DNA of 61,063 nt from an uncultured virus (IMG/VR IMGVR_UViG_3300037418_000253) (lineage: Duplodnaviria; Heunggongvirae; Uroviricota; Caudoviricetes). Positions within the stretch are counted from its first letter, which is position 1. Every line of letters begins with the position of its first letter. The notes beneath the pieces were generated by a model. It was not told the origin of the DNA and did not search any database. It saw only the letters and a program-made list of their open reading frames with translations. Positions 1 to 61,063 of the stretch are shown here, one piece after another. The translations under genes were made by a program, and so were the position numbers. The stretch lies in IMG/VR virus record IMGVR_UViG_3300037418_000253; one strand, written 5' to 3'.

Positions 1-310
1 AAGACTTCTCGTACAGGGCAGCCAGGTAGTCAAGGTTGTAAGGGGGTAGAACGACCTCGAATAGGTTGTATCCGGTTAGCTCGTCGCGCTCCTCGCGCTT
101 GGTGCCAGCTCCACCGGTTCCGCGCTGAAACTTCTGCATTTCTCGGGTCGCGTTGCGCTTTGTCGCAGGGGTCAATCCGTCCATCTTCCGAATATCGGAA
201 GCAGACTTGGCAAACACATCAGTTTCATCAGCAGATGGACGCCAATCCACCGCTGAGCCTAGACGGACTTCAATTTCCTGTCCGTCCTCCACGGATACAG
301 CCCTACTCAT
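1..310 (-). CDS. Portal protein, N-terminal part (runs off window)
   Basis: Not in ORF track. ATG at 310 overlaps upstream stop (TAATG) and reads MSRAVSVEDG...GYNLFEVVLPPYNLDYLAALYEKS, open to the window edge. PPYN-x-x-YL-x-x-LYE resembles portal N-termini; position after lysin/LamG genes fits. Confidence 0.6.
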   Translation of the reverse strand, partial: MSRAVSVEDGQEIEVRLGSAVDWRPSADETDVFAKSASDIRKMDGLTPATKRNATREMQKFQRGTGGAGTKREERDELTGYNLFEVVLPPYNLDYLAALYEKS

Positions 311-633
311 TACTTAGACAATTCCTCTCTGAATGCAGGAACGTCATACTCATCCGGGACCAGGCCGAACGCCATTCGCTGCTTCTGGTATTCAAATTCC
401 TCGTCAGTTACCTGACGATGGCCAGATAGGTAGAAAGGCTTGCCCTCGGTGATTCCATAAGAGGCAACGGTATCCTTGAGTTGCTGGATACGCTTCTTGT
501 CACCCTTCATAGCTGCAATGTTCAAGAAGTTGCCGTCTTCGTCGCCAATCCACTGGCCGTTAGGCATCTCCCAAACATAAACACCGTATGGAACCTCTTC
601 CACAATCTGCTTGCGGGTAGTGTTTAGTTTCAT
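310..633 (-). CDS. Hypothetical protein (107 aa) preceding portal
   Basis: ORF with TACAAT 6 nt upstream of ATG (leaderless-type); coupled to next gene. Confidence 0.8.
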   Translation of the reverse strand: MKLNTTRKQIVEEVPYGVYVWEMPNGQWIGDEDGNFLNIAAMKGDKKRIQQLKDTVASYGITEGKPFYLSGHRQVTDEEFEYQKQRMAFGLVPDEYDVPAFREELSK

Positions 634-718
634 AGGAAAATTGTACCGCTAATAAACCCCAATGGCAAATAGGTGTACAGAATTGCGTCAAAATCGCGTT
701 CTAACACGCTTATCCGGT

Positions 719-2902
719 TCAGCCTCCGCTGACAATCGCCCAGATTCCAGAATACCCTCGGAAACTCGGCAGGTTACCGGGGGAGAAGTTAATATCCACA
801 AACGTTCGACCTGGGTCAACCCCACCATCGTCAAGAGCATGGATAGCGATATCAAATGTTCCTGTCTTTAGCCTGATGATAGTCGTGTATGTACCAAACG
901 CAGTCTTGGGAATGTTGATGAGACTTCCGTTCCAATAAACCTTGGCAGAATTGTCCACACGAAGCGTGACTGTGGCTGACTTAATGCCAGGTGTAACCGT
1001 CACCTTGCGTCGAAGCCACAATCCTGTGCCTGCGCTCCAGTTGGTCTGGGAAGGAGGGAATCCGGAATAAGCTCCTCCATTACCGAACGGAGCGGTTCCT
1101 GTTGCCCACGAGGAGTCGTTAAATCCTGGCGCCGAGCGGTCCACAGTATCGCCTAGGGGGACCTGTAGGTACTTCCATCCAGACATTCCATAGTCCAGAA
1201 CGATTGATTCGCCGCCAGTGGTTCTCAGAGCCATGCTCACCGGACGCGTATCTCCATCATAAAGCGTGGTCAAGGAGCCATCGGTAATGGCAACAGATGG
1301 TGCCCCTACCCATGCCTTGTAAATAGTCTGTGCATCAGTCGGGCTAACCGCGTCAGAATAGGTGGCAAGGTGACCGATTCGCATTGGATACCCCGCGCTT
1401 CCTGTCTTGTTGTTTCCAACGTAGATTCCCGCCAGCGACTCAGAAAAGACCGCAATAACATGGTGCCACTCGCCCGTGGTGATGGTGGTACCTGAGCTAA
1501 TTGAGACGCCATCAACATATAGAGCGGTCAGGTTGGCGAAGGTCCATTTTCCCGTGCTGTCTGTAGTAACCTTAGGCTGTGCGGAGGCGGTATCCACATA
1601 TAGAATCGTGGCGTTGTTGGCTCCGGTATCCACTCGGACGGTCATCTCAACAGCAAAATACCCGCCGAAAACATCGTCCTCGGGAATAGAGAGTCCGCAG
1701 GTTCCGTCCGCAAAGACCACGCCAGCATTGTCATTGAAACTTGCGGCTGGACGATGCAGCTCTGCAATCGTGGTGGCAGCAGGATTTAGAATCGTTGCAG
1801 GAAGGTCTTCGTCGCTTCCCTTGATATTCAGAGACGAATAGAAAGCGATAGACAAGTATTCGACTGAAATCTGTTCGACCGAGGATGGAATGGTAACTCG
1901 AATACTTACCGTATATCCGGAGGTGAGAGCCCTGAACGACACGATTTGTCCACCGTTTGTTAGAGGAATCCAGGTCGCACCGCCATCATCCGACTTCTCG
2001 ACAGTAATAGGGTCAGATGACGACCACAGAATGCGAGACGCGACGATGGAATTGAGAGTGTCAATCTCTAGGGTCTCCTGATATGTCCACGTACCCGCCT
2101 CATGCTGAGCCTCGGCTTCGTTGTAGAGATTAACAAGCTCGCTGTTAACAACGGCAAGCGTTCCGTCCGAAATACCAGCCGTCCATCCGAGAGTGTCTGG
2201 GAATGCAGCCTTTGCGTAAACGCTGGCATTGTTGTCGATGAAGTCGTAATGATTACCACCATTATTCCTGGACAGGTCGGTTACGCTTGGATAGCTCACG
2301 CCGGTTGTATAGTGGGCAACAATGACCGAAATCGGCAGAGCGTATGGATAGGTGGCCACCGAGTCCAGGACTACGCTGGAGCTAGTGGAAGAAGAGAGCT
2401 TGATTGCCGTGTCATCAATCGCTGAGGGGGTATTAATATCAGCACCCGCCACCTTCACGCCATTGATAAACAGGTACATGCCTGTGGCATCGTAGATGGC
2501 CACGATGTGATAGATTTCGCCAGCCCGGAGATTCTTGTATTCCACGGAGTATAGCGTTCCCATGTCGATGGAGAACCTAAGCTTCAAACCGTCGATGAAG
2601 AGGCCGCTGTTGTCCCGAGCAATGATTTTGGTGTCTCCGTAGGTCGGCTTGACCCACGCTTCAAGCGTAAATGAGCGAGATTCACGGCCAGCAACCATGA
2701 TGTTATCGATTGGATACGAAATGACATCACCCGAATCCAATAGCTGGGCACCAATGCCCTTGGCCACAATTGGTCGGGTGGTCCTTGGCGTGCCCGTGAA
2801 TGTGGCGTTCTTGCCATAACCAGAACTATCTGTAATAGGCTGGCTATCCATGGACCACAGACCGGATGGCCCTTCTCGTAGAACTCGATAAATATAAGTC
2901 AT
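719..2902 (-). CDS. LamG/concanavalin-A-like domain virion (minor tail) protein with C-terminal galactose-binding-like domain
   Basis: Two LamG-like repeats (FTLEAWVKP, YHIVAIYD, LFING; WHHVIAVF); C-terminal WKYL...FNDSSWATGTAPFG...LRRKVTV...VDNSAKVYWNG jelly-roll. Start moved to MTYIY. Confidence 0.75.
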   Translation of the reverse strand: MTYIYRVLREGPSGLWSMDSQPITDSSGYGKNATFTGTPRTTRPIVAKGIGAQLLDSGDVISYPIDNIMVAGRESRSFTLEAWVKPTYGDTKIIARDNSGLFIDGLKLRFSIDMGTLYSVEYKNLRAGEIYHIVAIYDATGMYLFINGVKVAGADINTPSAIDDTAIKLSSSTSSSVVLDSVATYPYALPISVIVAHYTTGVSYPSVTDLSRNNGGNHYDFIDNNASVYAKAAFPDTLGWTAGISDGTLAVVNSELVNLYNEAEAQHEAGTWTYQETLEIDTLNSIVASRILWSSSDPITVEKSDDGGATWIPLTNGGQIVSFRALTSGYTVSIRVTIPSSVEQISVEYLSIAFYSSLNIKGSDEDLPATILNPAATTIAELHRPAASFNDNAGVVFADGTCGLSIPEDDVFGGYFAVEMTVRVDTGANNATILYVDTASAQPKVTTDSTGKWTFANLTALYVDGVSISSGTTITTGEWHHVIAVFSESLAGIYVGNNKTGSAGYPMRIGHLATYSDAVSPTDAQTIYKAWVGAPSVAITDGSLTTLYDGDTRPVSMALRTTGGESIVLDYGMSGWKYLQVPLGDTVDRSAPGFNDSSWATGTAPFGNGGAYSGFPPSQTNWSAGTGLWLRRKVTVTPGIKSATVTLRVDNSAKVYWNGSLINIPKTAFGTYTTIIRLKTGTFDIAIHALDDGGVDPGRTFVDINFSPGNLPSFRGYSGIWAIVSGG

Positions 2903-2940
2903 GATATTCGAATTATACCGGAATAGCCCAGAAAACGCCA

Positions 2941-2972
2941 ATGGCCCCGACCCCACGAGGGGCCGAGGCCAT
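2941..2972 (-). terminator. GC-rich hairpin, probable terminator
   Basis: Minus strand GGCCTCGGCCCC-TCGT-GGGGTCGGGGCC followed by ATTGGCGTTTT. Confidence 0.55.
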
Positions 2973-2990
2973 GACGGTAATTATATCCAC

Positions 2991-3056
2991 CCTAAGGTGC
3001 GCTGCACGGGAGCGCCCTAGACAACCCGGACTCATTTCCTAGGCTGTAACCTTAGG
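2991..3056. ncRNA. Candidate three-way-junction structured RNA
   Basis: Closing stem CCTAAGG/CCTTAGG enclosing GCGCT/AGCGC and CCTAG/CTAGG hairpins. Confidence 0.35.
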
Positions 3057-3068
3057 ATATCACATCAA

Positions 3069-4301
3069 TTACTTCTTTTCAAGCGCAGCAACGCGCTTTT
3101 CCAGGTCTGCGACCCTTTCCTCAAGAGTCTTTGGCTTAGGCGCAGGGGCAGGAGCCTTTGGTACGTAAGCCTGTCGTCCCAGCACGTCTGCCGCATAGTC
3201 TCCACCGGTCGTTGCCGAGTCTGGAGACTTTCCTGCTGCAATTGCTGCCTTTACGCCATCAACCCCGGCATTGTACGCAGCCACAGCAAATCCCCAGTTA
3301 TTCAGGGCCTTGTAGTCAGCGGCAAGGAGCGTAGCTGCATCTTCGGCCTGCTTGCGAACGTCGTTCAGGTAGGTCTCATCAACCTTCCAGTAACGGTTGT
3401 CACGCTGCCACACGCCGAATCCGTGGCCACCGTCTCCGATGACATTCTTGAGATTTGTTTCGCGAGAACCGACCGCGACAAGCAAACCCTCAGGAAGTCC
3501 GTGAGCCTTCTCTACCTCAGCAATAAAAGGCCAGGTCTTAACAGCCTCGGCTGCCTGAGCCTTAATTGTAGCCTCGGTTTCACGAGACTTTGGACTAATT
3601 GTGCCAGTCCAAGGCTTAGGGGTTGGCGTTGGCGTTGGAACCGGCTTTGGCGCAGGCGCAGGAGCAGGCTTAGCTCCAGCCTTTAGCGTAGCCTTAACGT
3701 CAGCACGAACCTTCGTCATATCCATAATCTTGCTAGGCGCATAACCTGGGTCCCACTTATCCGAAGACCATTCGCCGTGACCAATTACCGACTTCTCGGT
3801 CCACTTGTGGAAATCGAGAATAGCCGCGCTTAGCTTTAGACCAGTCTTGTACTGAGCGTCAGTCATCTTGTGACTTCCGGAGTACATGATTTCTACACCA
3901 TAGAAGTGAGCGTTTCCGTCCACTCCGTTTGAATTACCCTTGGTTGGGTGAAGCTGTCCCGAGTAGTCCTCGTTGATTACGTGATTTAGAACCGCAGGGT
4001 CTCCACCACCAGCGTGGTTTGCACGTCCCCATCCTACAAGGTACACAGTGCCATCAGGAGCTAGTCCGAAATGACAAAGTGGGCCAGGCAGAGTGCTCAG
4101 GCCGTTGTAAAGAGTGCTGCCAGCATACTCGGCTGCGTCCTTCACATCAGCGCCAGTGTGGTGCCAGATAAAGCCGTTCATTCCGCCCCAGGCTCCGTGT
4201 CCAGCACGGTTGTGGGTCTCCCACGACTTTACTTCCTTGTACTTGATGCCCCACTTCTTAAGCTGGGCGACAATCTGACTTGCAGTCATTGGTGTTGCCA
4301 T
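3069..4301 (-). CDS. Endolysin: Amidase_2 domain + Pro/Lys linker + goose-type (GH23) lysozyme domain
   Basis: WHHTG, ANHAG, GVEI, GHGEWSSDKWDPG amidase motifs; SRET..GDGGHGFGVWQ, AYNAG, TTGGDYAADV lysozyme motifs; RBS GGAGG. Confidence 0.9.
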   Translation of the reverse strand: MATPMTASQIVAQLKKWGIKYKEVKSWETHNRAGHGAWGGMNGFIWHHTGADVKDAAEYAGSTLYNGLSTLPGPLCHFGLAPDGTVYLVGWGRANHAGGGDPAVLNHVINEDYSGQLHPTKGNSNGVDGNAHFYGVEIMYSGSHKMTDAQYKTGLKLSAAILDFHKWTEKSVIGHGEWSSDKWDPGYAPSKIMDMTKVRADVKATLKAGAKPAPAPAPKPVPTPTPTPKPWTGTISPKSRETEATIKAQAAEAVKTWPFIAEVEKAHGLPEGLLVAVGSRETNLKNVIGDGGHGFGVWQRDNRYWKVDETYLNDVRKQAEDAATLLAADYKALNNWGFAVAAYNAGVDGVKAAIAAGKSPDSATTGGDYAADVLGRQAYVPKAPAPAPKPKTLEERVADLEKRVAALEKK

Positions 4302-4356
4302 AAATATATCCACCTCCATTCAGATACATTGTACCCTGAATGGGCTTAGAAAGCAC

Positions 4357-4385
4357 AAAAACCCCCGGCTTTTGGGCCGGGGGCT
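4357..4385 (-). terminator. Intrinsic terminator after nrdJ
   Basis: CCCCCGGC-loop-GCCGGGGG followed by TTTT on minus strand. Confidence 0.7.
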
Positions 4386-4389
4386 TTGC

Positions 4390-6336
4390 TTACTTCGCTA
4401 GGTCAACCACTTCACACTGTCCAGCACTACAAGCCAATTCCTGTGAGCCGGTGGTGCCGTCCTCAATTTCGTAGGCTGAAAGGAGGTCCCAGTCAACATT
4501 CACGGGCATCCGGTAGGTCCACTCAGAATATTCATCGGCTGTAATATCCTGGTACGGGGCCTGCTGGTAGGTGTGCTCGCTGTGAGGCAGGAAGGAAATT
4601 CCGGAAACCTCATCGAAGTTCTCGTACACCCAATTTCCAACGGTCTCCCACTCGTCCGGCTTGACGTAGATGGTCACCGAAGGCTTGTGCTCGCACCACA
4701 TGCGCTGATAAAGCATCCACAGCTCAAGGTGCTCAATCGCGGTAAGGTCATTGCGAGTAATAGCACCCTCTGGAGCCGCAATTGGGAACGAGAATACTGC
4801 GGTGTGCTCTGGATTCATAACGTCTGGCTCCCAAGGGAAACCGGAGTCAATCATGAACTGAGCAATTGGGTCCTTGCGGTCGATGCGAACGGTACGAATG
4901 TACTGCTCATTGTGCCAAGCGTGCAGACCAGAAGAGGTTAGCGTGAGCTGAGAGGAAGTTCCCTCGGGCTTCACACAAGTAACCGCCGCTGCCTGCGGAA
5001 TACCGATGCGCTCAGCAACCCGCTTATTCGTCTCCACAGCAACACCACGAAGGTAATTCAGAACCTCGGCGGTCTTGTCGAATGAAATAGTTCCATTCAG
5101 CAACTTGTTGCCGAAAGGACCAGTCATCGAGACGCCTAGAAGACGCTCCTCCTCGGTGTTCTGCTTCCACAGCGGACGCAGGTACTTGAAATTCGTAAGC
5201 GTGGACTGCCAGGTACCAAGAATCGTAGCCGCACGAACCTTGGCGGAAAGCGTTAGGATATCGTCGTCACCAGAAACAACAACCGTCGAGAGGTTGCAGA
5301 ACTGGTTCGGACGGAGAATGATTTCCGAGCATGGGTTGGTTCCATAATCGATATCCGCAGAACGACGACCGTACTTCGCAGCCTGCTTGCGAGAAGCCTC
5401 ACGACTGAAAATACCGCGCTCGCCGGAACCAGACTCAATTAGCGACTGCCACTCAGCGTCGAAACGCTCACGAGATGGCTTCTCATCGAATACCGCAGAG
5501 TTGTTCGCCAGCGCACGCTGACCGTTGTCCTCCCACCAAGCACCAGACTTAGCTGAACGGTGCCCATCCGAATTGAGGTCGCCCAAAGAAATAAGAGCGG
5601 AACGACGGACGCCACCGACAACTACGACGCTTGCAATTTCACACACGATGTCGTGAGCCTCAAGGTCGGTTAGCTGACGACCCTGAGCCCTAAGGAACGT
5701 ATCCACCGTGAACTCAAATAGCTCCACGAGCGGGTCCGGACCAGAGGCACGACCACCGAAAGTCTTAAGGCGAGCACCGGCCGGACGAACCTTGCTTACG
5801 TCCCAGCTCTGGATAACACCATTATAAAGACCAGCAACAAGGTCGTGATAGGCGTGAGCCCATCCTTCCTTGGAGTCCTCAACGACAATGACATTCTCGG
5901 AGTCGTGAAGCTGAGGAATAACCGGCAACTGGGAAACGTAACGCTGCTCACACGAGAAGCCTACGCCAGTGCCGTTCATCAGGATATACAGAATCTCATC
6001 AAAGGCAACAGGATTATCAACAACAACGTAGGAACAGTTGTATCCGGCGATGTTGTTACGCTCTAGCGCGGGTCCAGCGGTCATGAGGGCACGCATGGAT
6101 GGAAGCGCCATATGGTTGGTGATGAAATTGCGAACCAGGTCTACTTCATCGGCTGGCGGGGTATAGCCGTTGTTCTTGTCAAGGTGGTCAAGCATGAAGT
6201 TGACGTATCGGTCAACTGTCTCTACCCAGGTCTCGCGGCGTCCTTCGGACTCAAGCCAACGAGAGTAACGAGATAGGTGAATGAAGTTGCGGTACGGGTC
6301 AGTAATCCGGCCCGTGGTGTCGATGAAACCATCCAT
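4390..6336 (-). CDS. nrdJ: Class II (B12-dependent) ribonucleotide reductase
   Basis: PSMRALMTAG, YNCSY, GTGVGFS, GGVRRSALI, TNPCSEI, VKPEGT, C-terminal CSAGQC. Confidence 0.95.
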   Translation of the reverse strand: MDGFIDTTGRITDPYRNFIHLSRYSRWLESEGRRETWVETVDRYVNFMLDHLDKNNGYTPPADEVDLVRNFITNHMALPSMRALMTAGPALERNNIAGYNCSYVVVDNPVAFDEILYILMNGTGVGFSCEQRYVSQLPVIPQLHDSENVIVVEDSKEGWAHAYHDLVAGLYNGVIQSWDVSKVRPAGARLKTFGGRASGPDPLVELFEFTVDTFLRAQGRQLTDLEAHDIVCEIASVVVVGGVRRSALISLGDLNSDGHRSAKSGAWWEDNGQRALANNSAVFDEKPSRERFDAEWQSLIESGSGERGIFSREASRKQAAKYGRRSADIDYGTNPCSEIILRPNQFCNLSTVVVSGDDDILTLSAKVRAATILGTWQSTLTNFKYLRPLWKQNTEEERLLGVSMTGPFGNKLLNGTISFDKTAEVLNYLRGVAVETNKRVAERIGIPQAAAVTCVKPEGTSSQLTLTSSGLHAWHNEQYIRTVRIDRKDPIAQFMIDSGFPWEPDVMNPEHTAVFSFPIAAPEGAITRNDLTAIEHLELWMLYQRMWCEHKPSVTIYVKPDEWETVGNWVYENFDEVSGISFLPHSEHTYQQAPYQDITADEYSEWTYRMPVNVDWDLLSAYEIEDGTTGSQELACSAGQCEVVDLAK

Positions 6337-6453
6337 AAAAAGAAAAAACTCCTCCTAGACCCCTTGCCAAGGGCCTTAATAGTCTAGATGTTGTGGTCTA
6401 TATAGTGTAGCACCCCCGTCCTTAGTGGGCGGGGGTGGCAAAAGTATTTTATG

Positions 6454-7437
6454 TCACGGCTTCGTAAACATCGAGACGATGGGAGCGAACGCCTTCTCGG
6501 TAAGGTCGAGCCAGTCATACGCCTTGTGAACATCCCTTGCCTGTGAGTAATAATACCCGGACAAGAAATCGAAGTCGTGAGCAGCAAAAGCTAGTGACTG
6601 CTTGAGTTCGTCATAGTCTGGGTAGTATACATCTCCGGGGTGGAGGGACCAAATGCTGCGGTCATATCGGCCGGTTACCCGCAAAGGACCGAGGAACTTC
6701 TTGTAGGGAGCCCAGTCATCCGTGCAAACCACCGGCATTCCCGTTCCCAAAGCCTGCAAAGGGATGAGTCCAAATCCTTCACCATAAGAAGGATAAATGA
6801 GAACATCGTGGGAGTAATAGAGTTCCTGCAATTCCTCGAAGTGCATGTTCTCCGTAATGACCGTGACATTATCGTAGGCGTTGTCCGCTGTGATAACCTT
6901 GCCATTCTCCCAAACCTGGAGGTAGTGGCTGTAGTACGCCTTGATGGTCAAGTGTACGTCGTCGCGGTCACCGAAGACAGCTCGGAAAGCGTCAATGGCC
7001 ATCTGACCACCCTTACGCAAAGCAGGCTCACCGACATGGAGGAACTTTATCTTACCGTTACTCTCCCTCTTGCGGGGTGTCCATCGTGGGTCAAGGCCAT
7101 GCTCATAAGTCTTGACAGGAACCGTTACCCCAGCGTTACGATAAACCTCGGCTGTCCAGTCGGATGTGGCCCAAACTTCGTCACACGCATTGAAATTTTC
7201 AAGCCATCCGTCTGGCAACTCGGTAGACTCCCATGGAGTATATCCAATCTTGTATTGCCCAGGATGGAACTTATAATCCTGCGGCTGACAGAAGCAGATT
7301 TGAACTGGAGCGTCAGGGTTGTCAAAGGGAACCTCATGACCTAGCTTCTGTAGGGAGGTTACTACCTGAAACCCAGCGTTTCCGTAGCCCCTAGTTCTAT
7401 CTAGGTTACTACCTACTGTGTAGTAGCTAATCTTCAT
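6454..7437 (-). CDS. Glycosyltransferase (GT4/GT-B)
   Basis: YTPWEST, RKGG, YPSYGEGFGLIPLQALGTGMPVV signature. Confidence 0.9.
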   Translation of the reverse strand: MKISYYTVGSNLDRTRGYGNAGFQVVTSLQKLGHEVPFDNPDAPVQICFCQPQDYKFHPGQYKIGYTPWESTELPDGWLENFNACDEVWATSDWTAEVYRNAGVTVPVKTYEHGLDPRWTPRKRESNGKIKFLHVGEPALRKGGQMAIDAFRAVFGDRDDVHLTIKAYYSHYLQVWENGKVITADNAYDNVTVITENMHFEELQELYYSHDVLIYPSYGEGFGLIPLQALGTGMPVVCTDDWAPYKKFLGPLRVTGRYDRSIWSLHPGDVYYPDYDELKQSLAFAAHDFDFLSGYYYSQARDVHKAYDWLDLTEKAFAPIVSMFTKP

Positions 7438-7587
7438 ACTTCTCTTTTCTTCTCTAGTATAACTATGAGACTACGCCATCCCCCTCCTTGCTGTCAAGTC
7501 ATCAACATCACCTTGCTCCATTGTGACAGAGCTGCTACAGTAGATGAATTCACTAGAAATAGTGGAGAAATAAAAGGAGAGATTATT

Positions 7588-8250
7588 ATGAAGAAGTCTG
7601 TAAGCATAATCGCTTCCTTGTTGCTTATTGGTTCTGGCTTGTCAGTCCTTGCTGTGGCTGATGATGAACCCAGTAAACGCCCGGTTGCGATAGAACGACA
7701 GACCACTCATGTATCTCGCGATTTTGTTCGTCCTCCTCTGGACGATATCGTAGAGGCGAAGAAAGCGATGCAGAAGGCTATTCTTGAACGACAGAAAGCC
7801 GCCGCATTGGCTGCTGCGAAGAAGCGAGAGCAAGAGCGAGCCGAGCGGGAAGCTGCCCGTAGAGCCGCCGAGAGGAACCGGGCCGAGAAGGCACGCCAAG
7901 AAAAGCGGGCGCGGCTCAGAAATGCAGTATCGTCTCCTCGGAGGCAGACATATTCCAAGCCGTCTGGTAATATCAAGCAGTACGCTGCTGGGCTAGTCGG
8001 TGCAGGACAGTTCGGATGCCTAAACTCTATCTTCAACCGAGAGAGTGGCTGGAATCCTTACGCGCAGAATCCGTCATCAGGAGCTTACGGCATCCCGCAG
8101 GCTCTACCCGGCTCGAAAATGGCAAGCGCGGGGTCTGACTGGCGAACTAATCCATACACCCAAGTACGATGGGGCGTGTCTTACATCAAGTCACGGTATG
8201 GTACACCTTGCAACGCCTGGGCGCACTCCCAGCAAGTGGGGTGGTACTGA
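7588..8250 (+). CDS. Secreted lytic transglycosylase (SLT-like) with coiled-coil stalk
   Basis: Signal peptide MKKSVSII..., Ala/Arg/Glu coiled coil, RESGWNPYAQNPSSGAYGIPQALPG...YIKSRYGTPC; RBS AAGGAG. Confidence 0.85.
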   Translation: MKKSVSIIASLLLIGSGLSVLAVADDEPSKRPVAIERQTTHVSRDFVRPPLDDIVEAKKAMQKAILERQKAAALAAAKKREQERAEREAARRAAERNRAEKARQEKRARLRNAVSSPRRQTYSKPSGNIKQYAAGLVGAGQFGCLNSIFNRESGWNPYAQNPSSGAYGIPQALPGSKMASAGSDWRTNPYTQVRWGVSYIKSRYGTPCNAWAHSQQVGWY

Positions 8251-8331
8251 GTTGACCGCCTTCTTTAGGCTGTGATACACTAGATTCATCGGCCTTGGGG
8301 TGAGGCTAAAAATATCACCCCTTCCAAGCTC

Positions 8332-8408
8332 GGTGGACTGTTATGGAACAGAGAGCTAACTTTAATATCATGTGATAATCCCAGTCTCATCACATCACAG
8401 TTCCACCA
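8332..8408 (+). ncRNA. Candidate structured RNA ending in CCA
   Basis: Terminal stem GGTGGACTGT/ACAGTTCCACC, internal ATGTGAT/ATCACAT hairpin; ends 2 nt before tRNA-Thr; no T-loop. Confidence 0.35.
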
Positions 8409-8410
8409 TT

Positions 8411-8484
8411 GCCGCCTTAGCTCAGTTGGCCAGAGCAATCGCCTTGTAAGCGATAGGTCGTCGGTTCGACTCCGACAGGCGGCT
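8411..8484 (+). tRNA. tRNA-Thr(TGT)
   Basis: Cloverleaf; anticodon arm ATCGC-CTTGTAA-GCGAT; GGTTCGA T-loop. Confidence 0.95.
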
Positions 8485-8488
8485 CAAT

Positions 8489-8561
8489 CGGCAACCATGC
8501 TAAGGAGAACGCAACCGAACTAGCCTCTGCGCGCCGAGGACATGTCCGAAAGGGCTTGCCG
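8489..8561 (+). ncRNA. Candidate multi-branch structured RNA between tRNAs
   Basis: CGGCAA/TTGCCG closing stem, CCTC/GAGG hairpin, TCC-GAAA-GGG GNRA hairpin. Confidence 0.3.
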
Positions 8562-8594
8562 TTAGTACCGAGTTGTGCGGGAACGCGGCTTTAT

Positions 8595-8669
8595 GCCGGA
8601 TTCGTATAATGGCGATTACGCTTCCTTCGTACGGATGATATAACGGTTCGATTCCGTTATCCGGCTCCA
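8595..8669 (+). tRNA. tRNA-Thr(CGT)
   Basis: Cloverleaf, loop TTCGTAC, encoded CCA. Confidence 0.9.
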
Positions 8670-8670
8670 T

Positions 8671-8744
8671 GCCTACGTAGCTCCAGCGGTTAGAGCGCTA
8701 ACTTGGTAAGTTAGAGGCCGTGAGTTCGAATCTCACCGTAGGCT
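8671..8744 (+). tRNA. tRNA-Thr(GGT)
   Basis: Cloverleaf; CTAAC-TTGGTAA-GTTAG. Confidence 0.95.
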
Positions 8745-8747
8745 CTT

Positions 8748-8960
8748 ATGGAATGGTCAGATGTACACGAATATCGTCGTCTCGCAGATATGGGTTTGAC
8801 TAAGCATCTAACCTGTCCAGACGACGACGCAAAACTAGTGTCACGAATTGGTGACGATGACGACCCAGTTTACTGGTGTCCCGTCTGTGATACCGTAATT
8901 ACGCCGGGTCTCGACCTACGAGACCAAATCCGAGCAGTAGTTATGGAGTGGACAGTTTAG
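8748..8960 (+). CDS. Small Zn-ribbon-like hypothetical protein
   Basis: CPDD...CPVC pattern. Confidence 0.7.
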   Translation: MEWSDVHEYRRLADMGLTKHLTCPDDDAKLVSRIGDDDDPVYWCPVCDTVITPGLDLRDQIRAVVMEWTV

Positions 8961-9166
8961 AAATGAATACACGTCGGCCGGATATCAGGGATTATGGCCT
9001 CTGGGCCGAGCACGACCAAGCCTGTTGCATTTGCATCACCCGTAAGGCGGTGCTTGATATGCAGCGGGCTTTGTTTTTGCCATGCTGGACCTGTCAAGAG
9101 GCTGGCTGGACCATTATTCGTAAAAAGAAGAGATTGGGAAATTGGAAGAGAAGATTGAAGTTCTAG
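8948..9166 (+). CDS. Hypothetical Cys-containing protein
   Basis: CCIC...CWTC; packs between neighbours; start may be ATG 8963. Confidence 0.6.
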   Translation: MDSLEMNTRRPDIRDYGLWAEHDQACCICITRKAVLDMQRALFLPCWTCQEAGWTIIRKKKRLGNWKRRLKF

Positions 9167-9828
9167 ACAAGGGATACGTTCGCCTTGTCAAGCACATGGG
9201 TGACGACCTTGACCCGGTTAATTCCGCCAAGGTATCCTTCGCCAAGGAAGCGGCGGAATTCGGTGAGCGTGAGGCTCGCCTTCTTGCATTTCTAAGTCGT
9301 GAGGAGCATTCTTCGGTATTTCGACACTCAGCTCTCACCTTCGAGGTTTACGCGCCGCTCTTTGTCGCACGACAGTGGTGGAAGTATGCTGTCGCCTCTA
9401 CCCATCTTGAGGACCAGAATGGCTGGAACGAGTCCAGCCGTCGTTATGTAACCGAAACCCCGGAGTTCTACGTTCCAAACGAGAATGAATGGCGCTCGTC
9501 TCCGGAAAATCGGAAGCAGGGTTCTGGTGCCCCGATTGATTCTGAGACCGGAGACAATTTTACGTGGCTCCTGGAGGCGTATATCGCCAAGGGCGAGAAC
9601 CTGTACAACGATGCGATGAACGCCGGGATTTGCGCAGAGCAGGCCCGACTATTCCTTCCCGCCTATGGCATGTATGTCCGCTGGCGTTGGACAGCCTCTC
9701 TTGGTGCTGTAATGCACTTCTTGCAGCAACGACTTGAGCACGACGCCCAGAAGGAAATTCAGGAATTCGCCATCGCTGTTCGTGACCTAACCGCCACGAA
9801 GTTCCCAGTATGCATGGGGACACTCTGA
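9142..9828 (+). CDS. thyX: Flavin-dependent thymidylate synthase
   Basis: HSSVFRH, ARQWWKY, WNESSRRY, EQARLFLP, HDAQKEI. Confidence 0.95.
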   Translation: MEEKIEVLDKGYVRLVKHMGDDLDPVNSAKVSFAKEAAEFGEREARLLAFLSREEHSSVFRHSALTFEVYAPLFVARQWWKYAVASTHLEDQNGWNESSRRYVTETPEFYVPNENEWRSSPENRKQGSGAPIDSETGDNFTWLLEAYIAKGENLYNDAMNAGICAEQARLFLPAYGMYVRWRWTASLGAVMHFLQQRLEHDAQKEIQEFAIAVRDLTATKFPVCMGTL

Positions 9829-10274
9829 TGAGAATTTGTTTCGATACTGAATTCATTGAGGACGGAATTACGATTGACCTGCTGTCAATCGGCCTCGTCA
9901 GGGAAGATGGTGCGACGTATTATGCTGAGCCCGCAGAGGCAAACCGCTCAAAGGCAAGTGATTGGGTCAAGGAGAACGTTCTTCCGAATCTGACTGGTCC
10001 AGTAAAACCTCGGCGGGTTATTGCCGAGGAGATTATCGAATTCGTTGGAGAAGACCCGGAGTTCTGGGCCTATTACGCAGATTACGACTGGGTTGCTCTT
10101 TGTCAGCTTTACGGCCGGATGATTGACCTTCCCGAGGGATGGCCGATGTTCTGCCGAGACTTCAAGCAGGCACTTGTCGAGCGTGGGCTTCAAATGCATC
10201 AGGCGGATTCCATCCACAATGCACTCGATGATGCTCAGTGGCTTTCCGATTCGATGGAGTCGCTGGGTCTGTGA
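9828..10274 (+). CDS. DEDDh 3'-5' exoribonuclease (RNase AS/Rv2179c-like)
   Basis: FDTEFIEDG..IDLLSIGLV, WAYYADYDWVALCQLYG, HNALDDA. Confidence 0.85.
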   Translation: MRICFDTEFIEDGITIDLLSIGLVREDGATYYAEPAEANRSKASDWVKENVLPNLTGPVKPRRVIAEEIIEFVGEDPEFWAYYADYDWVALCQLYGRMIDLPEGWPMFCRDFKQALVERGLQMHQADSIHNALDDAQWLSDSMESLGL

Positions 10275-10921
10275 AACTGCTTGACCTCTTTTGCTGCGGT
10301 GGTGGCGCAAGCATGGGCTACCACCAAGCTGGTTTCGAAGTAACAGGCGTGGATATCAGCCACCAGAAAAGATATCCGTTCGAGTTCATCCAGGCGGATG
10401 TGCTGGACTTGCCAAGTGAGTTTTTCGCGGGATTCGATGTCATCACCGCCTCCCCTCCCTGTCAGAAATACAGCGACCTAGCTAAACAGACTAAGCGCGA
10501 GTACCCAGACCTAATTAAAGAAGTGCGGGATATACTTCGAGACACCGGGAAGCCCTATGTCATCGAGAACGTGGACACGGCTCCGCTGGAGAACCCGATT
10601 ATGCTGTGCGGTACGATGTTTGAGGGGCTGCGGGTTTATCGACACAGAAAGTTCGAGAGTAATCTGAATCTTGTCGCCCCGGAACATCCCAGGCATATCG
10701 CCAAGGTGTATACTTATGACAGGAGAAAGCATCACTTCGGTCAAGCCCTTTCGAGTGATATGTTCGTCCAGGTAACCGGCGGCGGAAACGCGCCGGTCAA
10801 GGTTAAGGGACAGGCCATGGGCATCGACTGGATGATAAACAAGGAGCTGAACGAGGCTATTCCTCCCGCCTACACTAAATACATTGGAGAACAAATATGG
10901 CAGATACTTGGCGCGTCCTGA
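10271..10921 (+). CDS. Short C5-cytosine DNA methyltransferase
   Basis: LDLFCCGGG (motif I), SPPCQ (IV), IENV (VI), EAIPPAY (X); GTG start overlaps upstream stop. Confidence 0.85.
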   Translation: MKLLDLFCCGGGASMGYHQAGFEVTGVDISHQKRYPFEFIQADVLDLPSEFFAGFDVITASPPCQKYSDLAKQTKREYPDLIKEVRDILRDTGKPYVIENVDTAPLENPIMLCGTMFEGLRVYRHRKFESNLNLVAPEHPRHIAKVYTYDRRKHHFGQALSSDMFVQVTGGGNAPVKVKGQAMGIDWMINKELNEAIPPAYTKYIGEQIWQILGAS

Positions 10922-11097
10922 CGACGCTGGTAGACAAGGAAGACGTCCGCCGATGGGCGGCCGTAAACAATTACGAGCCGGTAGACAATGCCGACGGCTC
11001 TATCCTGGTGGGTGAATATACGGTAGTCTTTGATAGCGAGGGAAAGGTATTCTACGTTGAGCGACGAGCAGAGCACGACGAGCCAACCGCCCTCTGA
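10897..11097 (+). CDS. Hypothetical protein
   Basis: ORF with RBS GGAG. Confidence 0.6.
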   Translation: MADTWRVLTTLVDKEDVRRWAAVNNYEPVDNADGSILVGEYTVVFDSEGKVFYVERRAEHDEPTAL

Positions 11098-11323
11098 GGA
11101 GACCTCGGCTGCAAGCAGCGCATTCGACCCGACCAATTTCGGGCCGGTGGTCATTATCCAGCTTATGCGTCTATATGACGTACAGATGGCACTCCTCTCT
11201 TGCTATGACCCGGAGAAAGCTGGTATGCTGGCAGAGATGCACGAGCGGGGATTGAGTTTTACCCCTCCGCCCGCTTTTGCCGAGGAGCTGGAAAATGAAG
11301 AGACTCAAGACTCTACTGAGTAA
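11057..11323 (+). CDS. Hypothetical protein
   Basis: ORF in operon; start uncertain (TTG). Confidence 0.6.
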   Translation: MSDEQSTTSQPPSEETSAASSAFDPTNFGPVVIIQLMRLYDVQMALLSCYDPEKAGMLAEMHERGLSFTPPPAFAEELENEETQDSTE

Positions 11324-11385
11324 TTTGAAGCAAGCCTGGATTCTGTCCGGGCTTCTTCTACGTTCGGTACCGGAGGCTGACAAAT

Positions 11386-11565
11386 ATGTTTCGCATGATT
11401 AGGCGCTGTACGCACAGTAATGTGCGGTGTATTCACGGTGACGAAATTCGTGAGCGAGGCTGGAGGCGTCGGTCGTGTCTGGATTGCGGCCGAGCTGTAA
11501 AGGGTCCGCTGCCTGAGATGTGCTGGTTCACCAACCAGAAACACTATTCGCTATTGCAGCCGTGA
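11386..11565 (+). CDS. 59-aa Cys/His protein (CTH..CIHGDEI..CLDCG)
   Basis: Below ORF-track cutoff; RBS GGAGG; MFRMIRRCTHSNVRCIHGDEI... Confidence 0.7.
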   Translation: MFRMIRRCTHSNVRCIHGDEIRERGWRRRSCLDCGRAVKGPLPEMCWFTNQKHYSLLQP

Positions 11566-11701
11566 CTCCCCGTATACTGGTGTAACTCAGAGTTACCTTT
11601 TTATGGGGACCAAAATGTTAAAAATTTTTTGTGATGTATGATATGGCCGGCATTTCTTTATTTGCATTTGCAAATAGTGCGCCCATATCTTTATCGGAAT
11701 T

Positions 11702-11726
11702 CTCCCCCATATTCCCTATGGGGGAG
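11702..11726 (-). terminator. Hairpin at convergence of two transcription units
   Basis: CTCCCCCATA-TTCCC-TATGGGGGAG. Confidence 0.55.
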
Positions 11727-11735
11727 TCTCCGAGC

Positions 11736-11882
11736 TTATCCGAGCGATGCCGAAATAATGCCTAGGATTATCGCTCCGAATACCGCGACAGCTCCCGCGA
11801 CAAAGACAGCGATAAAGCATAGAAACAGTCCGGAGATAGGGAGCAAAGCTAGCGCAGTGATTATGCGCGCGGTTGTTCTCAT
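11736..11882 (-). CDS. 48-aa membrane protein
   Basis: MRTTARIITALALLPISGLFLCFIAVFVAG...; ATGA overlap with upstream gene. Confidence 0.65.
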   Translation of the reverse strand: MRTTARIITALALLPISGLFLCFIAVFVAGAVAVFGAIILGIISASLG

Positions 11883-12127
11883 GAGCCGATACCCATTAGG
11901 CGATATTCCGTCTCAGTATCGATGAAAACCGGTTCACCCTTGACCATGACATAGGCACTACCCGCGTTGCCGTATTGCATCATGCGCACTCTACGCCATA
12001 CGCCTAGATAGCGGATTAGGTAGCGCGTAGGGATAGCTCCCCCATATCCGGTAACAGTCTGACCATGCCTAGGGATAGGCGTAACACGTACGCTTGTGAC
12101 GTGCCTAGGGTCCGTATAGGTGACCAT
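11879..12127 (-). CDS. Hypothetical protein
   Basis: Coupled ORF. Confidence 0.75.
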   Translation of the reverse strand: MVTYTDPRHVTSVRVTPIPRHGQTVTGYGGAIPTRYLIRYLGVWRRVRMMQYGNAGSAYVMVKGEPVFIDTETEYRLMGIGS

Positions 12128-12456
12128 TACTCGTCATCCCCTAGCCATTCGGCGTATTCGGCCTCTAAGGCTTTGTACGCCCGTTCTAGGGCCCGTGCAT
12201 TGTCGTACCTAGTGACATGCCAGAACCCTAGAGAATCCTCTATACAAAGGAAGTGCCCCCGGATATCGGCGTTAGAGATACCGGCCGATTCCGTAGGGAA
12301 TGCCTGCCTAATCTCCGGAATCTCCCTAGCGTCATTAGAGATACGCGCAAAGAATCCGGTAGGGCATTCCACGCTCCCGCTAGACGCGTTAGCCCAACCC
12401 TCTAGGGACATGACGTATAGCAGTCTGTCCCTATCGCTATCGAATTTACCGGGCAT
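12127..12456 (-). CDS. Hypothetical protein
   Basis: RBS GGAGG before MPGKF. Confidence 0.75.
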   Translation of the reverse strand: MPGKFDSDRDRLLYVMSLEGWANASSGSVECPTGFFARISNDAREIPEIRQAFPTESAGISNADIRGHFLCIEDSLGFWHVTRYDNARALERAYKALEAEYAEWLGDDE

Positions 12457-12458
12457 AG

Positions 12459-12770
12459 CTATTCCTCCCATTCTAGGGCAGTGGCTAGCCATTGGTGGCT
12501 AGCGTGCAAGCCACAAAGGATAACCGGCCTATCCCTACCGACATAGACAATGACTCTATCCGTAGAGTGATTGTCGGACCCTAGATATTCGCATGGTTTC
12601 AAATACCTACGGTGGACAATGCGGTAGCGGTATTCGGGCGCATTGTCGCGGTAAGCTTTCAAATCCGGCCGGATATCTGCCGGATTCTCGGATTGTTCGA
12701 TGTCCTCCCAACCTAAACCGTAGTGCCCTTGCAACACGTAGCGATAGCGGTATTTGGTCACCCTAGCCAT
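12459..12770 (-). CDS. Hypothetical protein
   Basis: Tightly packed ORF. Confidence 0.75.
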   Translation of the reverse strand: MARVTKYRYRYVLQGHYGLGWEDIEQSENPADIRPDLKAYRDNAPEYRYRIVHRRYLKPCEYLGSDNHSTDRVIVYVGRDRPVILCGLHASHQWLATALEWEE

Positions 12771-12772
12771 AG

Positions 12773-13111
12773 CTACCGGTCCCCCTTGATTCGGCGCAAT
12801 GAAACATAGGTGCCCGATTCACTAGGCCCTATGCCTGCCCACATTCGGCCATGCACGTCACGCATACGGATAAAGGTTTGTCGCCTATTCCGGTTTAGGT
12901 AGGTGACGTGCCCTAGCGTGCCACCAGACCACGTAATAACGTGCGAGTCATCGCTAGACAGATATGCGAAATACCGCGTAGCTGTCTTTAGGTCTTCCCT
13001 TTGCGCATTGTCTGCGCAGTCATAACAAAGGGTCTCGCCATTCGGCATGCGTGCATATCCGGTCCCGATACCGCTAGGCGTAGGCTCATGTCCGCAGTCC
13101 AGCTTAGACAT
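12773..13111 (-). CDS. Hypothetical protein (CGH...CYDC)
   Basis: Tightly packed ORF. Confidence 0.75.
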   Translation of the reverse strand: MSKLDCGHEPTPSGIGTGYARMPNGETLCYDCADNAQREDLKTATRYFAYLSSDDSHVITWSGGTLGHVTYLNRNRRQTFIRMRDVHGRMWAGIGPSESGTYVSLRRIKGDR

Positions 13112-13424
13112 AGCGCACACCCAATTGACTAAGGGCAGTGCTAATGCGTGACTGGTGGCGAGTAGTGGTCACACTGTATTTCTCGTTAGGCATAACCCAA
13201 CCATCCGGCGTATGCCATGCGATAGGCGTGCGGTAGCTATAAACGACGTAATCGGCCGTAGGGATGATGTCGTGATACTGCCTAGGCAGACTGCCTAGCG
13301 TGTATCCAACGTGCCTAGCAACGCCACAGACACCCTTTAGCGCGCCATGCGTAGAGAATGACTCTAGGCGTGCCAGCACGTCTCTAAAGTCCATCCATGA
13401 GCTACGGGTGGTTAGGTTTTTCAT
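13104..13424 (-). CDS. Hypothetical protein (VYSYRTPIAW...YSVTTTRHQS family)
   Basis: Motif typical of small early phage proteins; RBS AGGA. Confidence 0.75.
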   Translation of the reverse strand: MKNLTTRSSWMDFRDVLARLESFSTHGALKGVCGVARHVGYTLGSLPRQYHDIIPTADYVVYSYRTPIAWHTPDGWVMPNEKYSVTTTRHQSRISTALSQLGVRYV

Positions 13425-13458
13425 TCTGGTTTCCTATCGTGAGGGTTGGTGACTGGCA

Positions 13459-13797
13459 TTAGACGTTTGTTACTCGCATTCCTCCCCTAGGCCCGTATTC
13501 GATGCGCCTAGAAAACTCGCCTATGGTGCCATCATTCCACAAAGGGTAAAGGTCCATAACGGCTGTTTCGTCTACTGCGGGAGTGCGCGTGGATTCAATG
13601 ACAGTAGAGACACTAGCTAGCGTCATGTCATCGGTAACGTAAATCCGGCGGATTTGTGCCCAACCCATATAGCGCAACCCAAACTCACGCTTTGCAGCTT
13701 TCAACGTAGGGAAGTATTCGGCATGGTCGCTCATGTATCCGGGGGCATAGCTATATCCGCCATGCCACAAAGCAACCCAACCCTTTAGCGTGCGCAT
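13459..13797 (-). CDS. Hypothetical protein
   Basis: Start MRTLKG coupled to upstream stop; C-terminal GPRGG. Confidence 0.7.
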   Translation of the reverse strand: MRTLKGWVALWHGGYSYAPGYMSDHAEYFPTLKAAKREFGLRYMGWAQIRRIYVTDDMTLASVSTVIESTRTPAVDETAVMDLYPLWNDGTIGEFSRRIEYGPRGGMRVTNV

Positions 13798-13898
13798 CAG
13801 TAGGGAAGTGTCGAGATAGCGGACACAAGGGCAGTGATGCCGTAGAGAATGGCAACCACCAAACCTACGGGAAGAATCATCGCGAGAATGTGAAACAT
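13797..13898 (-). CDS. 33-aa membrane peptide
   Basis: MFHILAMILPVGLVVAILYG... Confidence 0.5.
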   Translation of the reverse strand: MFHILAMILPVGLVVAILYGITALVSAISTLPY

Positions 13899-13984
13899 GA
13901 GCTTTCCAATCTGTGAGGGTAAATCCGGCCGGATTAGCCAGACTAGGCAATGCCCTATGCGAGATAGGGCACACCTAGCTAGGT

Positions 13985-14200
13985 CTAATACCAAGAATCA
14001 GGGTCGAAATTGGCGCTACCGGGGCAACGGCAATTGTCTGTGTCATGCATGGCCAACGATGCCCGGTTTTTATCTCCGATGTATGCGTGTCCATCCATGC
14101 CGGTCCATCGGTCTTGTTTCTCGGATATAGGCAAGTCATCGTTATTGCATGTGCAGCTATTCCGGAATTCTGCACCGCATTCCTCGCACCAAATTTCCAT
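13985..14200 (-). CDS. Cys-rich hypothetical protein
   Basis: CEECG..CTC...CRC; RBS GGGAG. Confidence 0.65.
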   Translation of the reverse strand: MEIWCEECGAEFRNSCTCNNDDLPISEKQDRWTGMDGHAYIGDKNRASLAMHDTDNCRCPGSANFDPDSWY

Positions 14201-15000
14201 TACCGCTCCCTAGTGTTCAACGTTCGGACAGTGGGAAGACTACGCGCGATAACGCTAGGTGCGTAGGAAAATCCATAGCTGTCTAGTCCAGAAATTTCTT
14301 TACCTAAAAGAGCTTGACAAATCGATATTCCTCTGGGAAAATGCCGGCCTCTGAGATAGTTGCATGGTGCAACCAAGTTTTTACTCAAACTAACAACCGT
14401 AAATCATTTAAGAAACCCCTCGAAAATCCCCAATTTTTCTGGCGTTTCTTCGAATATTCGGCTGGAATTAAAGAAATTCGCATTATTCTGGCGATATTTT
14501 GAAAAAAATGCGAAAGGCTTTTGCGACTGGGACAGAGACGGAGTCTCTGTCCATTACCCATACCCACTGCATAACTATGTCTAGCAATGCATATTCACTG
14601 ACCTGTAACGGCTTTCGCTGTCTGCCCTACGTAGGCACATGCCCTACACATGCCCTAGAAAGCCGTGAGCGCTTGGCTGGCAGCCTAGAAACCGTCCTAG
14701 GTCTCTGTGGACCCCGGACACGAGACAAGCGCTTAGACAGCCGCACAGCCATTCTCTGTACCACGTTTTGTACAGCTCTGCCGACAGGCTCAAGGCTAAT
14801 ACAGTCGATGCTACAAAAAAGCTCTGTACGCCTGCCTACGGACCTAACAAGCCTGCCTAGGTGTCTGTGTCTGTCTGGCTAGGTTCTAGAGCCTTAGAGC
14901 CGTTTCTAGGGTGTCTCTGGTCTAGGTCTGTCTTCCTGCCCTTGCCGACACACAACCGGCCGTTTTCTGCCTAAAGGCTTTAGACCTAAAGTCTAGGGGC

Positions 15001-15032
15001 AAAAGAAAAGCGGGGCCCCGTAGGGCCCCGCC
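15001..15032 (-). terminator. Intrinsic terminator
   Basis: GCGGGGCCC-TACG-GGGCCCCGC + TTTTCTTTT on minus strand. Confidence 0.8.
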
Positions 15033-15036
15033 AGTC

Positions 15037-15141
15037 TCAGAACATCACCGCCAGTGCCAGCCTGAATATCAGCCAAGCAACCAATAGGGCAGGACCGCCA
15101 ACAATCCCGCAGACAACTAGAAAGCCGAATAGGTCACGCAT
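15037..15141 (-). CDS. 34-aa membrane peptide
   Basis: MRDLFGFLVVCGIVGGPALLVAWLIFRLALAVMF. Confidence 0.5.
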   Translation of the reverse strand: MRDLFGFLVVCGIVGGPALLVAWLIFRLALAVMF

Positions 15142-15180
15142 TAGCTCATTATCTGAATCACGGTTAGTCATCGTCTCCCT

Positions 15181-15918
15181 CTATCGCTTAGTCCGGGAGA
15201 ACAGAACATCCCCGCGTCCATCAATGCAGATTCCGCAACGAACACACGCGGAACCCTTTTCCGAGATAATCGGAATCGACTTACGGTTTTCGGGACATGC
15301 GTAAGTCTTGCGCGCACTGTCCAGAATGGTTGCCCGCGCGTCATCGAACGTATCGGCAACCGTGGCGATATTCACGCCATACTCAGCCGCCCGCTTATTG
15401 GCAAGCTCAATATTTACCGGGTCGGCCGACAGATACACCGTGAGATTGTCGATGCCGACGATTACCGGCAGGACATTGAGGGAGTCACTAAAGGAACGCG
15501 TGTAAACCCAAAACTTGATTTCGGGGAATTCCCGAATTACCCGCGCCCACGCTTCCGCGTAATCGACGGAAAAGAAATCCCCGTCCCAATGAATGCGGAA
15601 AAGCTTAGGCGCATTCCGGTAAACACATTCGGCGTCAAACATCCGAATCATGTTGCGGATTTCTTCCGCCATACCGTCGATACCGTCAAGGTAATCCGCG
15701 TAAAGCAGAGTTTCGAAGTTACGGACCAATACCGCCTTGACACCCTTATAAACCTTTTCCAGCTTTCCGGCGTAGCAGATACGCTCACAAAAGCTAGTTG
15801 CCCCCGGACACGCGAAAGCCTTACCGGCGGGCAGGCCAAACGCGTTAGCGATTTTCGGAGTCTTGCCGTTCGGAGAAACGGCATTAGTCACCTTACGGTC
15901 GTTAGACGCGACCAACAT
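15181..15918 (-). CDS. Gp88-family protein (radical-SAM-like Cys cluster)
   Basis: FGLPAG..CPGATSFCERICYA, FRIHWDGDFFS, FWVYTRS, C-terminal CP..CVRCGIC. Confidence 0.7.
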   Translation of the reverse strand: MLVASNDRKVTNAVSPNGKTPKIANAFGLPAGKAFACPGATSFCERICYAGKLEKVYKGVKAVLVRNFETLLYADYLDGIDGMAEEIRNMIRMFDAECVYRNAPKLFRIHWDGDFFSVDYAEAWARVIREFPEIKFWVYTRSFSDSLNVLPVIVGIDNLTVYLSADPVNIELANKRAAEYGVNIATVADTFDDARATILDSARKTYACPENRKSIPIISEKGSACVRCGICIDGRGDVLFSRTKR

Positions 15919-16015
15919 ATTTCTTACTCCCGAGATAGCTTTAGCCTACTGATTAGCAGACTTAGCGAATATCCGGCCGAAATCCGGCCGGATAATCACT
16001 AGGCTCGCTAGCCAG

Positions 16016-16402
16016 TCACTTACTGGGGTGATATCTCACCCGATGCTCAACGACCGTTCCGCCATTCTCGAAAGAGGCACCGGCCGAAATCCAACGACCG
16101 TAACCATTCTTGCGAGCATGCGCCGCACACTTGCGCCGTACGGCATCGCACTTATCAGCAGGACCACGGGCAATAACCCACACCCCACCGAATTCGTCAA
16201 TGCCGCTATCCGTTACCGTAATCGGCCGGATAACGTCAAGCTTTTGAGGCTTTCCGAATGTCTCGCGGTCTCCATTCTCGAAATAGACCATTTCTTGGGT
16301 GTCCGGATAATTGCTATCCGGGCGGTGGCTCCGAACGGTGCCCAATTCCGGGGCATCCCGCAGAATGTCGCCCGACTGCAATTCGGTAACGTCTACCTGC
16401 AT
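16016..16402 (-). CDS. Hypothetical protein
   Basis: RBS AAGGAG before MQVDV. Confidence 0.75.
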   Translation of the reverse strand: MQVDVTELQSGDILRDAPELGTVRSHRPDSNYPDTQEMVYFENGDRETFGKPQKLDVIRPITVTDSGIDEFGGVWVIARGPADKCDAVRRKCAAHARKNGYGRWISAGASFENGGTVVEHRVRYHPSK

Positions 16403-16482
16403 TGCTTTTCTCCTTTGCCTAGCGGACATAGCCAAAGACAACCGGCCGAACCGTATTGCCTATGACTAAATGCGCTAGGGCA

Positions 16483-16806
16483 TTACTCGCAGTGCGTCGC
16501 CCAATAGGCAACGTTCGGCACGTACCCAAGAGCGTCACTGTCCGGACGCTCAAACACCAAAAGCGGCACACCCTTACGGGATTCATAGGTAATCGAGTCT
16601 TCCCGAACGTTCGGAATCGGGAAGCTATTACCGTCCAGCGTGTGAACGGTAATGGTCACCAGGAATTCCGGCCGCATGAGCTTTTCCCGCAGTGCAGCGA
16701 CAGCAGCGTCAGACGCGAGACTGTCAGTCTCGGTAAATCCGTCGTGCTCCGGACACACCGCATATCCGTCGTACACATCCGGCTCATTGCAGGCGCATTC
16801 GAACAT
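16483..16806 (-). CDS. Hypothetical protein
   Basis: ORF between hairpin elements, RBS. Confidence 0.75.
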   Translation of the reverse strand: MFECACNEPDVYDGYAVCPEHDGFTETDSLASDAAVAALREKLMRPEFLVTITVHTLDGNSFPIPNVREDSITYESRKGVPLLVFERPDSDALGYVPNVAYWATHCE

Positions 16807-16831
16807 TAGGCTTTCCTTTCCTAGTTCCTAG

Positions 16832-17231
16832 CGGACATAGCGAACGGGCACAGCGTGCCCGCCGCTAAATGCGTTAGGAATTGTCCGCGTCCCAGCATTC
16901 GGCCGAACAGTAATCCTCGGACTTACCGCAGCGCTTACCGCACCACTCGCAGCGCTTGACGTTCGGGCATTCACCCAAATTCAAGTGACGCTCATTCGGG
17001 ACAACGAAATGTCCCGCGAAAGCCGCTTCCGTTTCCAGCCTTTCACCGCAACCGGAGCACTTACCGCTGAATGGCGTACGCGCCATTCCCGCAATTTCCC
17101 TTTCGAGCTTTTCCGCTTCCGCCCGCATTTCAGCGGCACGGGCGGTAAGGATTTCGAGCTTTGTACGCATTTTCTTTTCCCTTTCGGATAGACGGACATA
17201 GCGAACGGGCACAGCGTGCCCGCCGCTAAAT
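16832..17231. repeat. Exact 39-bp direct repeat (16832-16870, 17193-17231) flanking one gene
   Basis: CGGACATAGCGAACGGGCACAGCGTGCCCGCCGCTAAAT twice; self-complementary. Confidence 0.9.
16874..17170 (-). CDS. Coiled-coil + Zn-finger hypothetical protein
   Basis: MRTKLE...CSGCG...CEWCG..YCSAEC. Confidence 0.7.
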   Translation of the reverse strand: MRTKLEILTARAAEMRAEAEKLEREIAGMARTPFSGKCSGCGERLETEAAFAGHFVVPNERHLNLGECPNVKRCEWCGKRCGKSEDYCSAECWDADNS

Positions 17232-17483
17232 CTAGCTATCGGAAAGCTCACGCTTGAAAAGCGCTTTTTCCTTTCGACGGATTTCCCGCCGCAGCTTCGG
17301 CCCCTTTTCCCCCTCATCCGAATAGCGGTGCGAAACAATCCGACTACTCGAAATAACCCCCTTACCCGCGCGGTCGTTTACCGAACGGTGCCGCTTAACC
17401 CCGGTACCGGGAACGGGGATTCCCTTACCGCTATTGGCGAAAGCTTCCGCCGCCATAGCGATACGCAATTCACCGTAATTCAA
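17232..17483 (-). CDS. Basic hypothetical protein
   Basis: Arg/Lys-rich ORF; start uncertain. Confidence 0.6.
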   Translation of the reverse strand: MNYGELRIAMAAEAFANSGKGIPVPGTGVKRHRSVNDRAGKGVISSSRIVSHRYSDEGEKGPKLRREIRRKEKALFKRELSDS

Positions 17484-17484
17484 T

Positions 17485-18033
17485 TCACGCTCCCAAATCG
17501 ATAAGCGCCCACCGCTTTTGAGCGGGCAGGAAGACAACATTGTCTTTGTGCAAATCGGTTAGTCCGGTTGCGTAGCTAATTCTCTCGATTGTGTCCCAAC
17601 CACATTCGGAGAATTCCGGGCCGCACTGGCATTCATCTTCCAAGATGCAACCTATGGAAACGTTAATGCCCGCGCAATATTCCATAGCGATAACCGATAC
17701 CCGGCCGATTTCATACAGCCAAGCTTTCGGAATGTACGCGCCGGATTCCTTTACCGCTTCCGAATAGCGCAATTCCAGAATGTGCTCATATTCGCCACGG
17801 TTACTCTGTCCCTTTCGGAATCCCCTTTCTACTTTGTAGACAATTCCGGTAGGCGAGAGATACGCCGTACGGAATTCACCCGAACCAATTTTTTCCCAAC
17901 CGTTCGGCACACTGCCCGCGCGGTGACCGGTCAAGATGGTTTCAGCTTCCGCCATGCTGCCAATCGGCACAGCAACCCCTAGAGAGTGTCTGTGCGCCCG
18001 TGTGAGCGCCGTTTGTGGGTTGGTTGGGAACAT
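17485..18033 (-). CDS. Minimal protein-kinase-fold protein
   Basis: IGSGEFRTAY (Gly loop), VYKVE, NRGEY, AMEY, DLHKDNV, LIDLG. Confidence 0.75.
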   Translation of the reverse strand: MFPTNPQTALTRAHRHSLGVAVPIGSMAEAETILTGHRAGSVPNGWEKIGSGEFRTAYLSPTGIVYKVERGFRKGQSNRGEYEHILELRYSEAVKESGAYIPKAWLYEIGRVSVIAMEYCAGINVSIGCILEDECQCGPEFSECGWDTIERISYATGLTDLHKDNVVFLPAQKRWALIDLGA

Positions 18034-18104
18034 GTGCCAGGGTGGCTATCCGAACGTGCCAGACAGCCACCCAGCGATTTTTTGTGCTGTGGTTTGTACT
18101 GTGC

Positions 18105-18278
18105 TCAGATGGTGAGCGGAACGGTGCCGGTAACGGTCACGTTGTCAACGTCAACCCAATCGGCCAGAGACTCACTCACGTTGTCCCCGTCGAAAAGGAC
18201 GAACACCTTACCGGCATTGTTCGCCATGCCACGGGCAACGATGATGCCGGAAGCGCCATTGACGGTAACGGTACGCAT
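18105..18278 (-). CDS. Hypothetical protein
   Basis: RBS GGGAG before MRTVTV. Confidence 0.65.
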   Translation of the reverse strand: MRTVTVNGASGIIVARGMANNAGKVFVLFDGDNVSESLADWVDVDNVTVTGTVPLTI

Positions 18279-18376
18279 TATTTGTTTCTCCCTATTCGGG
18301 TTTCTGCGCTTGACGTTCTGCGCATTCCACGCGTGCCACTCCGGAGAGTGGCACGCATAGGCTTTGCAGACTGCCG

Positions 18377-18637
18377 TTATCCGTTCGGGTAAGTCTTGGA
18401 CCACACGGGAGAAACGCCACGCTTAGAAAGCCACGCGTTCACATCCTTAAGCGCTCCCCGGTTTGTGCGCTTGACGGTAATACCGTCATTCTGCGCAACC
18501 GACAGACAAGAGATGCGGGTAAGGGACAATCCCGTATCCATTTTCAGAATGAGCCCGCGCCGAATATTCATGACGCGGAATACCATCACGTCATCACCCG
18601 TAATGGTGGTGCCGCTTTCGTCAGACTGAATTGCCAT
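18377..18637 (-). CDS. Hypothetical protein
   Basis: ORF between hairpin elements. Confidence 0.7.
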   Translation of the reverse strand: MAIQSDESGTTITGDDVMVFRVMNIRRGLILKMDTGLSLTRISCLSVAQNDGITVKRTNRGALKDVNAWLSKRGVSPVWSKTYPNG

Positions 18638-18735
18638 TGTCCAACCTTTCAAGCTTTGTTCTCTGCGCTTACTGCGCATTCCACACGAGCCGGATACCGA
18701 AATATCCGGCTCGCATAGGCTTTGCAGCGGGCATT

Positions 18736-19134
18736 TTACTTAATGGGCGACAATGCCCATTCGAGCAATTCGCGGTGCATATCCGTATTCCGGATGGATG
18801 CCGGGGCACCAATGAGCCAATCAATGCGCTCATTTACCGTCGCCACCTTTTCTTGCGCAGACCAGAGCGCAAGCTGATAAACGGAATATCCATCCTCGCA
18901 GCCACCGCAGATGTTGTCATAATCCGTCCACAGTGACTTACCGTGCGGGCAGTAGGGGAAGCTGTAACCCTTACCGCCCATGTTGACTTGACGCCCGGAC
19001 GGAAGGGTTACCCAGCGCGGGGAACGTCCATCCCCCGCCCGGTACCATTCGTCAACTTCCGCGCGGTATTCCGCCTCACGAGCCTTGAACTTGCCAAGCT
19101 CCGCGAGGGCAACACGCTTAGTCATTGCGTCCAT
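18736..19134 (-). CDS. Hypothetical protein (CPHG...CGGCEDG)
   Basis: ORF between hairpin elements. Confidence 0.75.
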   Translation of the reverse strand: MDAMTKRVALAELGKFKAREAEYRAEVDEWYRAGDGRSPRWVTLPSGRQVNMGGKGYSFPYCPHGKSLWTDYDNICGGCEDGYSVYQLALWSAQEKVATVNERIDWLIGAPASIRNTDMHRELLEWALSPIK

Positions 19135-19228
19135 TGCTTTTCCCCTAGCTTTGTTTTCTGCGCGTTGACTTACTGCGCATTTAGCAGCGCTCACACTTTC
19201 GCGTGAACGCCACTAGCTTTGCAGCCGG

Positions 19229-19510
19229 TCACTTAGCGACGTGTCGCATTATCGCGAGTTGCCACCGATAAAGCGTGTATCCGCCAATCCGGCGGATTTT
19301 CATGGCTTGCCGGAATGTCATGAACGGCAGTCGGACGCGCTTTTGGTCATAGCTGAAACCACTAGCGCTATCCGACTTGACGCACCGGGTAAGGCAGACG
19401 TAATACCGGTCACCCATCGAATTGCGGTAACCGAATATCCGCCACGCCCTACGCCATTCGGCGTCATATTCATTCCGGGCGGGAAATTCCCCGAAAAGCT
19501 TGAATTCCAC
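19229..19510 (-). CDS. Hypothetical protein
   Basis: ORF in operon. Confidence 0.65.
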   Translation of the reverse strand: MEFKLFGEFPARNEYDAEWRRAWRIFGYRNSMGDRYYVCLTRCVKSDSASGFSYDQKRVRLPFMTFRQAMKIRRIGGYTLYRWQLAIMRHVAK

Positions 19511-19519
19511 GGTTTCCCC

Positions 19520-19822
19520 TTACTTAGTGATTTCGTGGATTTCTACCAGGGACTTACTGTTGCCCCACATTTCCCACACGATTACCGCAATGGTTTTCGC
19601 GTGGGAGTACATCACCGAATGGTGAATGTCGTACGCGTAGTGTTCGAGAATGAGCGCAAGGTTATTGCCCAACTCAGCTACGCCGGAATAGGTACGCCCG
19701 GTGCCGCGAGTCACGAGAATGGCACACATCCCGCATTCGCGCTTACCGTGCTCATGGGTATAGGCAATCTCGATTGCGTACGTTTTCGGCGTACCGATTA
19801 CCGCTACCGTTCCCTTTTCCAT
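19520..19822 (-). CDS. Hypothetical protein
   Basis: ORF in operon. Confidence 0.65.
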   Translation of the reverse strand: MEKGTVAVIGTPKTYAIEIAYTHEHGKRECGMCAILVTRGTGRTYSGVAELGNNLALILEHYAYDIHHSVMYSHAKTIAVIVWEMWGNSKSLVEIHEITK

Positions 19823-19915
19823 TTTGAACCTACTTTCTCCCTAGGGTTCATATCCGGGCATGGATATTAGCTTTTGGTTTGGGGGAATTGCTATTCAGTT
19901 GTTTTGCGGGATTTC

Positions 19916-20170
19916 CTACAGGTGAGAAATGAACGTGTTCAGCAGTGCCTCACGACGTTCGGCGTACCATGCGTTTCCGCCCGTGGCAGATTCCGCAGCG
20001 TCTCCCATATTCCACAGCGCACGCACAAACGCGCTGTAGTCCGTTGTCACGCCCGAAAAACGCTTGGGCGTAGTCCGAACCAGAGAGACACCCTTGACAG
20101 CCTTGGAACGGCTCACACGCTTGCGCGGAGTGGCAGTCTTGGCAGTCGTGGCAGTCTTGGCAGTGGTCAT
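19916..20170 (-). CDS. Hypothetical protein with TAK/TAT repeat N-terminus
   Basis: MTTAKTATTAKTATPRKR; first gene of the block. Confidence 0.7.
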   Translation of the reverse strand: MTTAKTATTAKTATPRKRVSRSKAVKGVSLVRTTPKRFSGVTTDYSAFVRALWNMGDAAESATGGNAWYAERREALLNTFISHL

Positions 20171-20199
20171 GATTTTTTCTCTTTTCCCCATGCCCGTAT

Positions 20200-21760
20200 A
20201 TCAACCCTAGGGAAGGTTGATAGTCCCTATTTCTATCGGGACCGTAAGCGCTCGCAATTATTGACAAGATACCCGCTGTAATTCCGTTACTTGCGCATTC
20301 GATATGCCATGTTTTCTCAGCAGGGAGAGAATGCGTTTTTTCGGAATCCTGGCAAAGTGCCGTAGTCAACCAATCCGCTCCGCAATGTTTGGCGTGATTT
20401 CCTAGCTAAACCTCTAGGCAGTGACGCTCGGAGCGCTTAGGCGCTAAATGTGTTTCTGAATCCACTGTTCAATTCTCAATGTCGCGCGATTCCCTTTGTA
20501 CTCAGCGTCTCCGCTTTTCCTCCGGTCCCGCCCGGCTCCCCGTTTCCGGTTGGCCCGACGACATAAGTAGAACAGACGCTCTGACCTGCACTTTTCTAGA
20601 AAACCCCAGGTCAGAGCGTTGCCTAGATGACCTTGAAACCGGCCCCGAAAATGTCACGGCCTGATAACGAACACAAAACCGCAGGTCAGAGGGGGTGCAG
20701 CTTTCTAAGTAATCTTGAAATCGCGCGGGAAACCTTGCATGACCTGCGGAAACGCGAATATGTCCGTTTCTTGTTACTCACCGGTAACTTATTTGCCGGC
20801 CTTTTTGTTACCGGCCAGTAACTTATTATTTCCTTAGCTAATGAAACGACTTCCCTTTTTGATTATCAGGAAAGTGCGCGTGATACAGCATCGACCTAGC
20901 GTGTGTCTATAGGCTTTCGTCACGGCATGGTAACGAAAGTTATCCACAGCTCACCGTGCGTAGACACTCACCGGTAACGTGATGCCGCGTCAGATTGGAA
21001 AACCGGCTCCGACCTGCGACGATGCCCGTTCCCTAACGACGTATCAGATACTACGGAGCGTGAAAATCGCGTCTAACGGCTTTCCAGCGGAAAAACGACC
21101 ACGGGTACCGGGCACCCGCTGAAAGGCTCTTAGAGCGGCGTACAGAGCTTTTCTCACATACTGTCGCGTAACTTATCCGGAGCGTGACCGGAGACTATCC
21201 ACATATCCACAGGCACCCTGTGGATGTACGGAATTCAACTACCGTCCGGTAGCTTTCGAGCGGAAAGCCTTTAGCTGTTAATCCTTAGGGTGCCTAAGGA
21301 TTCTCGGAGAGCGATTCTCTCGCGCGCCGACGCGCGCCGACAGCGGGCATTTATCGTCACCCTGCCGATAAGTGTTTAGAGCTTGATTCTTAGCCTGCCT
21401 AACGACTTTCGGGCCGTGCCCGGAATGTCCGTTTTGCCTAAAATGCCGGCCTTGCCGGGAATGTCCGAATTGCCGGAATCCGGAAATACCCATTACGAAG
21501 CTTTACGAAAGTCTCCAAATTCTCAGGATTTTTTCAGCCGGGGGAAAACAGAGCCGTTACGAAAAGAGAAAAAACCCCACGATTTTTTCTCGTGGGGTTT
21601 TATTCAGGTCCAGCTTCCGCCTGCCTCTAGGTATTCAATCGCGTCAGACAAAAACTGTGGGCTGTCTCGGAAGTATCCTAGCCCTACGTTGCAGCGTGGC
21701 ACCAAATTCGTACGAAACAAAAAAGGCCCGACCCCCGTAGGGGTCGAGCCAATTTCTGAG
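20200..21760. promoter_or_regulatory. ~1.5-kb non-coding control region with DnaA-type boxes, GTnAC-N6-GTAAC boxes, CTGACCTGC repeats and a 9-bp tandem array
   Basis: TTATCCACA 20940-20948; GTTAC-N6-GTAAC 20773-20788 and 20807-20822; no credible ORF. Confidence 0.65.
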
Positions 21761-21763
21761 GGC

Positions 21764-21970
21764 TTACGATTCGAGTATGAGCCTCTGGCCCTTACCGGTG
21801 CCGAGTCCCACGCCGTACTGCTTGAAGTGGTATTCGCACATGTTGGCCCAGGGTCCCTCTGTGGTCTTCCCGTCGTAAGCGGCTGTCTGCGCAGGCTTAC
21901 CGGGAGGGGGACCGACGTACTTGCAGATGTCACAGCCCGGAAGCTGTGAGACCTTGACCTCTGTTGCCAT
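21764..21970 (-). CDS. Small Cys/His protein
   Basis: CDIC...YDGKT..GPWANMCEYHF. Confidence 0.75.
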   Translation of the reverse strand: MATEVKVSQLPGCDICKYVGPPPGKPAQTAAYDGKTTEGPWANMCEYHFKQYGVGLGTGKGQRLILES

Positions 21971-21973
21971 TGG

Positions 21974-22204
21974 TCAGCCTTTCTCGACAGGTTGAACGTT
22001 GACGATTTGTCCACGCTCAAAGGTTACGATTACCTCGTTGGGTTCCATGTTCTCACGGTTCCCCAATCCGAAAGCCACGTCCGCGTCGGGCTTTGTGTCT
22101 GCCACATCTCCGTTAGCAAAGAAAACCCTGAACCGAGGATTTCCATTTGCGGAGTTGCGCAACCGCTCAAGGCGACGAATCACCTTTGCCTCTGTTGTGT
22201 TCAT
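21974..22204 (-). CDS. Hypothetical protein (leaderless)
   Basis: TTGACA-N17-TAAGTT-6nt-ATG; NSANGNPRF motif. Confidence 0.75.
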   Translation of the reverse strand: MNTTEAKVIRRLERLRNSANGNPRFRVFFANGDVADTKPDADVAFGLGNRENMEPNEVIVTFERGQIVNVQPVEKG

Positions 22205-22287
22205 GGGAGCAACTTACCAAAGCACCCATAGCCGTGTCAACAAAAAGCCCCGGCCCTTTTCAGGGCCGAGGCTAGTTTGCTTGGTGC

Positions 22288-22533
22288 TCAGACGACGTGC
22301 AGCTCGTCATTGAACTTGGTAATGGTCCCGTAGAACTTCCGGTTACGGAACGGGTCCGGGCCACAGAAGACGACCATCGTGCCCTCCGGAGCCACGTCAA
22401 GAAAGCCGTTGTACTCATTCCCGAAAAGGGAAGTGGACTCCACCCTTACGGTGCCGGGGTCGCTTTCCACAGCCTCTCGAATAGCCTTCTTGGACTTGGG
22501 ACGCTGCCCGTTAATCCAAATGCCCTGAGACAT
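22288..22533 (-). CDS. Hypothetical protein
   Basis: RPKSKKAIRE...GPDPFRNRKFY. Confidence 0.7.
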   Translation of the reverse strand: MSQGIWINGQRPKSKKAIREAVESDPGTVRVESTSLFGNEYNGFLDVAPEGTMVVFCGPDPFRNRKFYGTITKFNDELHVV

Positions 22534-22537
22534 TTTT

Positions 22538-22723
22538 TCACCCCCTCTCACGAGCGATACGAACCGCGTTGGCAAGCTTGTCCACGTTGACGCGATGGAA
22601 TGCCGCCGTTTCCGTCAAGTCATCCCCTGCCAAAACATCCTGGACAGCAGGACGGCACTCATCACAGAGATGGTCTGTTGGTGGCTCATTCCAAAAAAGC
22701 CACCCGCAAACAATGCACCGCAT
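22538..22723 (-). CDS. Small Zn-finger-like protein
   Basis: CIVCG...CDEC. Confidence 0.6.
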   Translation of the reverse strand: MRCIVCGWLFWNEPPTDHLCDECRPAVQDVLAGDDLTETAAFHRVNVDKLANAVRIARERG

Positions 22724-22878
22724 TTCCTAGCCCTTCTTCTGGATGCGACGAATCCCCTGTACCCGCCCGCAGACGGGGCAGACAATCTCCCGAAAGATTG
22801 CCTTGGCGGATTCCTTGGTGACCTTGCCCGTTGCCTCACCGCGCGGGTGTGAAAGGCTGGTGCAAGAGCCTTTCATTT

Positions 22879-23106
22879 CTAGACCGCCCACTGGTGACCG
22901 CAGTCACCGGTAACCGTGCGCTCACCGGGGTCCACGTCGGACTGCCAGGAGTCAGCCATCTTGACCTTGCCGCAGTCGGGGCAGACGACCATAAGCTCTA
23001 GGTCGTGCTTCTCGGCGCAACGGGTACAGGTCGGAACGTTGCCGAGGACGGGGTGTTTCACGACACCATCGGCGGGGTTCATGCAGAGGAGATACCACTG
23101 GCACAT
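22879..23106 (-). CDS. Cys-rich hypothetical protein
   Basis: CQWYLLC...HPVLG..PTCTRC...CPDCG..CGH. Confidence 0.7.
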   Translation of the reverse strand: MCQWYLLCMNPADGVVKHPVLGNVPTCTRCAEKHDLELMVVCPDCGKVKMADSWQSDVDPGERTVTGDCGHQWAV

Positions 23107-23170
23107 ATTTTGCTCCCTCGTTTGGGTTGGTTCTCTGATGGTATGGGATGCCCGCTTACCCTGTCAAGGT

Positions 23171-23473
23171 TTATTCCATCGTCTTTGGCAGGGTGCCTAG
23201 TTCTTCCTCGTACTCTTCCGGGGTTAGCCATGTGACCCTAGCCATCTGAAATAGCACCGACTTACCCTCAGCCAACAAACGCTTTTCACAGTCACGGGCA
23301 CCCTTTAGGGTCTTGAACTCGTGAACCTCGTACGAGTAGACCTGTTGCTTGGATTCCCGCACTTCGCTTGCTGGCTTTCCCGAGAGTGCAGCGATTTCTT
23401 CCCGGCTGAATGGGGTCGAGATGAAATCGACAACCGCAACCCGCCACCGGTATTCCTCGTGATATAGCCTCAT
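23171..23473 (-). CDS. Hypothetical protein
   Basis: Coupled to upstream 53-aa ORF. Confidence 0.7.
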   Translation of the reverse strand: MRLYHEEYRWRVAVVDFISTPFSREEIAALSGKPASEVRESKQQVYSYEVHEFKTLKGARDCEKRLLAEGKSVLFQMARVTWLTPEEYEEELGTLPKTME

Positions 23474-23634
23474 CAGCAGAACTCACAGACTCCCCAGTCA
23501 CAGTTTCGGCAATAGGGGTGACCGAAACCCTCATCCGCTTTGATTTGCTCCGGAGTCATTTCTGTGGCTCCGGTTTCTGGGTCGTGTGGTAATACGATTA
23601 CCTCGTACTCGCCACAGCTAGGACACTTGTTCAT
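23473..23634 (-). CDS. 53-aa Cys-rich protein (leaderless)
   Basis: MNKCPSCG...CRNCDWGVCEFC; TTGACC..TAGGGT promoter directly upstream. Confidence 0.6.
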   Translation of the reverse strand: MNKCPSCGEYEVIVLPHDPETGATEMTPEQIKADEGFGHPYCRNCDWGVCEFC

Positions 23635-23676
23635 GCCAAAAACCCTACACCCTGGCAGGGTGTAGGGTCAAGGGTT

Positions 23677-23880
23677 TCAGACGTTCGGATTCAGGTCCAG
23701 AATCATGTCAATGACCTTACGAAGATTCTCCTGAGTGTGCTTCTCATTCGAAGACTCGGAGACCGTCATTAGGCACTTGATTACGTCGTTACTGTTGAGC
23801 ATCCGGTATCGCTTGGAAACCCGCCCGCGTCCATCGCGGATGGTCAGCTCCGAAACCGACATGGGGAGAGGCTTAGACAT
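23677..23880 (-). CDS. Hypothetical protein
   Basis: Start MSKPL after CTCGGGA. Confidence 0.65.
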   Translation of the reverse strand: MSKPLPMSVSELTIRDGRGRVSKRYRMLNSNDVIKCLMTVSESSNEKHTQENLRKVIDMILDLNPNV

Positions 23881-23942
23881 TTCCCGAGACCCTTTCGTCG
23901 TTACGATTGGGGAAAGCTTGGCCCCTTTCGGGGCCGGTGGTA

Positions 23943-24374
23943 TTAGTCGAACTCTGGGCAAATGGTCGCGGTAGCCGCATCGAAAACGATAGAACCGTTG
24001 TCGGGATAAGACCTTTCGACCAGACCGTCAATCAGCCGCTTTTCGACAATCGCGGTGACTTCCTCTTCGCTCTTGCCAGCGCGCAATTCCTTGCAAGCGA
24101 GAAAGCCCGTGGAGCGAATTACCTCTCGCAGGTTTTCGTCAATGTCCCAATACTGGGTAATCGTTCCACCCCAGGGACCGCTAAACTGTGCAGCCATTTC
24201 CAGGTCGAATTCGTCCGTCTGCCTGTCCTTCTTTACCATGGCGTCGTACTTTGCCGACTCTTCCGGAGAAATGGTGTACGTAGATTCCTTGTGCTCGGGC
24301 TTGTCCTCACCGTTGCACGCGGTAAGCGTGAGCGTGGCAGCTACGAGGACAGTGACACAGACAGCCTTACGCAT
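23943..24374 (-). CDS. Putative lipoprotein
   Basis: Signal peptide with LTAC lipobox; C-terminal AC..L...ICPE. Confidence 0.75.
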   Translation of the reverse strand: MRKAVCVTVLVAATLTLTACNGEDKPEHKESTYTISPEESAKYDAMVKKDRQTDEFDLEMAAQFSGPWGGTITQYWDIDENLREVIRSTGFLACKELRAGKSEEEVTAIVEKRLIDGLVERSYPDNGSIVFDAATATICPEFD

Positions 24375-24430
24375 TTGAATTCCCCTTGATTGGAAAGCTT
24401 GCCGGGTGCTCGGTTGAACACCCGGCCGAA

Positions 24431-24799
24431 TTACGCTGCTACCTTACCCTTACGCCGTGCGATTGCACGGGGCGCGTACTCGTTATTCCGCGCCTTACCC
24501 TTTGCGTACCTACGGGCGTATTCCTGCCCCTCAGGGGTGTTGAGCTGGTCAGGCCGAGGAGGAGTCATCACGCCATCGGCATAAACGGTAATCAGGGTGA
24601 ACGTAGTTCCCTTAGGCTTTCCGACCAGGCAAAGCCCATTGCCAGTGACGCGGTATTGTCCCTCGTACTTGCCATTCTTGTAAAGCTTAGCGGGGTTTTC
24701 GAATGTCTCGCGAATCTTCTCAATCGCGAAACCCTTGTCAAGAATCTGCTTAAGAGCGTGGTCGGTAGCGTGGAGTCGGAAGCCCTCAGTGGACTGCAT
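24431..24799 (-). CDS. DUF4258/RelE-like fold protein (putative)
   Basis: TDHALKQI...TLITVY pattern. Confidence 0.55.
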   Translation of the reverse strand: MQSTEGFRLHATDHALKQILDKGFAIEKIRETFENPAKLYKNGKYEGQYRVTGNGLCLVGKPKGTTFTLITVYADGVMTPPRPDQLNTPEGQEYARRYAKGKARNNEYAPRAIARRKGKVAA

Positions 24800-24936
24800 G
24801 GGTATTATTCCCTTCCTAAGCTGGAGAGAGCCTGTCCGCCCTCCCTTATGTCAACCAGAATACGCGAAGGGGAGGGGTCTGGTCAACCCCTCCCCAAGCT
24901 TGACGAGAAATAATCTTGCTCGTCTTTGGCCTTGCC

Positions 24937-25326
24937 CTACCGAGATGTCTCCTTACGGATGAGCGCGGTGGTGCTCGCAAGGTTGTTGTACCTGTCGTCA
25001 TGGTCAACAAAATCCAGGTACTTGTCTAGAGCCTTGGGGCAGTAGACTTCGAATACCGCCGATGTGGCCTTGAGATGGTCGGCATTCTGAATAATCCAGC
25101 CGGGTGGATACCCCTTGAGCATCCACGGGCAATTGGATTCACCGAAATCCTTTACGGTGTCTTCGGTAAGCGTCCAGTCCTGTGTCTGGAATGTAGCTGC
25201 CCAAGCCTCGTATTCCTGGTACTCATGCGAGGGACGGTTATTCCTCAGCACGATGGTCAGTAGCAGAATGACGACGGATAGAACCGCCGATACGATAAGC
25301 CAAAGCCTCCTCTTCTTCATTTCCAT
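24937..25326 (-). CDS. Membrane-anchored hypothetical protein
   Basis: N-terminal TM helix. Confidence 0.7.
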   Translation of the reverse strand: MEMKKRRLWLIVSAVLSVVILLLTIVLRNNRPSHEYQEYEAWAATFQTQDWTLTEDTVKDFGESNCPWMLKGYPPGWIIQNADHLKATSAVFEVYCPKALDKYLDFVDHDDRYNNLASTTALIRKETSR

Positions 25327-25524
25327 TATGTCTCCGAATCCAGTAAATGTTTTGCAGCTTCACGCTTTACTGATTCGGGTGCGCTCATCAGGAACTCATA
25401 AAGCCGCCTGCGCGGGATGGGTGGCAGAAACGGCAGTTGCATCGCCAGTTTGACGAATGCCTTTCCGGCCCATCCCGTCACAGTCATGGTCATGATTCGA
25501 GCGTAGCCTAGCTGGGATTCAGTG

Positions 25525-25761
25525 TCAAGCGACTTCGGCCATGTCGTAACCGAGAATCTGAACCTGTGAAAGTGCCTCTATTCGGTAAGAGATTGTGTCA
25601 CCTTCCAGGTCATCGGAGAGCACCAGCGTAATAGCGTCTCCATGGTCCTCTACGGCTAGAACAGTGCCCTCATGGGTTTCCGTGCCCTCAGTAAAGCGCA
25701 CGTAGTCCTGAGGCTCAATAACGTAAGCGTCTACGGTATCAAGAACAGAACGGTCAGACAT
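25525..25761 (-). CDS. Acidic hypothetical protein
   Basis: RBS GGAG. Confidence 0.7.
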   Translation of the reverse strand: MSDRSVLDTVDAYVIEPQDYVRFTEGTETHEGTVLAVEDHGDAITLVLSDDLEGDTISYRIEALSQVQILGYDMAEVA

Positions 25762-25840
25762 TCAATCTCCAGGGTCATTTGGTATTACCCGCGAATCCGG
25801 GCAAAGCTTAGCCCCGGTACTTTAATACCGGGGCTAGGTG

Positions 25841-26050
25841 TTACATTCGAACCTTGTCCACCAGGGAGACGACCTTTGAATTCGTCTTCCGGGCAATCAT
25901 CTCAATCTTCTCGGCACTGCCAACCAGCTCGAAAACAATGTTGGCAGGGTCGGTCTTTTCCTTGACCTCACACTCGATACCGTAAACACAGGACTGCACA
26001 TTGACAGCCGGGGCATTACGGAGAGCGGTGGTAAGACGAACAACAGACAT
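25841..26050 (-). CDS. Hypothetical protein
   Basis: Start MSVVRL with RBS AAGGA. Confidence 0.6.
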   Translation of the reverse strand: MSVVRLTTALRNAPAVNVQSCVYGIECEVKEKTDPANIVFELVGSAEKIEMIARKTNSKVVSLVDKVRM

Positions 26051-26063
26051 TAAAGCGTATTCC

Positions 26064-26168
26064 TTAGAAAGAGAGAAGACCATCGATAACGTAGGTCACA
26101 TCGTTCGGGTTATCCCGCTCAACCTCAACGTCGTTGGTCTCGTCGTCGTAATCAATAAAGTTAGCCAT
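26064..26168 (-). CDS. 34-aa acidic microprotein
   Basis: MANFIDYDDETNDVEVERDNPNDVTYVIDGLLSF; RBS GGAGG. Confidence 0.55.
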   Translation of the reverse strand: MANFIDYDDETNDVEVERDNPNDVTYVIDGLLSF

Positions 26169-26343
26169 GACAAATCCTCCGAGTAGAATTGATTGGTGAG
26201 GGAATTCGGCCTACTTATGTTGTGCTTAGCTCCTTGCCGTGACCCGCGACTGGACTAGGAGTACCGAATTCCCGAACGTTGCTGCTTCCTCGCCAACGTA
26301 TAATTTATTGTATCATCGTTGGCGAATTATTGTCAACGAGCGA

Positions 26344-26622
26344 CTAAACCGCTGTGCGCCCGTCTGAGGCCCGAGAAGGCGTCCCAGTCACCTCTAGGCC
26401 ATGCTTGGCCTGTTCGGCTCCCAGAGCGTCGTCTAGGGCCTGCGCAAGCACAGTCTGACCCATGACCATAAGCCCTAGCATCGGGTCGGCTGAGTCATTG
26501 GCTAGCTGTGATGCGGTAGTGCAGTGCTGAAATAGAACCTCGCACAGTGCGTCAAGGTCCACGTAAACCCGGCCGTCGATTACCTTGGGGTTTAGTTGTG
26601 CAGTTAGATTAAGCGCTTCCAT
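26344..26622 (-). CDS. Hypothetical protein
   Basis: ORF with RBS. Confidence 0.7.
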   Translation of the reverse strand: MEALNLTAQLNPKVIDGRVYVDLDALCEVLFQHCTTASQLANDSADPMLGLMVMGQTVLAQALDDALGAEQAKHGLEVTGTPSRASDGRTAV

Positions 26623-26683
26623 CCAATTCCTTTCTTACAAGCTAAAGGGGCCGGGGGATAAACCCCGGCCCCTTAGCCAATGG

Positions 26684-27016
26684 CTACTCTTCCATTCCGT
26701 AGACAGCCATTGTGTCAGTCAAACGCTTTGCGTTGCATGTCTCGTCATCCATATCCCCGGAATCGTAGGCATCTGCCATCGTGTGGATAATGGCGAATAC
26801 GACTTGCAGGATTCGCTTACGGAGAGCCTTTCCACCGTGACAGTGAATCCAATATGCAAAGGTGTTTGGGTCGAATGACAGGCGGTCGATTGCCTTGAGG
26901 AAAGCTTTTCCTGCCTTTCCAGCTTCCCCTATTTGGCTTGGTGCTCCACCCATGGTCGTTTGGGAACCAGGGCCACCGTTCGTCGTAATGGGCGTGTTAC
27001 CGACGAATCCTTGCAT
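26684..27016 (-). CDS. Hypothetical protein
   Basis: RBS GAGGAG. Confidence 0.75.
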   Translation of the reverse strand: MQGFVGNTPITTNGGPGSQTTMGGAPSQIGEAGKAGKAFLKAIDRLSFDPNTFAYWIHCHGGKALRKRILQVVFAIIHTMADAYDSGDMDDETCNAKRLTDTMAVYGMEE

Positions 27017-27085
27017 AGACTCTCCTCGCTAAGGGGAGGACACTCCTCCCCTTTCCTCTATGGTACAGGCTATAAGAGAGTCTGT

Positions 27086-27637
27086 CTACGCGGCGGGCTT
27101 GTCCATGATAAGCAGCTCCCCGCCAAGGTACTTCGGAGCAACCGGCCCGTTTGAGCAACCGCAGTAAGCGACACCCTTAGAGCAACCGCCGCACGAGGTA
27201 ACCGCAACAAGCGGCTCAGAAATGAACGGCTTGTCACTCTTGCTACGACGGGCGTAGGTCCAGCCTACCGACTGCTCACGGACCTTAGAGCGAACCTTAG
27301 CGACCCGCTTTACCGGAGCGGTAACCGTACCGTGCGAGGACAGGTAAGCGGTAATAACCTCAGTGGGAATCCGGCCGCGCTTACCCTTCTCAATAGCTCC
27401 GGTCTGCTCAGCCCAAGCGCGAATAGCCTTAGCGTCGTAAGAGTCCCGAGCGGGAGCCTTTTCCTTGACGACCTTCGGAGCCTTAGCCTTAGGCGCGGAA
27501 ACCGGCTTAGCTACGGGCTCATCAAAAACGATGCCCTCGGCAATAGCCTTCTCGATAGCTGCCTTACCCTCAGCCGAGAAACGGCCCTTGCCCGGCTTGG
27601 CCAGACCCTTGGAAACGAGGTAGTCACGCTTGTTCAT
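27086..27637 (-). CDS. lsr2: Lsr2-like DNA-binding-domain protein with Cys-rich C-terminus
   Basis: AIRAWAEQTG...KRGRIPTEVITAY; N-terminal KGRFS; CGGC..YCGC. Confidence 0.75.
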   Translation of the reverse strand: MNKRDYLVSKGLAKPGKGRFSAEGKAAIEKAIAEGIVFDEPVAKPVSAPKAKAPKVVKEKAPARDSYDAKAIRAWAEQTGAIEKGKRGRIPTEVITAYLSSHGTVTAPVKRVAKVRSKVREQSVGWTYARRSKSDKPFISEPLVAVTSCGGCSKGVAYCGCSNGPVAPKYLGGELLIMDKPAA

Positions 27638-27763
27638 TTTTACTCCCGAGATTTCGTTGCCCTGTCCTGCTGACTCTCTAAAGATACAGCATCCCCGGCC
27701 GCGTTGTCCAGCCGGGGAAAAATATGAGGGGCAGTTTTTTCAGTCATGCCCCAGGACTGTACA

Positions 27764-28048
27764 TCATCGGCCGTTGCGGGTGGCCTTGTTCGCCGCGAGG
27801 ATGACTCCGACGCGGGCCACCACCTCGTAGGACACCCGACCCCGCTCCGCCACGGGGATGTCCAGCACCTTGGCCAGCTCGCGGACCTTCTTGGGCTGGG
27901 TCATCAGGTACTCGACCAGGACCTCGGAGGAGACGCGGCCACGGGAGCCGACCTCCAGGTCGTTCTCACGGGCGAACTCGCGGGCCTCACCGGCCAGGGC
28001 GCGAACGTCGATGTCGATGGCGACGGTCTTACGGGTGCTGCGGGCCAT
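27764..28048 (-). CDS. lsr2: Protein made of two tandem Lsr2-type DNA-binding domains
   Basis: AREFAREN.LEVGSRGRVSSEV and VRELAK.L.IPVAERGRVSYEV. Confidence 0.75.
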   Translation of the reverse strand: MARSTRKTVAIDIDVRALAGEAREFARENDLEVGSRGRVSSEVLVEYLMTQPKKVRELAKVLDIPVAERGRVSYEVVARVGVILAANKATRNGR

Positions 28049-28196
28049 GATGGTAGCTCCTTGCCTAGTCCCCCTCGGGCCTTTCCCGCTGGGCTATGAC
28101 AGAAAATCTAGTGGAGCCAATAAGCCCTGTCAACACTTATCAAGAACTTTTCTCGAAAAAGTTTTGACAGGGCCTCTGACCTGCGGTTTTACCTTA

Positions 28197-28541
28197 TCAC
28201 ATGTAGTAGATGGTGCTACCGACCATGTAGACAGCAGCCGCCTTAGTGACCTTCTGGCCCGTCTCGCTGTCCACGTAGTAGCCAAGGGAGCCGATGTAAC
28301 GAGCCTTCGGCCAGTAGCTCACGGCACCGAACTTAGCGGAGCGCGGCATAACCGTCTTCTCGTTCTCCTCAAGCAGGTCACCACAGATGGTCTTGCCGAA
28401 CTGAACGTTGGTCATGATGACCGTACCGGCACCGTGGCTCTGGCTGTTGCGTCCGAGCTTCTTAACCGAGATACCGCCAACGGTCTTCTTCTGGCCCTTG
28501 ATGGTGACGGACTTGCGAACGATGCGAGCGGAAACCTTCAT
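28197..28541 (-). CDS. Basic hypothetical protein
   Basis: RBS CGGGAG; own promoter region upstream. Confidence 0.75.
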   Translation of the reverse strand: MKVSARIVRKSVTIKGQKKTVGGISVKKLGRNSQSHGAGTVIMTNVQFGKTICGDLLEENEKTVMPRSAKFGAVSYWPKARYIGSLGYYVDSETGQKVTKAAAVYMVGSTIYYM

Positions 28542-28963
28542 TTTTACTCCCGAGTCCCGAGTGCCCTTGTGAGTAAGAGCTTAGTCGAAAAGTCTTTACT
28601 TTGTCAACCGGTCTGCTTGGCTTCCGCCGCTTCCCTGCCGACACCCATAAATATACGGGTCCCGGCTTTACTTGGCAAGCCCAAGCTTCATGATTTTTTA
28701 CTCTGTCCGCTATGTCCGGTTGGCGAGCTTTACCCCGGATGCCCGCTCCGGGGTAGTTGAAGCTGAGTGGAGTCTCCCCTTTACGATACCCCCCAAAAAA
28801 TCTCAGGATTTTTTGGTGCTCTTAGGAATACTCCAATTTACATTTCGCCTTTTCTTGACGACACGGAGAGAAAATTCTTCCTCTTCCCATTCCTCGTCTT
28901 CCCAATCAGGCTCTCTAACTCCGAACCAAAGCATGTCCCAGGTTCGTAGCTGACCGTCGTACA

Positions 28964-29353
28964 CTAGGCAGCCTCGCCATCCAGCCAGCCGAAAATCTCC
29001 TCGTCGGAAATATCGACCGTGGCGAACTCCAGCTCAGGCGAGCAATTCACCTCGTCCACAAAAGCCTCGACCGAGCAGGGGTCAAACTCCAGCAGAACAA
29101 AGCCCTCCGGAGACGAAAGACTCATGTAGAGTTTGTGGTTCTCATCGTTCAGCTCGAAATGAACATCACCCTCGCCGGAAAACTCGTTGTCCTCCAGCTC
29201 ATCCAGCAAGTCCTTGGAAAAGGACCACTTGGTCACCTCTCCGGAACCAACATGGAATGCGAACTCGATTGTGTACGGGTCCTTGCCCTCGAAAATCATC
29301 TCAACGGGAACCGGAATGCTGGAGATGTACGCAACCGACTTGAAGTTAATCAT
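28964..29353 (-). CDS. ssgA: SsgA-like protein (SALP family)
   Basis: DPYTIEFAFH..VTKWSFSKDLL...GEGDVHF...LSSPEG matches SALP DPYAV.L.F..W.F.RDLL..G.GDV..LSSP.G. Confidence 0.8.
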   Translation of the reverse strand: MINFKSVAYISSIPVPVEMIFEGKDPYTIEFAFHVGSGEVTKWSFSKDLLDELEDNEFSGEGDVHFELNDENHKLYMSLSSPEGFVLLEFDPCSVEAFVDEVNCSPELEFATVDISDEEIFGWLDGEAA

Positions 29354-29631
29354 TTATCTCTCCCGAGAAAGAAAGCTCTACTGTTCTGCGCGAGCCTGTG
29401 CAGCTTCGTACTTATCGATAATTTCCTGCGCCTGTTCGCGCTTACCGAATCGAGCTACGGAGCTGTGAGTGATGCTGTCCCAGATAGCAAACTGGGTTTC
29501 GGTCCTGCGACCGTGCTTATATGTCTCTTCCTTAATCGAATATCTCATGATGGAAGACTAACATGCCTTTCTTTACCCTGTCAATCAGGGAAGCTTGGCG
29601 GGGTACCCTTTTACGATACCCCGCATTTTTC

Positions 29632-29874
29632 TCAGAAATCTGTGGACCGGCGTCCCGGAAACGGGGGCCGAGGACGGGCCTGAGGCTCAATCTGGAGGCT
29701 CAGAAAATCACCCTTGGACTTTTCATGCAGCTCGTCCCACCACGCCTTAGAAGCCATCTGAGCGCTTCCGATGCTGCCCATCTTTTCCGTGGCGTAGTCG
29801 GAGAAGGCATCGAAGTCCCCGAGGGTAACCCCAGTGTACGCGGTAATGATAGCAGCCTCACGACGAGTAATCAT
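29632..29874 (-). CDS. Hypothetical protein
   Basis: TRREAAIITAYTG family-like ORF. Confidence 0.65.
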   Translation of the reverse strand: MITRREAAIITAYTGVTLGDFDAFSDYATEKMGSIGSAQMASKAWWDELHEKSKGDFLSLQIEPQARPRPPFPGRRSTDF

Positions 29875-29885
29875 TTATGAATTCC

Positions 29886-30128
29886 TCACATATCCATGGG
29901 GTAGTGACCGGGACCCGCGCAAAGCCACGCGGAAAGACCGTGCTCGCATGAAGGGTAAAGGGCTTCCTGGGTAAGCGGGTGACCATCGAGCTGGTCGTCT
30001 GCAATATCGAATACCAGCTTGCCCTTGCGCTTGATGTACTCGGCAGCCCTGGCGTCCACGTTATCCCCCACGAACCGAACCGTGAAGTAGTGCCAGCCGC
30101 CATCAGCGCTTGCCTGGAGAGTTATCAT
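29886..30128 (-). CDS. Hypothetical protein
   Basis: C-terminal CEHGLSAWLCAGPGHYP; RBS GAGGG. Confidence 0.7.
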   Translation of the reverse strand: MITLQASADGGWHYFTVRFVGDNVDARAAEYIKRKGKLVFDIADDQLDGHPLTQEALYPSCEHGLSAWLCAGPGHYPMDM

Positions 30129-30220
30129 CGTGTTTCCCTCGGTCGTTTGCCGTTGAGAAAAATATACACCCGGCCGAGAGCGGGTGTCAAGCTTGCCGGG
30201 CGAGGCCCGGCAGAAAAAAA

Positions 30221-30352
30221 TCATGCGAAGTGGTTGACCAACTTGATGATGGCCCAGACAACAACGCCCCAGAAAGCGAGGTTGGCCAGAACAATCAGCG
30301 CCCAGACGGAAATGAGAGCGCCGACGCCAGCCTTCTCCTTGCGAGAGAGCAT
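30221..30352 (-). CDS. Small membrane protein
   Basis: Hydrophobic 43 aa. Confidence 0.6.
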   Translation of the reverse strand: MLSRKEKAGVGALISVWALIVLANLAFWGVVVWAIIKLVNHFA

Positions 30353-30425
30353 GTGATTCCCCTTTACGAAGCATGTGAATAGTCTCAGGATTTCTGAGAA
30401 GCTTGCCCCCTTTCGGGGGCCGAGG

Positions 30426-31073
30426 TTAGCGAAGGTCAAGCGTCTTCAACTTGAACTTAATTCGCTGTCCCCGCTGGTCGTACATCGGAACCGGCGTAAC
30501 CGCCACGACTCCTTCTGCCCCATATTCCCGGTTCTGAGAGAACGTGCTAACAAAGCCGCCGCTTACCAGACCGAAAATCTGCTCTGTAGTCATGATACCA
30601 AAGCTCGGCACCATTTCTACACCCCACTCCTCAGCGTTCTCCGCAACCGCATTCGGACCCAGCCAGGTCTTATCGTTGACCATGATATCAAACATGCGGA
30701 ATCCGAGGTTGTCGGAATAATTACCGCCCGCCTGAATCCTAGGGCCGTACAACTCACCATAAAGGGTCATCGACGTTAGACCAAAGTTGAACAGAGTCTC
30801 CTTAACAGCATCCTGAATGCGATGGCACAACGAGTCTATAAAATCATGCTGTGCCGAGGTGAAATTCGCATTGTCGGTGCGTCCAGCAAACTTATAGAAC
30901 GGTATTCGAGCAGCGTTGAAGTTCAAGCGGACATTGGTGCCGTCCACCTTCTCGGAAACGTGCCACTTGTTGATAAACTCGAATTCCGGCCGGGTGAACT
31001 GACCAACCAGAAGCTCAGACTTCTTGTTCGGGTTACGCTTGTACAGGTTATCTGTCTTGGGGTACTCAATCAC
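30426..31073 (-). CDS. RNA ligase (Rnl2-like nucleotidyltransferase domain only)
   Basis: EKVDGTN, YGELYG, FRMFDI, EGVV, KFKLK. Confidence 0.85.
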   Translation of the reverse strand: MIEYPKTDNLYKRNPNKKSELLVGQFTRPEFEFINKWHVSEKVDGTNVRLNFNAARIPFYKFAGRTDNANFTSAQHDFIDSLCHRIQDAVKETLFNFGLTSMTLYGELYGPRIQAGGNYSDNLGFRMFDIMVNDKTWLGPNAVAENAEEWGVEMVPSFGIMTTEQIFGLVSGGFVSTFSQNREYGAEGVVAVTPVPMYDQRGQRIKFKLKTLDLR

Positions 31074-31218
31074 TGTCAAGCTCCATTTCTGTGACATCAA
31101 CATACCGACTTTCGCCGGTCTTCTCGAAGTATTCCCTCACCTTGTCCATGCTGGACCCGACAAAGGTCACATTCATGCAGCAATCACAGTTGCCTTCGGT
31201 GACGACGAAAACCTTCAT
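31066..31218 (-). CDS. 50-aa GxCxCC microprotein
   Basis: MKVFVVTEGNCDCCM; RBS AGGAGG. Confidence 0.65.
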   Translation of the reverse strand: MKVFVVTEGNCDCCMNVTFVGSSMDKVREYFEKTGESRYVDVTEMELDSD

Positions 31219-31425
31219 TATTCCTCCTGTTTGCCGGGACCCTTCCCAGTTGGAGAAGCTTGGCGGGTTTCCCCGCCATTCGCAATGGTTACTCGTAACG
31301 GTCTGTCTTATGCTTCGCCTTGCGCTTGTACTTCTTCTTGCTCGGAATGGGCTGGGCACGAGAACCCCGCCGCAATTCCAAAATGTGCTCGTATCGTTCC
31401 TTGGCGTTAGCCATTGCATTCCCTT

Positions 31426-31968
31426 TCAGCTACAACGAGAATCGGCAACGTCAATCAAAACCCGTGTGCCGTTGTCCTCAATGCGAATATTACCAGTGTG
31501 GATATCCTCGATGTCCCACGCTTCCGAGATATCGTGCCAAACCTCGGCAACACAACGACCCCGAGGCTTTCCACAGGTGCATTTGTACTTGCGGCCAGAC
31601 AGTCGATTGTACGTCCTGTATTCGAAGGACTTCTGGCAAAGGATATCACTCTCGCCACCGGCGATATATTCCATCGCAATTACGTCTCGACCATTTACAT
31701 TGTACACGGTTGCTTCGGGAACCCGCCAGCCCTGCACAGGAATCAACTTACACCGCTGAATATTTTCGAATTCGCGGTTGTTGTGGTGCTCGTACTCGCC
31801 GTCTTCGTTCTCAATCTTATATACCACACCAGATGGAGAACGGAAAGCATATCGGTAAGCGCCATCGCCCAGGAATTCCCAGCCTTCTGGAGCAATTACG
31901 TCCCAGTGCTCGTCATGCTCGATGCCGAACTCGACAAGCTCGGCAGCTTCTTCCAGACACCCAATCAT
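31426..31968 (-). CDS. Minimal protein-kinase-fold protein (paralogue of 17485-18033)
   Basis: LGDGAYRYAF, VVYKIE, NREF, IAMEY, DIHTGNI, LIDVA. Confidence 0.75.
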   Translation of the reverse strand: MIGCLEEAAELVEFGIEHDEHWDVIAPEGWEFLGDGAYRYAFRSPSGVVYKIENEDGEYEHHNNREFENIQRCKLIPVQGWRVPEATVYNVNGRDVIAMEYIAGGESDILCQKSFEYRTYNRLSGRKYKCTCGKPRGRCVAEVWHDISEAWDIEDIHTGNIRIEDNGTRVLIDVADSRCS

Positions 31969-32299
31969 TTAATCCTCCCGAGATATGGCAATGATTGGAA
32001 AGCTTGGCCGGGTTGCCCCCGCCGGTAGTAGAGATTATTGCACGACCACCCCGGCTCGCACAACCCAGTGCAGATGATTATTTATGTCTCCCTTGCCGAG
32101 CCCTACGGCATAGGTCAGAACGTGCTTGTTGCGGAGCCTGACGGCCCGCTGACGGGCGAACTTGACGGTCTGCATACTTCCTAGCCTCCGAGGTTAGTTA
32201 GGTCGTTAGAAAGGCGTACAGAGGCTCGCTATCAGCAGCCGTCCCGAAGGGTGCCCTCGGCGTGCATGTCGTCGTCCTCATCGAAAATGTCGAACATAA

Positions 32300-32608
32300 T
32301 CAAACCTCCAGGTCGAGAAGAAACTGAGATTCGCCATACGAGTAATCGATATTTTCTATTCCAAGGAGCCAGGCGAGGATGATTCGCTTGTGGCCATCGT
32401 ACACGCAATCCTCGTCCGGGTCATAGCAGATGCAGCCGGGGATTCCGTGAATCTCGACGTACTTGATGAATTCGATGTCCGTCATGTCGAAATGCCGGGT
32501 GATGAATTCTTCCTTGGAAATCTTGTTTGCGTCACAGAAGACGCTAGCTTGCATCAGGTGCCTTACTGATACCTTACCTGTCATTGCCATTCCCCTTTGA
32601 ATAGACAT
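32300..32608 (-). CDS. Hypothetical protein, possible ParB/Srx-like motif
   Basis: VYDGHKRI.LA..LG. Confidence 0.55.
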   Translation of the reverse strand: MSIQRGMAMTGKVSVRHLMQASVFCDANKISKEEFITRHFDMTDIEFIKYVEIHGIPGCICYDPDEDCVYDGHKRIILAWLLGIENIDYSYGESQFLLDLEV

Positions 32609-33045
32609 AGCCCCGGATATTGCTCTTTATAGAACGAATATCCGGGGCTTTAGTACGCTACCATGATTCGAACATGGAATCTCTGACGTTGGACCGCCAG
32701 CGCATCAAACCCACTAATGCTATCAGCGCACCCCTCACCCCTTTATCGTTTGCAACCGATGTTACGGTCACTCATATTCGCGACTATGAGGCCGCAATCC
32801 GGGGGTCAACGGGAAGTTTTCGGCCCACCCAGTTAATTCTGGTCCTCCGGGATTTATGGTCCCGACGTGCTTTCGCCCTTTAGAGGACGCCTATACACCA
32901 GTAGGCTAGCTTGCTCCTAAGGGAGCAGATATTTATATATTATACTATATTGTTTATTGAGCTTGGCCGGAAGTGGGAGACTGAGTGCGCCACTCCCGGC
33001 CGTTGTGCTTACCTAAAATATACTACCGGACATGTTCCCTGTCAA

Positions 33046-33375
33046 CTAGTCCCGCTCGACAGACCAGCGAGCAAGGTCGTTACCCTGGATAACCCAACGC
33101 GGCTCGGCGTCCCAGTCCTTAGTCCAGCCGCCCTTGAAAACGTCCGGGTACAGCCAGCCGAGAGGAATAAGGCCAGGGTGGTCATCATCCACGTAAATGG
33201 TACCGTCCTGCTTTGCCTCTTCCAGGTTGACCACCTTGCCGTTGACGTGGTAAACGTCACCATACACACCCGGATAATCCTTAATTTCCTGGTCAATCAG
33301 GACGCGCAGGCCGTTACACAGAACCACATCGCCGGGGCGAATCTCGGAAGACTTGAGGTACAGAGTCTCAGCCAT
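33046..33375 (-). CDS. Hypothetical protein
   Basis: RBS GGAGG; W.IQGNDLARW. Confidence 0.75.
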   Translation of the reverse strand: MAETLYLKSSEIRPGDVVLCNGLRVLIDQEIKDYPGVYGDVYHVNGKVVNLEEAKQDGTIYVDDDHPGLIPLGWLYPDVFKGGWTKDWDAEPRWVIQGNDLARWSVERD

Positions 33376-33519
33376 TTTTTCCTCCGTGGTTGACTGATAC
33401 AAGCTTGCCAGACCGAAGTCTGGCTGTCAAGCCTTAGGCACCGGCTTGAACTACTGCGTAACCAATAATACACAGTAGCGCGAGAAGGAACAAGGCCAGC
33501 ACCGCTGTGCCCTGTCCTC

Positions 33520-33987
33520 TCATGGCTTCACCCTACGGTAATCGCCGTTGTAATGCGTGGCCCAGTAGGAGCTTATCTTCTCCTTGATGACCTTCTTACC
33601 ATAGTATCCACCAGCGTTGGCGTGAATCATGTAGCCGTCTCCAGCATACATGCCGACGTGGAACTTGTCATGGGTACCCTTGTGGCTCCAAAAAATGAGG
33701 TCACCCTTGACGCGGTTTCGCCAAGTAATGTCATAGGTAGCCTTGAACTGGTCCCCAGTGTAATGGGGAATGTACTTCCCGGCCTTTTTATACGAATACT
33801 GGGTCAATCCCGAACAGTCAAACGAATACGGGCCGGTAGCCCCATAAACATAAGGGTCGCCTAGCTGTGCCTTGGCAACTGTATAGGCGTTGTACTGAAC
33901 TGTAGACGCTTCCGCATTCTGAATGGGAAGCACGAAAGTAAGACCAGCCGCAATAGCCGCGACCGAAATCACCTTACGCATTAGCAT
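33520..33987 (-). CDS. Secreted NlpC/P60 cell-wall peptidase
   Basis: Signal peptide; PYVYGATGPYSFDCSGL, GDLIF, HVGMYAG, MIHA. Confidence 0.92.
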   Translation of the reverse strand: MLMRKVISVAAIAAGLTFVLPIQNAEASTVQYNAYTVAKAQLGDPYVYGATGPYSFDCSGLTQYSYKKAGKYIPHYTGDQFKATYDITWRNRVKGDLIFWSHKGTHDKFHVGMYAGDGYMIHANAGGYYGKKVIKEKISSYWATHYNGDYRRVKP

Positions 33988-34090
33988 TTCTCCTTGCTCC
34001 GGTAAACCACGCCGGTATGGGTTGATTGGTTTTGCTTGGGGTAAGCTAAAGGCCCGGCCGATAAGCCGGGCCTTTGTCTACTATTATACC

Positions 34091-34357
34091 TTATTCGAAC
34101 TCGGAGTACAGCGATGTGGCGATATCCACAAGCTCATCCTCGTTGTCCGTGCTTCTCAGGTCGGTTTCGGAAATAATCCCACCCGTTGCGTCCCATTCCT
34201 TCATGGCGAAGTTGAATGTATTTCCCCAACGAGAAACTTCAACCGCCTTACGATAGCCACCCTCGAATTCCACGAACTTTCGGCCATTGACCGTATACAC
34301 ATCGGCGGCGATGTCCAGCTCATCCAGGTCGTCAGAAAGTTTGTCGGCCCAACTCAT
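34091..34357 (-). CDS. Acidic hypothetical protein
   Basis: Start MSWAD with RBS GGAG. Confidence 0.7.
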   Translation of the reverse strand: MSWADKLSDDLDELDIAADVYTVNGRKFVEFEGGYRKAVEVSRWGNTFNFAMKEWDATGGIISETDLRSTDNEDELVDIATSLYSEFE

Positions 34358-34428
34358 CGTGACACTCCAGGTCCGTGCGATTATTTGTACCACGGTTGGT
34401 TTGGCCGGGATAAACCCGGCCGTTTGCG

Positions 34429-34626
34429 TTACTGGTCGCAGGCCATCTCGCCATTTGTTCCCTGGTGGAAGTTGCCTCCATGCTTGACGCATTCCACTGC
34501 AACCTGACGAGACTTGATGTTGTCTTCATGGGCATTCAGCGTAACCCCGCCAATAATCCCTAGAAGGACCGCAATGATACAGAAGCCAATAACCATAGCC
34601 ATCTGAACATCGTGCTTGTCGTTCAT
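34429..34626 (-). CDS. Small membrane protein
   Basis: TM helix then CVKHGG..C. Confidence 0.7.
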   Translation of the reverse strand: MNDKHDVQMAMVIGFCIIAVLLGIIGGVTLNAHEDNIKSRQVAVECVKHGGNFHQGTNGEMACDQ

Positions 34627-34676
34627 TTTTTATCTCCAGTGTCGGAAGCTTGGCCCGGATAACCCGGGCCGGGGCA

Positions 34677-34910
34677 CTACTTGCCATAGATGCGACGACG
34701 AATGTCCTCCATGTCTTCCTTGAACTTAGCATCAAGGTGACGGGAAAGACCTACCATCGCAAGGGCGTAACAGACCGCCCCGCTGGCACCATTAATCGCA
34801 ACACCCGGAAAAAATTCCACATGCACCCAAATGGCGACCGCTGCAAGGTTGGCCAGAAAGCCCGCGATGCTGATAACGAATGCCCGAAGGTATCGCTCTG
34901 ACTCTCGCAT
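34677..34910 (-). CDS. Two-TM membrane protein
   Basis: Hydrophobic segments. Confidence 0.7.
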   Translation of the reverse strand: MRESERYLRAFVISIAGFLANLAAVAIWVHVEFFPGVAINGASGAVCYALAMVGLSRHLDAKFKEDMEDIRRRIYGK

Positions 34911-34967
34911 TTTTTTTCTCCCAAGGTAGATTAGTGGGAAGCTTGCGGGCCTTTCGGCCCGCCGTTT

Positions 34968-35417
34968 TTAAGCTGCGACCCAGCGGATAATGTACCGCTT
35001 GTCGAATACTGGAGAGCACTTAGCGCAGGAACGCGGAGCTGCCTTAGCAGAGGGACGACGAAGCCTTTCCCCTGCCTTGTGTCCGTTCGGGCACTTGCCA
35101 ATCCAATTCGGCTTAATGGTAACCGGGTCGTCCGAGCAACGCTTACCGTTGCATCCGATAGCAAGAGCCTTAGCCCGCCACCGGGGACCATGACCAGCTC
35201 CAGGAGTAAGCGCGTGCGCAATCTCGTGGAGAATGGTGTTTCGCACGGCATCCTCGGTACGCTGCACATTCAGCTTACGGGACATTGAAATGGTGTGCGT
35301 GGAATAGTTGCACTGACCGAATCGCTTAGCCGCATTATCCCACTTGAAATTCCAGCCGTACAGCCCGTGGTCGAGCATCAGCTTACGGGCCATGCGCTCA
35401 ACAAGAATAAGGTTCAC
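34968..35417 (-). CDS. SprT-like zinc metalloprotease
   Basis: RFGQC, TILHEIAHAL, HGPRW, CPNGH..CAKC. Confidence 0.88.
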   Translation of the reverse strand: MNLILVERMARKLMLDHGLYGWNFKWDNAAKRFGQCNYSTHTISMSRKLNVQRTEDAVRNTILHEIAHALTPGAGHGPRWRAKALAIGCNGKRCSDDPVTIKPNWIGKCPNGHKAGERLRRPSAKAAPRSCAKCSPVFDKRYIIRWVAA

Positions 35418-35682
35418 AGGTCCTCTTTCCCGAGAAGGTGTAACCATCATAATGGAGGACGCTTGGAGCGTCAAGCTTGCCCGGAATAACCGGGCGGTAG
35501 TGCTAGTGGTTGAGCGCTACGAAAATCATACCAGCAGCAGGCACCCAAGCGATAGCGGTAACAGCGAGAAAGAAGAAAATCATCGCCACGTTGACCTTCA
35601 ACTTCTCCCAGTCGGACATGGCCGCGTAAGCCTGCTCCCACTCCGCCTCGGTCAGGTGCGAGTAGTCCTTCATTATTTCTCC

Positions 35683-36045
35683 CTAGGCTACAGCGTAACG
35701 CGAACGATTGAGCGTCTTGTGCTGGTCGCTGCGAACGTTTACCCATACAGTCTTGCAGCGCCAGGGCTGGTTGTCAATATTCGGGATGAGAACGATGCAC
35801 AGGTCCCGAGTAGCATCAAGCTGACCACGGAAAAGAATCTTAGAAACCCGGCCGTTGATAACGCCAGCCTCAATAACACGGAAACGCTTGAGGTTTACGA
35901 AAGCGGGGAGAGCAATCTCTCCATACCGGTCAATCAGAGCCTCACGCTTTGCGTGGTGGCCGTAGTCAACCTTAACACGCTGCGTCGGGGCCGTGAACCA
36001 ATCCGGCAGGAAAATGTCACTGTGGTAAAGCACTTCGCTAGTCAT
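35683..36045 (-). CDS. Hypothetical protein, RelE/DUF4258-like pattern
   Basis: YGHHAKRE...DLCIVL...KTVWVN..DQHKTL. Confidence 0.65.
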   Translation of the reverse strand: MTSEVLYHSDIFLPDWFTAPTQRVKVDYGHHAKREALIDRYGEIALPAFVNLKRFRVIEAGVINGRVSKILFRGQLDATRDLCIVLIPNIDNQPWRCKTVWVNVRSDQHKTLNRSRYAVA

Positions 36046-36101
36046 TCCCGAGTCCGTTCTCTAGCTTTGCCGGGCTTGTCAGCCCGACAACAAATAATCT
36101 A

Positions 36102-37043
36102 TCAGAGGTACATGCCGGTTGGCAAGTCCTTGTGCTCACGGTTCCATCGGGACACGTAAGCGTTGAGCGTTGACCTGGCAGGAGCCTTGCCAGTGTGCAG
36201 CAAAATAGCCTGCTCGATAACGTCCCGGTCACGAACACCGGACTCCATCGCAATCGTCACCAGCTTAGTGTGTGACGTGTTCTGCGGAATATTCTTGAAC
36301 GCGCTGAGGCCAAGAATAGCACCAGACTCGGGGTCCTGCACCTTCTTAGGCCGAGGGGCCTTCTTTGGCTTGGGAGCCTCAATCGCCTTGGGTGCTGGCT
36401 TCTTCTCCACCGCCTCAGGCTTATTCTTGTCGGCACGCGTGACTGTTGCCTTAATTGCCTTCGGCTCAGCCTTTTCTGTGACCTCTACAAGGGCTGTCAA
36501 CCTGCCCTCTAGCTGCTGCTCAGCAACCTTAAGGTCAATGGCCAGCCCCTTACGGTAAAAGCCAATCCACTTCTTAGGGTTGTAGAACAGCGTTGCGTGA
36601 CGGACCAGAGGAAATTCCTTGTGGACTCGTCCTCGTGCCCTCAGGCTACCAGACTTGAGCCAGTCAAGGAACAGGTCCAGCAGAAATCCGGCCGCGATGC
36701 TCGGAGCCGCGTAGAGCAGAGCCGCAATATATCCGTGGCCCAGCATCAATGCGTGCTCGGCATTGAGAAATGCCGATGTTCCAATCATCAGAAAGGCAAT
36801 GAACTTTCCCTTACCGCCTGACTCACCATCGAGCGCATACAGCGTAGCCAGAATGGCAGCGCCAAGAGCACCCACATCAAAAATACCACTAACTACCCAG
36901 CTTAGCAGTTCTGGAAGGTCGAAGAATTCCGCTCCCAGGTGGTGCAGAGACCACGTTGAAACCGCCAGGGCAGCCGCCAGAGCAATTACGAATGACGCTG
37001 CATACGCAATACCCAAGCCCTTTCGAATATCTATCTTATTCAC
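36102..37043 (-). CDS. DUF2637/SpdA-like multi-TM protein with basic linker and C-terminal helical domain
   Basis: Four TM helices with S.WSL..L, FDVGAL, SAFLNAEH, AAP pattern. Confidence 0.65.
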   Translation of the reverse strand: MNKIDIRKGLGIAYAASFVIALAAALAVSTWSLHHLGAEFFDLPELLSWVVSGIFDVGALGAAILATLYALDGESGGKGKFIAFLMIGTSAFLNAEHALMLGHGYIAALLYAAPSIAAGFLLDLFLDWLKSGSLRARGRVHKEFPLVRHATLFYNPKKWIGFYRKGLAIDLKVAEQQLEGRLTALVEVTEKAEPKAIKATVTRADKNKPEAVEKKPAPKAIEAPKPKKAPRPKKVQDPESGAILGLSAFKNIPQNTSHTKLVTIAMESGVRDRDVIEQAILLHTGKAPARSTLNAYVSRWNREHKDLPTGMYL

Positions 37044-37089
37044 TTTCGCATTATCCTTAATTGTATGATTGACATTAGCTATAGCAACG

Positions 37090-37127
37090 AAAAAACCCCG
37101 AAAGACTCTGGCGGAAGTCTTTCGGGG
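37090..37127 (-). terminator. Intrinsic terminator in 5' leader of DUF2637-like gene
   Basis: CCCCGAAAGACT-TCCGCCAG-AGTCTTTCGGGG + T run. Confidence 0.85.
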
Positions 37128-37153
37128 CTATCGCGAAATACGAGATTTCGAAG

Positions 37154-37180
37154 CTATTGTTTGTTTGTCCGCCAGAACAT
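37154..37180 (-). CDS. Leaderless uORF / leader peptide MFWRTNKQ
   Basis: ATG 6 nt below -10 TATGAT; stop TAG 37154-37156. Confidence 0.5.
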   Translation of the reverse strand: MFWRTNKQ

Positions 37181-37186
37181 GCTTTA

Positions 37187-37216
37187 ATCATATCAGGCGG
37201 CAATAGCGAATGTCAA
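37187..37216 (-). promoter_or_regulatory. HrdB/sigma70-type promoter
   Basis: TTGACA-N18-TATGAT. Confidence 0.8.
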
Positions 37217-37264
37217 TAGCTTGCACCCCTCCTTTACGAAGGGGTGCGAAAATCTCAGGATTTT

Positions 37265-37606
37265 CTACTTGGTGCGGTACCGAGTAACAGTCACCTCGTA
37301 AGGCTCAACCTCATCGAGGTAATAGCCGGGCTCCCAGTCGTTGGAGTCCCACGAGTTGTAATAACCCGTCTTCCGGAAAAGCTGGTCACCAATTCGGAAG
37401 ACAACCTCCATGTGGTCGCCCTCACCCTCGCTACCACCTTCACGAGCAACGTGGAAAGCGTCCGCGCCAAGGGCATCGAGAATAAAACCTGTGTCCTTGC
37501 TGGCCCACATAATCTCCTCGTAGAAGGTCTCCTCATCGGCCCACGAACCCTGGCCAGCAGCCCACTGCTGAATAGCGTCACGAACCTGCTCAACGGTGTA
37601 CGTCAT
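37265..37606 (-). CDS. Hypothetical protein, paralogue family A copy 1
   Basis: VFRIGDQLFRKTGYYNSWD. Confidence 0.75.
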   Translation of the reverse strand: MTYTVEQVRDAIQQWAAGQGSWADEETFYEEIMWASKDTGFILDALGADAFHVAREGGSEGEGDHMEVVFRIGDQLFRKTGYYNSWDSNDWEPGYYLDEVEPYEVTVTRYRTK

Positions 37607-37607
37607 T

Positions 37608-37853
37608 TTAGTCCTTCTTTCCATGCTTAATGAATCGCATAAGGTCATCCAGCGCATCCAGATAACCCGCGTTGTACATTCGATTATCCGTCGTGTCCAC
37701 ATTCTTGATGAACTCCGACAGCATATCCATGGCCCCGAACTTCCGAAGCGTTGCAAGAATTCGAGCTGCCTGGTCTTCGCTCATGTCCGTCTTGGACACG
37801 ACCAACTTAAGCATCAGACCATGGAACTCTTCATAACCCTTATTGAAAGCCAT
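37608..37853 (-). CDS. Hypothetical protein
   Basis: Packed ORF. Confidence 0.7.
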   Translation of the reverse strand: MAFNKGYEEFHGLMLKLVVSKTDMSEDQAARILATLRKFGAMDMLSEFIKNVDTTDNRMYNAGYLDALDDLMRFIKHGKKD

Positions 37854-37854
37854 G

Positions 37855-38109
37855 CTACTCCTTGAAGGTCCAACACTCGCAATACTTGCAGCCTATCGGC
37901 TCCATGCCGTCCCATGAATCAAAATGCCGGTAGTAAGAATGACCACAGAGGCAAGGTGCATCCTGGTCACGGTTCTCATCCCATAGCCGCTCAAGCTGAA
38001 CGGTAAGAGCATGGGTGAGCAGAATCATTTCGTTGCTCGGAATATCCTTTACGATATCCCGCAGTTTCTCCGCCTCTTCCTTGGTGAAGCGGATATCTAC
38101 ATGACCCAT
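37855..38109 (-). CDS. Hypothetical protein with Cys/His C-terminus
   Basis: CLCGHSYYRHFD...GCKYCEC. Confidence 0.75.
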   Translation of the reverse strand: MGHVDIRFTKEEAEKLRDIVKDIPSNEMILLTHALTVQLERLWDENRDQDAPCLCGHSYYRHFDSWDGMEPIGCKYCECWTFKE

Positions 38110-38150
38110 GAATCCTCCTTGGGTAAGCTTGGCCCTTTCGGGCCAGGAGA

Positions 38151-38453
38151 TTACTTCTCGTCAACGTACTTGACGACGGTAACCTCTCGGGGAATAACCC
38201 GGACCAGCCGACCATCCCACTCGGGGGTGTCCCACGAAGTGTAATAACCGTACTTTCGGAAATACTCATCCCCGACCTTGAACAGAATCCACTGCTCGCC
38301 GCTGTCCTCGGGCTCATAGTCCTTTACGAATTCCGCGAACTCATCCAAGGTGGGAAGGTAAATCTCCCGCCGCTCGATTGTGTCGTAGAACTCGTCCGGG
38401 TAGCTGGCGTACTTAGCCTTGATAGCCTCGTCAACCTGCTCAGCAGTATACAT
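38151..38453 (-). CDS. Hypothetical protein, paralogue family A copy 2
   Basis: LFKVGDEYFRKYGYYTSWD. Confidence 0.75.
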   Translation of the reverse strand: MYTAEQVDEAIKAKYASYPDEFYDTIERREIYLPTLDEFAEFVKDYEPEDSGEQWILFKVGDEYFRKYGYYTSWDTPEWDGRLVRVIPREVTVVKYVDEK

Positions 38454-38608
38454 CAGTACCTCTCATCCACCGTGCATTCTTCAATTTCGTTGTACTTGTA
38501 CGTGCTTTTCGCTACTGCCTTGTTGGCCTTTTCTTCGGTCGAGAAGACCCCAGAAACATACCACATGCAGCAGGTGCAGTCGCCCGAAGTAACAACCCAG
38601 ACGTTCAT
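38453..38608 (-). CDS. 51-aa GxCxCC microprotein
   Basis: MNVWVVTSGDCTCCM; RBS AGGAGG. Confidence 0.65.
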   Translation of the reverse strand: MNVWVVTSGDCTCCMWYVSGVFSTEEKANKAVAKSTYKYNEIEECTVDERY

Positions 38609-38675
38609 TATTCCTCCTAGTAGTTTCGAACCCTTTCGAATACCAGGAGTAGCTTGCCCCTTGCGGGGCAGAGAA

Positions 38676-38981
38676 TCAGATAGCGTCGTAGACGGTAATC
38701 ATCTTCTCACGGGGACGGACCTCTTCGAGGTCTCCGTCCCAGGCTCCACCATCCCACGAGTCGTAATACCCGTGCTTGCGGAAGAACCGGTCCCCCACCT
38801 TGAAGACCAGCTTCAAGTGGTTGACTTCATCGTAATAACTGTCCGTGTCAACCCACTCCATAGTACCCCATGGAGTTTCGTACTTCTTCCAGTCATCGTT
38901 TAGTTCGCCCCAGTAGAAACTCTGGTCCTCAGCGTCATCGCTGTTGGTCCATTCCTCTAGGTCGTCCAGCGTAAAACTCAC
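38676..38981 (-). CDS. Hypothetical protein, paralogue family A copy 3
   Basis: VFKVGDRFFRKHGYYDSWD. Confidence 0.75.
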   Translation of the reverse strand: MSFTLDDLEEWTNSDDAEDQSFYWGELNDDWKKYETPWGTMEWVDTDSYYDEVNHLKLVFKVGDRFFRKHGYYDSWDGGAWDGDLEEVRPREKMITVYDAI

Positions 38982-39727
38982 AGCAGCACCAATCTATCGC
39001 TGTTTTCCCGATGACGCTTCACATAGTCCACGTCAGGCTTAAAGAGGTTCTGGTAATTCGTCACGATGAATAGCGGGAACCAGCCCTTGCTAAACGATGT
39101 GACGGTCTTCATCATGGCCCAAGCATACGCGGCGCGAGGACTGTACTTGTAGTCACTCGGAATAACCTGCCGCTCTAGGGCGGTCGCGTAGACTTCCTCT
39201 CGGACAAGCTTGAGCTTGTCTTCATATGGTAGCGCCTCGAACTTGGCCCTGTCAACCATCACGTCATGACCATCCCGAAGAATCCGCTCGTAAAGCGGCC
39301 GGTCGTAATATGCAATCGACCGGTGAATACTGTCATGGTCATATACCCGGTGGACATTCTTGTTGAAGAAATCCTCGGGCTTGGCATTCAGGTTGGCCTT
39401 CTTCTTGCCGTATCGCTCCTCCCAGATGGGATAGAGAATATCGAACAGCTCGGGGATGAACTGAGCGCCCTTCTTCCACAGGAAGACGATATCACCCATG
39501 TGCTTGTTCCAGGTACCGTGCAGGTTCCAGAATGCATGGGAAATCTTGAGCGTGTACAGTTCATCGACGGTAGCGATTTCCCCGAACCCGGCCTTTTCCA
39601 GCTCAGGATGCCAGAACGTCTCCGCTCCGTCAATGGGCTCGGGTGAAAGATAATCCGTGTCCTTCGGCTCCCGAGGGAATTCCGGGAAGTGGTGCTTAAT
39701 TGCCCGTGAACCAACAAGAGTCTTCAC
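38978..39727 (-). CDS. Conserved phage protein with nucleotidyltransferase-like N-terminus
   Basis: LVGSRA...REPKDTDY (GS..DxD), LKISH..W, YDHDSIH. Confidence 0.6.
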   Translation of the reverse strand: MKTLVGSRAIKHHFPEFPREPKDTDYLSPEPIDGAETFWHPELEKAGFGEIATVDELYTLKISHAFWNLHGTWNKHMGDIVFLWKKGAQFIPELFDILYPIWEERYGKKKANLNAKPEDFFNKNVHRVYDHDSIHRSIAYYDRPLYERILRDGHDVMVDRAKFEALPYEDKLKLVREEVYATALERQVIPSDYKYSPRAAYAWAMMKTVTSFSKGWFPLFIVTNYQNLFKPDVDYVKRHRENSDRLVLL

Positions 39728-40106
39728 TTCTGAGCCTCCTCGAACCTCCGAGCCATCTTGCGCATCGCCGCGCACCAGCCGTAATAGTATTCCCAGCCAT
39801 AACTCTCGCGAACTCGCGGACCGGCTTCCTTAATTTCCTTCTCAACTTCTTCGATAGTCATGACCCACATCCTTGAATCGACATTGGGAAGCTTGCCCGG
39901 CCGAAGCCGGGCCTCTTTATCGAGTCACAATGCCCAAGATGGTAACAGCCGTAGCCATAACCAGTGGGAACATTCCGATTCTAACCGAACTGTACTGACC
40001 GCTTCTCACAAGGTTGAAAGCTAGCCCAACAAGCACTATCTGCCAAACCAAGAAGAGACAGGCGAGTACGAAAAGGATAAGGCTGACAGTGCTCATTTTC
40101 GCTCCT

Positions 40107-40382
40107 TTACGAAACCCCGTCGAAGGTCAGAGAAATTCTGGCCTCTGCGTCGTTCACTTTTTCAAAGACTACCGCCCTGAGAGCATCCACGTCAAGGTCT
40201 AGGTCGTCCTTGTTTGAGTCGATAATCAGGGTGAAGTGGTAAACGTGCCTGGGTGCGGGGACAGCATCAAGGAGATAATCCGGAATCATATGGTCCGGGT
40301 GCTCACCGATGACCCGGTTAATCTCTCTCAGACGTTCGACAATATCGATAACGTCGTCTTCTCCTAGCATTACATTAGGCAT
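40107..40382 (-). CDS. Hypothetical protein
   Basis: ORF below a TTGACA promoter. Confidence 0.7.
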   Translation of the reverse strand: MPNVMLGEDDVIDIVERLREINRVIGEHPDHMIPDYLLDAVPAPRHVYHFTLIIDSNKDDLDLDVDALRAVVFEKVNDAEARISLTFDGVS

Positions 40383-40475
40383 ATGCTATATACCTACTCT
40401 CCTTGTTGTTATTTTCTTTCTTTTTTCTAGTTTAACGAGCTTGCCAGGAGGTTGTCAAGCCTCCTGGCCAAATTG

Positions 40476-40988
40476 TTACCCCATGTCCCTATGAATAGCC
40501 CGCCGGTTTGCCTCAGCAGTCCACAGCCAGTATCCCCGGACCTCCATCAAAATACCACCGAGGATATTAAAGCCCTTGCCCTCGCACCTTCCCCAGAATT
40601 TATCGCCCCAGGTATTTCCTTCTACCAGCAGTGCGTGGCCAGTTTCCATGAGGCGCACCCGCAGCTCAGGGTTCTGCTGGAACTTCTGGAACACTATTTC
40701 CCTCATGCACTTGACCTTAATTGTCTCCCAGTGCTCCAGGTCAATCTTGACAGAGCGACCCTTGTACTTGGCATCGTTGGGTGTGGAGACCGCCTCCAGG
40801 CTTTTGACGTAGGCTAGTTTTTTTGCCGGGTCCTCGGAGACCATCGACCTAACCTTGGCCGCCTGAAAAGCAGCCTCGCCGTTCTTGAACACCAACTTTT
40901 CGTCGTCGTAGTCGAACATAATCTCTGACGGGGAGAAATTACTGAGGAAGAAGTTCTCTCCATCGAATTTCGCAATGACGTTAGCCAA
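40476..40988 (-). CDS. NADAR family ADP-ribosylhydrolase
   Basis: FLSNFS, EAAFQAAK, KFQQNPELR..L.ETG..LVEGNTWGDKFWG, G.N.LG.ILMEVR. Confidence 0.92.
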   Translation of the reverse strand: MANVIAKFDGENFFLSNFSPSEIMFDYDDEKLVFKNGEAAFQAAKVRSMVSEDPAKKLAYVKSLEAVSTPNDAKYKGRSVKIDLEHWETIKVKCMREIVFQKFQQNPELRVRLMETGHALLVEGNTWGDKFWGRCEGKGFNILGGILMEVRGYWLWTAEANRRAIHRDMG

Positions 40989-41044
40989 TTTATTCCTCCT
41001 GAAACGCAAAAAAGCCGGGGGATTTCTCCCCCGGCCGTCCGGAA

Positions 41045-41221
41045 CTACTCGAAGAGAGCGTATGCTGTGTAATCGCCCTCGTCTTGATTATACTGAATCC
41101 CAACGGCAAGTAGAACACCGTCACGGGTTTCGATGATATCCGCCAGTTCTCGAATTGCATCAGGGGCGGAATCCTGAATTGCAACAACACCCTTACCCAG
41201 GGCCAGGTCGTAAGAACTCAT
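41045..41221 (-). CDS. Hypothetical protein
   Basis: RBS GGAG. Confidence 0.6.
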   Translation of the reverse strand: MSSYDLALGKGVVAIQDSAPDAIRELADIIETRDGVLLAVGIQYNQDEGDYTAYALFE

Positions 41222-41434
41222 TTTACTCCGCGCTTTCAAGTTCCTGGTGTCGGTGCTCAAGCTCTTGCCCGTTCATCCAGAGAACAAGGTATGAATGGTA
41301 CGCCATTCCCAGCTTAACGAGAGTGACTGTACCAGTGATTAGCGGATTACTCTTGAGAGCCACACGGTCTCCACGCTTGAAGCGCATATCATTCTCCTTA
41401 ATAGGGAAAGCTTGGGGCCGAAGCCCCAACTGGA

Positions 41435-41779
41435 TTAGGTCAGCTTCGCCAAAAGCTCGCGAACTTCCTTTTCCAGTTCAGCCCGAGGACGACCATAATA
41501 TCCGTCGTCATCACGAGCGTTGGTCTTAACACGATACCGAAGTGCCGCCTCAAGAGAACGCTTATCCATCGGGCCGTCAAGGTCTTCCTTCTTCGTGTCC
41601 TCGAAAGGCGAAGGGCAGGAACACCCAGAGTCGTCAGCAATGTAATACTTACCGCGACCCTCCTTCCAGACGACCGTCATATTGAATTCATATGACTCCT
41701 GGTCCCAGTCAATGTCACCGACGATTTCCAGACCGTAAGCCTCGGGCTTGTAGTACGGGTTAGGGGTGTCCCAGGACAT
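41435..41779 (-). CDS. Hypothetical protein (DSGCSCPSPFE family)
   Basis: Motif typical of actinophage proteins; RBS GGAGG. Confidence 0.75.
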   Translation of the reverse strand: MSWDTPNPYYKPEAYGLEIVGDIDWDQESYEFNMTVVWKEGRGKYYIADDSGCSCPSPFEDTKKEDLDGPMDKRSLEAALRYRVKTNARDDDGYYGRPRAELEKEVRELLAKLT

Positions 41780-41831
41780 ATTATCCTCCATGTTAGGTAA
41801 GCTTGCCGGAATATTTCATCCGGCATGGCGA

Positions 41832-42704
41832 TTAGAAATCGCCGGGGGCGACCTGTAGACAGGTTAGCCCAAGAGCACGCCACATCGCAACCACTTGGTC
41901 ACGGTCATCCAGGACGTACTTCACGCGGTACTCGTTACGAATATGCTCGTTGAACAGCTCGTACTTGACGATGCTGTCCTTGCGCATGTCTCCCGCAGCC
42001 CGCATAAAAAGATTATCGTAGTAAACCTCGTGCTTGTCAAGCCACCGCTCGGTCTCTGCTCGGCAGGAACCGTCACGACCAGACATGACGATAATCTTAG
42101 TGGCATTCGTCCACTCGTTCAAGACGACATCGATAATCGTCTCTACCGGCTCGTCCTCCTCGACCCGCTTCCAGTCAAACGGACCACGGCCGTTCATCTT
42201 GGCCAGGGTTCCGTCAATGTCCACCAGAATAGCGTAAGGCTTCCCGACAGGCGCGACATATTCTTGGACCGCCAGCGGATTTTCTACGACCCCGGAGAGG
42301 TTAGCTCCGGTACGCTTGAACATGTCCCGGATGACGTTCTCGGGCACCACACGGTCACGCTTAGCGTTACGCTCCAGAGCCTCAGCCAGTCGAATATCAA
42401 ACTGCCTGACTCGAACCTCGGCACCGTAACGATGACCAATTGCCGCCAGCCGGTTGATGTACTTCCGCTGAATGTTGCAGTCATCGACCACAACGGAATT
42501 GCCAGCCTTAAGAGCCGCCGCAACCATCGCATCCTCAACAGCGGTCACGGCATCCTCATCGACACCGAATTCCTTGTTGAAAAGCTGCATTCGGATATCG
42601 TCACGGTTAATTCGGACTCGGTTCTTTCCGGAGAGAACCCAAACCTTTGCCCAGGTGCTCTTTCCGGAAGCGGGAATGCCGCGAGTCAGAATAAGCTCTA
42701 GCAT
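41832..42704 (-). CDS. pseT: Polynucleotide 5'-kinase/3'-phosphatase (T4 PNKP-like)
   Basis: GIPASGKST, RDDIR kinase; DIDGT, SGR, DDR HAD phosphatase. Confidence 0.95.
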   Translation of the reverse strand: MLELILTRGIPASGKSTWAKVWVLSGKNRVRINRDDIRMQLFNKEFGVDEDAVTAVEDAMVAAALKAGNSVVVDDCNIQRKYINRLAAIGHRYGAEVRVRQFDIRLAEALERNAKRDRVVPENVIRDMFKRTGANLSGVVENPLAVQEYVAPVGKPYAILVDIDGTLAKMNGRGPFDWKRVEEDEPVETIIDVVLNEWTNATKIIVMSGRDGSCRAETERWLDKHEVYYDNLFMRAAGDMRKDSIVKYELFNEHIRNEYRVKYVLDDRDQVVAMWRALGLTCLQVAPGDF

Positions 42705-42755
42705 TGTTTCCCTTTCGTAGATTGGAAGCTTGGCCCCTTTCGGGGCCGAACCAGA

Positions 42756-43181
42756 TTAGTTCTGGTTCTGCGGACCATCCTCCGTGGAACCACGGAAGTC
42801 CAGGTCCGGGATAATGCTCTGAGGCTTGAAGGTCACACGGTAGTGATAAGCGCTAGCCTTGACCGGCTCACCCTGCTCAACGAAATACGAAACGTTGTCA
42901 GAGAGGCCGAGGAAATGCTTCTTGTAGGAATCCTTGCCGACCTTGCAAATAACTTCCAACTGCTTTCCGTCCTCGGTAATAGAGCACGGACCCTCAATGG
43001 TCAGAAGGTACTTATCGGTAATGCCGTTGAAGAAAACAATCCGGCGCTGAACCTCGAAGTTATCCGCCGCCTTAGAGACATTCTCGGAGGCAACGGTTGC
43101 GTCGTCCTCGTTGCACGCGGTCAGTCCACCAGTAAGCAGAATGACACCAGCAATAGAAAGGGCAACATGCTTCTTGTTCAT
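42756..43181 (-). CDS. Conserved phage lipoprotein
   Basis: LTAC lipobox; ADNFEVQRRIVFFNGITD..KHFLGLSDNVSYFVEQ. Confidence 0.8.
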   Translation of the reverse strand: MNKKHVALSIAGVILLTGGLTACNEDDATVASENVSKAADNFEVQRRIVFFNGITDKYLLTIEGPCSITEDGKQLEVICKVGKDSYKKHFLGLSDNVSYFVEQGEPVKASAYHYRVTFKPQSIIPDLDFRGSTEDGPQNQN

Positions 43182-43235
43182 ATGATATATCTCCTGTTGG
43201 TAGGGAAGCTTGCCGAGATTTCTCCCGACAGACGG

Positions 43236-43493
43236 TCAACGACCGTCGATAATGCGCTCATGCATCTCGTTCAACTTGTTGGTGCTCATAGCAAAGTAGG
43301 AACAAAGCAGAACGTCCAGCGGAACCGAAAGCACACAGGCAGTCCAGTAACCGATAGGACGAACAGCATCCAGCACCTCGTGATGAACCCCGCCCAGGAA
43401 CAGCATAAACATAAAGCCCTCAAGGAAAAACCCGAGGATGCCAACCACGATACCCGAAACCGTACGCTCGGTCTTAGTCATGGCCTTTGCCAT
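43236..43493 (-). CDS. Membrane protein
   Basis: Two TM segments. Confidence 0.7.
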   Translation of the reverse strand: MAKAMTKTERTVSGIVVGILGFFLEGFMFMLFLGGVHHEVLDAVRPIGYWTACVLSVPLDVLLCSYFAMSTNKLNEMHERIIDGR

Positions 43494-43543
43494 TTTGGTC
43501 TCCTTAGTTGGAAGCTTGGCCAGTTTAACCTGGCCGGTGGTGC

Positions 43544-43786
43544 TTAGTCCAGCTCATGGAGCGGGATAATAAAGCTGAACGACTCATTATCCATGGTCTG
43601 GCTTGTGTAAGCAGAACCGTAGCACTCGATGCCGATGCTTGTAAAGCCCAGCGTAATGTCCGACTCCGTGATAGCGAATCGAAGCCAGGCGTCGGAACCC
43701 ATCAAGGCTCCATTATTTCGCTTGGCAATCTCCAGGCACTTCTCCCGGAGGTCGTTGTAACCGGCGATAATTTCTTCGAGGTCCAT
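43544..43786 (-). CDS. Hypothetical protein
   Basis: ORF between hairpin elements. Confidence 0.7.
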   Translation of the reverse strand: MDLEEIIAGYNDLREKCLEIAKRNNGALMGSDAWLRFAITESDITLGFTSIGIECYGSAYTSQTMDNESFSFIIPLHELD

Positions 43787-43834
43787 GATAAACCCTTCGT
43801 AGGGAAGCTTGCAGGGCCGAAGCCCTGCACGGTC

Positions 43835-44899
43835 TTACTTGTTGTTCACGTCCGGCTTTACCGCGTCCCACAGCATGTCACTGATGGACTTGCAGTCTAG
43901 CAGAGCGAACAGATAAGACATATAAGGAGTCTTCTTTGCTGCAAGAGCGAACTCCTTGCGAGAAAACCCGGCCGGAATATCGTGGATAACTTCGACGTAA
44001 GCCTGGGTTACCTCGTTCTCCAGCTCGTTGTACTTAGAGTACAGCACCTCGGCCACATCCACAACCCAGTCGTGCCACTCGTCGGGAATCATCTCGCAAA
44101 TATCCCGAGCCGACTTGCCATCCTTAAGCTGAGACCACACAGAACGCTCGTTCAGGTTGGTCACGATGCGGTGCAGCTCGACATAATCGACCTGCTTCAA
44201 CTTGACCATGCTATTACCCGAGCGAATTACCAGGCCCTCAGCATTTTCCCTGTGGACGCCGAAGCAGTCGTTAAGGGAACGGTAGCGGAAGACCTCGGTA
44301 ACGGGGCCGGTCCAGTTCATGATGCCAGCCGCCTGGTTCGGACCCCAGTAATAACCCCGCTCGTTATCGACAGCACCCAGAAGAATCAGGTCGTCCATGT
44401 CACCGTAGTTCAGAACGATTCGGTTCTTCGGATAAACAATCTCAAAGAGGAACGTGGTGTCCTTGAGGGGCTTCACAATGTGACTGTACTTGTCGTTAAA
44501 CAACTTCGTCGCGTGAATTGCCTGTTCCGAAGTAAAGGACCCTCGGGTGGCAATTGCATAATCGCCGGTTACCGGGTTCCGGTAAAGAATACCCAGCGAA
44601 CCGTCCTTCTTATCGGTCACCTCAACCGGCGCATCCGTGTCGAACAGAAGCGGACGCTCACCGAAGTTGAAGAACTTCTTCCAAGGCCGAGCTACAACAA
44701 AACCATCGTGGTCAATAATCAGGCCACGGCAGTTCAGCGTAACGTCGTTCCACATCCTGTCGAATTGCGCTTTTTCTGTGTAACCAAGGATTACCAGAGG
44801 CGCATCCGGGTGCGGGTTCACTCGGACATAGCCGTTCTCAATCGCCTTCTCAAGCTCATCCGTTGAGAAGATTTCAGAAACGTGAACCATTAGACTCAC
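43835..44899 (-). CDS. rnlA: RNA ligase (T4 Rnl1-like)
   Basis: CRGLI, KFFN, DKKDGSLGI, ATRGSF, FEIVYP.NRIV, EGLVI, VKLK..YV.LH. Confidence 0.92.
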   Translation of the reverse strand: MSLMVHVSEIFSTDELEKAIENGYVRVNPHPDAPLVILGYTEKAQFDRMWNDVTLNCRGLIIDHDGFVVARPWKKFFNFGERPLLFDTDAPVEVTDKKDGSLGILYRNPVTGDYAIATRGSFTSEQAIHATKLFNDKYSHIVKPLKDTTFLFEIVYPKNRIVLNYGDMDDLILLGAVDNERGYYWGPNQAAGIMNWTGPVTEVFRYRSLNDCFGVHRENAEGLVIRSGNSMVKLKQVDYVELHRIVTNLNERSVWSQLKDGKSARDICEMIPDEWHDWVVDVAEVLYSKYNELENEVTQAYVEVIHDIPAGFSRKEFALAAKKTPYMSYLFALLDCKSISDMLWDAVKPDVNNK

Positions 44900-44949
44900 T
44901 CCTTAAATCCATAAAAATAAGCCCGTGACCTTATTGCCACGGGCTTAAG

Positions 44950-45036
44950 CGGAGAGAACGAGAGTCGAACTCGCAAGGGCTTTTACACCTCAACACCTTA
45001 GCAGGGTGTCTCCGTCACCTGTCGGATTGCCTCTCC
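44950..45036 (-). tRNA. tRNA-Ser(GCT)
   Basis: ACACC-CTGCTAA-GGTGT, long variable arm, G discriminator. Confidence 0.9.
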
Positions 45037-45052
45037 ATGCCCTTTCGGGCTG

Positions 45053-45412
45053 TTAATCCAAGAATAGCACAGACTCACTGGAGCTGACAAGTCGTCGCCG
45101 CGTCCTGTCCTTATGGCAGTTGGCGCAGACAACCTCACACTTTTCGATTTCCGCCTTGACCTCATCGAAAGAGTGTGTTCGATACATACTCGAAATATTG
45201 CCCAACTTGGTACCTCGAACGTGGTCGAATTCGAGAACCCAGTATGGATACTCTATACCACAGTCGAGACAACCCTTAGCCTGCTTATATTCTTGAATAT
45301 AGCGCGTAACCAAATTTCTCCGGTCACGCGCTACTTCCTTAACCTTTTCCTTATTTGCTTCGTAATACTTGCGCTGGGCTGCGCGCTGCTGTTCCTTATT
45401 CTTGTATGGCAT
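45053..45412 (-). CDS. HNH endonuclease
   Basis: CLDCG..LEFDH...CEVVCANCHKDRT. Confidence 0.88.
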   Translation of the reverse strand: MPYKNKEQQRAAQRKYYEANKEKVKEVARDRRNLVTRYIQEYKQAKGCLDCGIEYPYWVLEFDHVRGTKLGNISSMYRTHSFDEVKAEIEKCEVVCANCHKDRTRRRLVSSSESVLFLD

Positions 45413-45457
45413 ACATTTATTATGCCATGGTTCGAATTATGAAGCGGATTCGAACCC

Positions 45458-45700
45458 TTAGAACCCGCGCAACTTCAAGTGGCCGTAGAGATAGACTAGC
45501 ATATCCCAGCCGCCGATGCTGATGGGCAGACTGCCCGGTCCCTTTTCCTTCATGACCATCTCGGGCGTCCAGTCGGGGCCGTACTCGTCCTTCACCCAGT
45601 CACGGATATAATCATCTTCGATATAATCGTAGAGCGCGCCCAGCTCCTCAAGCGTACTCTCGTTGATATCGAATACGTCTCGGCTTGGAATAAAACTCAA
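45458..45700 (-). CDS. Hypothetical protein
   Basis: Coupled ORF. Confidence 0.7.
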   Translation of the reverse strand: MSFIPSRDVFDINESTLEELGALYDYIEDDYIRDWVKDEYGPDWTPEMVMKEKGPGSLPISIGGWDMLVYLYGHLKLRGF

Positions 45701-45945
45701 ATTCCCATCCTGCTCTTGAGTCGCTGGCTAATAATACCAGTCCGTGGACGGTTCAGATAGCTGTTGTTGAAGTCGGACGGGACAAGCTTACGACCAATCC
45801 GGCCCTCAACGTGCTCTATACAGAGCATCCCATATTTTCCGAGCCCGGTCAACCGCCAGGTCTCGTCAAGAAGCATGTAGTGCTCACCGATTTTCCCGGT
45901 GTCCACCCGGCAGTCCAGGCAGAGGAACTTGCGTCGAGAAGCCAT
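45697..45945 (-). CDS. Hypothetical protein (CLDC..EHYML..W..LCIEHVE.RIGR.L...DF)
   Basis: Zn-binding motif family. Confidence 0.75.
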   Translation of the reverse strand: MASRRKFLCLDCRVDTGKIGEHYMLLDETWRLTGLGKYGMLCIEHVEGRIGRKLVPSDFNNSYLNRPRTGIISQRLKSRMGI

Positions 45946-46246
45946 TATGCCCCTTTACGAAAGCGCGTCAAAATCTCAGGAATTTTTTAAAAGCTCGCGG
46001 GGTTCCCCCCGCACCGTTATTACTTGTCGATGCAGTTGCCATCAATCCACTGCTTGTCAGCCTTGATGCACTGAGTATACCGCTTGTCGTAACGAACGTT
46101 GCCATCCCGCAGGTTTAATCGCCATGCTGGTGAACAGGCTGATAACCAGAACAACCCCAGTCGCATAGACTGCGATAAACTTCCAGTTCTTCATTTTTCC
46201 TCCCAGGTTGGAAAGCTTGGGTGGTTCGCATGAACCACCCGCAGAC

Positions 46247-46570
46247 TCAGGAGTCAAGTTCCTGGAGAATCTGAATCGCGGTGCGACCCTGAATCTCTCG
46301 CGTCTGCTCACCGTTCTCGAAGTATAGTACGGTCGGAACCGTCATAATCGGGAAGGTGTTGCGGATATCTTGGTCGGCCTTATCAATATCGACCTTAACA
46401 AAGCGTACCGCATCATTCTTTTTTGCCGCAACATCAATGTGTGGGGCAAGCCTGCGACAGGGGATACACCACGAAGGCGCGTGGAAGTCTACCACAACCT
46501 TATCGTGGCCATTGAAAATCTCCTGCAACTGCGTCAGCGTTGTCGCCTCAACGACATTATCACTCGCCAA
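46247..46570 (-). CDS. trxA: Thioredoxin
   Basis: VVVDFHAPSWCIPC, VKVDID, TVPT; start uncertain. Confidence 0.88.
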   Translation of the reverse strand: MASDNVVEATTLTQLQEIFNGHDKVVVDFHAPSWCIPCRRLAPHIDVAAKKNDAVRFVKVDIDKADQDIRNTFPIMTVPTVLYFENGEQTREIQGRTAIQILQELDS

Positions 46571-46988
46571 AGGGAACCACAACCTCCTTAATCTTGATAC
46601 CCGGCACGTCCTTGTTGGACTCCAGGAACGCCTTGACCGCTTCATCAAGGCTACCGGCCGAAACCTCGGCCTCAAACTCTACCGTAGCTCGCACGGTAAA
46701 CTTCTTCTGCTCCACCGCATTCTCCTTCTGAATATCAACCGGTCGAAGGGTCACGTCCTGCCGACCCTTACCGAACTTGGTATCGTACTTCCCGCGAATC
46801 AGGGAGTTGTAGGTGTCGCCCGCAGAATATCCGTCACCGAAGTAGTCAAAGACATCCTGAGGAACATCAAGGTAGATGTATGAATTACCGTGAGCATTCA
46901 CAACCAGCTCCTTGGTGTTCTGGTTGTAGTAAATCCCAGAAATCCACGAGCTGACAGGACGGTTGGCGTGCGTGAACTCGAAAATCAT
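46560..46988 (-). CDS. KTSC-domain protein
   Basis: SSWISGIYY...YIYLDVP...SAGDTYN..IRGKY. Confidence 0.75.
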   Translation of the reverse strand: MIFEFTHANRPVSSWISGIYYNQNTKELVVNAHGNSYIYLDVPQDVFDYFGDGYSAGDTYNSLIRGKYDTKFGKGRQDVTLRPVDIQKENAVEQKKFTVRATVEFEAEVSAGSLDEAVKAFLESNKDVPGIKIKEVVVPFGE

Positions 46989-46989
46989 T

Positions 46990-47229
46990 TCAGTCCTCCA
47001 GGGTGCCAGTGTACACGAAAACGTCGATTACGCCTTCGCGCTTCTTAAAAATAAGCCGCCCAACTTCGAGCTGGGCGTTTTCCGACTCCTCAGAGTCTAG
47101 CACTTCCTTGGCCTTGGCGATAGCCCGCTCAAGGTCGTCCTCGTTGGGGACGACCATACCATAATCGAACTTCCATTCCCAGTTATTTACCAGGAACGTT
47201 GTCGCTAGGCTGTCTGCTAGGTCGCTCAA
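46990..47229 (-). CDS. Hypothetical protein
   Basis: Packed ORF. Confidence 0.7.
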   Translation of the reverse strand: MSDLADSLATTFLVNNWEWKFDYGMVVPNEDDLERAIAKAKEVLDSEESENAQLEVGRLIFKKREGVIDVFVYTGTLED

Positions 47230-47264
47230 ATATTCTCATCTCCAGTTCTTCCCATGTCAAGGGC

Positions 47265-47483
47265 TCAGAACGTGTCTCGTCGGATTCCGATTTGTCCGTG
47301 ACCAATTCCACCAGACTTCTCCTTGACCTCAACGCTCAATACATCGGCGGAGTTTTCAACAGAAGCCACCAGAGTGGCGATTCGACCGTACAGCTCCGTC
47401 ATGTTATCGGCATCAATCTTGAGCGTCAACACGACGGTCTTGCTTGTGGCCTTGGGATTCTCGGCCTTGGTTTCCTTAACCAT
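47265..47483 (-). CDS. Hypothetical protein
   Basis: RBS AAGGAGG. Confidence 0.7.
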   Translation of the reverse strand: MVKETKAENPKATSKTVVLTLKIDADNMTELYGRIATLVASVENSADVLSVEVKEKSGGIGHGQIGIRRDTF

Positions 47484-47539
47484 GGTTACCTCCTTATTAT
47501 ACCAAGCTTGCCGGGGCATATCAACACACCCCGGCGAAA

Positions 47540-48142
47540 TTATGCAGCAGCAGCGTCTATAAACTGCTTAATCGCCGTCAGGTTGGTCCGGAAATCCTTT
47601 TCCTTCTCAAGGTGTTCCAGGCCAGGACGACCACGACGCTGAAAATTCTTACAGTCGGCTGCCGTCCACGCTTCACTAACGATACCAAAAGTAAAGCGCA
47701 TGGGCAAGTAGCGGCCACCGCCGCGCTTCTCAAACTGATGATATCGCCTGTGCTCGGCAACGGCTAGACACTGGACCGCGTACAAAAACGTCTGCGGATG
47801 TAGGGTACTCTCCCAGTCCCCACGCTCCCAGGAATATTTCTCGGGGTCTGCACCAAAAACCACGGCTGCGTAGTCTGCCATCAACCGCTCCGCAGACTCG
47901 GAATCGAGCTGGTGCTTCTTCTCCATATCCAGAAAGATATCGTCATGCGTGAACTGGTGATTAACCCATCCGAGATTATCGTCGGAAACCATAACCACAA
48001 AGTCACCACCGGCCGGAACCGTATCGTGCTGGTGCCTCCCTGGCATGGCGAGGGTTACCGCATTATATGGAGCCATCGTAACGGCATGGTTCTTTCCGCC
48101 AGTCGCATACGGGATAAGGTCGTGTAGTTTCTCGAAGTTCAT
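47540..48142 (-). CDS. Hypothetical protein (200 aa)
   Basis: Long ORF, no recognised motif. Confidence 0.8.
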   Translation of the reverse strand: MNFEKLHDLIPYATGGKNHAVTMAPYNAVTLAMPGRHQHDTVPAGGDFVVMVSDDNLGWVNHQFTHDDIFLDMEKKHQLDSESAERLMADYAAVVFGADPEKYSWERGDWESTLHPQTFLYAVQCLAVAEHRRYHQFEKRGGGRYLPMRFTFGIVSEAWTAADCKNFQRRGRPGLEHLEKEKDFRTNLTAIKQFIDAAAA

Positions 48143-48212
48143 ATTATTCTCTCGTTCGGGCAACAAAAAAGCCCGGCGAACCGGGCTTAGCTTGCCCCGA
48201 AGGGCAAAAGGT

Positions 48213-48425
48213 CTAACTTATTTCCTTACCGGTAATCTTCTCCCAGCCCATAATCATAAAGCCGAGAATCAGAATGAACGGAACCAAAGCGCAGAGAACC
48301 GGCCACGCCACAAAGGCGAACAGCTCAATCTCGTTGTTCCAGAGGTTCTTGATAATCCAGGGTCCGGTCCAGAGAAAAGCCAGAATGGCGACAACAGCCC
48401 AGGCCCAGAACAGGAATTCGAGCAT
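48213..48425 (-). CDS. Membrane protein
   Basis: Two TM helices from MLEFLFW. Confidence 0.7.
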   Translation of the reverse strand: MLEFLFWAWAVVAILAFLWTGPWIIKNLWNNEIELFAFVAWPVLCALVPFILILGFMIMGWEKITGKEIS

Positions 48426-48426
48426 A

Positions 48427-48789
48427 TCAGCCCCACTTGTAGACGTAGGCGTCAGCGAAACCGCTGTCCACCATGAACTTATTAAAGCACTCTTCGGTAT
48501 CGGCGTCAAAAATCTCAGCCGTGTAACGGTCGTAACTACCAGGGTCAAGATATGTCTTGACGACTAGCTTACGTCCTGGCTTTGTGAACCAGGCATGAGC
48601 AGCATCCCTAGACACCCGCGCCTTTTCGAGCATATCGCCTCGCAGCTCAGGAGAGTTAATCCCCTCGGCTCGCAGAACAACCTCTCGATTGACGCGCATC
48701 CCCATATCCACAACGACTTTGAGTGTATCACCGTCGTGGTTGTACAGGAACTCCTTGACTCGGTACCAGTATAGATTATCAGTTAGCAC
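48427..48789 (-). CDS. Staphylococcal nuclease (SNase/thermonuclease)-like protein
   Basis: DGDTLKVVVDMG, LR..GINSPEL, SYDRY. Confidence 0.85.
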   Translation of the reverse strand: MLTDNLYWYRVKEFLYNHDGDTLKVVVDMGMRVNREVVLRAEGINSPELRGDMLEKARVSRDAAHAWFTKPGRKLVVKTYLDPGSYDRYTAEIFDADTEECFNKFMVDSGFADAYVYKWG

Positions 48790-48790
48790 G

Positions 48791-48863
48791 CTCCCCCGGC
48801 AGGGCTCGAACCTGCGTAGGCCGGATTCAAAGTCCGGTTGCCCGACCAACAGAGCACAGGGGA
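48791..48863 (-). tRNA. tRNA-Gln(TTG)
   Basis: CCGGA-CTTTGAA-TCCGG; U1-A72, G73. Confidence 0.88.
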
Positions 48864-48898
48864 CCGCCCTTTACGAAAGGGCTGTAAAATCTCACGAA

Positions 48899-49099
48899 TT
48901 ATTGTGACGGGAACAATGTGCGAATGCTGTTGCTAGCCATTTGCGCGGCCTCAGCCAAAGTATCTGCCGAGCCAGATTCAAGCAACTCCCACTGTTCTTC
49001 ACCATCAATTTCGAATTCTTGAGAAACGCCATATTCATACTTTCCGAACTCGTTCACGTAAATCTGAACGTCGAAACAGTATGCCTCAACCTCGTTCAT
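48899..49099 (-). CDS. Acidic hypothetical protein
   Basis: RBS GGAGG. Confidence 0.7.
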   Translation of the reverse strand: MNEVEAYCFDVQIYVNEFGKYEYGVSQEFEIDGEEQWELLESGSADTLAEAAQMASNSIRTLFPSQ

Positions 49100-49146
49100 T
49101 ACACCTCCAATAAAAAAGCCTCTGAGCCGAGACCCAGAGGCTAAAG

Positions 49147-49217
49147 AGCGAATGACCAGAATCGAACTGGCACTAAGAGAGTGGAAGTCTCTTGTTCTAC
49201 CATTAAACTACATTCGC
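49147..49217 (-). tRNA. tRNA-Gly(TCC)
   Basis: AGAGA-CTTCCAC-TCTCT. Confidence 0.93.
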
Positions 49218-49359
49218 AAACACATCAGGTTCTCACCCGATGTATCTATAGTAGCACGGATTATTCAGCCGTGTCAACTACAAGTTTTACAATTGATGCA
49301 TTGCAGAACGTACTTGCCGTTCACCCAGGTTGATATCAGGCAGGGTCGGCCGCAACACA

Positions 49360-49563
49360 TCAGAGGATAACCATTCGCTTGGAGTTATACACCATTGGTG
49401 GGCTAACCTTTCCGTCTTCCCAGCGCATCAGGAACTTAGGCTCTAGTGTCTCAACGGTGCCAATTCGAATATATCCGACTGATGCTCGGGAATATGAGAA
49501 GGCTACACCAACCCGGTCACCAACGGCAACCGGGCGGTCGATGCAATCTTTGAACTCGCTCAT
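49360..49563 (-). CDS. Hypothetical protein
   Basis: MSEFKDCIDRPVAVGDRV; resembles KDSKG..VEIGDKV of neighbour. Confidence 0.65.
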   Translation of the reverse strand: MSEFKDCIDRPVAVGDRVGVAFSYSRASVGYIRIGTVETLEPKFLMRWEDGKVSPPMVYNSKRMVIL

Positions 49564-50084
49564 TAAAGCTGACCAAGGGTAATCTTGCCGAACGAGGAAA
49601 GGAAGTTCATTGAGCCCTTCTGGATAACCAACATCCGGCCACCGTGGCTGTACCAACGAGTCGTGGTGTTCGGAAGACGAACCCATCGGTCACCATCGGT
49701 CCAAGCCCTCTCAGACTCAATCCGAAGCTGAACCTTGGTCTCGGTGTAGGAACGACCCCAGCGGGAATGCGTGGCTTCCTTAATATCGATAACCTCGCCA
49801 ACGGTAACCCCGCCGCCGAGCGGACCGTAAACAACCTTGTCGCCAATTTCGACCAGCGTTCCCTTGGAGTCCTTGAACTCGAACTCCTTGACCTCAACCT
49901 CGGACGCCTTGACAACCGCGTCATAGTCCCAGTAGCGGTGGTCCTGATTCTTCTTGTACGCCTTGAGGTCAAGAACCAGGAACTCCCCGCTCGCAGAAAC
50001 AACCTTGGCGGTCTTGCCGATAACGTCTTCGAGGTTTCCCTCGTAGCTGTCCTTGATGGTGACGTACTTACCGACGAGAGACAT
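49563..50084 (-). CDS. Hypothetical protein
   Basis: Long ORF. Confidence 0.75.
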   Translation of the reverse strand: MSLVGKYVTIKDSYEGNLEDVIGKTAKVVSASGEFLVLDLKAYKKNQDHRYWDYDAVVKASEVEVKEFEFKDSKGTLVEIGDKVVYGPLGGGVTVGEVIDIKEATHSRWGRSYTETKVQLRIESERAWTDGDRWVRLPNTTTRWYSHGGRMLVIQKGSMNFLSSFGKITLGQL

Positions 50085-50166
50085 TCTGTTTTCCAATCAT
50101 CTTGGGGATATTGCGAAAAAGAAACGGACGGTGCGGCATTTCCTTTCAGAAACCCGGCGCGTCCGT

Positions 50167-50382
50167 TCAAGAGCTTGTGGGCTCAGGGAAAACACATTCC
50201 CGGTGAATCCATTCCCTGTCGCTTTTGGCGACACAGGCTTTCATTCGCTCGGTCTCGTTGCTCTCCGATATCCAGCCTACCATGAGAAACATAAGGAAAA
50301 GCCCGCCGATTACACCAAGAAGAATCTTGATTACCCAGCGGGCTTCAATTAGAGCTGACTTCGGTGTTACTCGTGTTGCCAT
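50167..50382 (-). CDS. Small membrane protein
   Basis: TM helix, C..W...C tail. Confidence 0.6.
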   Translation of the reverse strand: MATRVTPKSALIEARWVIKILLGVIGGLFLMFLMVGWISESNETERMKACVAKSDREWIHRECVFPEPTSS

Positions 50383-50455
50383 GGTCCCGTGGACGAGAAT
50401 TGAACTCGCGATTAAACCTTGGCAAGGTTTCGTGTTACCCCTACACTACCACGGA
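50382..50455 (-). tRNA. tRNA-Gly(GCC), atypical acceptor stem
   Basis: AAACC-TTGCCAA-GGTTT; encoded CCA. Confidence 0.88.
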
Positions 50456-50506
50456 TTGGGCGGTTCTCTCAGGTACCTCAACCAAGCGGTACGCCCCACC
50501 TCTTCG

Positions 50507-50579
50507 TACCCCGGACGGGAATCGAACCCGCGAAAATTAGGGGTGAAAACCCTAACTGCATTCCATCGTACACCGGGGC
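50507..50579 (-). tRNA. tRNA-Glu(TTC)
   Basis: TAGGG-TTTTCAC-CCCTA; GGTTCGA. Confidence 0.8.
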
Positions 50580-50586
50580 ATTGTGC

Positions 50587-50886
50587 TTAGTGTTTCATAA
50601 CCATCTTAGGCATTCCAAAGGACATTTCCATCAGCGGTCCTTGCTTGACAAGGAGGGATACACCAGCAAACGAGCCGGTCTCCTCGAAAGGGTCTGTCCA
50701 AGTCTCCACTGGCATTCCGCTGGGGTAGCCCTTAAAATTCATCATCTCTGCTAGCGTCACACAAGTTCCGGATGGGACCGAATTGACCCACTCCTTTATG
50801 TGAGCCGCGAGCTTAGAGGATAGGTCGGGGTGGTGGTCGTAGACGGTTTCCTTGGAAACAATAATGTAACCGGGCATCTTGTCCAT
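50587..50886 (-). CDS. Hypothetical protein
   Basis: ORF between tRNAs. Confidence 0.65.
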   Translation of the reverse strand: MDKMPGYIIVSKETVYDHHPDLSSKLAAHIKEWVNSVPSGTCVTLAEMMNFKGYPSGMPVETWTDPFEETGSFAGVSLLVKQGPLMEMSFGMPKMVMKH

Positions 50887-50914
50887 GACATTTCCCTACT
50901 ATTTGAAGAAGACG

Positions 50915-50985
50915 TACCGCTACGGAGAGTTGAACTCCGACTACTAGATTGAGAGTCTAGCGTACTACCCTTATACGATAGCGGC
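50915..50985 (-). tRNA. tRNA-Glu(CTC)
   Basis: CTAGA-CTCTCAA-TCTAG. Confidence 0.9.
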
Positions 50986-51054
50986 TCGTGCTAATCCTTT
51001 GAGGCGATTAGCTCTCCTTCTTGATTCAAATATAGCACGGCTGGACAATCACTG

Positions 51055-51345
51055 TCAAGCAGGCTGTTCCCCGCCTGGCAGCGGTTCGGTTGGCTGAACA
51101 TCCGGAGCCTGTCCTGGCTGTCGTCCAAGAAACTGTATCTGAACCGTTCCGTCAGCGGAAGCCGGGATATATTCACCAATCTTTGTCTTACCTGCATCTA
51201 GGTAAATCTGGGCCTCTAGAACATCGTATGGCTGGTCCATTGGGTCAGTCACCTCATACTCTAGGGGCTTGTAGTTAACGAACTGCACTATGATGTTGTT
51301 AGTAGCATTGTCATAGTAGAAGGAACTAATCTGATAATACGCCAT
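51055..51345 (-). CDS. Hypothetical protein
   Basis: RBS AAGGGGG. Confidence 0.7.
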   Translation of the reverse strand: MAYYQISSFYYDNATNNIIVQFVNYKPLEYEVTDPMDQPYDVLEAQIYLDAGKTKIGEYIPASADGTVQIQFLGRQPGQAPDVQPTEPLPGGEQPA

Positions 51346-51381
51346 GAGTCACCCCCTTTCATTGACCATGATAGCACATGG

Positions 51382-51693
51382 TCAGCTATTTTCGGAATCC
51401 GGTTTTAGCTGGTTCCTATTTACATGTCGCATAGCTTCTGCCAGGTCTCCCTTGGCCTTCATAAACTCTTCCATGAGTTCGTAATACTTGCCTCGCCACA
51501 GGTCAAGCTGCTCCTCTACTGTTCGCAATTCTTCGCGAAGGTTGCGGACTTCTTCGCGCAACTCTGTGCGCATAGCCGCCGCTGAATCGTCCTGTGTCTT
51601 CGACCGATTCAGCCAATACTCAATGACCTTTAGTCCGGAGCCACCGAGAAGCGCTGCAAACAAAGCGAGCCACGCCTGATTAATCTCCGGCAT
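51382..51693 (-). CDS. Membrane-anchored coiled-coil protein (possible holin-associated)
   Basis: N-terminal TM (ALLGGSGL) + long coiled coil. Confidence 0.7.
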   Translation of the reverse strand: MPEINQAWLALFAALLGGSGLKVIEYWLNRSKTQDDSAAAMRTELREEVRNLREELRTVEEQLDLWRGKYYELMEEFMKAKGDLAEAMRHVNRNQLKPDSENS

Positions 51694-52105
51694 TGTGGCT
51701 CACCTCCCATTTCAGTCTTAGGTACACCACAGCGGCAATTATTGCCAGAGCATATGTAGAAACCCAGTTTACCTTTTGTAGACCGAAAAGGATTAGAGAC
51801 GACGTTCCGTAGAACAGGTAGAGGGTGAACATAAAGAACATGCCCCCGCGACGAATCACCTCCTGCTTCGCAGGCTTTCGAAGAAGGCCGTAAAGATGAA
51901 TTACTGCTACTGCGGCTTGGGTGCATCCAATTACCTGGGGAATTGTAACGTCCCCATGCAGAATCATTGAACTTGCTGAGGAGCTAGGCTTGAAGAAGGG
52001 CGACACTAGCCATAGGCCGTGAAGGAGCATGGTCAGGGATAGGATACCCTCAACCACATCCATCGGACGTACGGCCGTCCTCCTTACAAATCCAACTCTG
52101 AACAT
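51680..52105 (-). CDS. Four-TM membrane protein (possible holin)
   Basis: Four hydrophobic helices; TATACT 6 nt above ATG. Confidence 0.65.
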   Translation of the reverse strand: MFRVGFVRRTAVRPMDVVEGILSLTMLLHGLWLVSPFFKPSSSASSMILHGDVTIPQVIGCTQAAVAVIHLYGLLRKPAKQEVIRRGGMFFMFTLYLFYGTSSLILFGLQKVNWVSTYALAIIAAVVYLRLKWEVSHNAGD

Positions 52106-52216
52106 GCCTCAAGTATAACCGGCGCCACATTAAAAGTCCAGCTACTACCCAGAGTGACGGATTTGTAAACATATTCACAAAAAGCTTTAGGGTGGTCTAA
52201 TGACCACCCTAAGAAT

Positions 52217-52456
52217 TCAGACAATCAGTTCACTTGCCAGAATCGGATTGCTCTCGGCATTGTGATACCGATTATTTCGAATATATTCAGCGACCTTCGC
52301 GGGACCCTGCGCCCTTCCAACCAGAATGATGAGGTAGCGTGGCTCCATTTTCCTCTTTACGCAGTCGGTGCAGAGAAATAGAGGCACATTCGCCATCAAC
52401 TTGGACTTGCGAGCGCTGAGTTCATTTCGCTGTTTACCGCAGGAACTACAGACCAT
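52217..52456 (-). CDS. Zn-finger hypothetical protein
   Basis: CSSCG...CTDC...EPR. Confidence 0.75.
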   Translation of the reverse strand: MVCSSCGKQRNELSARKSKLMANVPLFLCTDCVKRKMEPRYLIILVGRAQGPAKVAEYIRNNRYHNAESNPILASELIV

Positions 52457-52656
52457 TAATCTTCCTCGTATTCCGTCAGAGTGTCCAGCGTCAGGAATTC
52501 ATCATTCCCGACGTAAACACCATCGTATTCAATTCCACCGGCCGCGTACCGAACCTTCGAGGCAAAGGCTCCCTCGCTAATCAGTACGCCATACACACCA
52601 TCATCAATGATGTAGATGAGCGGGTAGATTTCCCTATCGTCTTCCAGGCGGTGCAT
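52456..52656 (-). CDS. Acidic hypothetical protein
   Basis: Coupled ORF; start uncertain. Confidence 0.6.
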   Translation of the reverse strand: MHRLEDDREIYPLIYIIDDGVYGVLISEGAFASKVRYAAGGIEYDGVYVGNDEFLTLDTLTEYEED

Positions 52657-52885
52657 CGGTGACTCCCATAATGTGGCAGTTGACTTCGGACCTAATTGCA
52701 TCTCTAAGTTGATAGAGATATTCAGCAGCCGCCAATTTCTGAGGCTCGCTGAAAGACTCGACATTGTCCTTGTAAACACGCAATGCAAGGAAGTCTGGAT
52801 ACTCTACAGCATCCACGATGAATCCAGGGACCGGGCACTTCATCGTCTTGAAGATTTTCTGGACCGCAAGAGTATATTTACTCAC
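52634..52885 (-). CDS. Hypothetical protein
   Basis: GTGA overlap with whiB. Confidence 0.75.
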   Translation of the reverse strand: MSKYTLAVQKIFKTMKCPVPGFIVDAVEYPDFLALRVYKDNVESFSEPQKLAAAEYLYQLRDAIRSEVNCHIMGVTDAPPGRR

Positions 52886-53190
52886 ATTACCCTCTTACGG
52901 ATTTCTACCCAGACCTCTTCGGTCTTGTGGGAATTCCGGTTCTTGTCTGGCTTACCAGCACCATTCCAGTATACCCCGCCCCAGGTTCCGTACTCACCAT
53001 CAGACCCGGCGAAAAAACATTGTCTCATGACCGGACACCGTAGGCAAGCCTGGTCGGTAGCCTTTGCTGTCTCGCTGTCTGACTCGTACTTGTCATAGAA
53101 CAGCTCGGTTGGCATGTTAGCGCACAGAGCCAGGTCTTGCCACTCAAAATTATCCGGGTCGATACCTAGTTCATCGAGAAGACTTGACAC
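52882..53190 (-). CDS. whiB: WhiB-family Fe-S transcription factor
   Basis: WQDLALC...LFY...CLRCPVMRQC...YGTWGG. Confidence 0.92.
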   Translation of the reverse strand: MSSLLDELGIDPDNFEWQDLALCANMPTELFYDKYESDSETAKATDQACLRCPVMRQCFFAGSDGEYGTWGGVYWNGAGKPDKNRNSHKTEEVWVEIRKRVM

Positions 53191-53410
53191 TCTTGAATGG
53201 GACCTTCCATGTACCGTCGTTGCCGACGACAACGCGAGTCTCCATTCCCCAACGACCGTTACGGAAAGCGCCGCGCTTGTTTGTAAAACCGTAATGGGTG
53301 GGCTTCCAGATAACAATATCGTAGCCATCCCAACGGATATCCGAGCCCATTCGACGCTGGTCGTTCACAAACTTGTGAGCGCTCTTGAAATCGAGAGTGA
53401 GTCGAGACAT
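53171..53410 (-). CDS. Hypothetical protein
   Basis: Below TTGACA-N18-TAACAT promoter. Confidence 0.75.
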   Translation of the reverse strand: MSRLTLDFKSAHKFVNDQRRMGSDIRWDGYDIVIWKPTHYGFTNKRGAFRNGRWGMETRVVVGNDGTWKVPFKSVKSSR

Positions 53411-53550
53411 AAGTAAATAAACCCTTCTAGTTGCTTAATCTGCCTTGTACAACTATGTTAACATTTCGCAATAGCTAATGTCAACACAAAAGCTAAGGGC
53501 CGAAGAAATTCTTTCGAAAATCTTCGGCCCTAGGGCTTTAAAATTAAGGC

Positions 53551-53979
53551 TTACTTGCCAGATGCCTTGCGAGCTGGCTTAGCCTCGGCTACAGCCTTCT
53601 CGTTCTCATCAGTCTTGACTGCGGTATCCGTAGATACTACGCCCGAGTTATCGGTTCCACCAACCTGACGACGGAAAGCAGCATCGCTGAATTCACGACC
53701 ACCCTCACGGGCACGACGCTCCTTTAGGGTCTCAACGTCTGGGCGAGACTCGTAATTGTGCATCGCCTCCTCGTATCCGATAAAAGCGGCATCAGCTACA
53801 CCAGCCTCACGAGCACGCTCCTTTGCATCCTCTACATCAACCGGGCCAACCTCCGCAACTACGTCATGCGCAGTGCGTGGATTGTACTCAGCCTTTGCAG
53901 CCTCTTCATCGGAACGCTTCAAAGCCTCGCGACGCTCATCGGCGGTTAGTAGGCGAGCCTCATTCTTCTCTTCTGCCAT
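53551..53979 (-). CDS. Charged hypothetical protein
   Basis: RBS AGGAGG; own promoter and terminator. Confidence 0.8.
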   Translation of the reverse strand: MAEEKNEARLLTADERREALKRSDEEAAKAEYNPRTAHDVVAEVGPVDVEDAKERAREAGVADAAFIGYEEAMHNYESRPDVETLKERRAREGGREFSDAAFRRQVGGTDNSGVVSTDTAVKTDENEKAVAEAKPARKASGK

Positions 53980-54067
53980 TTGTTTTACACCTCCTTAGAT
54001 TGTCAGCGAGTCGAAACTTGCCAACGTATATCTAATTATAACACGGCATTTAATTCTAAGGCAAAAC

Positions 54068-54823
54068 TCAGGTCAGATGAGTCTTTCCGTTAGCTGCCGT
54101 TACCTCATTTGTCTCGGTGTCCAGAATAACATGACTCCAGAACTGGTAATCCCGGTCAAGCCCATACACCATGGAATAACCTCCCTGATGCATAAAGCTG
54201 TATTGCATCCACTTGTGGTAATGACCATGGAACCAAGCAGTCGGCTGAACAACCCGCCCGATTCGGTCCATGAGCTGACGATGCCGTTGCGAATCAATAT
54301 CCGGCTTAAGGTCACCCATCGGCACACAGGTCGGAGCGTCATGAGTGAACAGGTAATCCGAGGTCCGGCCAGCCTGCTCCAGACCATAGACAACCGGCTC
54401 GGGGATGGCCTCCTGGAGCCACAGGCTTTTGCCTACGGTCCTCCAATTTTTATCGATGGAGACAGCCCCACCCACCGCCTGGAACCATTTCCCGTCCCAC
54501 GACCAGCGATTAACTCGACCGGTGTACAGAATGTGCGAACGGATATGAACATGCCCACTGCTGTTCTTCGGCATGTTCTTTTGGTACCAGTCCAGGTGGT
54601 CCCAATTCTCGTGGTTTCCTCCGAGGAACGTGAGCTGGATTCCAGTCTCTCGCAGAGCCTCGTTCGTCCAGTCAAGGAAGCGAATGCCATCCTCTTCGTG
54701 GTCCCACAGCCCGAAGTCGCCAACCTGAACAATCCTCTTAATCCCGCGCTTTTTGGCCCAGTAAATCTTATCGCGCAGCCATTGTCCTTGACCGTGGGAA
54801 TCTCCCAGAATCAGCAACTTCAC
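54068..54823 (-). CDS. Calcineurin-like metallophosphoesterase
   Basis: GDSHG, VGDFG, GNHE, GGAVSID, THDAP, HGHYH. Confidence 0.92.
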   Translation of the reverse strand: MKLLILGDSHGQGQWLRDKIYWAKKRGIKRIVQVGDFGLWDHEEDGIRFLDWTNEALRETGIQLTFLGGNHENWDHLDWYQKNMPKNSSGHVHIRSHILYTGRVNRWSWDGKWFQAVGGAVSIDKNWRTVGKSLWLQEAIPEPVVYGLEQAGRTSDYLFTHDAPTCVPMGDLKPDIDSQRHRQLMDRIGRVVQPTAWFHGHYHKWMQYSFMHQGGYSMVYGLDRDYQFWSHVILDTETNEVTAANGKTHLT

Positions 54824-54882
54824 ATTTCCTCCTCCGAGTATACTGATAAAAAAAGCTTGGCCCCCCGAAGGGGCCGTAAGGC

Positions 54883-55962
54883 TTACTTGTTCCAAGGAGC
54901 CTCAGGGTCGTTGTGGTCGAACCAACCCTTGTCGTAAACATACGACATATTCATGGCCTTGGTGTAGGGAGTTTCCTCCCGCTCCGGGCACTCGCAAGGA
55001 AAAGCGTCACAAGCCTCGCAGCATTCGCAGTTTTCCTCACGCTCACCGCACTCGTCGCAGTCCAGGCACTCTTCATCGTAGCAGTACGCGGAGCCACACT
55101 CAGGGCAGCACTCGCAATCGACGTAACCGCAGTTGTAGCAGGAGTCCTCGTCGTCATCCTCGTCGTCAAAGCTGACAACCGGGGCCTCGTACTTAACCTC
55201 GGTGACCTCCTTGACGACGTAACGGCAAACCCGCAACTTCTGGTCCTGACAGTCAGTCGGAACAGAAACAACGTCACGAGGATTAATAACCACGGTCAGT
55301 ACCGCACCCTGAGCAAAGTTACTCGCGTAACCCCACGTACCAGCGTGCAGACCGGTGTGACAGCCGACCGAAGGGTCAAACTGAACATCACCACGAGGCA
55401 TTTCAACAACCGCGCCCAGCGGGTTAGGAATAGCACCATTGTACTCGACGCCATTAGAAACCGCTCGACCGTGCGAAATGCTGTCGTACTTGTGGTCGGC
55501 CTCTACGACCTTAACGCCCTTGTATGCGATGAAGTCACCCTCATCCGTAATGGTGAAGTCGTAACGGGCCAGCCAGCGGTAAAGCTGTTCCCTGCTGTGC
55601 CCGTTCGGGTTCGTCATTACCTTCTCGAAGAACTTAACCAGAGGGTTGAAGTCCTCTACGCCTCCGTCGATAAAACGGAGAACCTGAGAAGTAAGCGCGT
55701 TGTCCACCTCTTCACCGTCGAAGTAAATCCGGCCGTTAGAAACAGTAACCCGCTCGGAAAGCCGGTCGAATCGCTTCTCAGCGGTCTTGCTTACATCGAA
55801 CAGGTCAACCACGCTCTCGTCTCCCTCAGCGACCTTTACGAGAATCGCCGTGAAATTCGGGTGCGTGTCAGTGGCAACGTACATTTCGCCACCGACGAAA
55901 ACCGTCAGGTTTGCCTCGTCGGAGTCCTGGAACTTGACCAGATTGTACTTAATTTTAACCAC
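54883..55962 (-). CDS. rIIB: rIIB-like protein with Cys-rich acidic C-terminal tail
   Basis: NP..SREQLY.WL..ITDEGDFIAYKGV, VEMPR..V..DP..GC..GLH, NPRDVVSVP, KLRVCRY. Confidence 0.9.
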   Translation of the reverse strand: MVKIKYNLVKFQDSDEANLTVFVGGEMYVATDTHPNFTAILVKVAEGDESVVDLFDVSKTAEKRFDRLSERVTVSNGRIYFDGEEVDNALTSQVLRFIDGGVEDFNPLVKFFEKVMTNPNGHSREQLYRWLARYDFTITDEGDFIAYKGVKVVEADHKYDSISHGRAVSNGVEYNGAIPNPLGAVVEMPRGDVQFDPSVGCHTGLHAGTWGYASNFAQGAVLTVVINPRDVVSVPTDCQDQKLRVCRYVVKEVTEVKYEAPVVSFDDEDDDEDSCYNCGYVDCECCPECGSAYCYDEECLDCDECGEREENCECCEACDAFPCECPEREETPYTKAMNMSYVYDKGWFDHNDPEAPWNK

Positions 55963-56016
55963 TCCAAAATTCGAACTTGATGGGAAGCTTGGCCCCTTGC
56001 GGGGCCACCCCGTATG

Positions 56017-57939
56017 TTACTTATTCAGAGTAGCATACTTGGCATTGATGTAGCAATAGGCATCCTCAACGTCCTGGCGCTGGAGACCAGACACCAACGG
56101 ATAATTGGCAAGCGCGTCCTTATCCGTCGTGGCGTAGATATTCTTGATGATACCAGTCGTCACACCGTTGTTGATAGAGTGCCAGGTGAAGTAACGCTTA
56201 GCCCGGTCGGAACCATCGCGGCTCTTTACGAAGCCAATGATATTCGACAGCATCGGGTCATCAATCCGGCTCGGGTCGAGCTGGAGGAGTACGTTACGAG
56301 TGTAGTGGTTAACCGACAGGAACGTCAAGTCCTCCTCAGTCAGCCCACCGATAATCTCGTTGATAAGTTCCTGGAGAACTTCCTCAAGGCCCTTGGCATT
56401 CGGGAACGTCTTCTTGAAGGCGTCCCACCGGCTGTGAGTAAGAGTAACAACCGCAGTACCCGGCCGCAACTCCTCCAGGCGCTTCTTATCATCAGCACCC
56501 ATGAAATTACCCGGCTTCGCCAGAACGATATCCGTGTGCGTGATTTCGTCCTTGGTGAGATATTGCGACTTGCCGTCAAAGTAGATTTCGAATCGCGGCT
56601 TCGAACGAGGAGCACTCGCCTTCTGCCGAACAATCTTAACCTGCTTAACGTCCTCCCACTTCACGATATTGGTCGGAACCCAGTCCGGAATTTCCGGCAG
56701 CTCGTCACAGATAAACATGTAGGAAGAACCCTCGGCATTCTCATTCCGCCACGCCCGCATCTTCTCACGGTGAGTCGGAGCAACCTTCTCGCTCGGGTAA
56801 CCGAAGATAATCGGAGTCTTCGGAATACTACGAACGTCCAGCCGGTGAATGTCGCTCACGGCGTAACGAGAGGCGTTCGTGTTGTACTGCATACCGTCTA
56901 CCTTGACAACCGTCTCCAGCTCGGAGCCACGGTACTGAATTGTAGAAGGCATCCGACTACGGGAACCATACCCGCCGCCGAAAATATCGTTCCACTCGTA
57001 GTAGGCGTTAAAAGCCTCCCACTCGCTGTCCTTTGAGTCAATATCCTCCTGGACAACCTTGGGCAACCGGTCGTTCACAATCGCCTTGAGATTGCTAATC
57101 GTTGCCTCGGTACGACGAGTGTAATGCAGGGCCTCACGAGAAGGCGTGAAGTTCACCGAGCCGATTTCCACGTAGGCAACAATTGCCCAGCGCTTCCAAT
57201 AGCTGTTGCCCTCGGACAGAGAGTGCTCGCCATCCAGAGGGTACGCCACGTTGCCCATGACGAGGTAGTCAGAGGAAATGTCACGGACCAGAAAAACACC
57301 CGGCGAGATTTCCTTGCCATCGAAATGCTCGGGCTCAGAGCCGTTAACCAGGACTGTGCCAGCCTTCCAGAAACGGAAGAAGTCACGGGACTTGCGCTCG
57401 AACTCGTTGCCACGCTTGACCGGAACAACCACCTCAACACTGTTCGGCTCATCGGTCGCAGAAGCGTCGATAATCTCCATGACGCCAGAGCCGTCCTCGG
57501 TACGAGAGACAGCCACCATGTACTTAACACCATCCTTGACCGTGTTAAGCGTGAACTGCTGCGTATAGGTCAGAGCTGACTTGCAGCCAAGGCCCAGCAT
57601 ACCCACAACGTCATCGGAATTACGCTTGGTGGAAGCACCGTACTTCGAGTAGATATTCTCAATGTCGTCCGCGTCCATACCAAGGCCATAATCCTTGACC
57701 TTGAAAAACGGGGAAAGCGCATTCGGGGTAGTGACCTCAATGGGTCGAGAAACACCCGCCGCAACGTGAGAGTCAAGGCCGTTGGTGCTGTATTCCCGAA
57801 TTACAGCCAGCTCGGGGTCGGAATACAGGTCCGTAAGAACAGACATGAGATGTGCCACGCTGTTCTCATCGAACATCATCTTGTGCTCGACACCGCCAAG
57901 GTTACCCTCACGCTGAGCAACAATCGTGTTCGGTCGCAT
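56017..57939 (-). CDS. rIIA: rIIA-like protein (GHKL ATPase N-terminus)
   Basis: LYSDPELAVIREYSTNGLDSH, KDYGLGM, YGASTKR, GMLGLGCKS, FTPSREALHY. Confidence 0.92.
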   Translation of the reverse strand: MRPNTIVAQREGNLGGVEHKMMFDENSVAHLMSVLTDLYSDPELAVIREYSTNGLDSHVAAGVSRPIEVTTPNALSPFFKVKDYGLGMDADDIENIYSKYGASTKRNSDDVVGMLGLGCKSALTYTQQFTLNTVKDGVKYMVAVSRTEDGSGVMEIIDASATDEPNSVEVVVPVKRGNEFERKSRDFFRFWKAGTVLVNGSEPEHFDGKEISPGVFLVRDISSDYLVMGNVAYPLDGEHSLSEGNSYWKRWAIVAYVEIGSVNFTPSREALHYTRRTEATISNLKAIVNDRLPKVVQEDIDSKDSEWEAFNAYYEWNDIFGGGYGSRSRMPSTIQYRGSELETVVKVDGMQYNTNASRYAVSDIHRLDVRSIPKTPIIFGYPSEKVAPTHREKMRAWRNENAEGSSYMFICDELPEIPDWVPTNIVKWEDVKQVKIVRQKASAPRSKPRFEIYFDGKSQYLTKDEITHTDIVLAKPGNFMGADDKKRLEELRPGTAVVTLTHSRWDAFKKTFPNAKGLEEVLQELINEIIGGLTEEDLTFLSVNHYTRNVLLQLDPSRIDDPMLSNIIGFVKSRDGSDRAKRYFTWHSINNGVTTGIIKNIYATTDKDALANYPLVSGLQRQDVEDAYCYINAKYATLNK

Positions 57940-58002
57940 TGGTTTTATTCTCCCTTTTGTTGGAACCAATGGGCAGCTTGGGGCAAGTGCCCCTGTAGAA
58001 GG

Positions 58003-58194
58003 TTACCAGATATCCCAGTCACCGTCACTGTGCTCGATGATGGCAAACCCGCCGAAAACAATCACGAGCCAAACAATCTCGATGATGATGAATGGGATTG
58101 TCTTTCCCATCTTGCCATCAACGATAATCCAGGTGATTCCAGAGAGGCCCGTCGCGAAGACTGCCTTCAAAAAAGCCTCGTACAACCAATGCAT
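58003..58194 (-). CDS. Membrane protein
   Basis: Two TM helices. Confidence 0.65.
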   Translation of the reverse strand: MHWLYEAFLKAVFATGLSGITWIIVDGKMGKTIPFIIIEIVWLVIVFGGFAIIEHSDGDWDIW

Positions 58195-58254
58195 ATTAAC
58201 ACCTTCTTCCTGGGGAGCTTAAAGAGGCTCCAGCGAACCAGAGCCCCTTTAGTT

Positions 58255-58731
58255 TTACAGGTCGTAGACTGTTACGTCAATGTCCCGCAGAGTCATGGTC
58301 CGATTGATAATCGACTCGATGACTTCCCACTTTCCTCGGGCCAGACCAGTCCCGATGCGAGGCATGTGAACCGTAGCACCATCATGTCCAGCAACCCTTG
58401 CCACCTTCTCAAGACAGTGGTTCAGAGCCGCATAAGAGATTGGATGCGGGTTAATCGGACTGACCATCCCATGCTGACCAATCATATTGGCCACTTCGAT
58501 ATCAGAGCTGACTCTGACAAACTGAACATGGCCAAGGGGCAGGAAGAAGCTACCATCGTTCAGCATATTGCGGTGCCACCTTCGGTACGAGTCCTCGGGC
58601 TCAGACCACCGGCGAGAAATCGCCTTTACGAAGCCCGCGCCCCAACCACCAGAGTCATTGCAGATATGAGCGATAATCTTCGCACCATCACCAATCGGCC
58701 TGGTCGCATCACCCTTGACATAAGTTACCAC
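58255..58731 (-). CDS. Macrodomain ADP-ribosylhydrolase (TARG1/DarG-like)
   Basis: KGDAT, IIAHICN..GGWGAGF, MPRIGTGLARGKW. Confidence 0.92.
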   Translation of the reverse strand: MVTYVKGDATRPIGDGAKIIAHICNDSGGWGAGFVKAISRRWSEPEDSYRRWHRNMLNDGSFFLPLGHVQFVRVSSDIEVANMIGQHGMVSPINPHPISYAALNHCLEKVARVAGHDGATVHMPRIGTGLARGKWEVIESIINRTMTLRDIDVTVYDL

Positions 58732-58955
58732 AGTCCCGGCTCTCCCTCCATCGGGTTCTTCTGAGAAGATTCTACCAGCTCCCAGTCCATATGGGCAACC
58801 AGCAGCTCAACGTTGGAGCCGTAAGCCTTGAGACTATTGTACTGGGAGCGAGCATATCGCTCCTCGGTGTAGGTGCCACCGCCCTTTTGCCGATACTTGA
58901 GCGGCTTTCCTCCGGGCTTGATGAGTACATAATACAGGGTCTTAGGAGCGGCCAT
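58725..58955 (-). CDS. Hypothetical protein
   Basis: RBS GGAGG. Confidence 0.7.
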   Translation of the reverse strand: MAAPKTLYYVLIKPGGKPLKYRQKGGGTYTEERYARSQYNSLKAYGSNVELLVAHMDWELVESSQKNPMEGEPGLW

Positions 58956-58990
58956 TCTTTACCTCCGCAATAATCTCGTCTGCCCTACAG

Positions 58991-59539
58991 TCAGGACAAA
59001 TCTTCTGCTTCATAAACGGTGTCATCGTCTTCCTCTGACACCTTGGGCATCGCCGCATTCGCTCTTGTCTTGCCACCGTACATTCCCAACCACTCTAGAG
59101 TACCGTACTTAACAACTGGCAGACCGGTGAGATTATCAAACCCGAAGGTATCTCTCGTCATCATCTCTGCCATGTTGACGTACTCAGAGGATACGGCATC
59201 CCACATATCTCCGCAAGGCTCCCGCTTCACGAATCCCGCCGCCGTATAATGTCCATTCTCGGTGGGAAAGGCTTCGACGCCACAACTGCATCGAGAATCC
59301 GACCGGTTGATATAAAGCACCCGGTCCCAGCGCAAGTCAAGGCCATTATCCTGGACCTCAAAATGCCTTACATAGTCCTCGTAGAAAGAGGACTCACCCT
59401 GGCAGTCCCAGTCCGAGTAGGCGAAGCTGTCGTACCACTCGCGCACGACCTCGAACTTCTTTTCCTCGGGAACGTACTGGAGAAATGTGCTTAGACCGTC
59501 ATCAAAGAATTCGGTTCCGCTGCACCATCCCATTTGCAT
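58991..59539 (-). CDS. Hypothetical protein
   Basis: MGWCSGTEFFD...DWDC N-terminal motif. Confidence 0.75.
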   Translation of the reverse strand: MQMGWCSGTEFFDDGLSTFLQYVPEEKKFEVVREWYDSFAYSDWDCQGESSFYEDYVRHFEVQDNGLDLRWDRVLYINRSDSRCSCGVEAFPTENGHYTAAGFVKREPCGDMWDAVSSEYVNMAEMMTRDTFGFDNLTGLPVVKYGTLEWLGMYGGKTRANAAMPKVSEEDDDTVYEAEDLS

Positions 59540-59565
59540 ACTCCTTAAACGGGAAACCCCGCCGC

Positions 59566-59793
59566 TTACTTCTTGCGACGGGGCTTCCTCTTTGGCTTCT
59601 CATCAATGTTCGGGTCATCAAGCATCTTGGCTACCTGCTTAACCTCTTCTGCTCCGCGCTTGGTCTTACCCTTAGCGGCAATCAAAAGAGCCAGTAGCAA
59701 TGCCTCACCCGTATGGACCACGTTGCCATCTCGAAGATATGCTAGGTCCATCACCCTCTTATTGGGCTTAATGTACTGAGTCATTTGCATCAC
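59566..59793 (-). CDS. Basic hypothetical protein
   Basis: Lys/Arg tail. Confidence 0.65.
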   Translation of the reverse strand: MMQMTQYIKPNKRVMDLAYLRDGNVVHTGEALLLALLIAAKGKTKRGAEEVKQVAKMLDDPNIDEKPKRKPRRKK

Positions 59794-59842
59794 CTATTTC
59801 ATTATAGCTTGAACCCCGCCGTTTCCGGCGGGGTTCAGTCAA

Positions 59843-60061
59843 TCAGCCTTCAACAGTAGGCTCATCGGTCTCAGCAAAACGCTGAGAAGCAGTCGTGAAA
59901 ACCTTGTTTAGAGACTTGTCACGGTCATCCAGCAAGTCAGTGCCGTCGAACTCAGACTCGACAAGGGACAGCGCACGAGCAATACGCGCAACCGTGTCCA
60001 GGCTCATCTCAACCGAAACAACCTCGTCGGCAGTCTTAACGAACTTCACCATGTGCTCCAT
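59843..60061 (-). CDS. Hypothetical protein
   Basis: Followed by hairpin 59811-59837. Confidence 0.7.
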   Translation of the reverse strand: MEHMVKFVKTADEVVSVEMSLDTVARIARALSLVESEFDGTDLLDDRDKSLNKVFTTASQRFAETDEPTVEG

Positions 60062-60092
60062 CTTTCGAACGGATTCATTATTTATTGTAACG

Positions 60093-60165
60093 TAGCGACG
60101 GAGAGATTCGAACTCTCACTGACCAGGACTTGAATCTGGTGCCTCTACCATTGGGCTACGCCGCC
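60093..60165 (-). tRNA. tRNA-Leu(CAA), short variable loop
   Basis: Loop TTCAAGT, Leu-type D arm, A discriminator. Confidence 0.85.
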
Positions 60166-60207
60166 ATAATAAAAGCCCCAGCATTGTCGTGAGATGAATG
60201 CTGGGAC

Positions 60208-60282
60208 TGGTGCGCAGTGAGGGATTCGAACCCCCGACCCTTTCGGTGTAAACGAAACGCTCTCCCGCTGAGCTAACCGCGC
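60208..60282 (-). tRNA. tRNA-Val(TAC)
   Basis: TTTCG-TTTACAC-CGAAA; CCA. Confidence 0.95.
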
Positions 60283-60332
60283 ATAGTGCCCTCTGATTTA
60301 GAGGGAACTTTGATATTTTATCATTCTTTACG

Positions 60333-60413
60333 TACCGGTGACAGGACTCGAACCTGCACTCCGAAGAACTAGTTCCTAAGACTAGCGTGTCTGCCAAATT
60401 CCACCACACCGGC
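60333..60413 (-). tRNA. tRNA-Leu(TAG)
   Basis: CTAGT-CTTAGGA-ACTAG; variable arm. Confidence 0.95.
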
Positions 60414-60457
60414 TTGCTTTACTTCTATATTAACAAACTCTTATCGAGTTTGTCAAG

Positions 60458-60529
60458 CTCCCCGTGCTGGACTCGAACCAACAACCTATGAGTTAACAGC
60501 TCACCGCTCTGCCATTGAGCTAACGGGGA
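60458..60529 (-). tRNA. tRNA-Asn(GTT)
   Basis: TGAG-CTGTTAA-CTCA. Confidence 0.93.
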
Positions 60530-60534
60530 AAGAT

Positions 60535-60702
60535 GAATACGGCTCCGGACTCTGATTCTCCACCGGCTTAGTCGGGCCATGCCCTACTTCCGTATTCTAC
60601 AGCATCACCACTCGCATCCCACCGACTTGTTGTAAGCGACCAACTTGTTGGTTCGTCTCAACTTCGCTTACTCATTCGCCTAAGCCTTGTCCGTGTTGCT
60701 GT
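60535..60702 (-). ncRNA. Candidate structured ncRNA(s) upstream of tRNA-Asn
   Basis: Promoter TTGACA-N18-TACAAT (60709-60738); stems ACAGCA/TGCTGT, GTAAGCGA/TCGCTTAC, GAATACGG/CCGTATTC. Confidence 0.45.
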
Positions 60703-60734
60703 GTAATTATTGTAGCATCCCCCGTAGGAGCTTG

Positions 60735-60905
60735 TCAATATCGCTTCTTACGGGGCTTGTCGTTCTTACGCTTACGAGCCAAGGCGAAGATAATCAGCCT
60801 GCCCGGCTCTCTCTTCGTTGACCTACCGAGCATACCATACTCTTCCTCAAGGCGAGCAAGGTAGCTCTCGTCATCACTGTAAACGTACTGATTCGTAGAC
60901 TTCAT
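60735..60905 (-). CDS. 56-aa basic protein
   Basis: MKSTNQYVY...KPRKKRY; RBS AAGGA. Confidence 0.6.
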   Translation of the reverse strand: MKSTNQYVYSDDESYLARLEEEYGMLGRSTKREPGRLIIFALARKRKNDKPRKKRY

Positions 60906-60914
60906 AATTCCTTC

Positions 60915-61063
60915 TGGTGGAGTAGGCGGGAGTCGAACCCGCGTCCGTTCATTTCAAGCATACAGTCGATGTACAGCCATGTCCATCATTTTAAAGCGTG
61001 TCTTGCGAATTACTCAAACTACCGGCCGTTCTGTTCCTAAGTGGCCAACTCGCGTAACTCAGA
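60915..61063 (-). ncRNA. ssrA: tmRNA, 3' part (runs off window)
   Basis: 3' end GGACGCGGGTTCGACTCCCGCCTACTCCACCA, no anticodon arm upstream. Confidence 0.85.

Follow-up and report, generated by a model that had tools for sequence, protein, structure and literature searches.

A hairpin-AAGCU element between the genes of a Loccivirinae Streptomyces phage, a putative intercistronic cut-and-protect signal

The DNA analysed here, a window of 61,063 nt, belongs to a Streptomyces phage (subfamily Loccivirinae) and carries about 40 copies of one element between its genes, all of them on the minus strand. Read 5' to 3', a stop codon is followed by a GC-rich hairpin, by (C)AAGCU(U) without a gap, and by the next start codon. 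The hairpin is under selection and acts as sense-strand RNA, and the AAGCU motif behind it is strongly constrained. We consider the chance about even that the element is an intercistronic cut-and-protect signal, in which host RNase E would putatively cut AAG|CUU. The hairpin-AAGCU signal is apparently undescribed; the initial annotation knew of no named element like it, and indeed an Rfam search returned no family and a literature search no published description. The general kind is already known, both as hairpins between cistrons with an endonuclease site close by and as PeSL (promoter-early stem-loop) cassettes.

Stems are 5-14 bp long and begin at a median of 7 nt past the stop codon. Between the motif and the next start codon lie 15-183 nt (median 29 nt), so this spacing is not fixed, which corrects the initial description of 10-25 nt and then the next ribosome-binding site. 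Since the first distance is short and the second is not fixed, the element is part of the 3' end of the upstream gene. On gene calls from a crude ORF-picking script, on which both junction and coding-sequence counts rest, the element was present at 31 of 91 junctions (about one third), AAGCT was mildly depleted on the sense strand of coding sequence (26 copies versus 36.8 +/- 3.8 in synonymous-codon shuffles), and its reverse complement AGCTT was not (32 versus 34.8 +/- 4.2). The window holds 41 copies of AAGCTT where 16.05 +/- 3.64 were expected from 100 dinucleotide shuffles, none of which reached 41. AAGCT adjoined a hairpin in 33/100 cases on the minus strand and in 4/96 on the plus strand. 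The suggested enrichment beside hairpins was borne out, as AAGCT was the commonest 5-mer right behind strong minus-strand hairpins (30 times at 942 positions), followed by the unrelated TTTTT (15 times). A covariance model trained on 11 copies, a check that had been proposed, gave 22 matches in the window at E <= 0.01, of which 21 were on the minus strand. C precedes the motif in 26/33 and 49/55 copies in two sets, and the sixth motif position is the least conserved, with T in 24/33 and 39/55. By prediction, the motif is paired with a probability of 0.18-0.63, near the background of about 0.5, and thus it is not clear that the motif is single-stranded.

The initial annotation had named 22 AAGCTT sites, each of which was found to lie directly behind a minus-strand hairpin with a dG of -10 kcal/mol or below. 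Hairpins were also present at its two "weaker" sites, 29591 and 43206, and at all 11 of its NAGCT variants, the one at 48188 being weak. While the signal is real, the count is nearer 40 than the suggested 35 or so junctions, as the copies at 59805, 53490, 52182, 28725 and 24896 had not been listed and the last element ends at 59837, beyond the range first given. In the following, the length of the hairpin is given with its dG in kcal/mol. A GAAA loop and AAGCUU are found at 43206..43230 (20 nt, -9.6), 42726..42747 (16 nt, -13.3; a polynucleotide kinase gene follows), 38125..38145 (16 nt, -11.6), 34939..34962 (18 nt, -15.8), 31256..31278 (18 nt, -14.2; the top covariance-model match, 35.2 bits), 30399..30420 (16 nt, -13.3) and 23914..23935 (16 nt, -13.3); GAAA is combined with AAGCUA at 59805..59837 (28 nt, -25.4), which has orthologs in 4/4 relatives. 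A UUCG loop precedes AAGCUU at 43805..43829 (20 nt, -15.5; an RNA ligase gene precedes), 41408..41428 (16 nt, -11.2), 39889..39912 (18 nt, -15.4) and 33401..33424 (18 nt, -11.8), AAGCUC at 58215..58251 (32 nt, -18.9), and AAGCUA in the weak hairpin at 48188..48206 (4-bp stem, -7.9). GCAA loops occur at 55985..56007 (18 nt, -14.9, AAGCUU), 38650..38670 (16 nt, -11.6, AAGCUA) and 32000..32023 (18 nt, -11.6, AAGCUU), and a GACA loop at 36062..36089 (22 nt, -16.0, AAGCUA). The covariance model is among the evidence for the elements at 55985, 43206, 30399 and 23914.

Further hairpins followed by AAGCUU lie at 46213..46240 (22 nt, -15.6), 43512..43535 (18 nt, -11.3), 41799..41825 (22 nt, -12.1), 34646..34670 (19 nt, -14.8), 29591..29624 (27 nt, -18.5, the motif coming after a 1-nt gap), 25804..25836 (28 nt, -21.4) and 24395..24426 (26 nt, -21.4). 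A doubtful member, 24896..24924, consists of a weak hairpin (-6.7) and AAGCUU, and then a second, strong hairpin. Other tails are AAGCUG at 57974..57993 (14 nt, -9.2), which is followed by an rIIA-like gene, AAGCUC at 40437..40468 (26 nt, -17.6; a conserved TTGACA lies in the loop) and 32959..33001 (37 nt, -23.5), and UAGCUU at 34043..34074 (26 nt, -21.5) and 26639..26674 (30 nt, -27.0).

The element was present in the window and in all four relatives that were fetched (Muntaha, Circinus, Ankus and Byblos), as well as in Loccivirinae-like IMG/VR contigs with loci matching Annadreamy, Blueeyedbeauty, Faust, Sham and TunaTartare. It was absent from the structural module, and from the one genome arm examined of Birchlyn, a Boydwoodruffvirinae phage of the same host genus. 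In 180 hairpins from five genomes the stem pairs comprised 1424 Watson-Crick, 36 G-U, 1 A-C and 14 other, in a count that scored G-U and A-C alike. As the initial annotation had noticed for GAAA, GCAA and cUUCGg, the loops are of RNA type on the mRNA strand, where 77 of 105 tetraloops were GNRA (49) or UNCG (28); read on the antisense strand, the same 105 gave no GNRA and one UNCG. Among 18 ortholog pairs of the same geometry, 121 base pairs were unchanged, 31 had changed on both sides and still paired, 11 had changed on one side by way of G-U, and none was lost. The stems therefore vary by compensating substitutions while the tail stays fixed, as had been claimed: AGCT was kept in 74 of 75 orthologous comparisons, and in 70 pairs the five motif positions had 97-100% identity, compared with about 0.4-0.65 for stem positions and 0.34-0.6 for those further 3'. 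Together, the excess of G-U over A-C, the tetraloops, the compensatory changes and the invariant AAGCU lend good support to the earlier proposal of a structure-plus-sequence signal on minus-strand RNA. Extra-stable tetraloop hairpins between cistrons, C(UUCG)G and GNRA, were reportedly also described in phage T4 mRNAs by Tuerk et al. in 1988; to our knowledge these have no fixed sequence tail, unlike the phage element.

Strong promoter-like sites on the minus strand number only 20, compared with the 31 junctions that carry an element, and hence most elements are internal to operons; as read from the coordinates, about 4-6 elements in a row separate one promoter-like site from the next. Eight of the 20 sites are located at an element, and 8 of the 40 elements lie upstream of, or are overlapped by, a sigma70-like promoter and are thus not within the downstream transcript. 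At 47504..47535 (26 nt, -18.1, AAGCUU) the -35 box lies within the loop and TGgTATAAT past the motif, TTGACG-17-TATGAT overlaps 35473..35495 (17 nt, -11.6, AAGCUU) and TTGACA-18-TATATT overlaps 30189..30212 (19 nt, -15.3, AAGCUU). The element at 37217..37247 (25 nt, -19.1, AAGCUA) adjoins TTGACA-18-TATGAT, and a promoter is found 47 nt downstream of 28725..28755 (25 nt, -16.2, AAGCUC). The absence of a U-tract, noted initially, holds for most copies but not for four that continue directly into U-runs, namely 54853..54875 (17 nt, -12.8, AAGCUU), 52182..52211 (24 nt, -17.6, AAGCUU), 45991..46012 (16 nt, loop GGAA, -12.6, GAGCUU, with a U/A run and then a promoter) and 53490..53531 (36 nt, loop GAAA, -24.5, UAGCUU, with a U-run and then a sigma70-like promoter). 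Separate canonical terminators with a hairpin and a U-tract are also used by the phage, for example at 41036-41013, 37129-37094 and 49142-49117, and one, at 48188-48169 on the minus strand, stands directly behind the element 48188..48206. In entering U-runs or adjoining promoters, several elements resemble true terminators, which speaks against cutting.

As a cut-and-protect signal the element would work as follows. Host RNA polymerase would transcribe the small-gene arm from sigma70-like promoters into polycistronic RNA, in which a very stable hairpin, in many cases capped by a GNRA or C(UUCG)G tetraloop, would fold 3-15 nt past the stop codon at about a third of the junctions. An endoribonuclease, most likely host RNase E, would then cut the single-stranded AAGCUU behind the hairpin, most likely at the G/C bond (AAG|CUU). 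The upstream message would be left with the hairpin and a 3-nt tail that block 3'-to-5' exonucleases, the downstream message would receive a 5' end about 20-30 nt ahead of its start codon, and each gene could have its own mRNA lifetime, as RNase III sites provide in phage T7. These sites, found in the T7 early transcript, are formed by long, imperfectly paired stems; cleavage falls within the stem, and a 3' hairpin remains that stabilises the message upstream. The proposed likeness thus lies in intercistronic signals on polycistronic phage early RNA and in a 3' hairpin that protects the upstream message, whereas the stems of the phage element have only 5-14 bp and its conserved part is the single-stranded sequence behind them.

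The cut, its position and its enzyme are all inferred. Actinobacterial RNase E sites, mapped in Mycolicibacterium smegmatis and M. tuberculosis, follow RR|CNU (PMC6448022, PMC10641625), the preference of the mycobacterial enzyme (PMC10641625), and AAG|CUU agrees with it at every specified position, which makes host RNase E the likeliest candidate; we estimate that a fixed 6-mer would match in some register by chance in about 3% of cases. Enrichment of the mycobacterial sites is seen in 5' UTRs and between genes that are transcribed together, and the phage host belongs to the same phylum. A host enzyme is also favoured because a Pfam scan of 98 window proteins, like the Muntaha annotation, revealed no RNase, sigma factor or RNA polymerase. 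The least conserved, sixth position of the motif coincides with the weaker U preference of RNase E. However, the mycobacterial sites are weakly defined save for the +1 C, their coupling to a hairpin is undescribed, and the preference stems from mycobacterial measurements rather than from Streptomyces or phage RNA. The phage element has five near-invariant bases that always adjoin a stem, which suggests a reader more specific than RNase E. Cutting would also leave on the downstream message a 5'-monophosphate, which mycobacterial RNase E prefers in its substrates (10.64898/2026.04.06.716707), and would thus come at a cost to the phage.

It is possible, if unlikely, that the element is instead a U-poor ("I-shaped") intrinsic terminator or attenuator for host RNA polymerase, which would halt or slow a fraction of polymerases at each junction and so create an expression gradient or insulated units; AAGCUU would be a release or pause sequence, and a phage antitermination factor might later raise read-through. 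The cited portions of two Streptomyces studies describe strong GC hairpins with few U, often preceding 3' ends near the stem base and with no conserved tail reported, unlike the phage AAGCU (PMC8269248, PMC12207403). This "HS-U-lack" class made up 353 of 1,427 ends in S. clavuligerus (PMC8269248), and terminators had 3-4 U in the first 10 nt, their ends lying at a median distance of 4 nt behind the stem (PMC12207403), so that the anatomy of the element fits termination too. The promoter-like sites behind or overlapping eight elements give a terminator-promoter cassette layout, and the four U-runs point the same way. Nonetheless, known intrinsic termination does not explain an invariant AAGC after the stem, where U is expected, ordinary U-tract terminators are used in the same arm, even directly behind an element, and efficient termination at each of the 4-6 elements between promoter-like sites would silence the downstream genes. 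In vitro, mycobacterial RNA polymerase reportedly requires a U-tract (Czyz et al. 2014). Host 3' ends lie at a median of 66-76 nt from the upstream coding sequence (PMC12207403), compared with hairpins that start at a median of 7 nt past the stop codon in the phage. It is rather doubtful that the hairpin base and AAGCU are where a dedicated phage protein binds or cuts, in a lineage-specific RNA code read by an endoribonuclease, translational repressor or antiterminator among the unnamed small proteins. The flanking preferences of RNase E are weak, and the motif, with its five positions and C at -1, is conserved more sharply; in addition, the element is restricted to a single subfamily and missing from Birchlyn of the sister subfamily, and 72 of the 98 scanned proteins have no Pfam family. 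Yet no candidate emerged, as neither the window (by Pfam) nor the Muntaha annotation held an RNase or RNA-binding family, and the absence from Birchlyn, seen in one arm only, may reflect just tight gene packing that leaves little intergenic room for hairpins.

A role mainly at the DNA level, in which AAGCTT and the GC hairpin would be recombination hot spots at the boundaries of exchanged gene cassettes, had been raised as an alternative and seems very improbable, although it has some modest support. BLAST alignments to the four relatives ended within -40 to +30 nt of a motif, 6.5% of the region, in 58 of 185 cases (1.71 ends per element versus 0.59-0.64 per other junction), in part because stems diverge fast. 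Of the 116 informative element junctions, 73 (63%) showed a break in synteny; the figures for junctions without the element were 58/122 where the gap was 26 nt or more (Fisher p = 0.019) and 42/94 where it was smaller. These comparisons are not independent, since the four relatives are themselves interrelated. Geometry differed in 51 of 69 orthologous hairpins, suggesting replacement of whole hairpins. However, a DNA recombination site would not be expected to have RNA tetraloops, more G-U than A-C mismatches or a strict strand polarity relative to genes, element-free junctions also have a high gene turnover (45-48%), and 6-8 conserved bases offer little homology for recombination. Gene shuffling has also been linked to the PeSLs of T4-type phages, described as a strong sigma70-like promoter with a transcription-terminating stem-loop (PMC2839356). 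These share with the phage element the many small regulatory cassettes with a stem-loop, the small non-essential genes and the plastic regions; the phage element differs in having a promoter in only 8/40 copies and a fixed AAGCU, which PeSLs as described there lack.

Counts, strand bias and conservation together establish the GC-rich hairpin followed by AAGCU, which the initial annotation had described behind stop codons, as a real, strongly selected and lineage-specific RNA element. The hexamer AAGCTT occurs 41 times in the window, as compared with 16.05 +/- 3.64 in shuffles, and on the minus strand it recurs in a set order of stop codon, a few bases, GC-rich hairpin, AAGCTT, short spacer, Shine-Dalgarno and start codon. 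Hairpin adjacency was scored where the preceding 33 nt fold at <= -10 kcal/mol and the stem ends within 1 nt of the motif; this was the case for 33 of the 100 AAGCT copies on the minus strand and 4 of the 96 on the plus strand. AAGCT was also the commonest 5-mer at the 942 minus-strand positions right behind such hairpins (30 cases), and the 15 cases of TTTTT reflect ordinary terminators. All of the sites first named (22 with a clear stem, 2 with weaker stems and 11 variants) were confirmed and five additional sites fit, giving 40 elements from 23914 to 59837 once T/G-AGCT variants and weaker stems are included. The hairpins, GC-rich like those of canonical terminators, have predicted energies of -6.7 to -27.0 kcal/mol (n=40) and are mostly 14-37 nt in total with stems of 5-14 bp, the conserved part being outside the stem. 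In a position matrix of 33 copies AAGCT is fixed by the way the copies were chosen, with C at -1 in 26, T at the sixth base in 24 and then a weak YCC-A. The tail behind the stem reads AAGCUUYCC; the sixth base is U in 24/33 and 39/55 copies, while the core AGCU is fixed. Avoidance or enrichment of a restriction site was rejected as an explanation, as the approximately 16 AAGCTT copies outside the elements equal the chance expectation of 16.05.

The base pairs and loops of the hairpins bear on the strand and the nucleic acid in which they act. Stems were scored, with G-U and A-C treated alike, in 180 hairpins of the window and of the Streptomyces phages Muntaha, Circinus, Ankus and Byblos, its four relatives, and contained 1424 Watson-Crick pairs, 36 G-U, 1 A-C and 14 other mismatches. 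Since A-C here is G-U on the opposite strand, this asymmetry identifies the strand. Of the 180 loops 105 are 4 nt long and 8 are 3 nt long; read on the mRNA strand, the 105 tetraloops include 49 GNRA and 28 UNCG, as against 0 and 1 in the antisense reading, both sets including orthologs whose copies are not independent. The loops of GNRA and UUCG type that had been pointed out initially were borne out, making up 20 of the 40 loops in the window. A DNA cruciform and an antisense RNA are both ruled out by the 36 G-U against 1 A-C together with the loop types. For the six motif bases the predicted mean pairing probability is 0.18-0.63, with a background of about 0.5 and 0.99 in the stem.

Orthologous sites were sought for 37 window elements in Muntaha, Circinus, Ankus and Byblos. 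AGCT was found within 8 nt of the aligned position in 74 of 75 site-spanning comparisons, where we estimate a chance of about 7% per comparison, and the stems were often wholly different, which upholds the earlier claim of free stems with a fixed tail. Across 70 motif-anchored pairs identity was 97-100% over AAGCT, positions 1-4 being forced by the anchoring itself; the sixth base reached 84% and position -1 reached 81%. Upstream it was 0.31-0.69 over -30 to -5 and 0.67-0.83 in the last four stem bases, and downstream it was 66-74% at +6 to +9 and 34-60% further on. In the 18 ortholog pairs of the same geometry, 121 base pairs were unchanged, 31 had changed on both sides yet remained paired, 11 had changed on one side through G-U and 0 were lost, the helix picker preferring paired solutions and thus being biased against detecting lost pairs. 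Hairpin length or placement differs in the remaining 51 of 69 pairs, and hairpins have therefore often been resized or replaced while AAGCU was retained.

Gene junctions were taken from a crude ORF-picking script, and the junction and coding-sequence counts rest on those calls. Between 23000 and 60000, 31 of the 91 minus-strand junctions carry an element, including 23 of the 29 junctions of 46-80 nt and none of the 27 junctions of <=25 nt. Between the stop codon and the stem there is a median distance of 7 nt (3-15 nt except in two cases), and the next start codon follows the motif at a median of 29 nt (range 15-183 nt). A sigma70-like promoter site (>=10/12 matches) abuts or overlaps 8 of the 40 elements, within -21 to +47 nt, and 8 of the 20 minus-strand sites of this kind are at an element. 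On these distances and on the promoter placement, the element goes with the end of the preceding gene and not with the start of the next. AAGCTT as a general -10 or -35 box was rejected, the motif being upstream of full promoters in 6 cases and in the spacer in 2, with the other 32 elements having no promoter-like site in range. The tail was also compared with the next Shine-Dalgarno. Its complementarity was -4.08 kcal/mol, as compared with -2.23 +/- 0.46 kcal/mol for random 8-mers of the window (0 of 500 controls reached it), but the tail's own shuffled letters do equally well (-4.00; 41% reach it), so that the effect is one of composition only and pairing of the C/U-rich tail was rejected. 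The 8 nt that follow AAG in the elements from 23914 to 59837 (-), with CUUYCC, may have an anti-Shine-Dalgarno-like composition.

The closest matches of the window are Streptomyces phages that belong to the subfamily Loccivirinae (family Stanwilliamsviridae) and measure about 127 kb. Over 40000-47900, Muntaha and Wakanda are 78% identical over 82-83%, Circinus and BillNye 81-82% over 78%, and Ankus, Byblos and DekoNeimoidia 75-77%. The window runs in reverse of the relatives' records and spans the genome end, its first 12 kb being the counterpart of the Muntaha left end, with ribonucleotide reductase and LysM endolysin. It holds 14 tRNA genes, and in one search 38000-47900 was present in 9 public sequencing runs, all of them DNA metagenomes. 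Pfam families in the element-bearing arm, the small-gene region encoded on the minus strand, include rIIA-like ATPase, phosphoesterase, WhiB, thioredoxin, T4-type RNA ligase, polynucleotide kinase, NADAR, SprT, NlpC/P60, SsgA-like and Lsr2-like proteins; among the 98 window proteins scanned no RNase, sigma factor or RNA polymerase was found, nor is an RNA polymerase among the Muntaha annotations.

A covariance model, which had been proposed as a check, was built from 11 copies that share one geometry, with a 6-bp stem, a tetraloop and the tail. At E <= 0.01 it recovered 22 matches in the window, and 21 of these lie on the minus strand. In the relatives (324,551 bases) it gave 114 matches at E <= 0.05, of which 111 were on the coding strand. 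Muntaha has 30 in 90-127.5 kb, 5 in 45-90 kb and 0 in the structural module at 1-45 kb; Circinus and Ankus have 26 each and Byblos 27. The 50-kb right arm of Birchlyn, a phage of the sister subfamily Boydwoodruffvirinae, has none. A separate motif scan found 55 strict elements in Muntaha, nearly all at 75-119 kb and a few in the replication module, and no outstanding motif behind the hairpins of the same Birchlyn arm. When IMG/VR was scanned for the pattern of one common form, at least 119 stretches matched; among the matches listed, 12 are rich in elements, each with 7-16 in <=10 kb that lie nearly all on one strand, and the other 107 have 0-2 each. Two of the rich stretches were checked, one matching Faust, Sham, TunaTartare and Blueeyedbeauty and the other matching Annadreamy itself. 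NCBI places the genera Annadreamyvirus, Faustvirus, Gilsonvirus, Wakandavirus and Wilnyevirus in Loccivirinae, and the element looks like a trait of this subfamily.

According to PMC10641625, mycobacterial RNase E prefers RR|CNU, with a purine in each of the two places before the cut (-2 and -1), a C right behind it (+1) and a U at +3, both transcriptome-wide and in vitro. In PMC6448022 over 90% of 3,344 mycobacterial cleavage sites have a C at +1, and the sites are enriched between co-transcribed genes. The mycobacterial enzyme requires an RNA of about 27 nt or more (10.64898/2026.04.06.716707), and where the E. coli enzyme has F67 it has Val (PMC10641625). AAG|CUU conforms to RR|CNU as defined there for mycobacteria, not for Streptomyces. 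As the ordinary signals are separate, most elements are internal to transcription units and AAG|CUU fits RR|CNU, we hold with middling confidence that the element marks a place where an endoribonuclease would cut AAG|CUU behind a hairpin that would shield the 3' end of the upstream message. A cut of this type would leave the upstream message ending in the hairpin plus AAG; Term-seq in Streptomyces puts the median distance between the stem base and the 3' end at 4 nt (PMC12207403). Within this reading the sequence preference makes host RNase E the favoured candidate enzyme. Weak extra support for cutting comes from synonymous shuffles of coding sequence, in which AAGCT is depleted on the sense strand (26 vs 36.8 +/- 3.8 in the shuffles) and no depletion is seen for the reverse complement (32 vs 34.8 +/- 4.2). 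Speaking against a cut, the RNase E preference is weak outside the C and the motif is predicted to be not especially unpaired, and the near-invariance of the motif suggests a reader more specific than RNase E, contrary to the RNase E reading.

A leaky terminator or attenuator, which we consider rather unlikely, would agree with the U-poverty of Streptomyces terminators (PMC8269248, PMC12207403). However, about 20 strong sigma70-like promoter sites and canonical U-tract terminators exist separately in the arm, the latter at 41036-41013, 37129-37094, 49142-49117, 44947-44918 and 48188-48169, where the element at 48188 is directly followed by one. Because the arm has ordinary terminators of its own, hairpin-AAGCU is a different kind of signal, or a second class at the least. 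Most elements lie within transcription units and could therefore terminate efficiently only if a factor restored read-through. The initial observation that there is no U-tract stands for the tail AAGCUUYCC in general and fails for the whole elements at 52212-52187 and 54875-54859, the only two that pass the U-tract rule. A site for a phage-encoded protein, which would read the stem base together with AAGCU and would cut or cap the message gene by gene as a putative Loccivirinae punctuation code, is a doubtful proposal; its logic resembles that of Cas6 in CRISPR-repeat processing and of mitochondrial tRNA punctuation, and if true such a phage-read code would be new for phages of Actinobacteria. 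It was also suggested that gene gain and loss might break at the element, as would be expected of a DNA recombination boundary. There are 1.71 alignment ends per element and 0.59-0.64 per other junction, a figure inflated by fast stem divergence, and breaks in synteny fall on 63% of the junctions with an element and on 45-48% of the rest (p = 0.019 and 0.004 by Fisher's test, for comparisons that are not independent). Gene turnover is high throughout the arm; a boundary function is very improbable, and gene shuffling may still follow from the elements as a side effect.

Stabilisation of an upstream message by an intercistronic hairpin, once an endonuclease has cut, is known from the RNase III sites of T7, and phage T4 has C(UUCG)G hairpins. 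A T7-type RNase III site is a long, imperfect duplex of some 20 bp or more, with the cut inside the stem; the element, with stems of 5-14 bp, has no long duplex and is therefore not such a site. It shares the GC-rich hairpin with the canonical (L-shaped) intrinsic terminator and, having no U-tract behind the stem, is not one. The hairpin promoter of N4 is a DNA hairpin with a 3-nt loop used by a virion RNA polymerase, and was rejected as a model given the mostly 4-nt loops (105/180), the G-U/A-C asymmetry that marks RNA, and the lack of an RNA polymerase by Pfam or Muntaha annotation. Processing like that of tRNA by RNase P or RNase Z was considered and set aside, as no CCA lies beside the stem and by inspection the hairpins are unlike an acceptor/T-arm minihelix. 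PeSL cassettes, known from T4-type phages (PMC2839356), each carry a strong sigma70-like promoter, whereas 32 of the 40 elements have none, and the element is therefore not a PeSL. The general kind, as in intercistronic hairpins and PeSL, is thus known, and the new feature is the fixed AAGCU tail on a free stem. The statement that no named element resembles it agrees with our searches. At the gathering score Rfam gave 12 matches in the whole window, all tRNA, leaving the element without a family, and at E <= 1 in 38000-48000 it gave only one tRNA (tRNA-Sec model) and two sub-threshold chance matches; one of the two overlaps the 43805 element. No description was found in a literature search mostly confined to journals outside subscription, and the words terminator, hairpin, promoter and repeat are all absent from the Ankus/Byblos preprint.

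If the cut is real, the element would be a clear case of an actinobacterial phage punctuating its polycistronic messages, and would give an endoribonuclease of Actinobacteria a strong and defined substrate. It bears on the role of the many U-less 3'-end hairpins in Streptomyces and on how sequence and nearby structure jointly guide actinobacterial RNase E. The 40 window copies and more than 100 in relatives, with free stems and a fixed tail, are a ready-made mutational series. The hairpin with AAGCUU (about 25-40 nt) could become an operon insulator or message stabiliser for Streptomyces engineering.

Directly behind the element at 37217 the stretch 37090-37216 (-) has a promoter-like site, TTGACA-18-TATGAT with an upstream TG. 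Some 90 nt beyond it comes a strong canonical terminator (37129-37094, with a U-run), and another promoter-like site follows ahead of the next gene. The first promoter region is kept in 4/4 relatives, and the stretch of about 93 nt folds at -31.5 kcal/mol (z = -3.9). As the only scripted ORF there is of 38 aa, the stretch may be a small RNA or leader. In two other elements, at 40443-40468 and 47510-47535 (-), a promoter -35 box (TTGACA and TTGATA) lies in the hairpin loop and the -10 box comes shortly behind the motif. The TTGACA loop, unlike other loops, is kept in 4/4 relatives.

Homologs of host-type developmental or nucleoid regulators are carried by the phage, namely an SsgA-like, two Lsr2-like and a WhiB-like protein, at 28967-29353 (-), 27089-28048 (-) and 52885-53190 (-). 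ARAGORN reports at 32652-32731 (-) a tRNA without an assigned type and with a two-base anticodon (cc), for which Rfam makes no report at the gathering score. A tmRNA is annotated beside the tRNA clusters of Muntaha (29457-29736 in its sequence, L002) and Circinus (3336-3631 in L004), and the window's part of this cluster (60092-60529) consists of four tRNAs and stops short of the equivalent place. In the terminal region, at about 15-19 kb, AAGCU elements are absent save for doubtful ones, and different hairpin families lie behind the stop codons. Three long hairpins in 18318-19181 (-) are each followed by AATGCGCAG (18326, 18680, 19181), and two in 16418-16841 (-) end in GCTATGTCCGCTAGG (16432, 16841).
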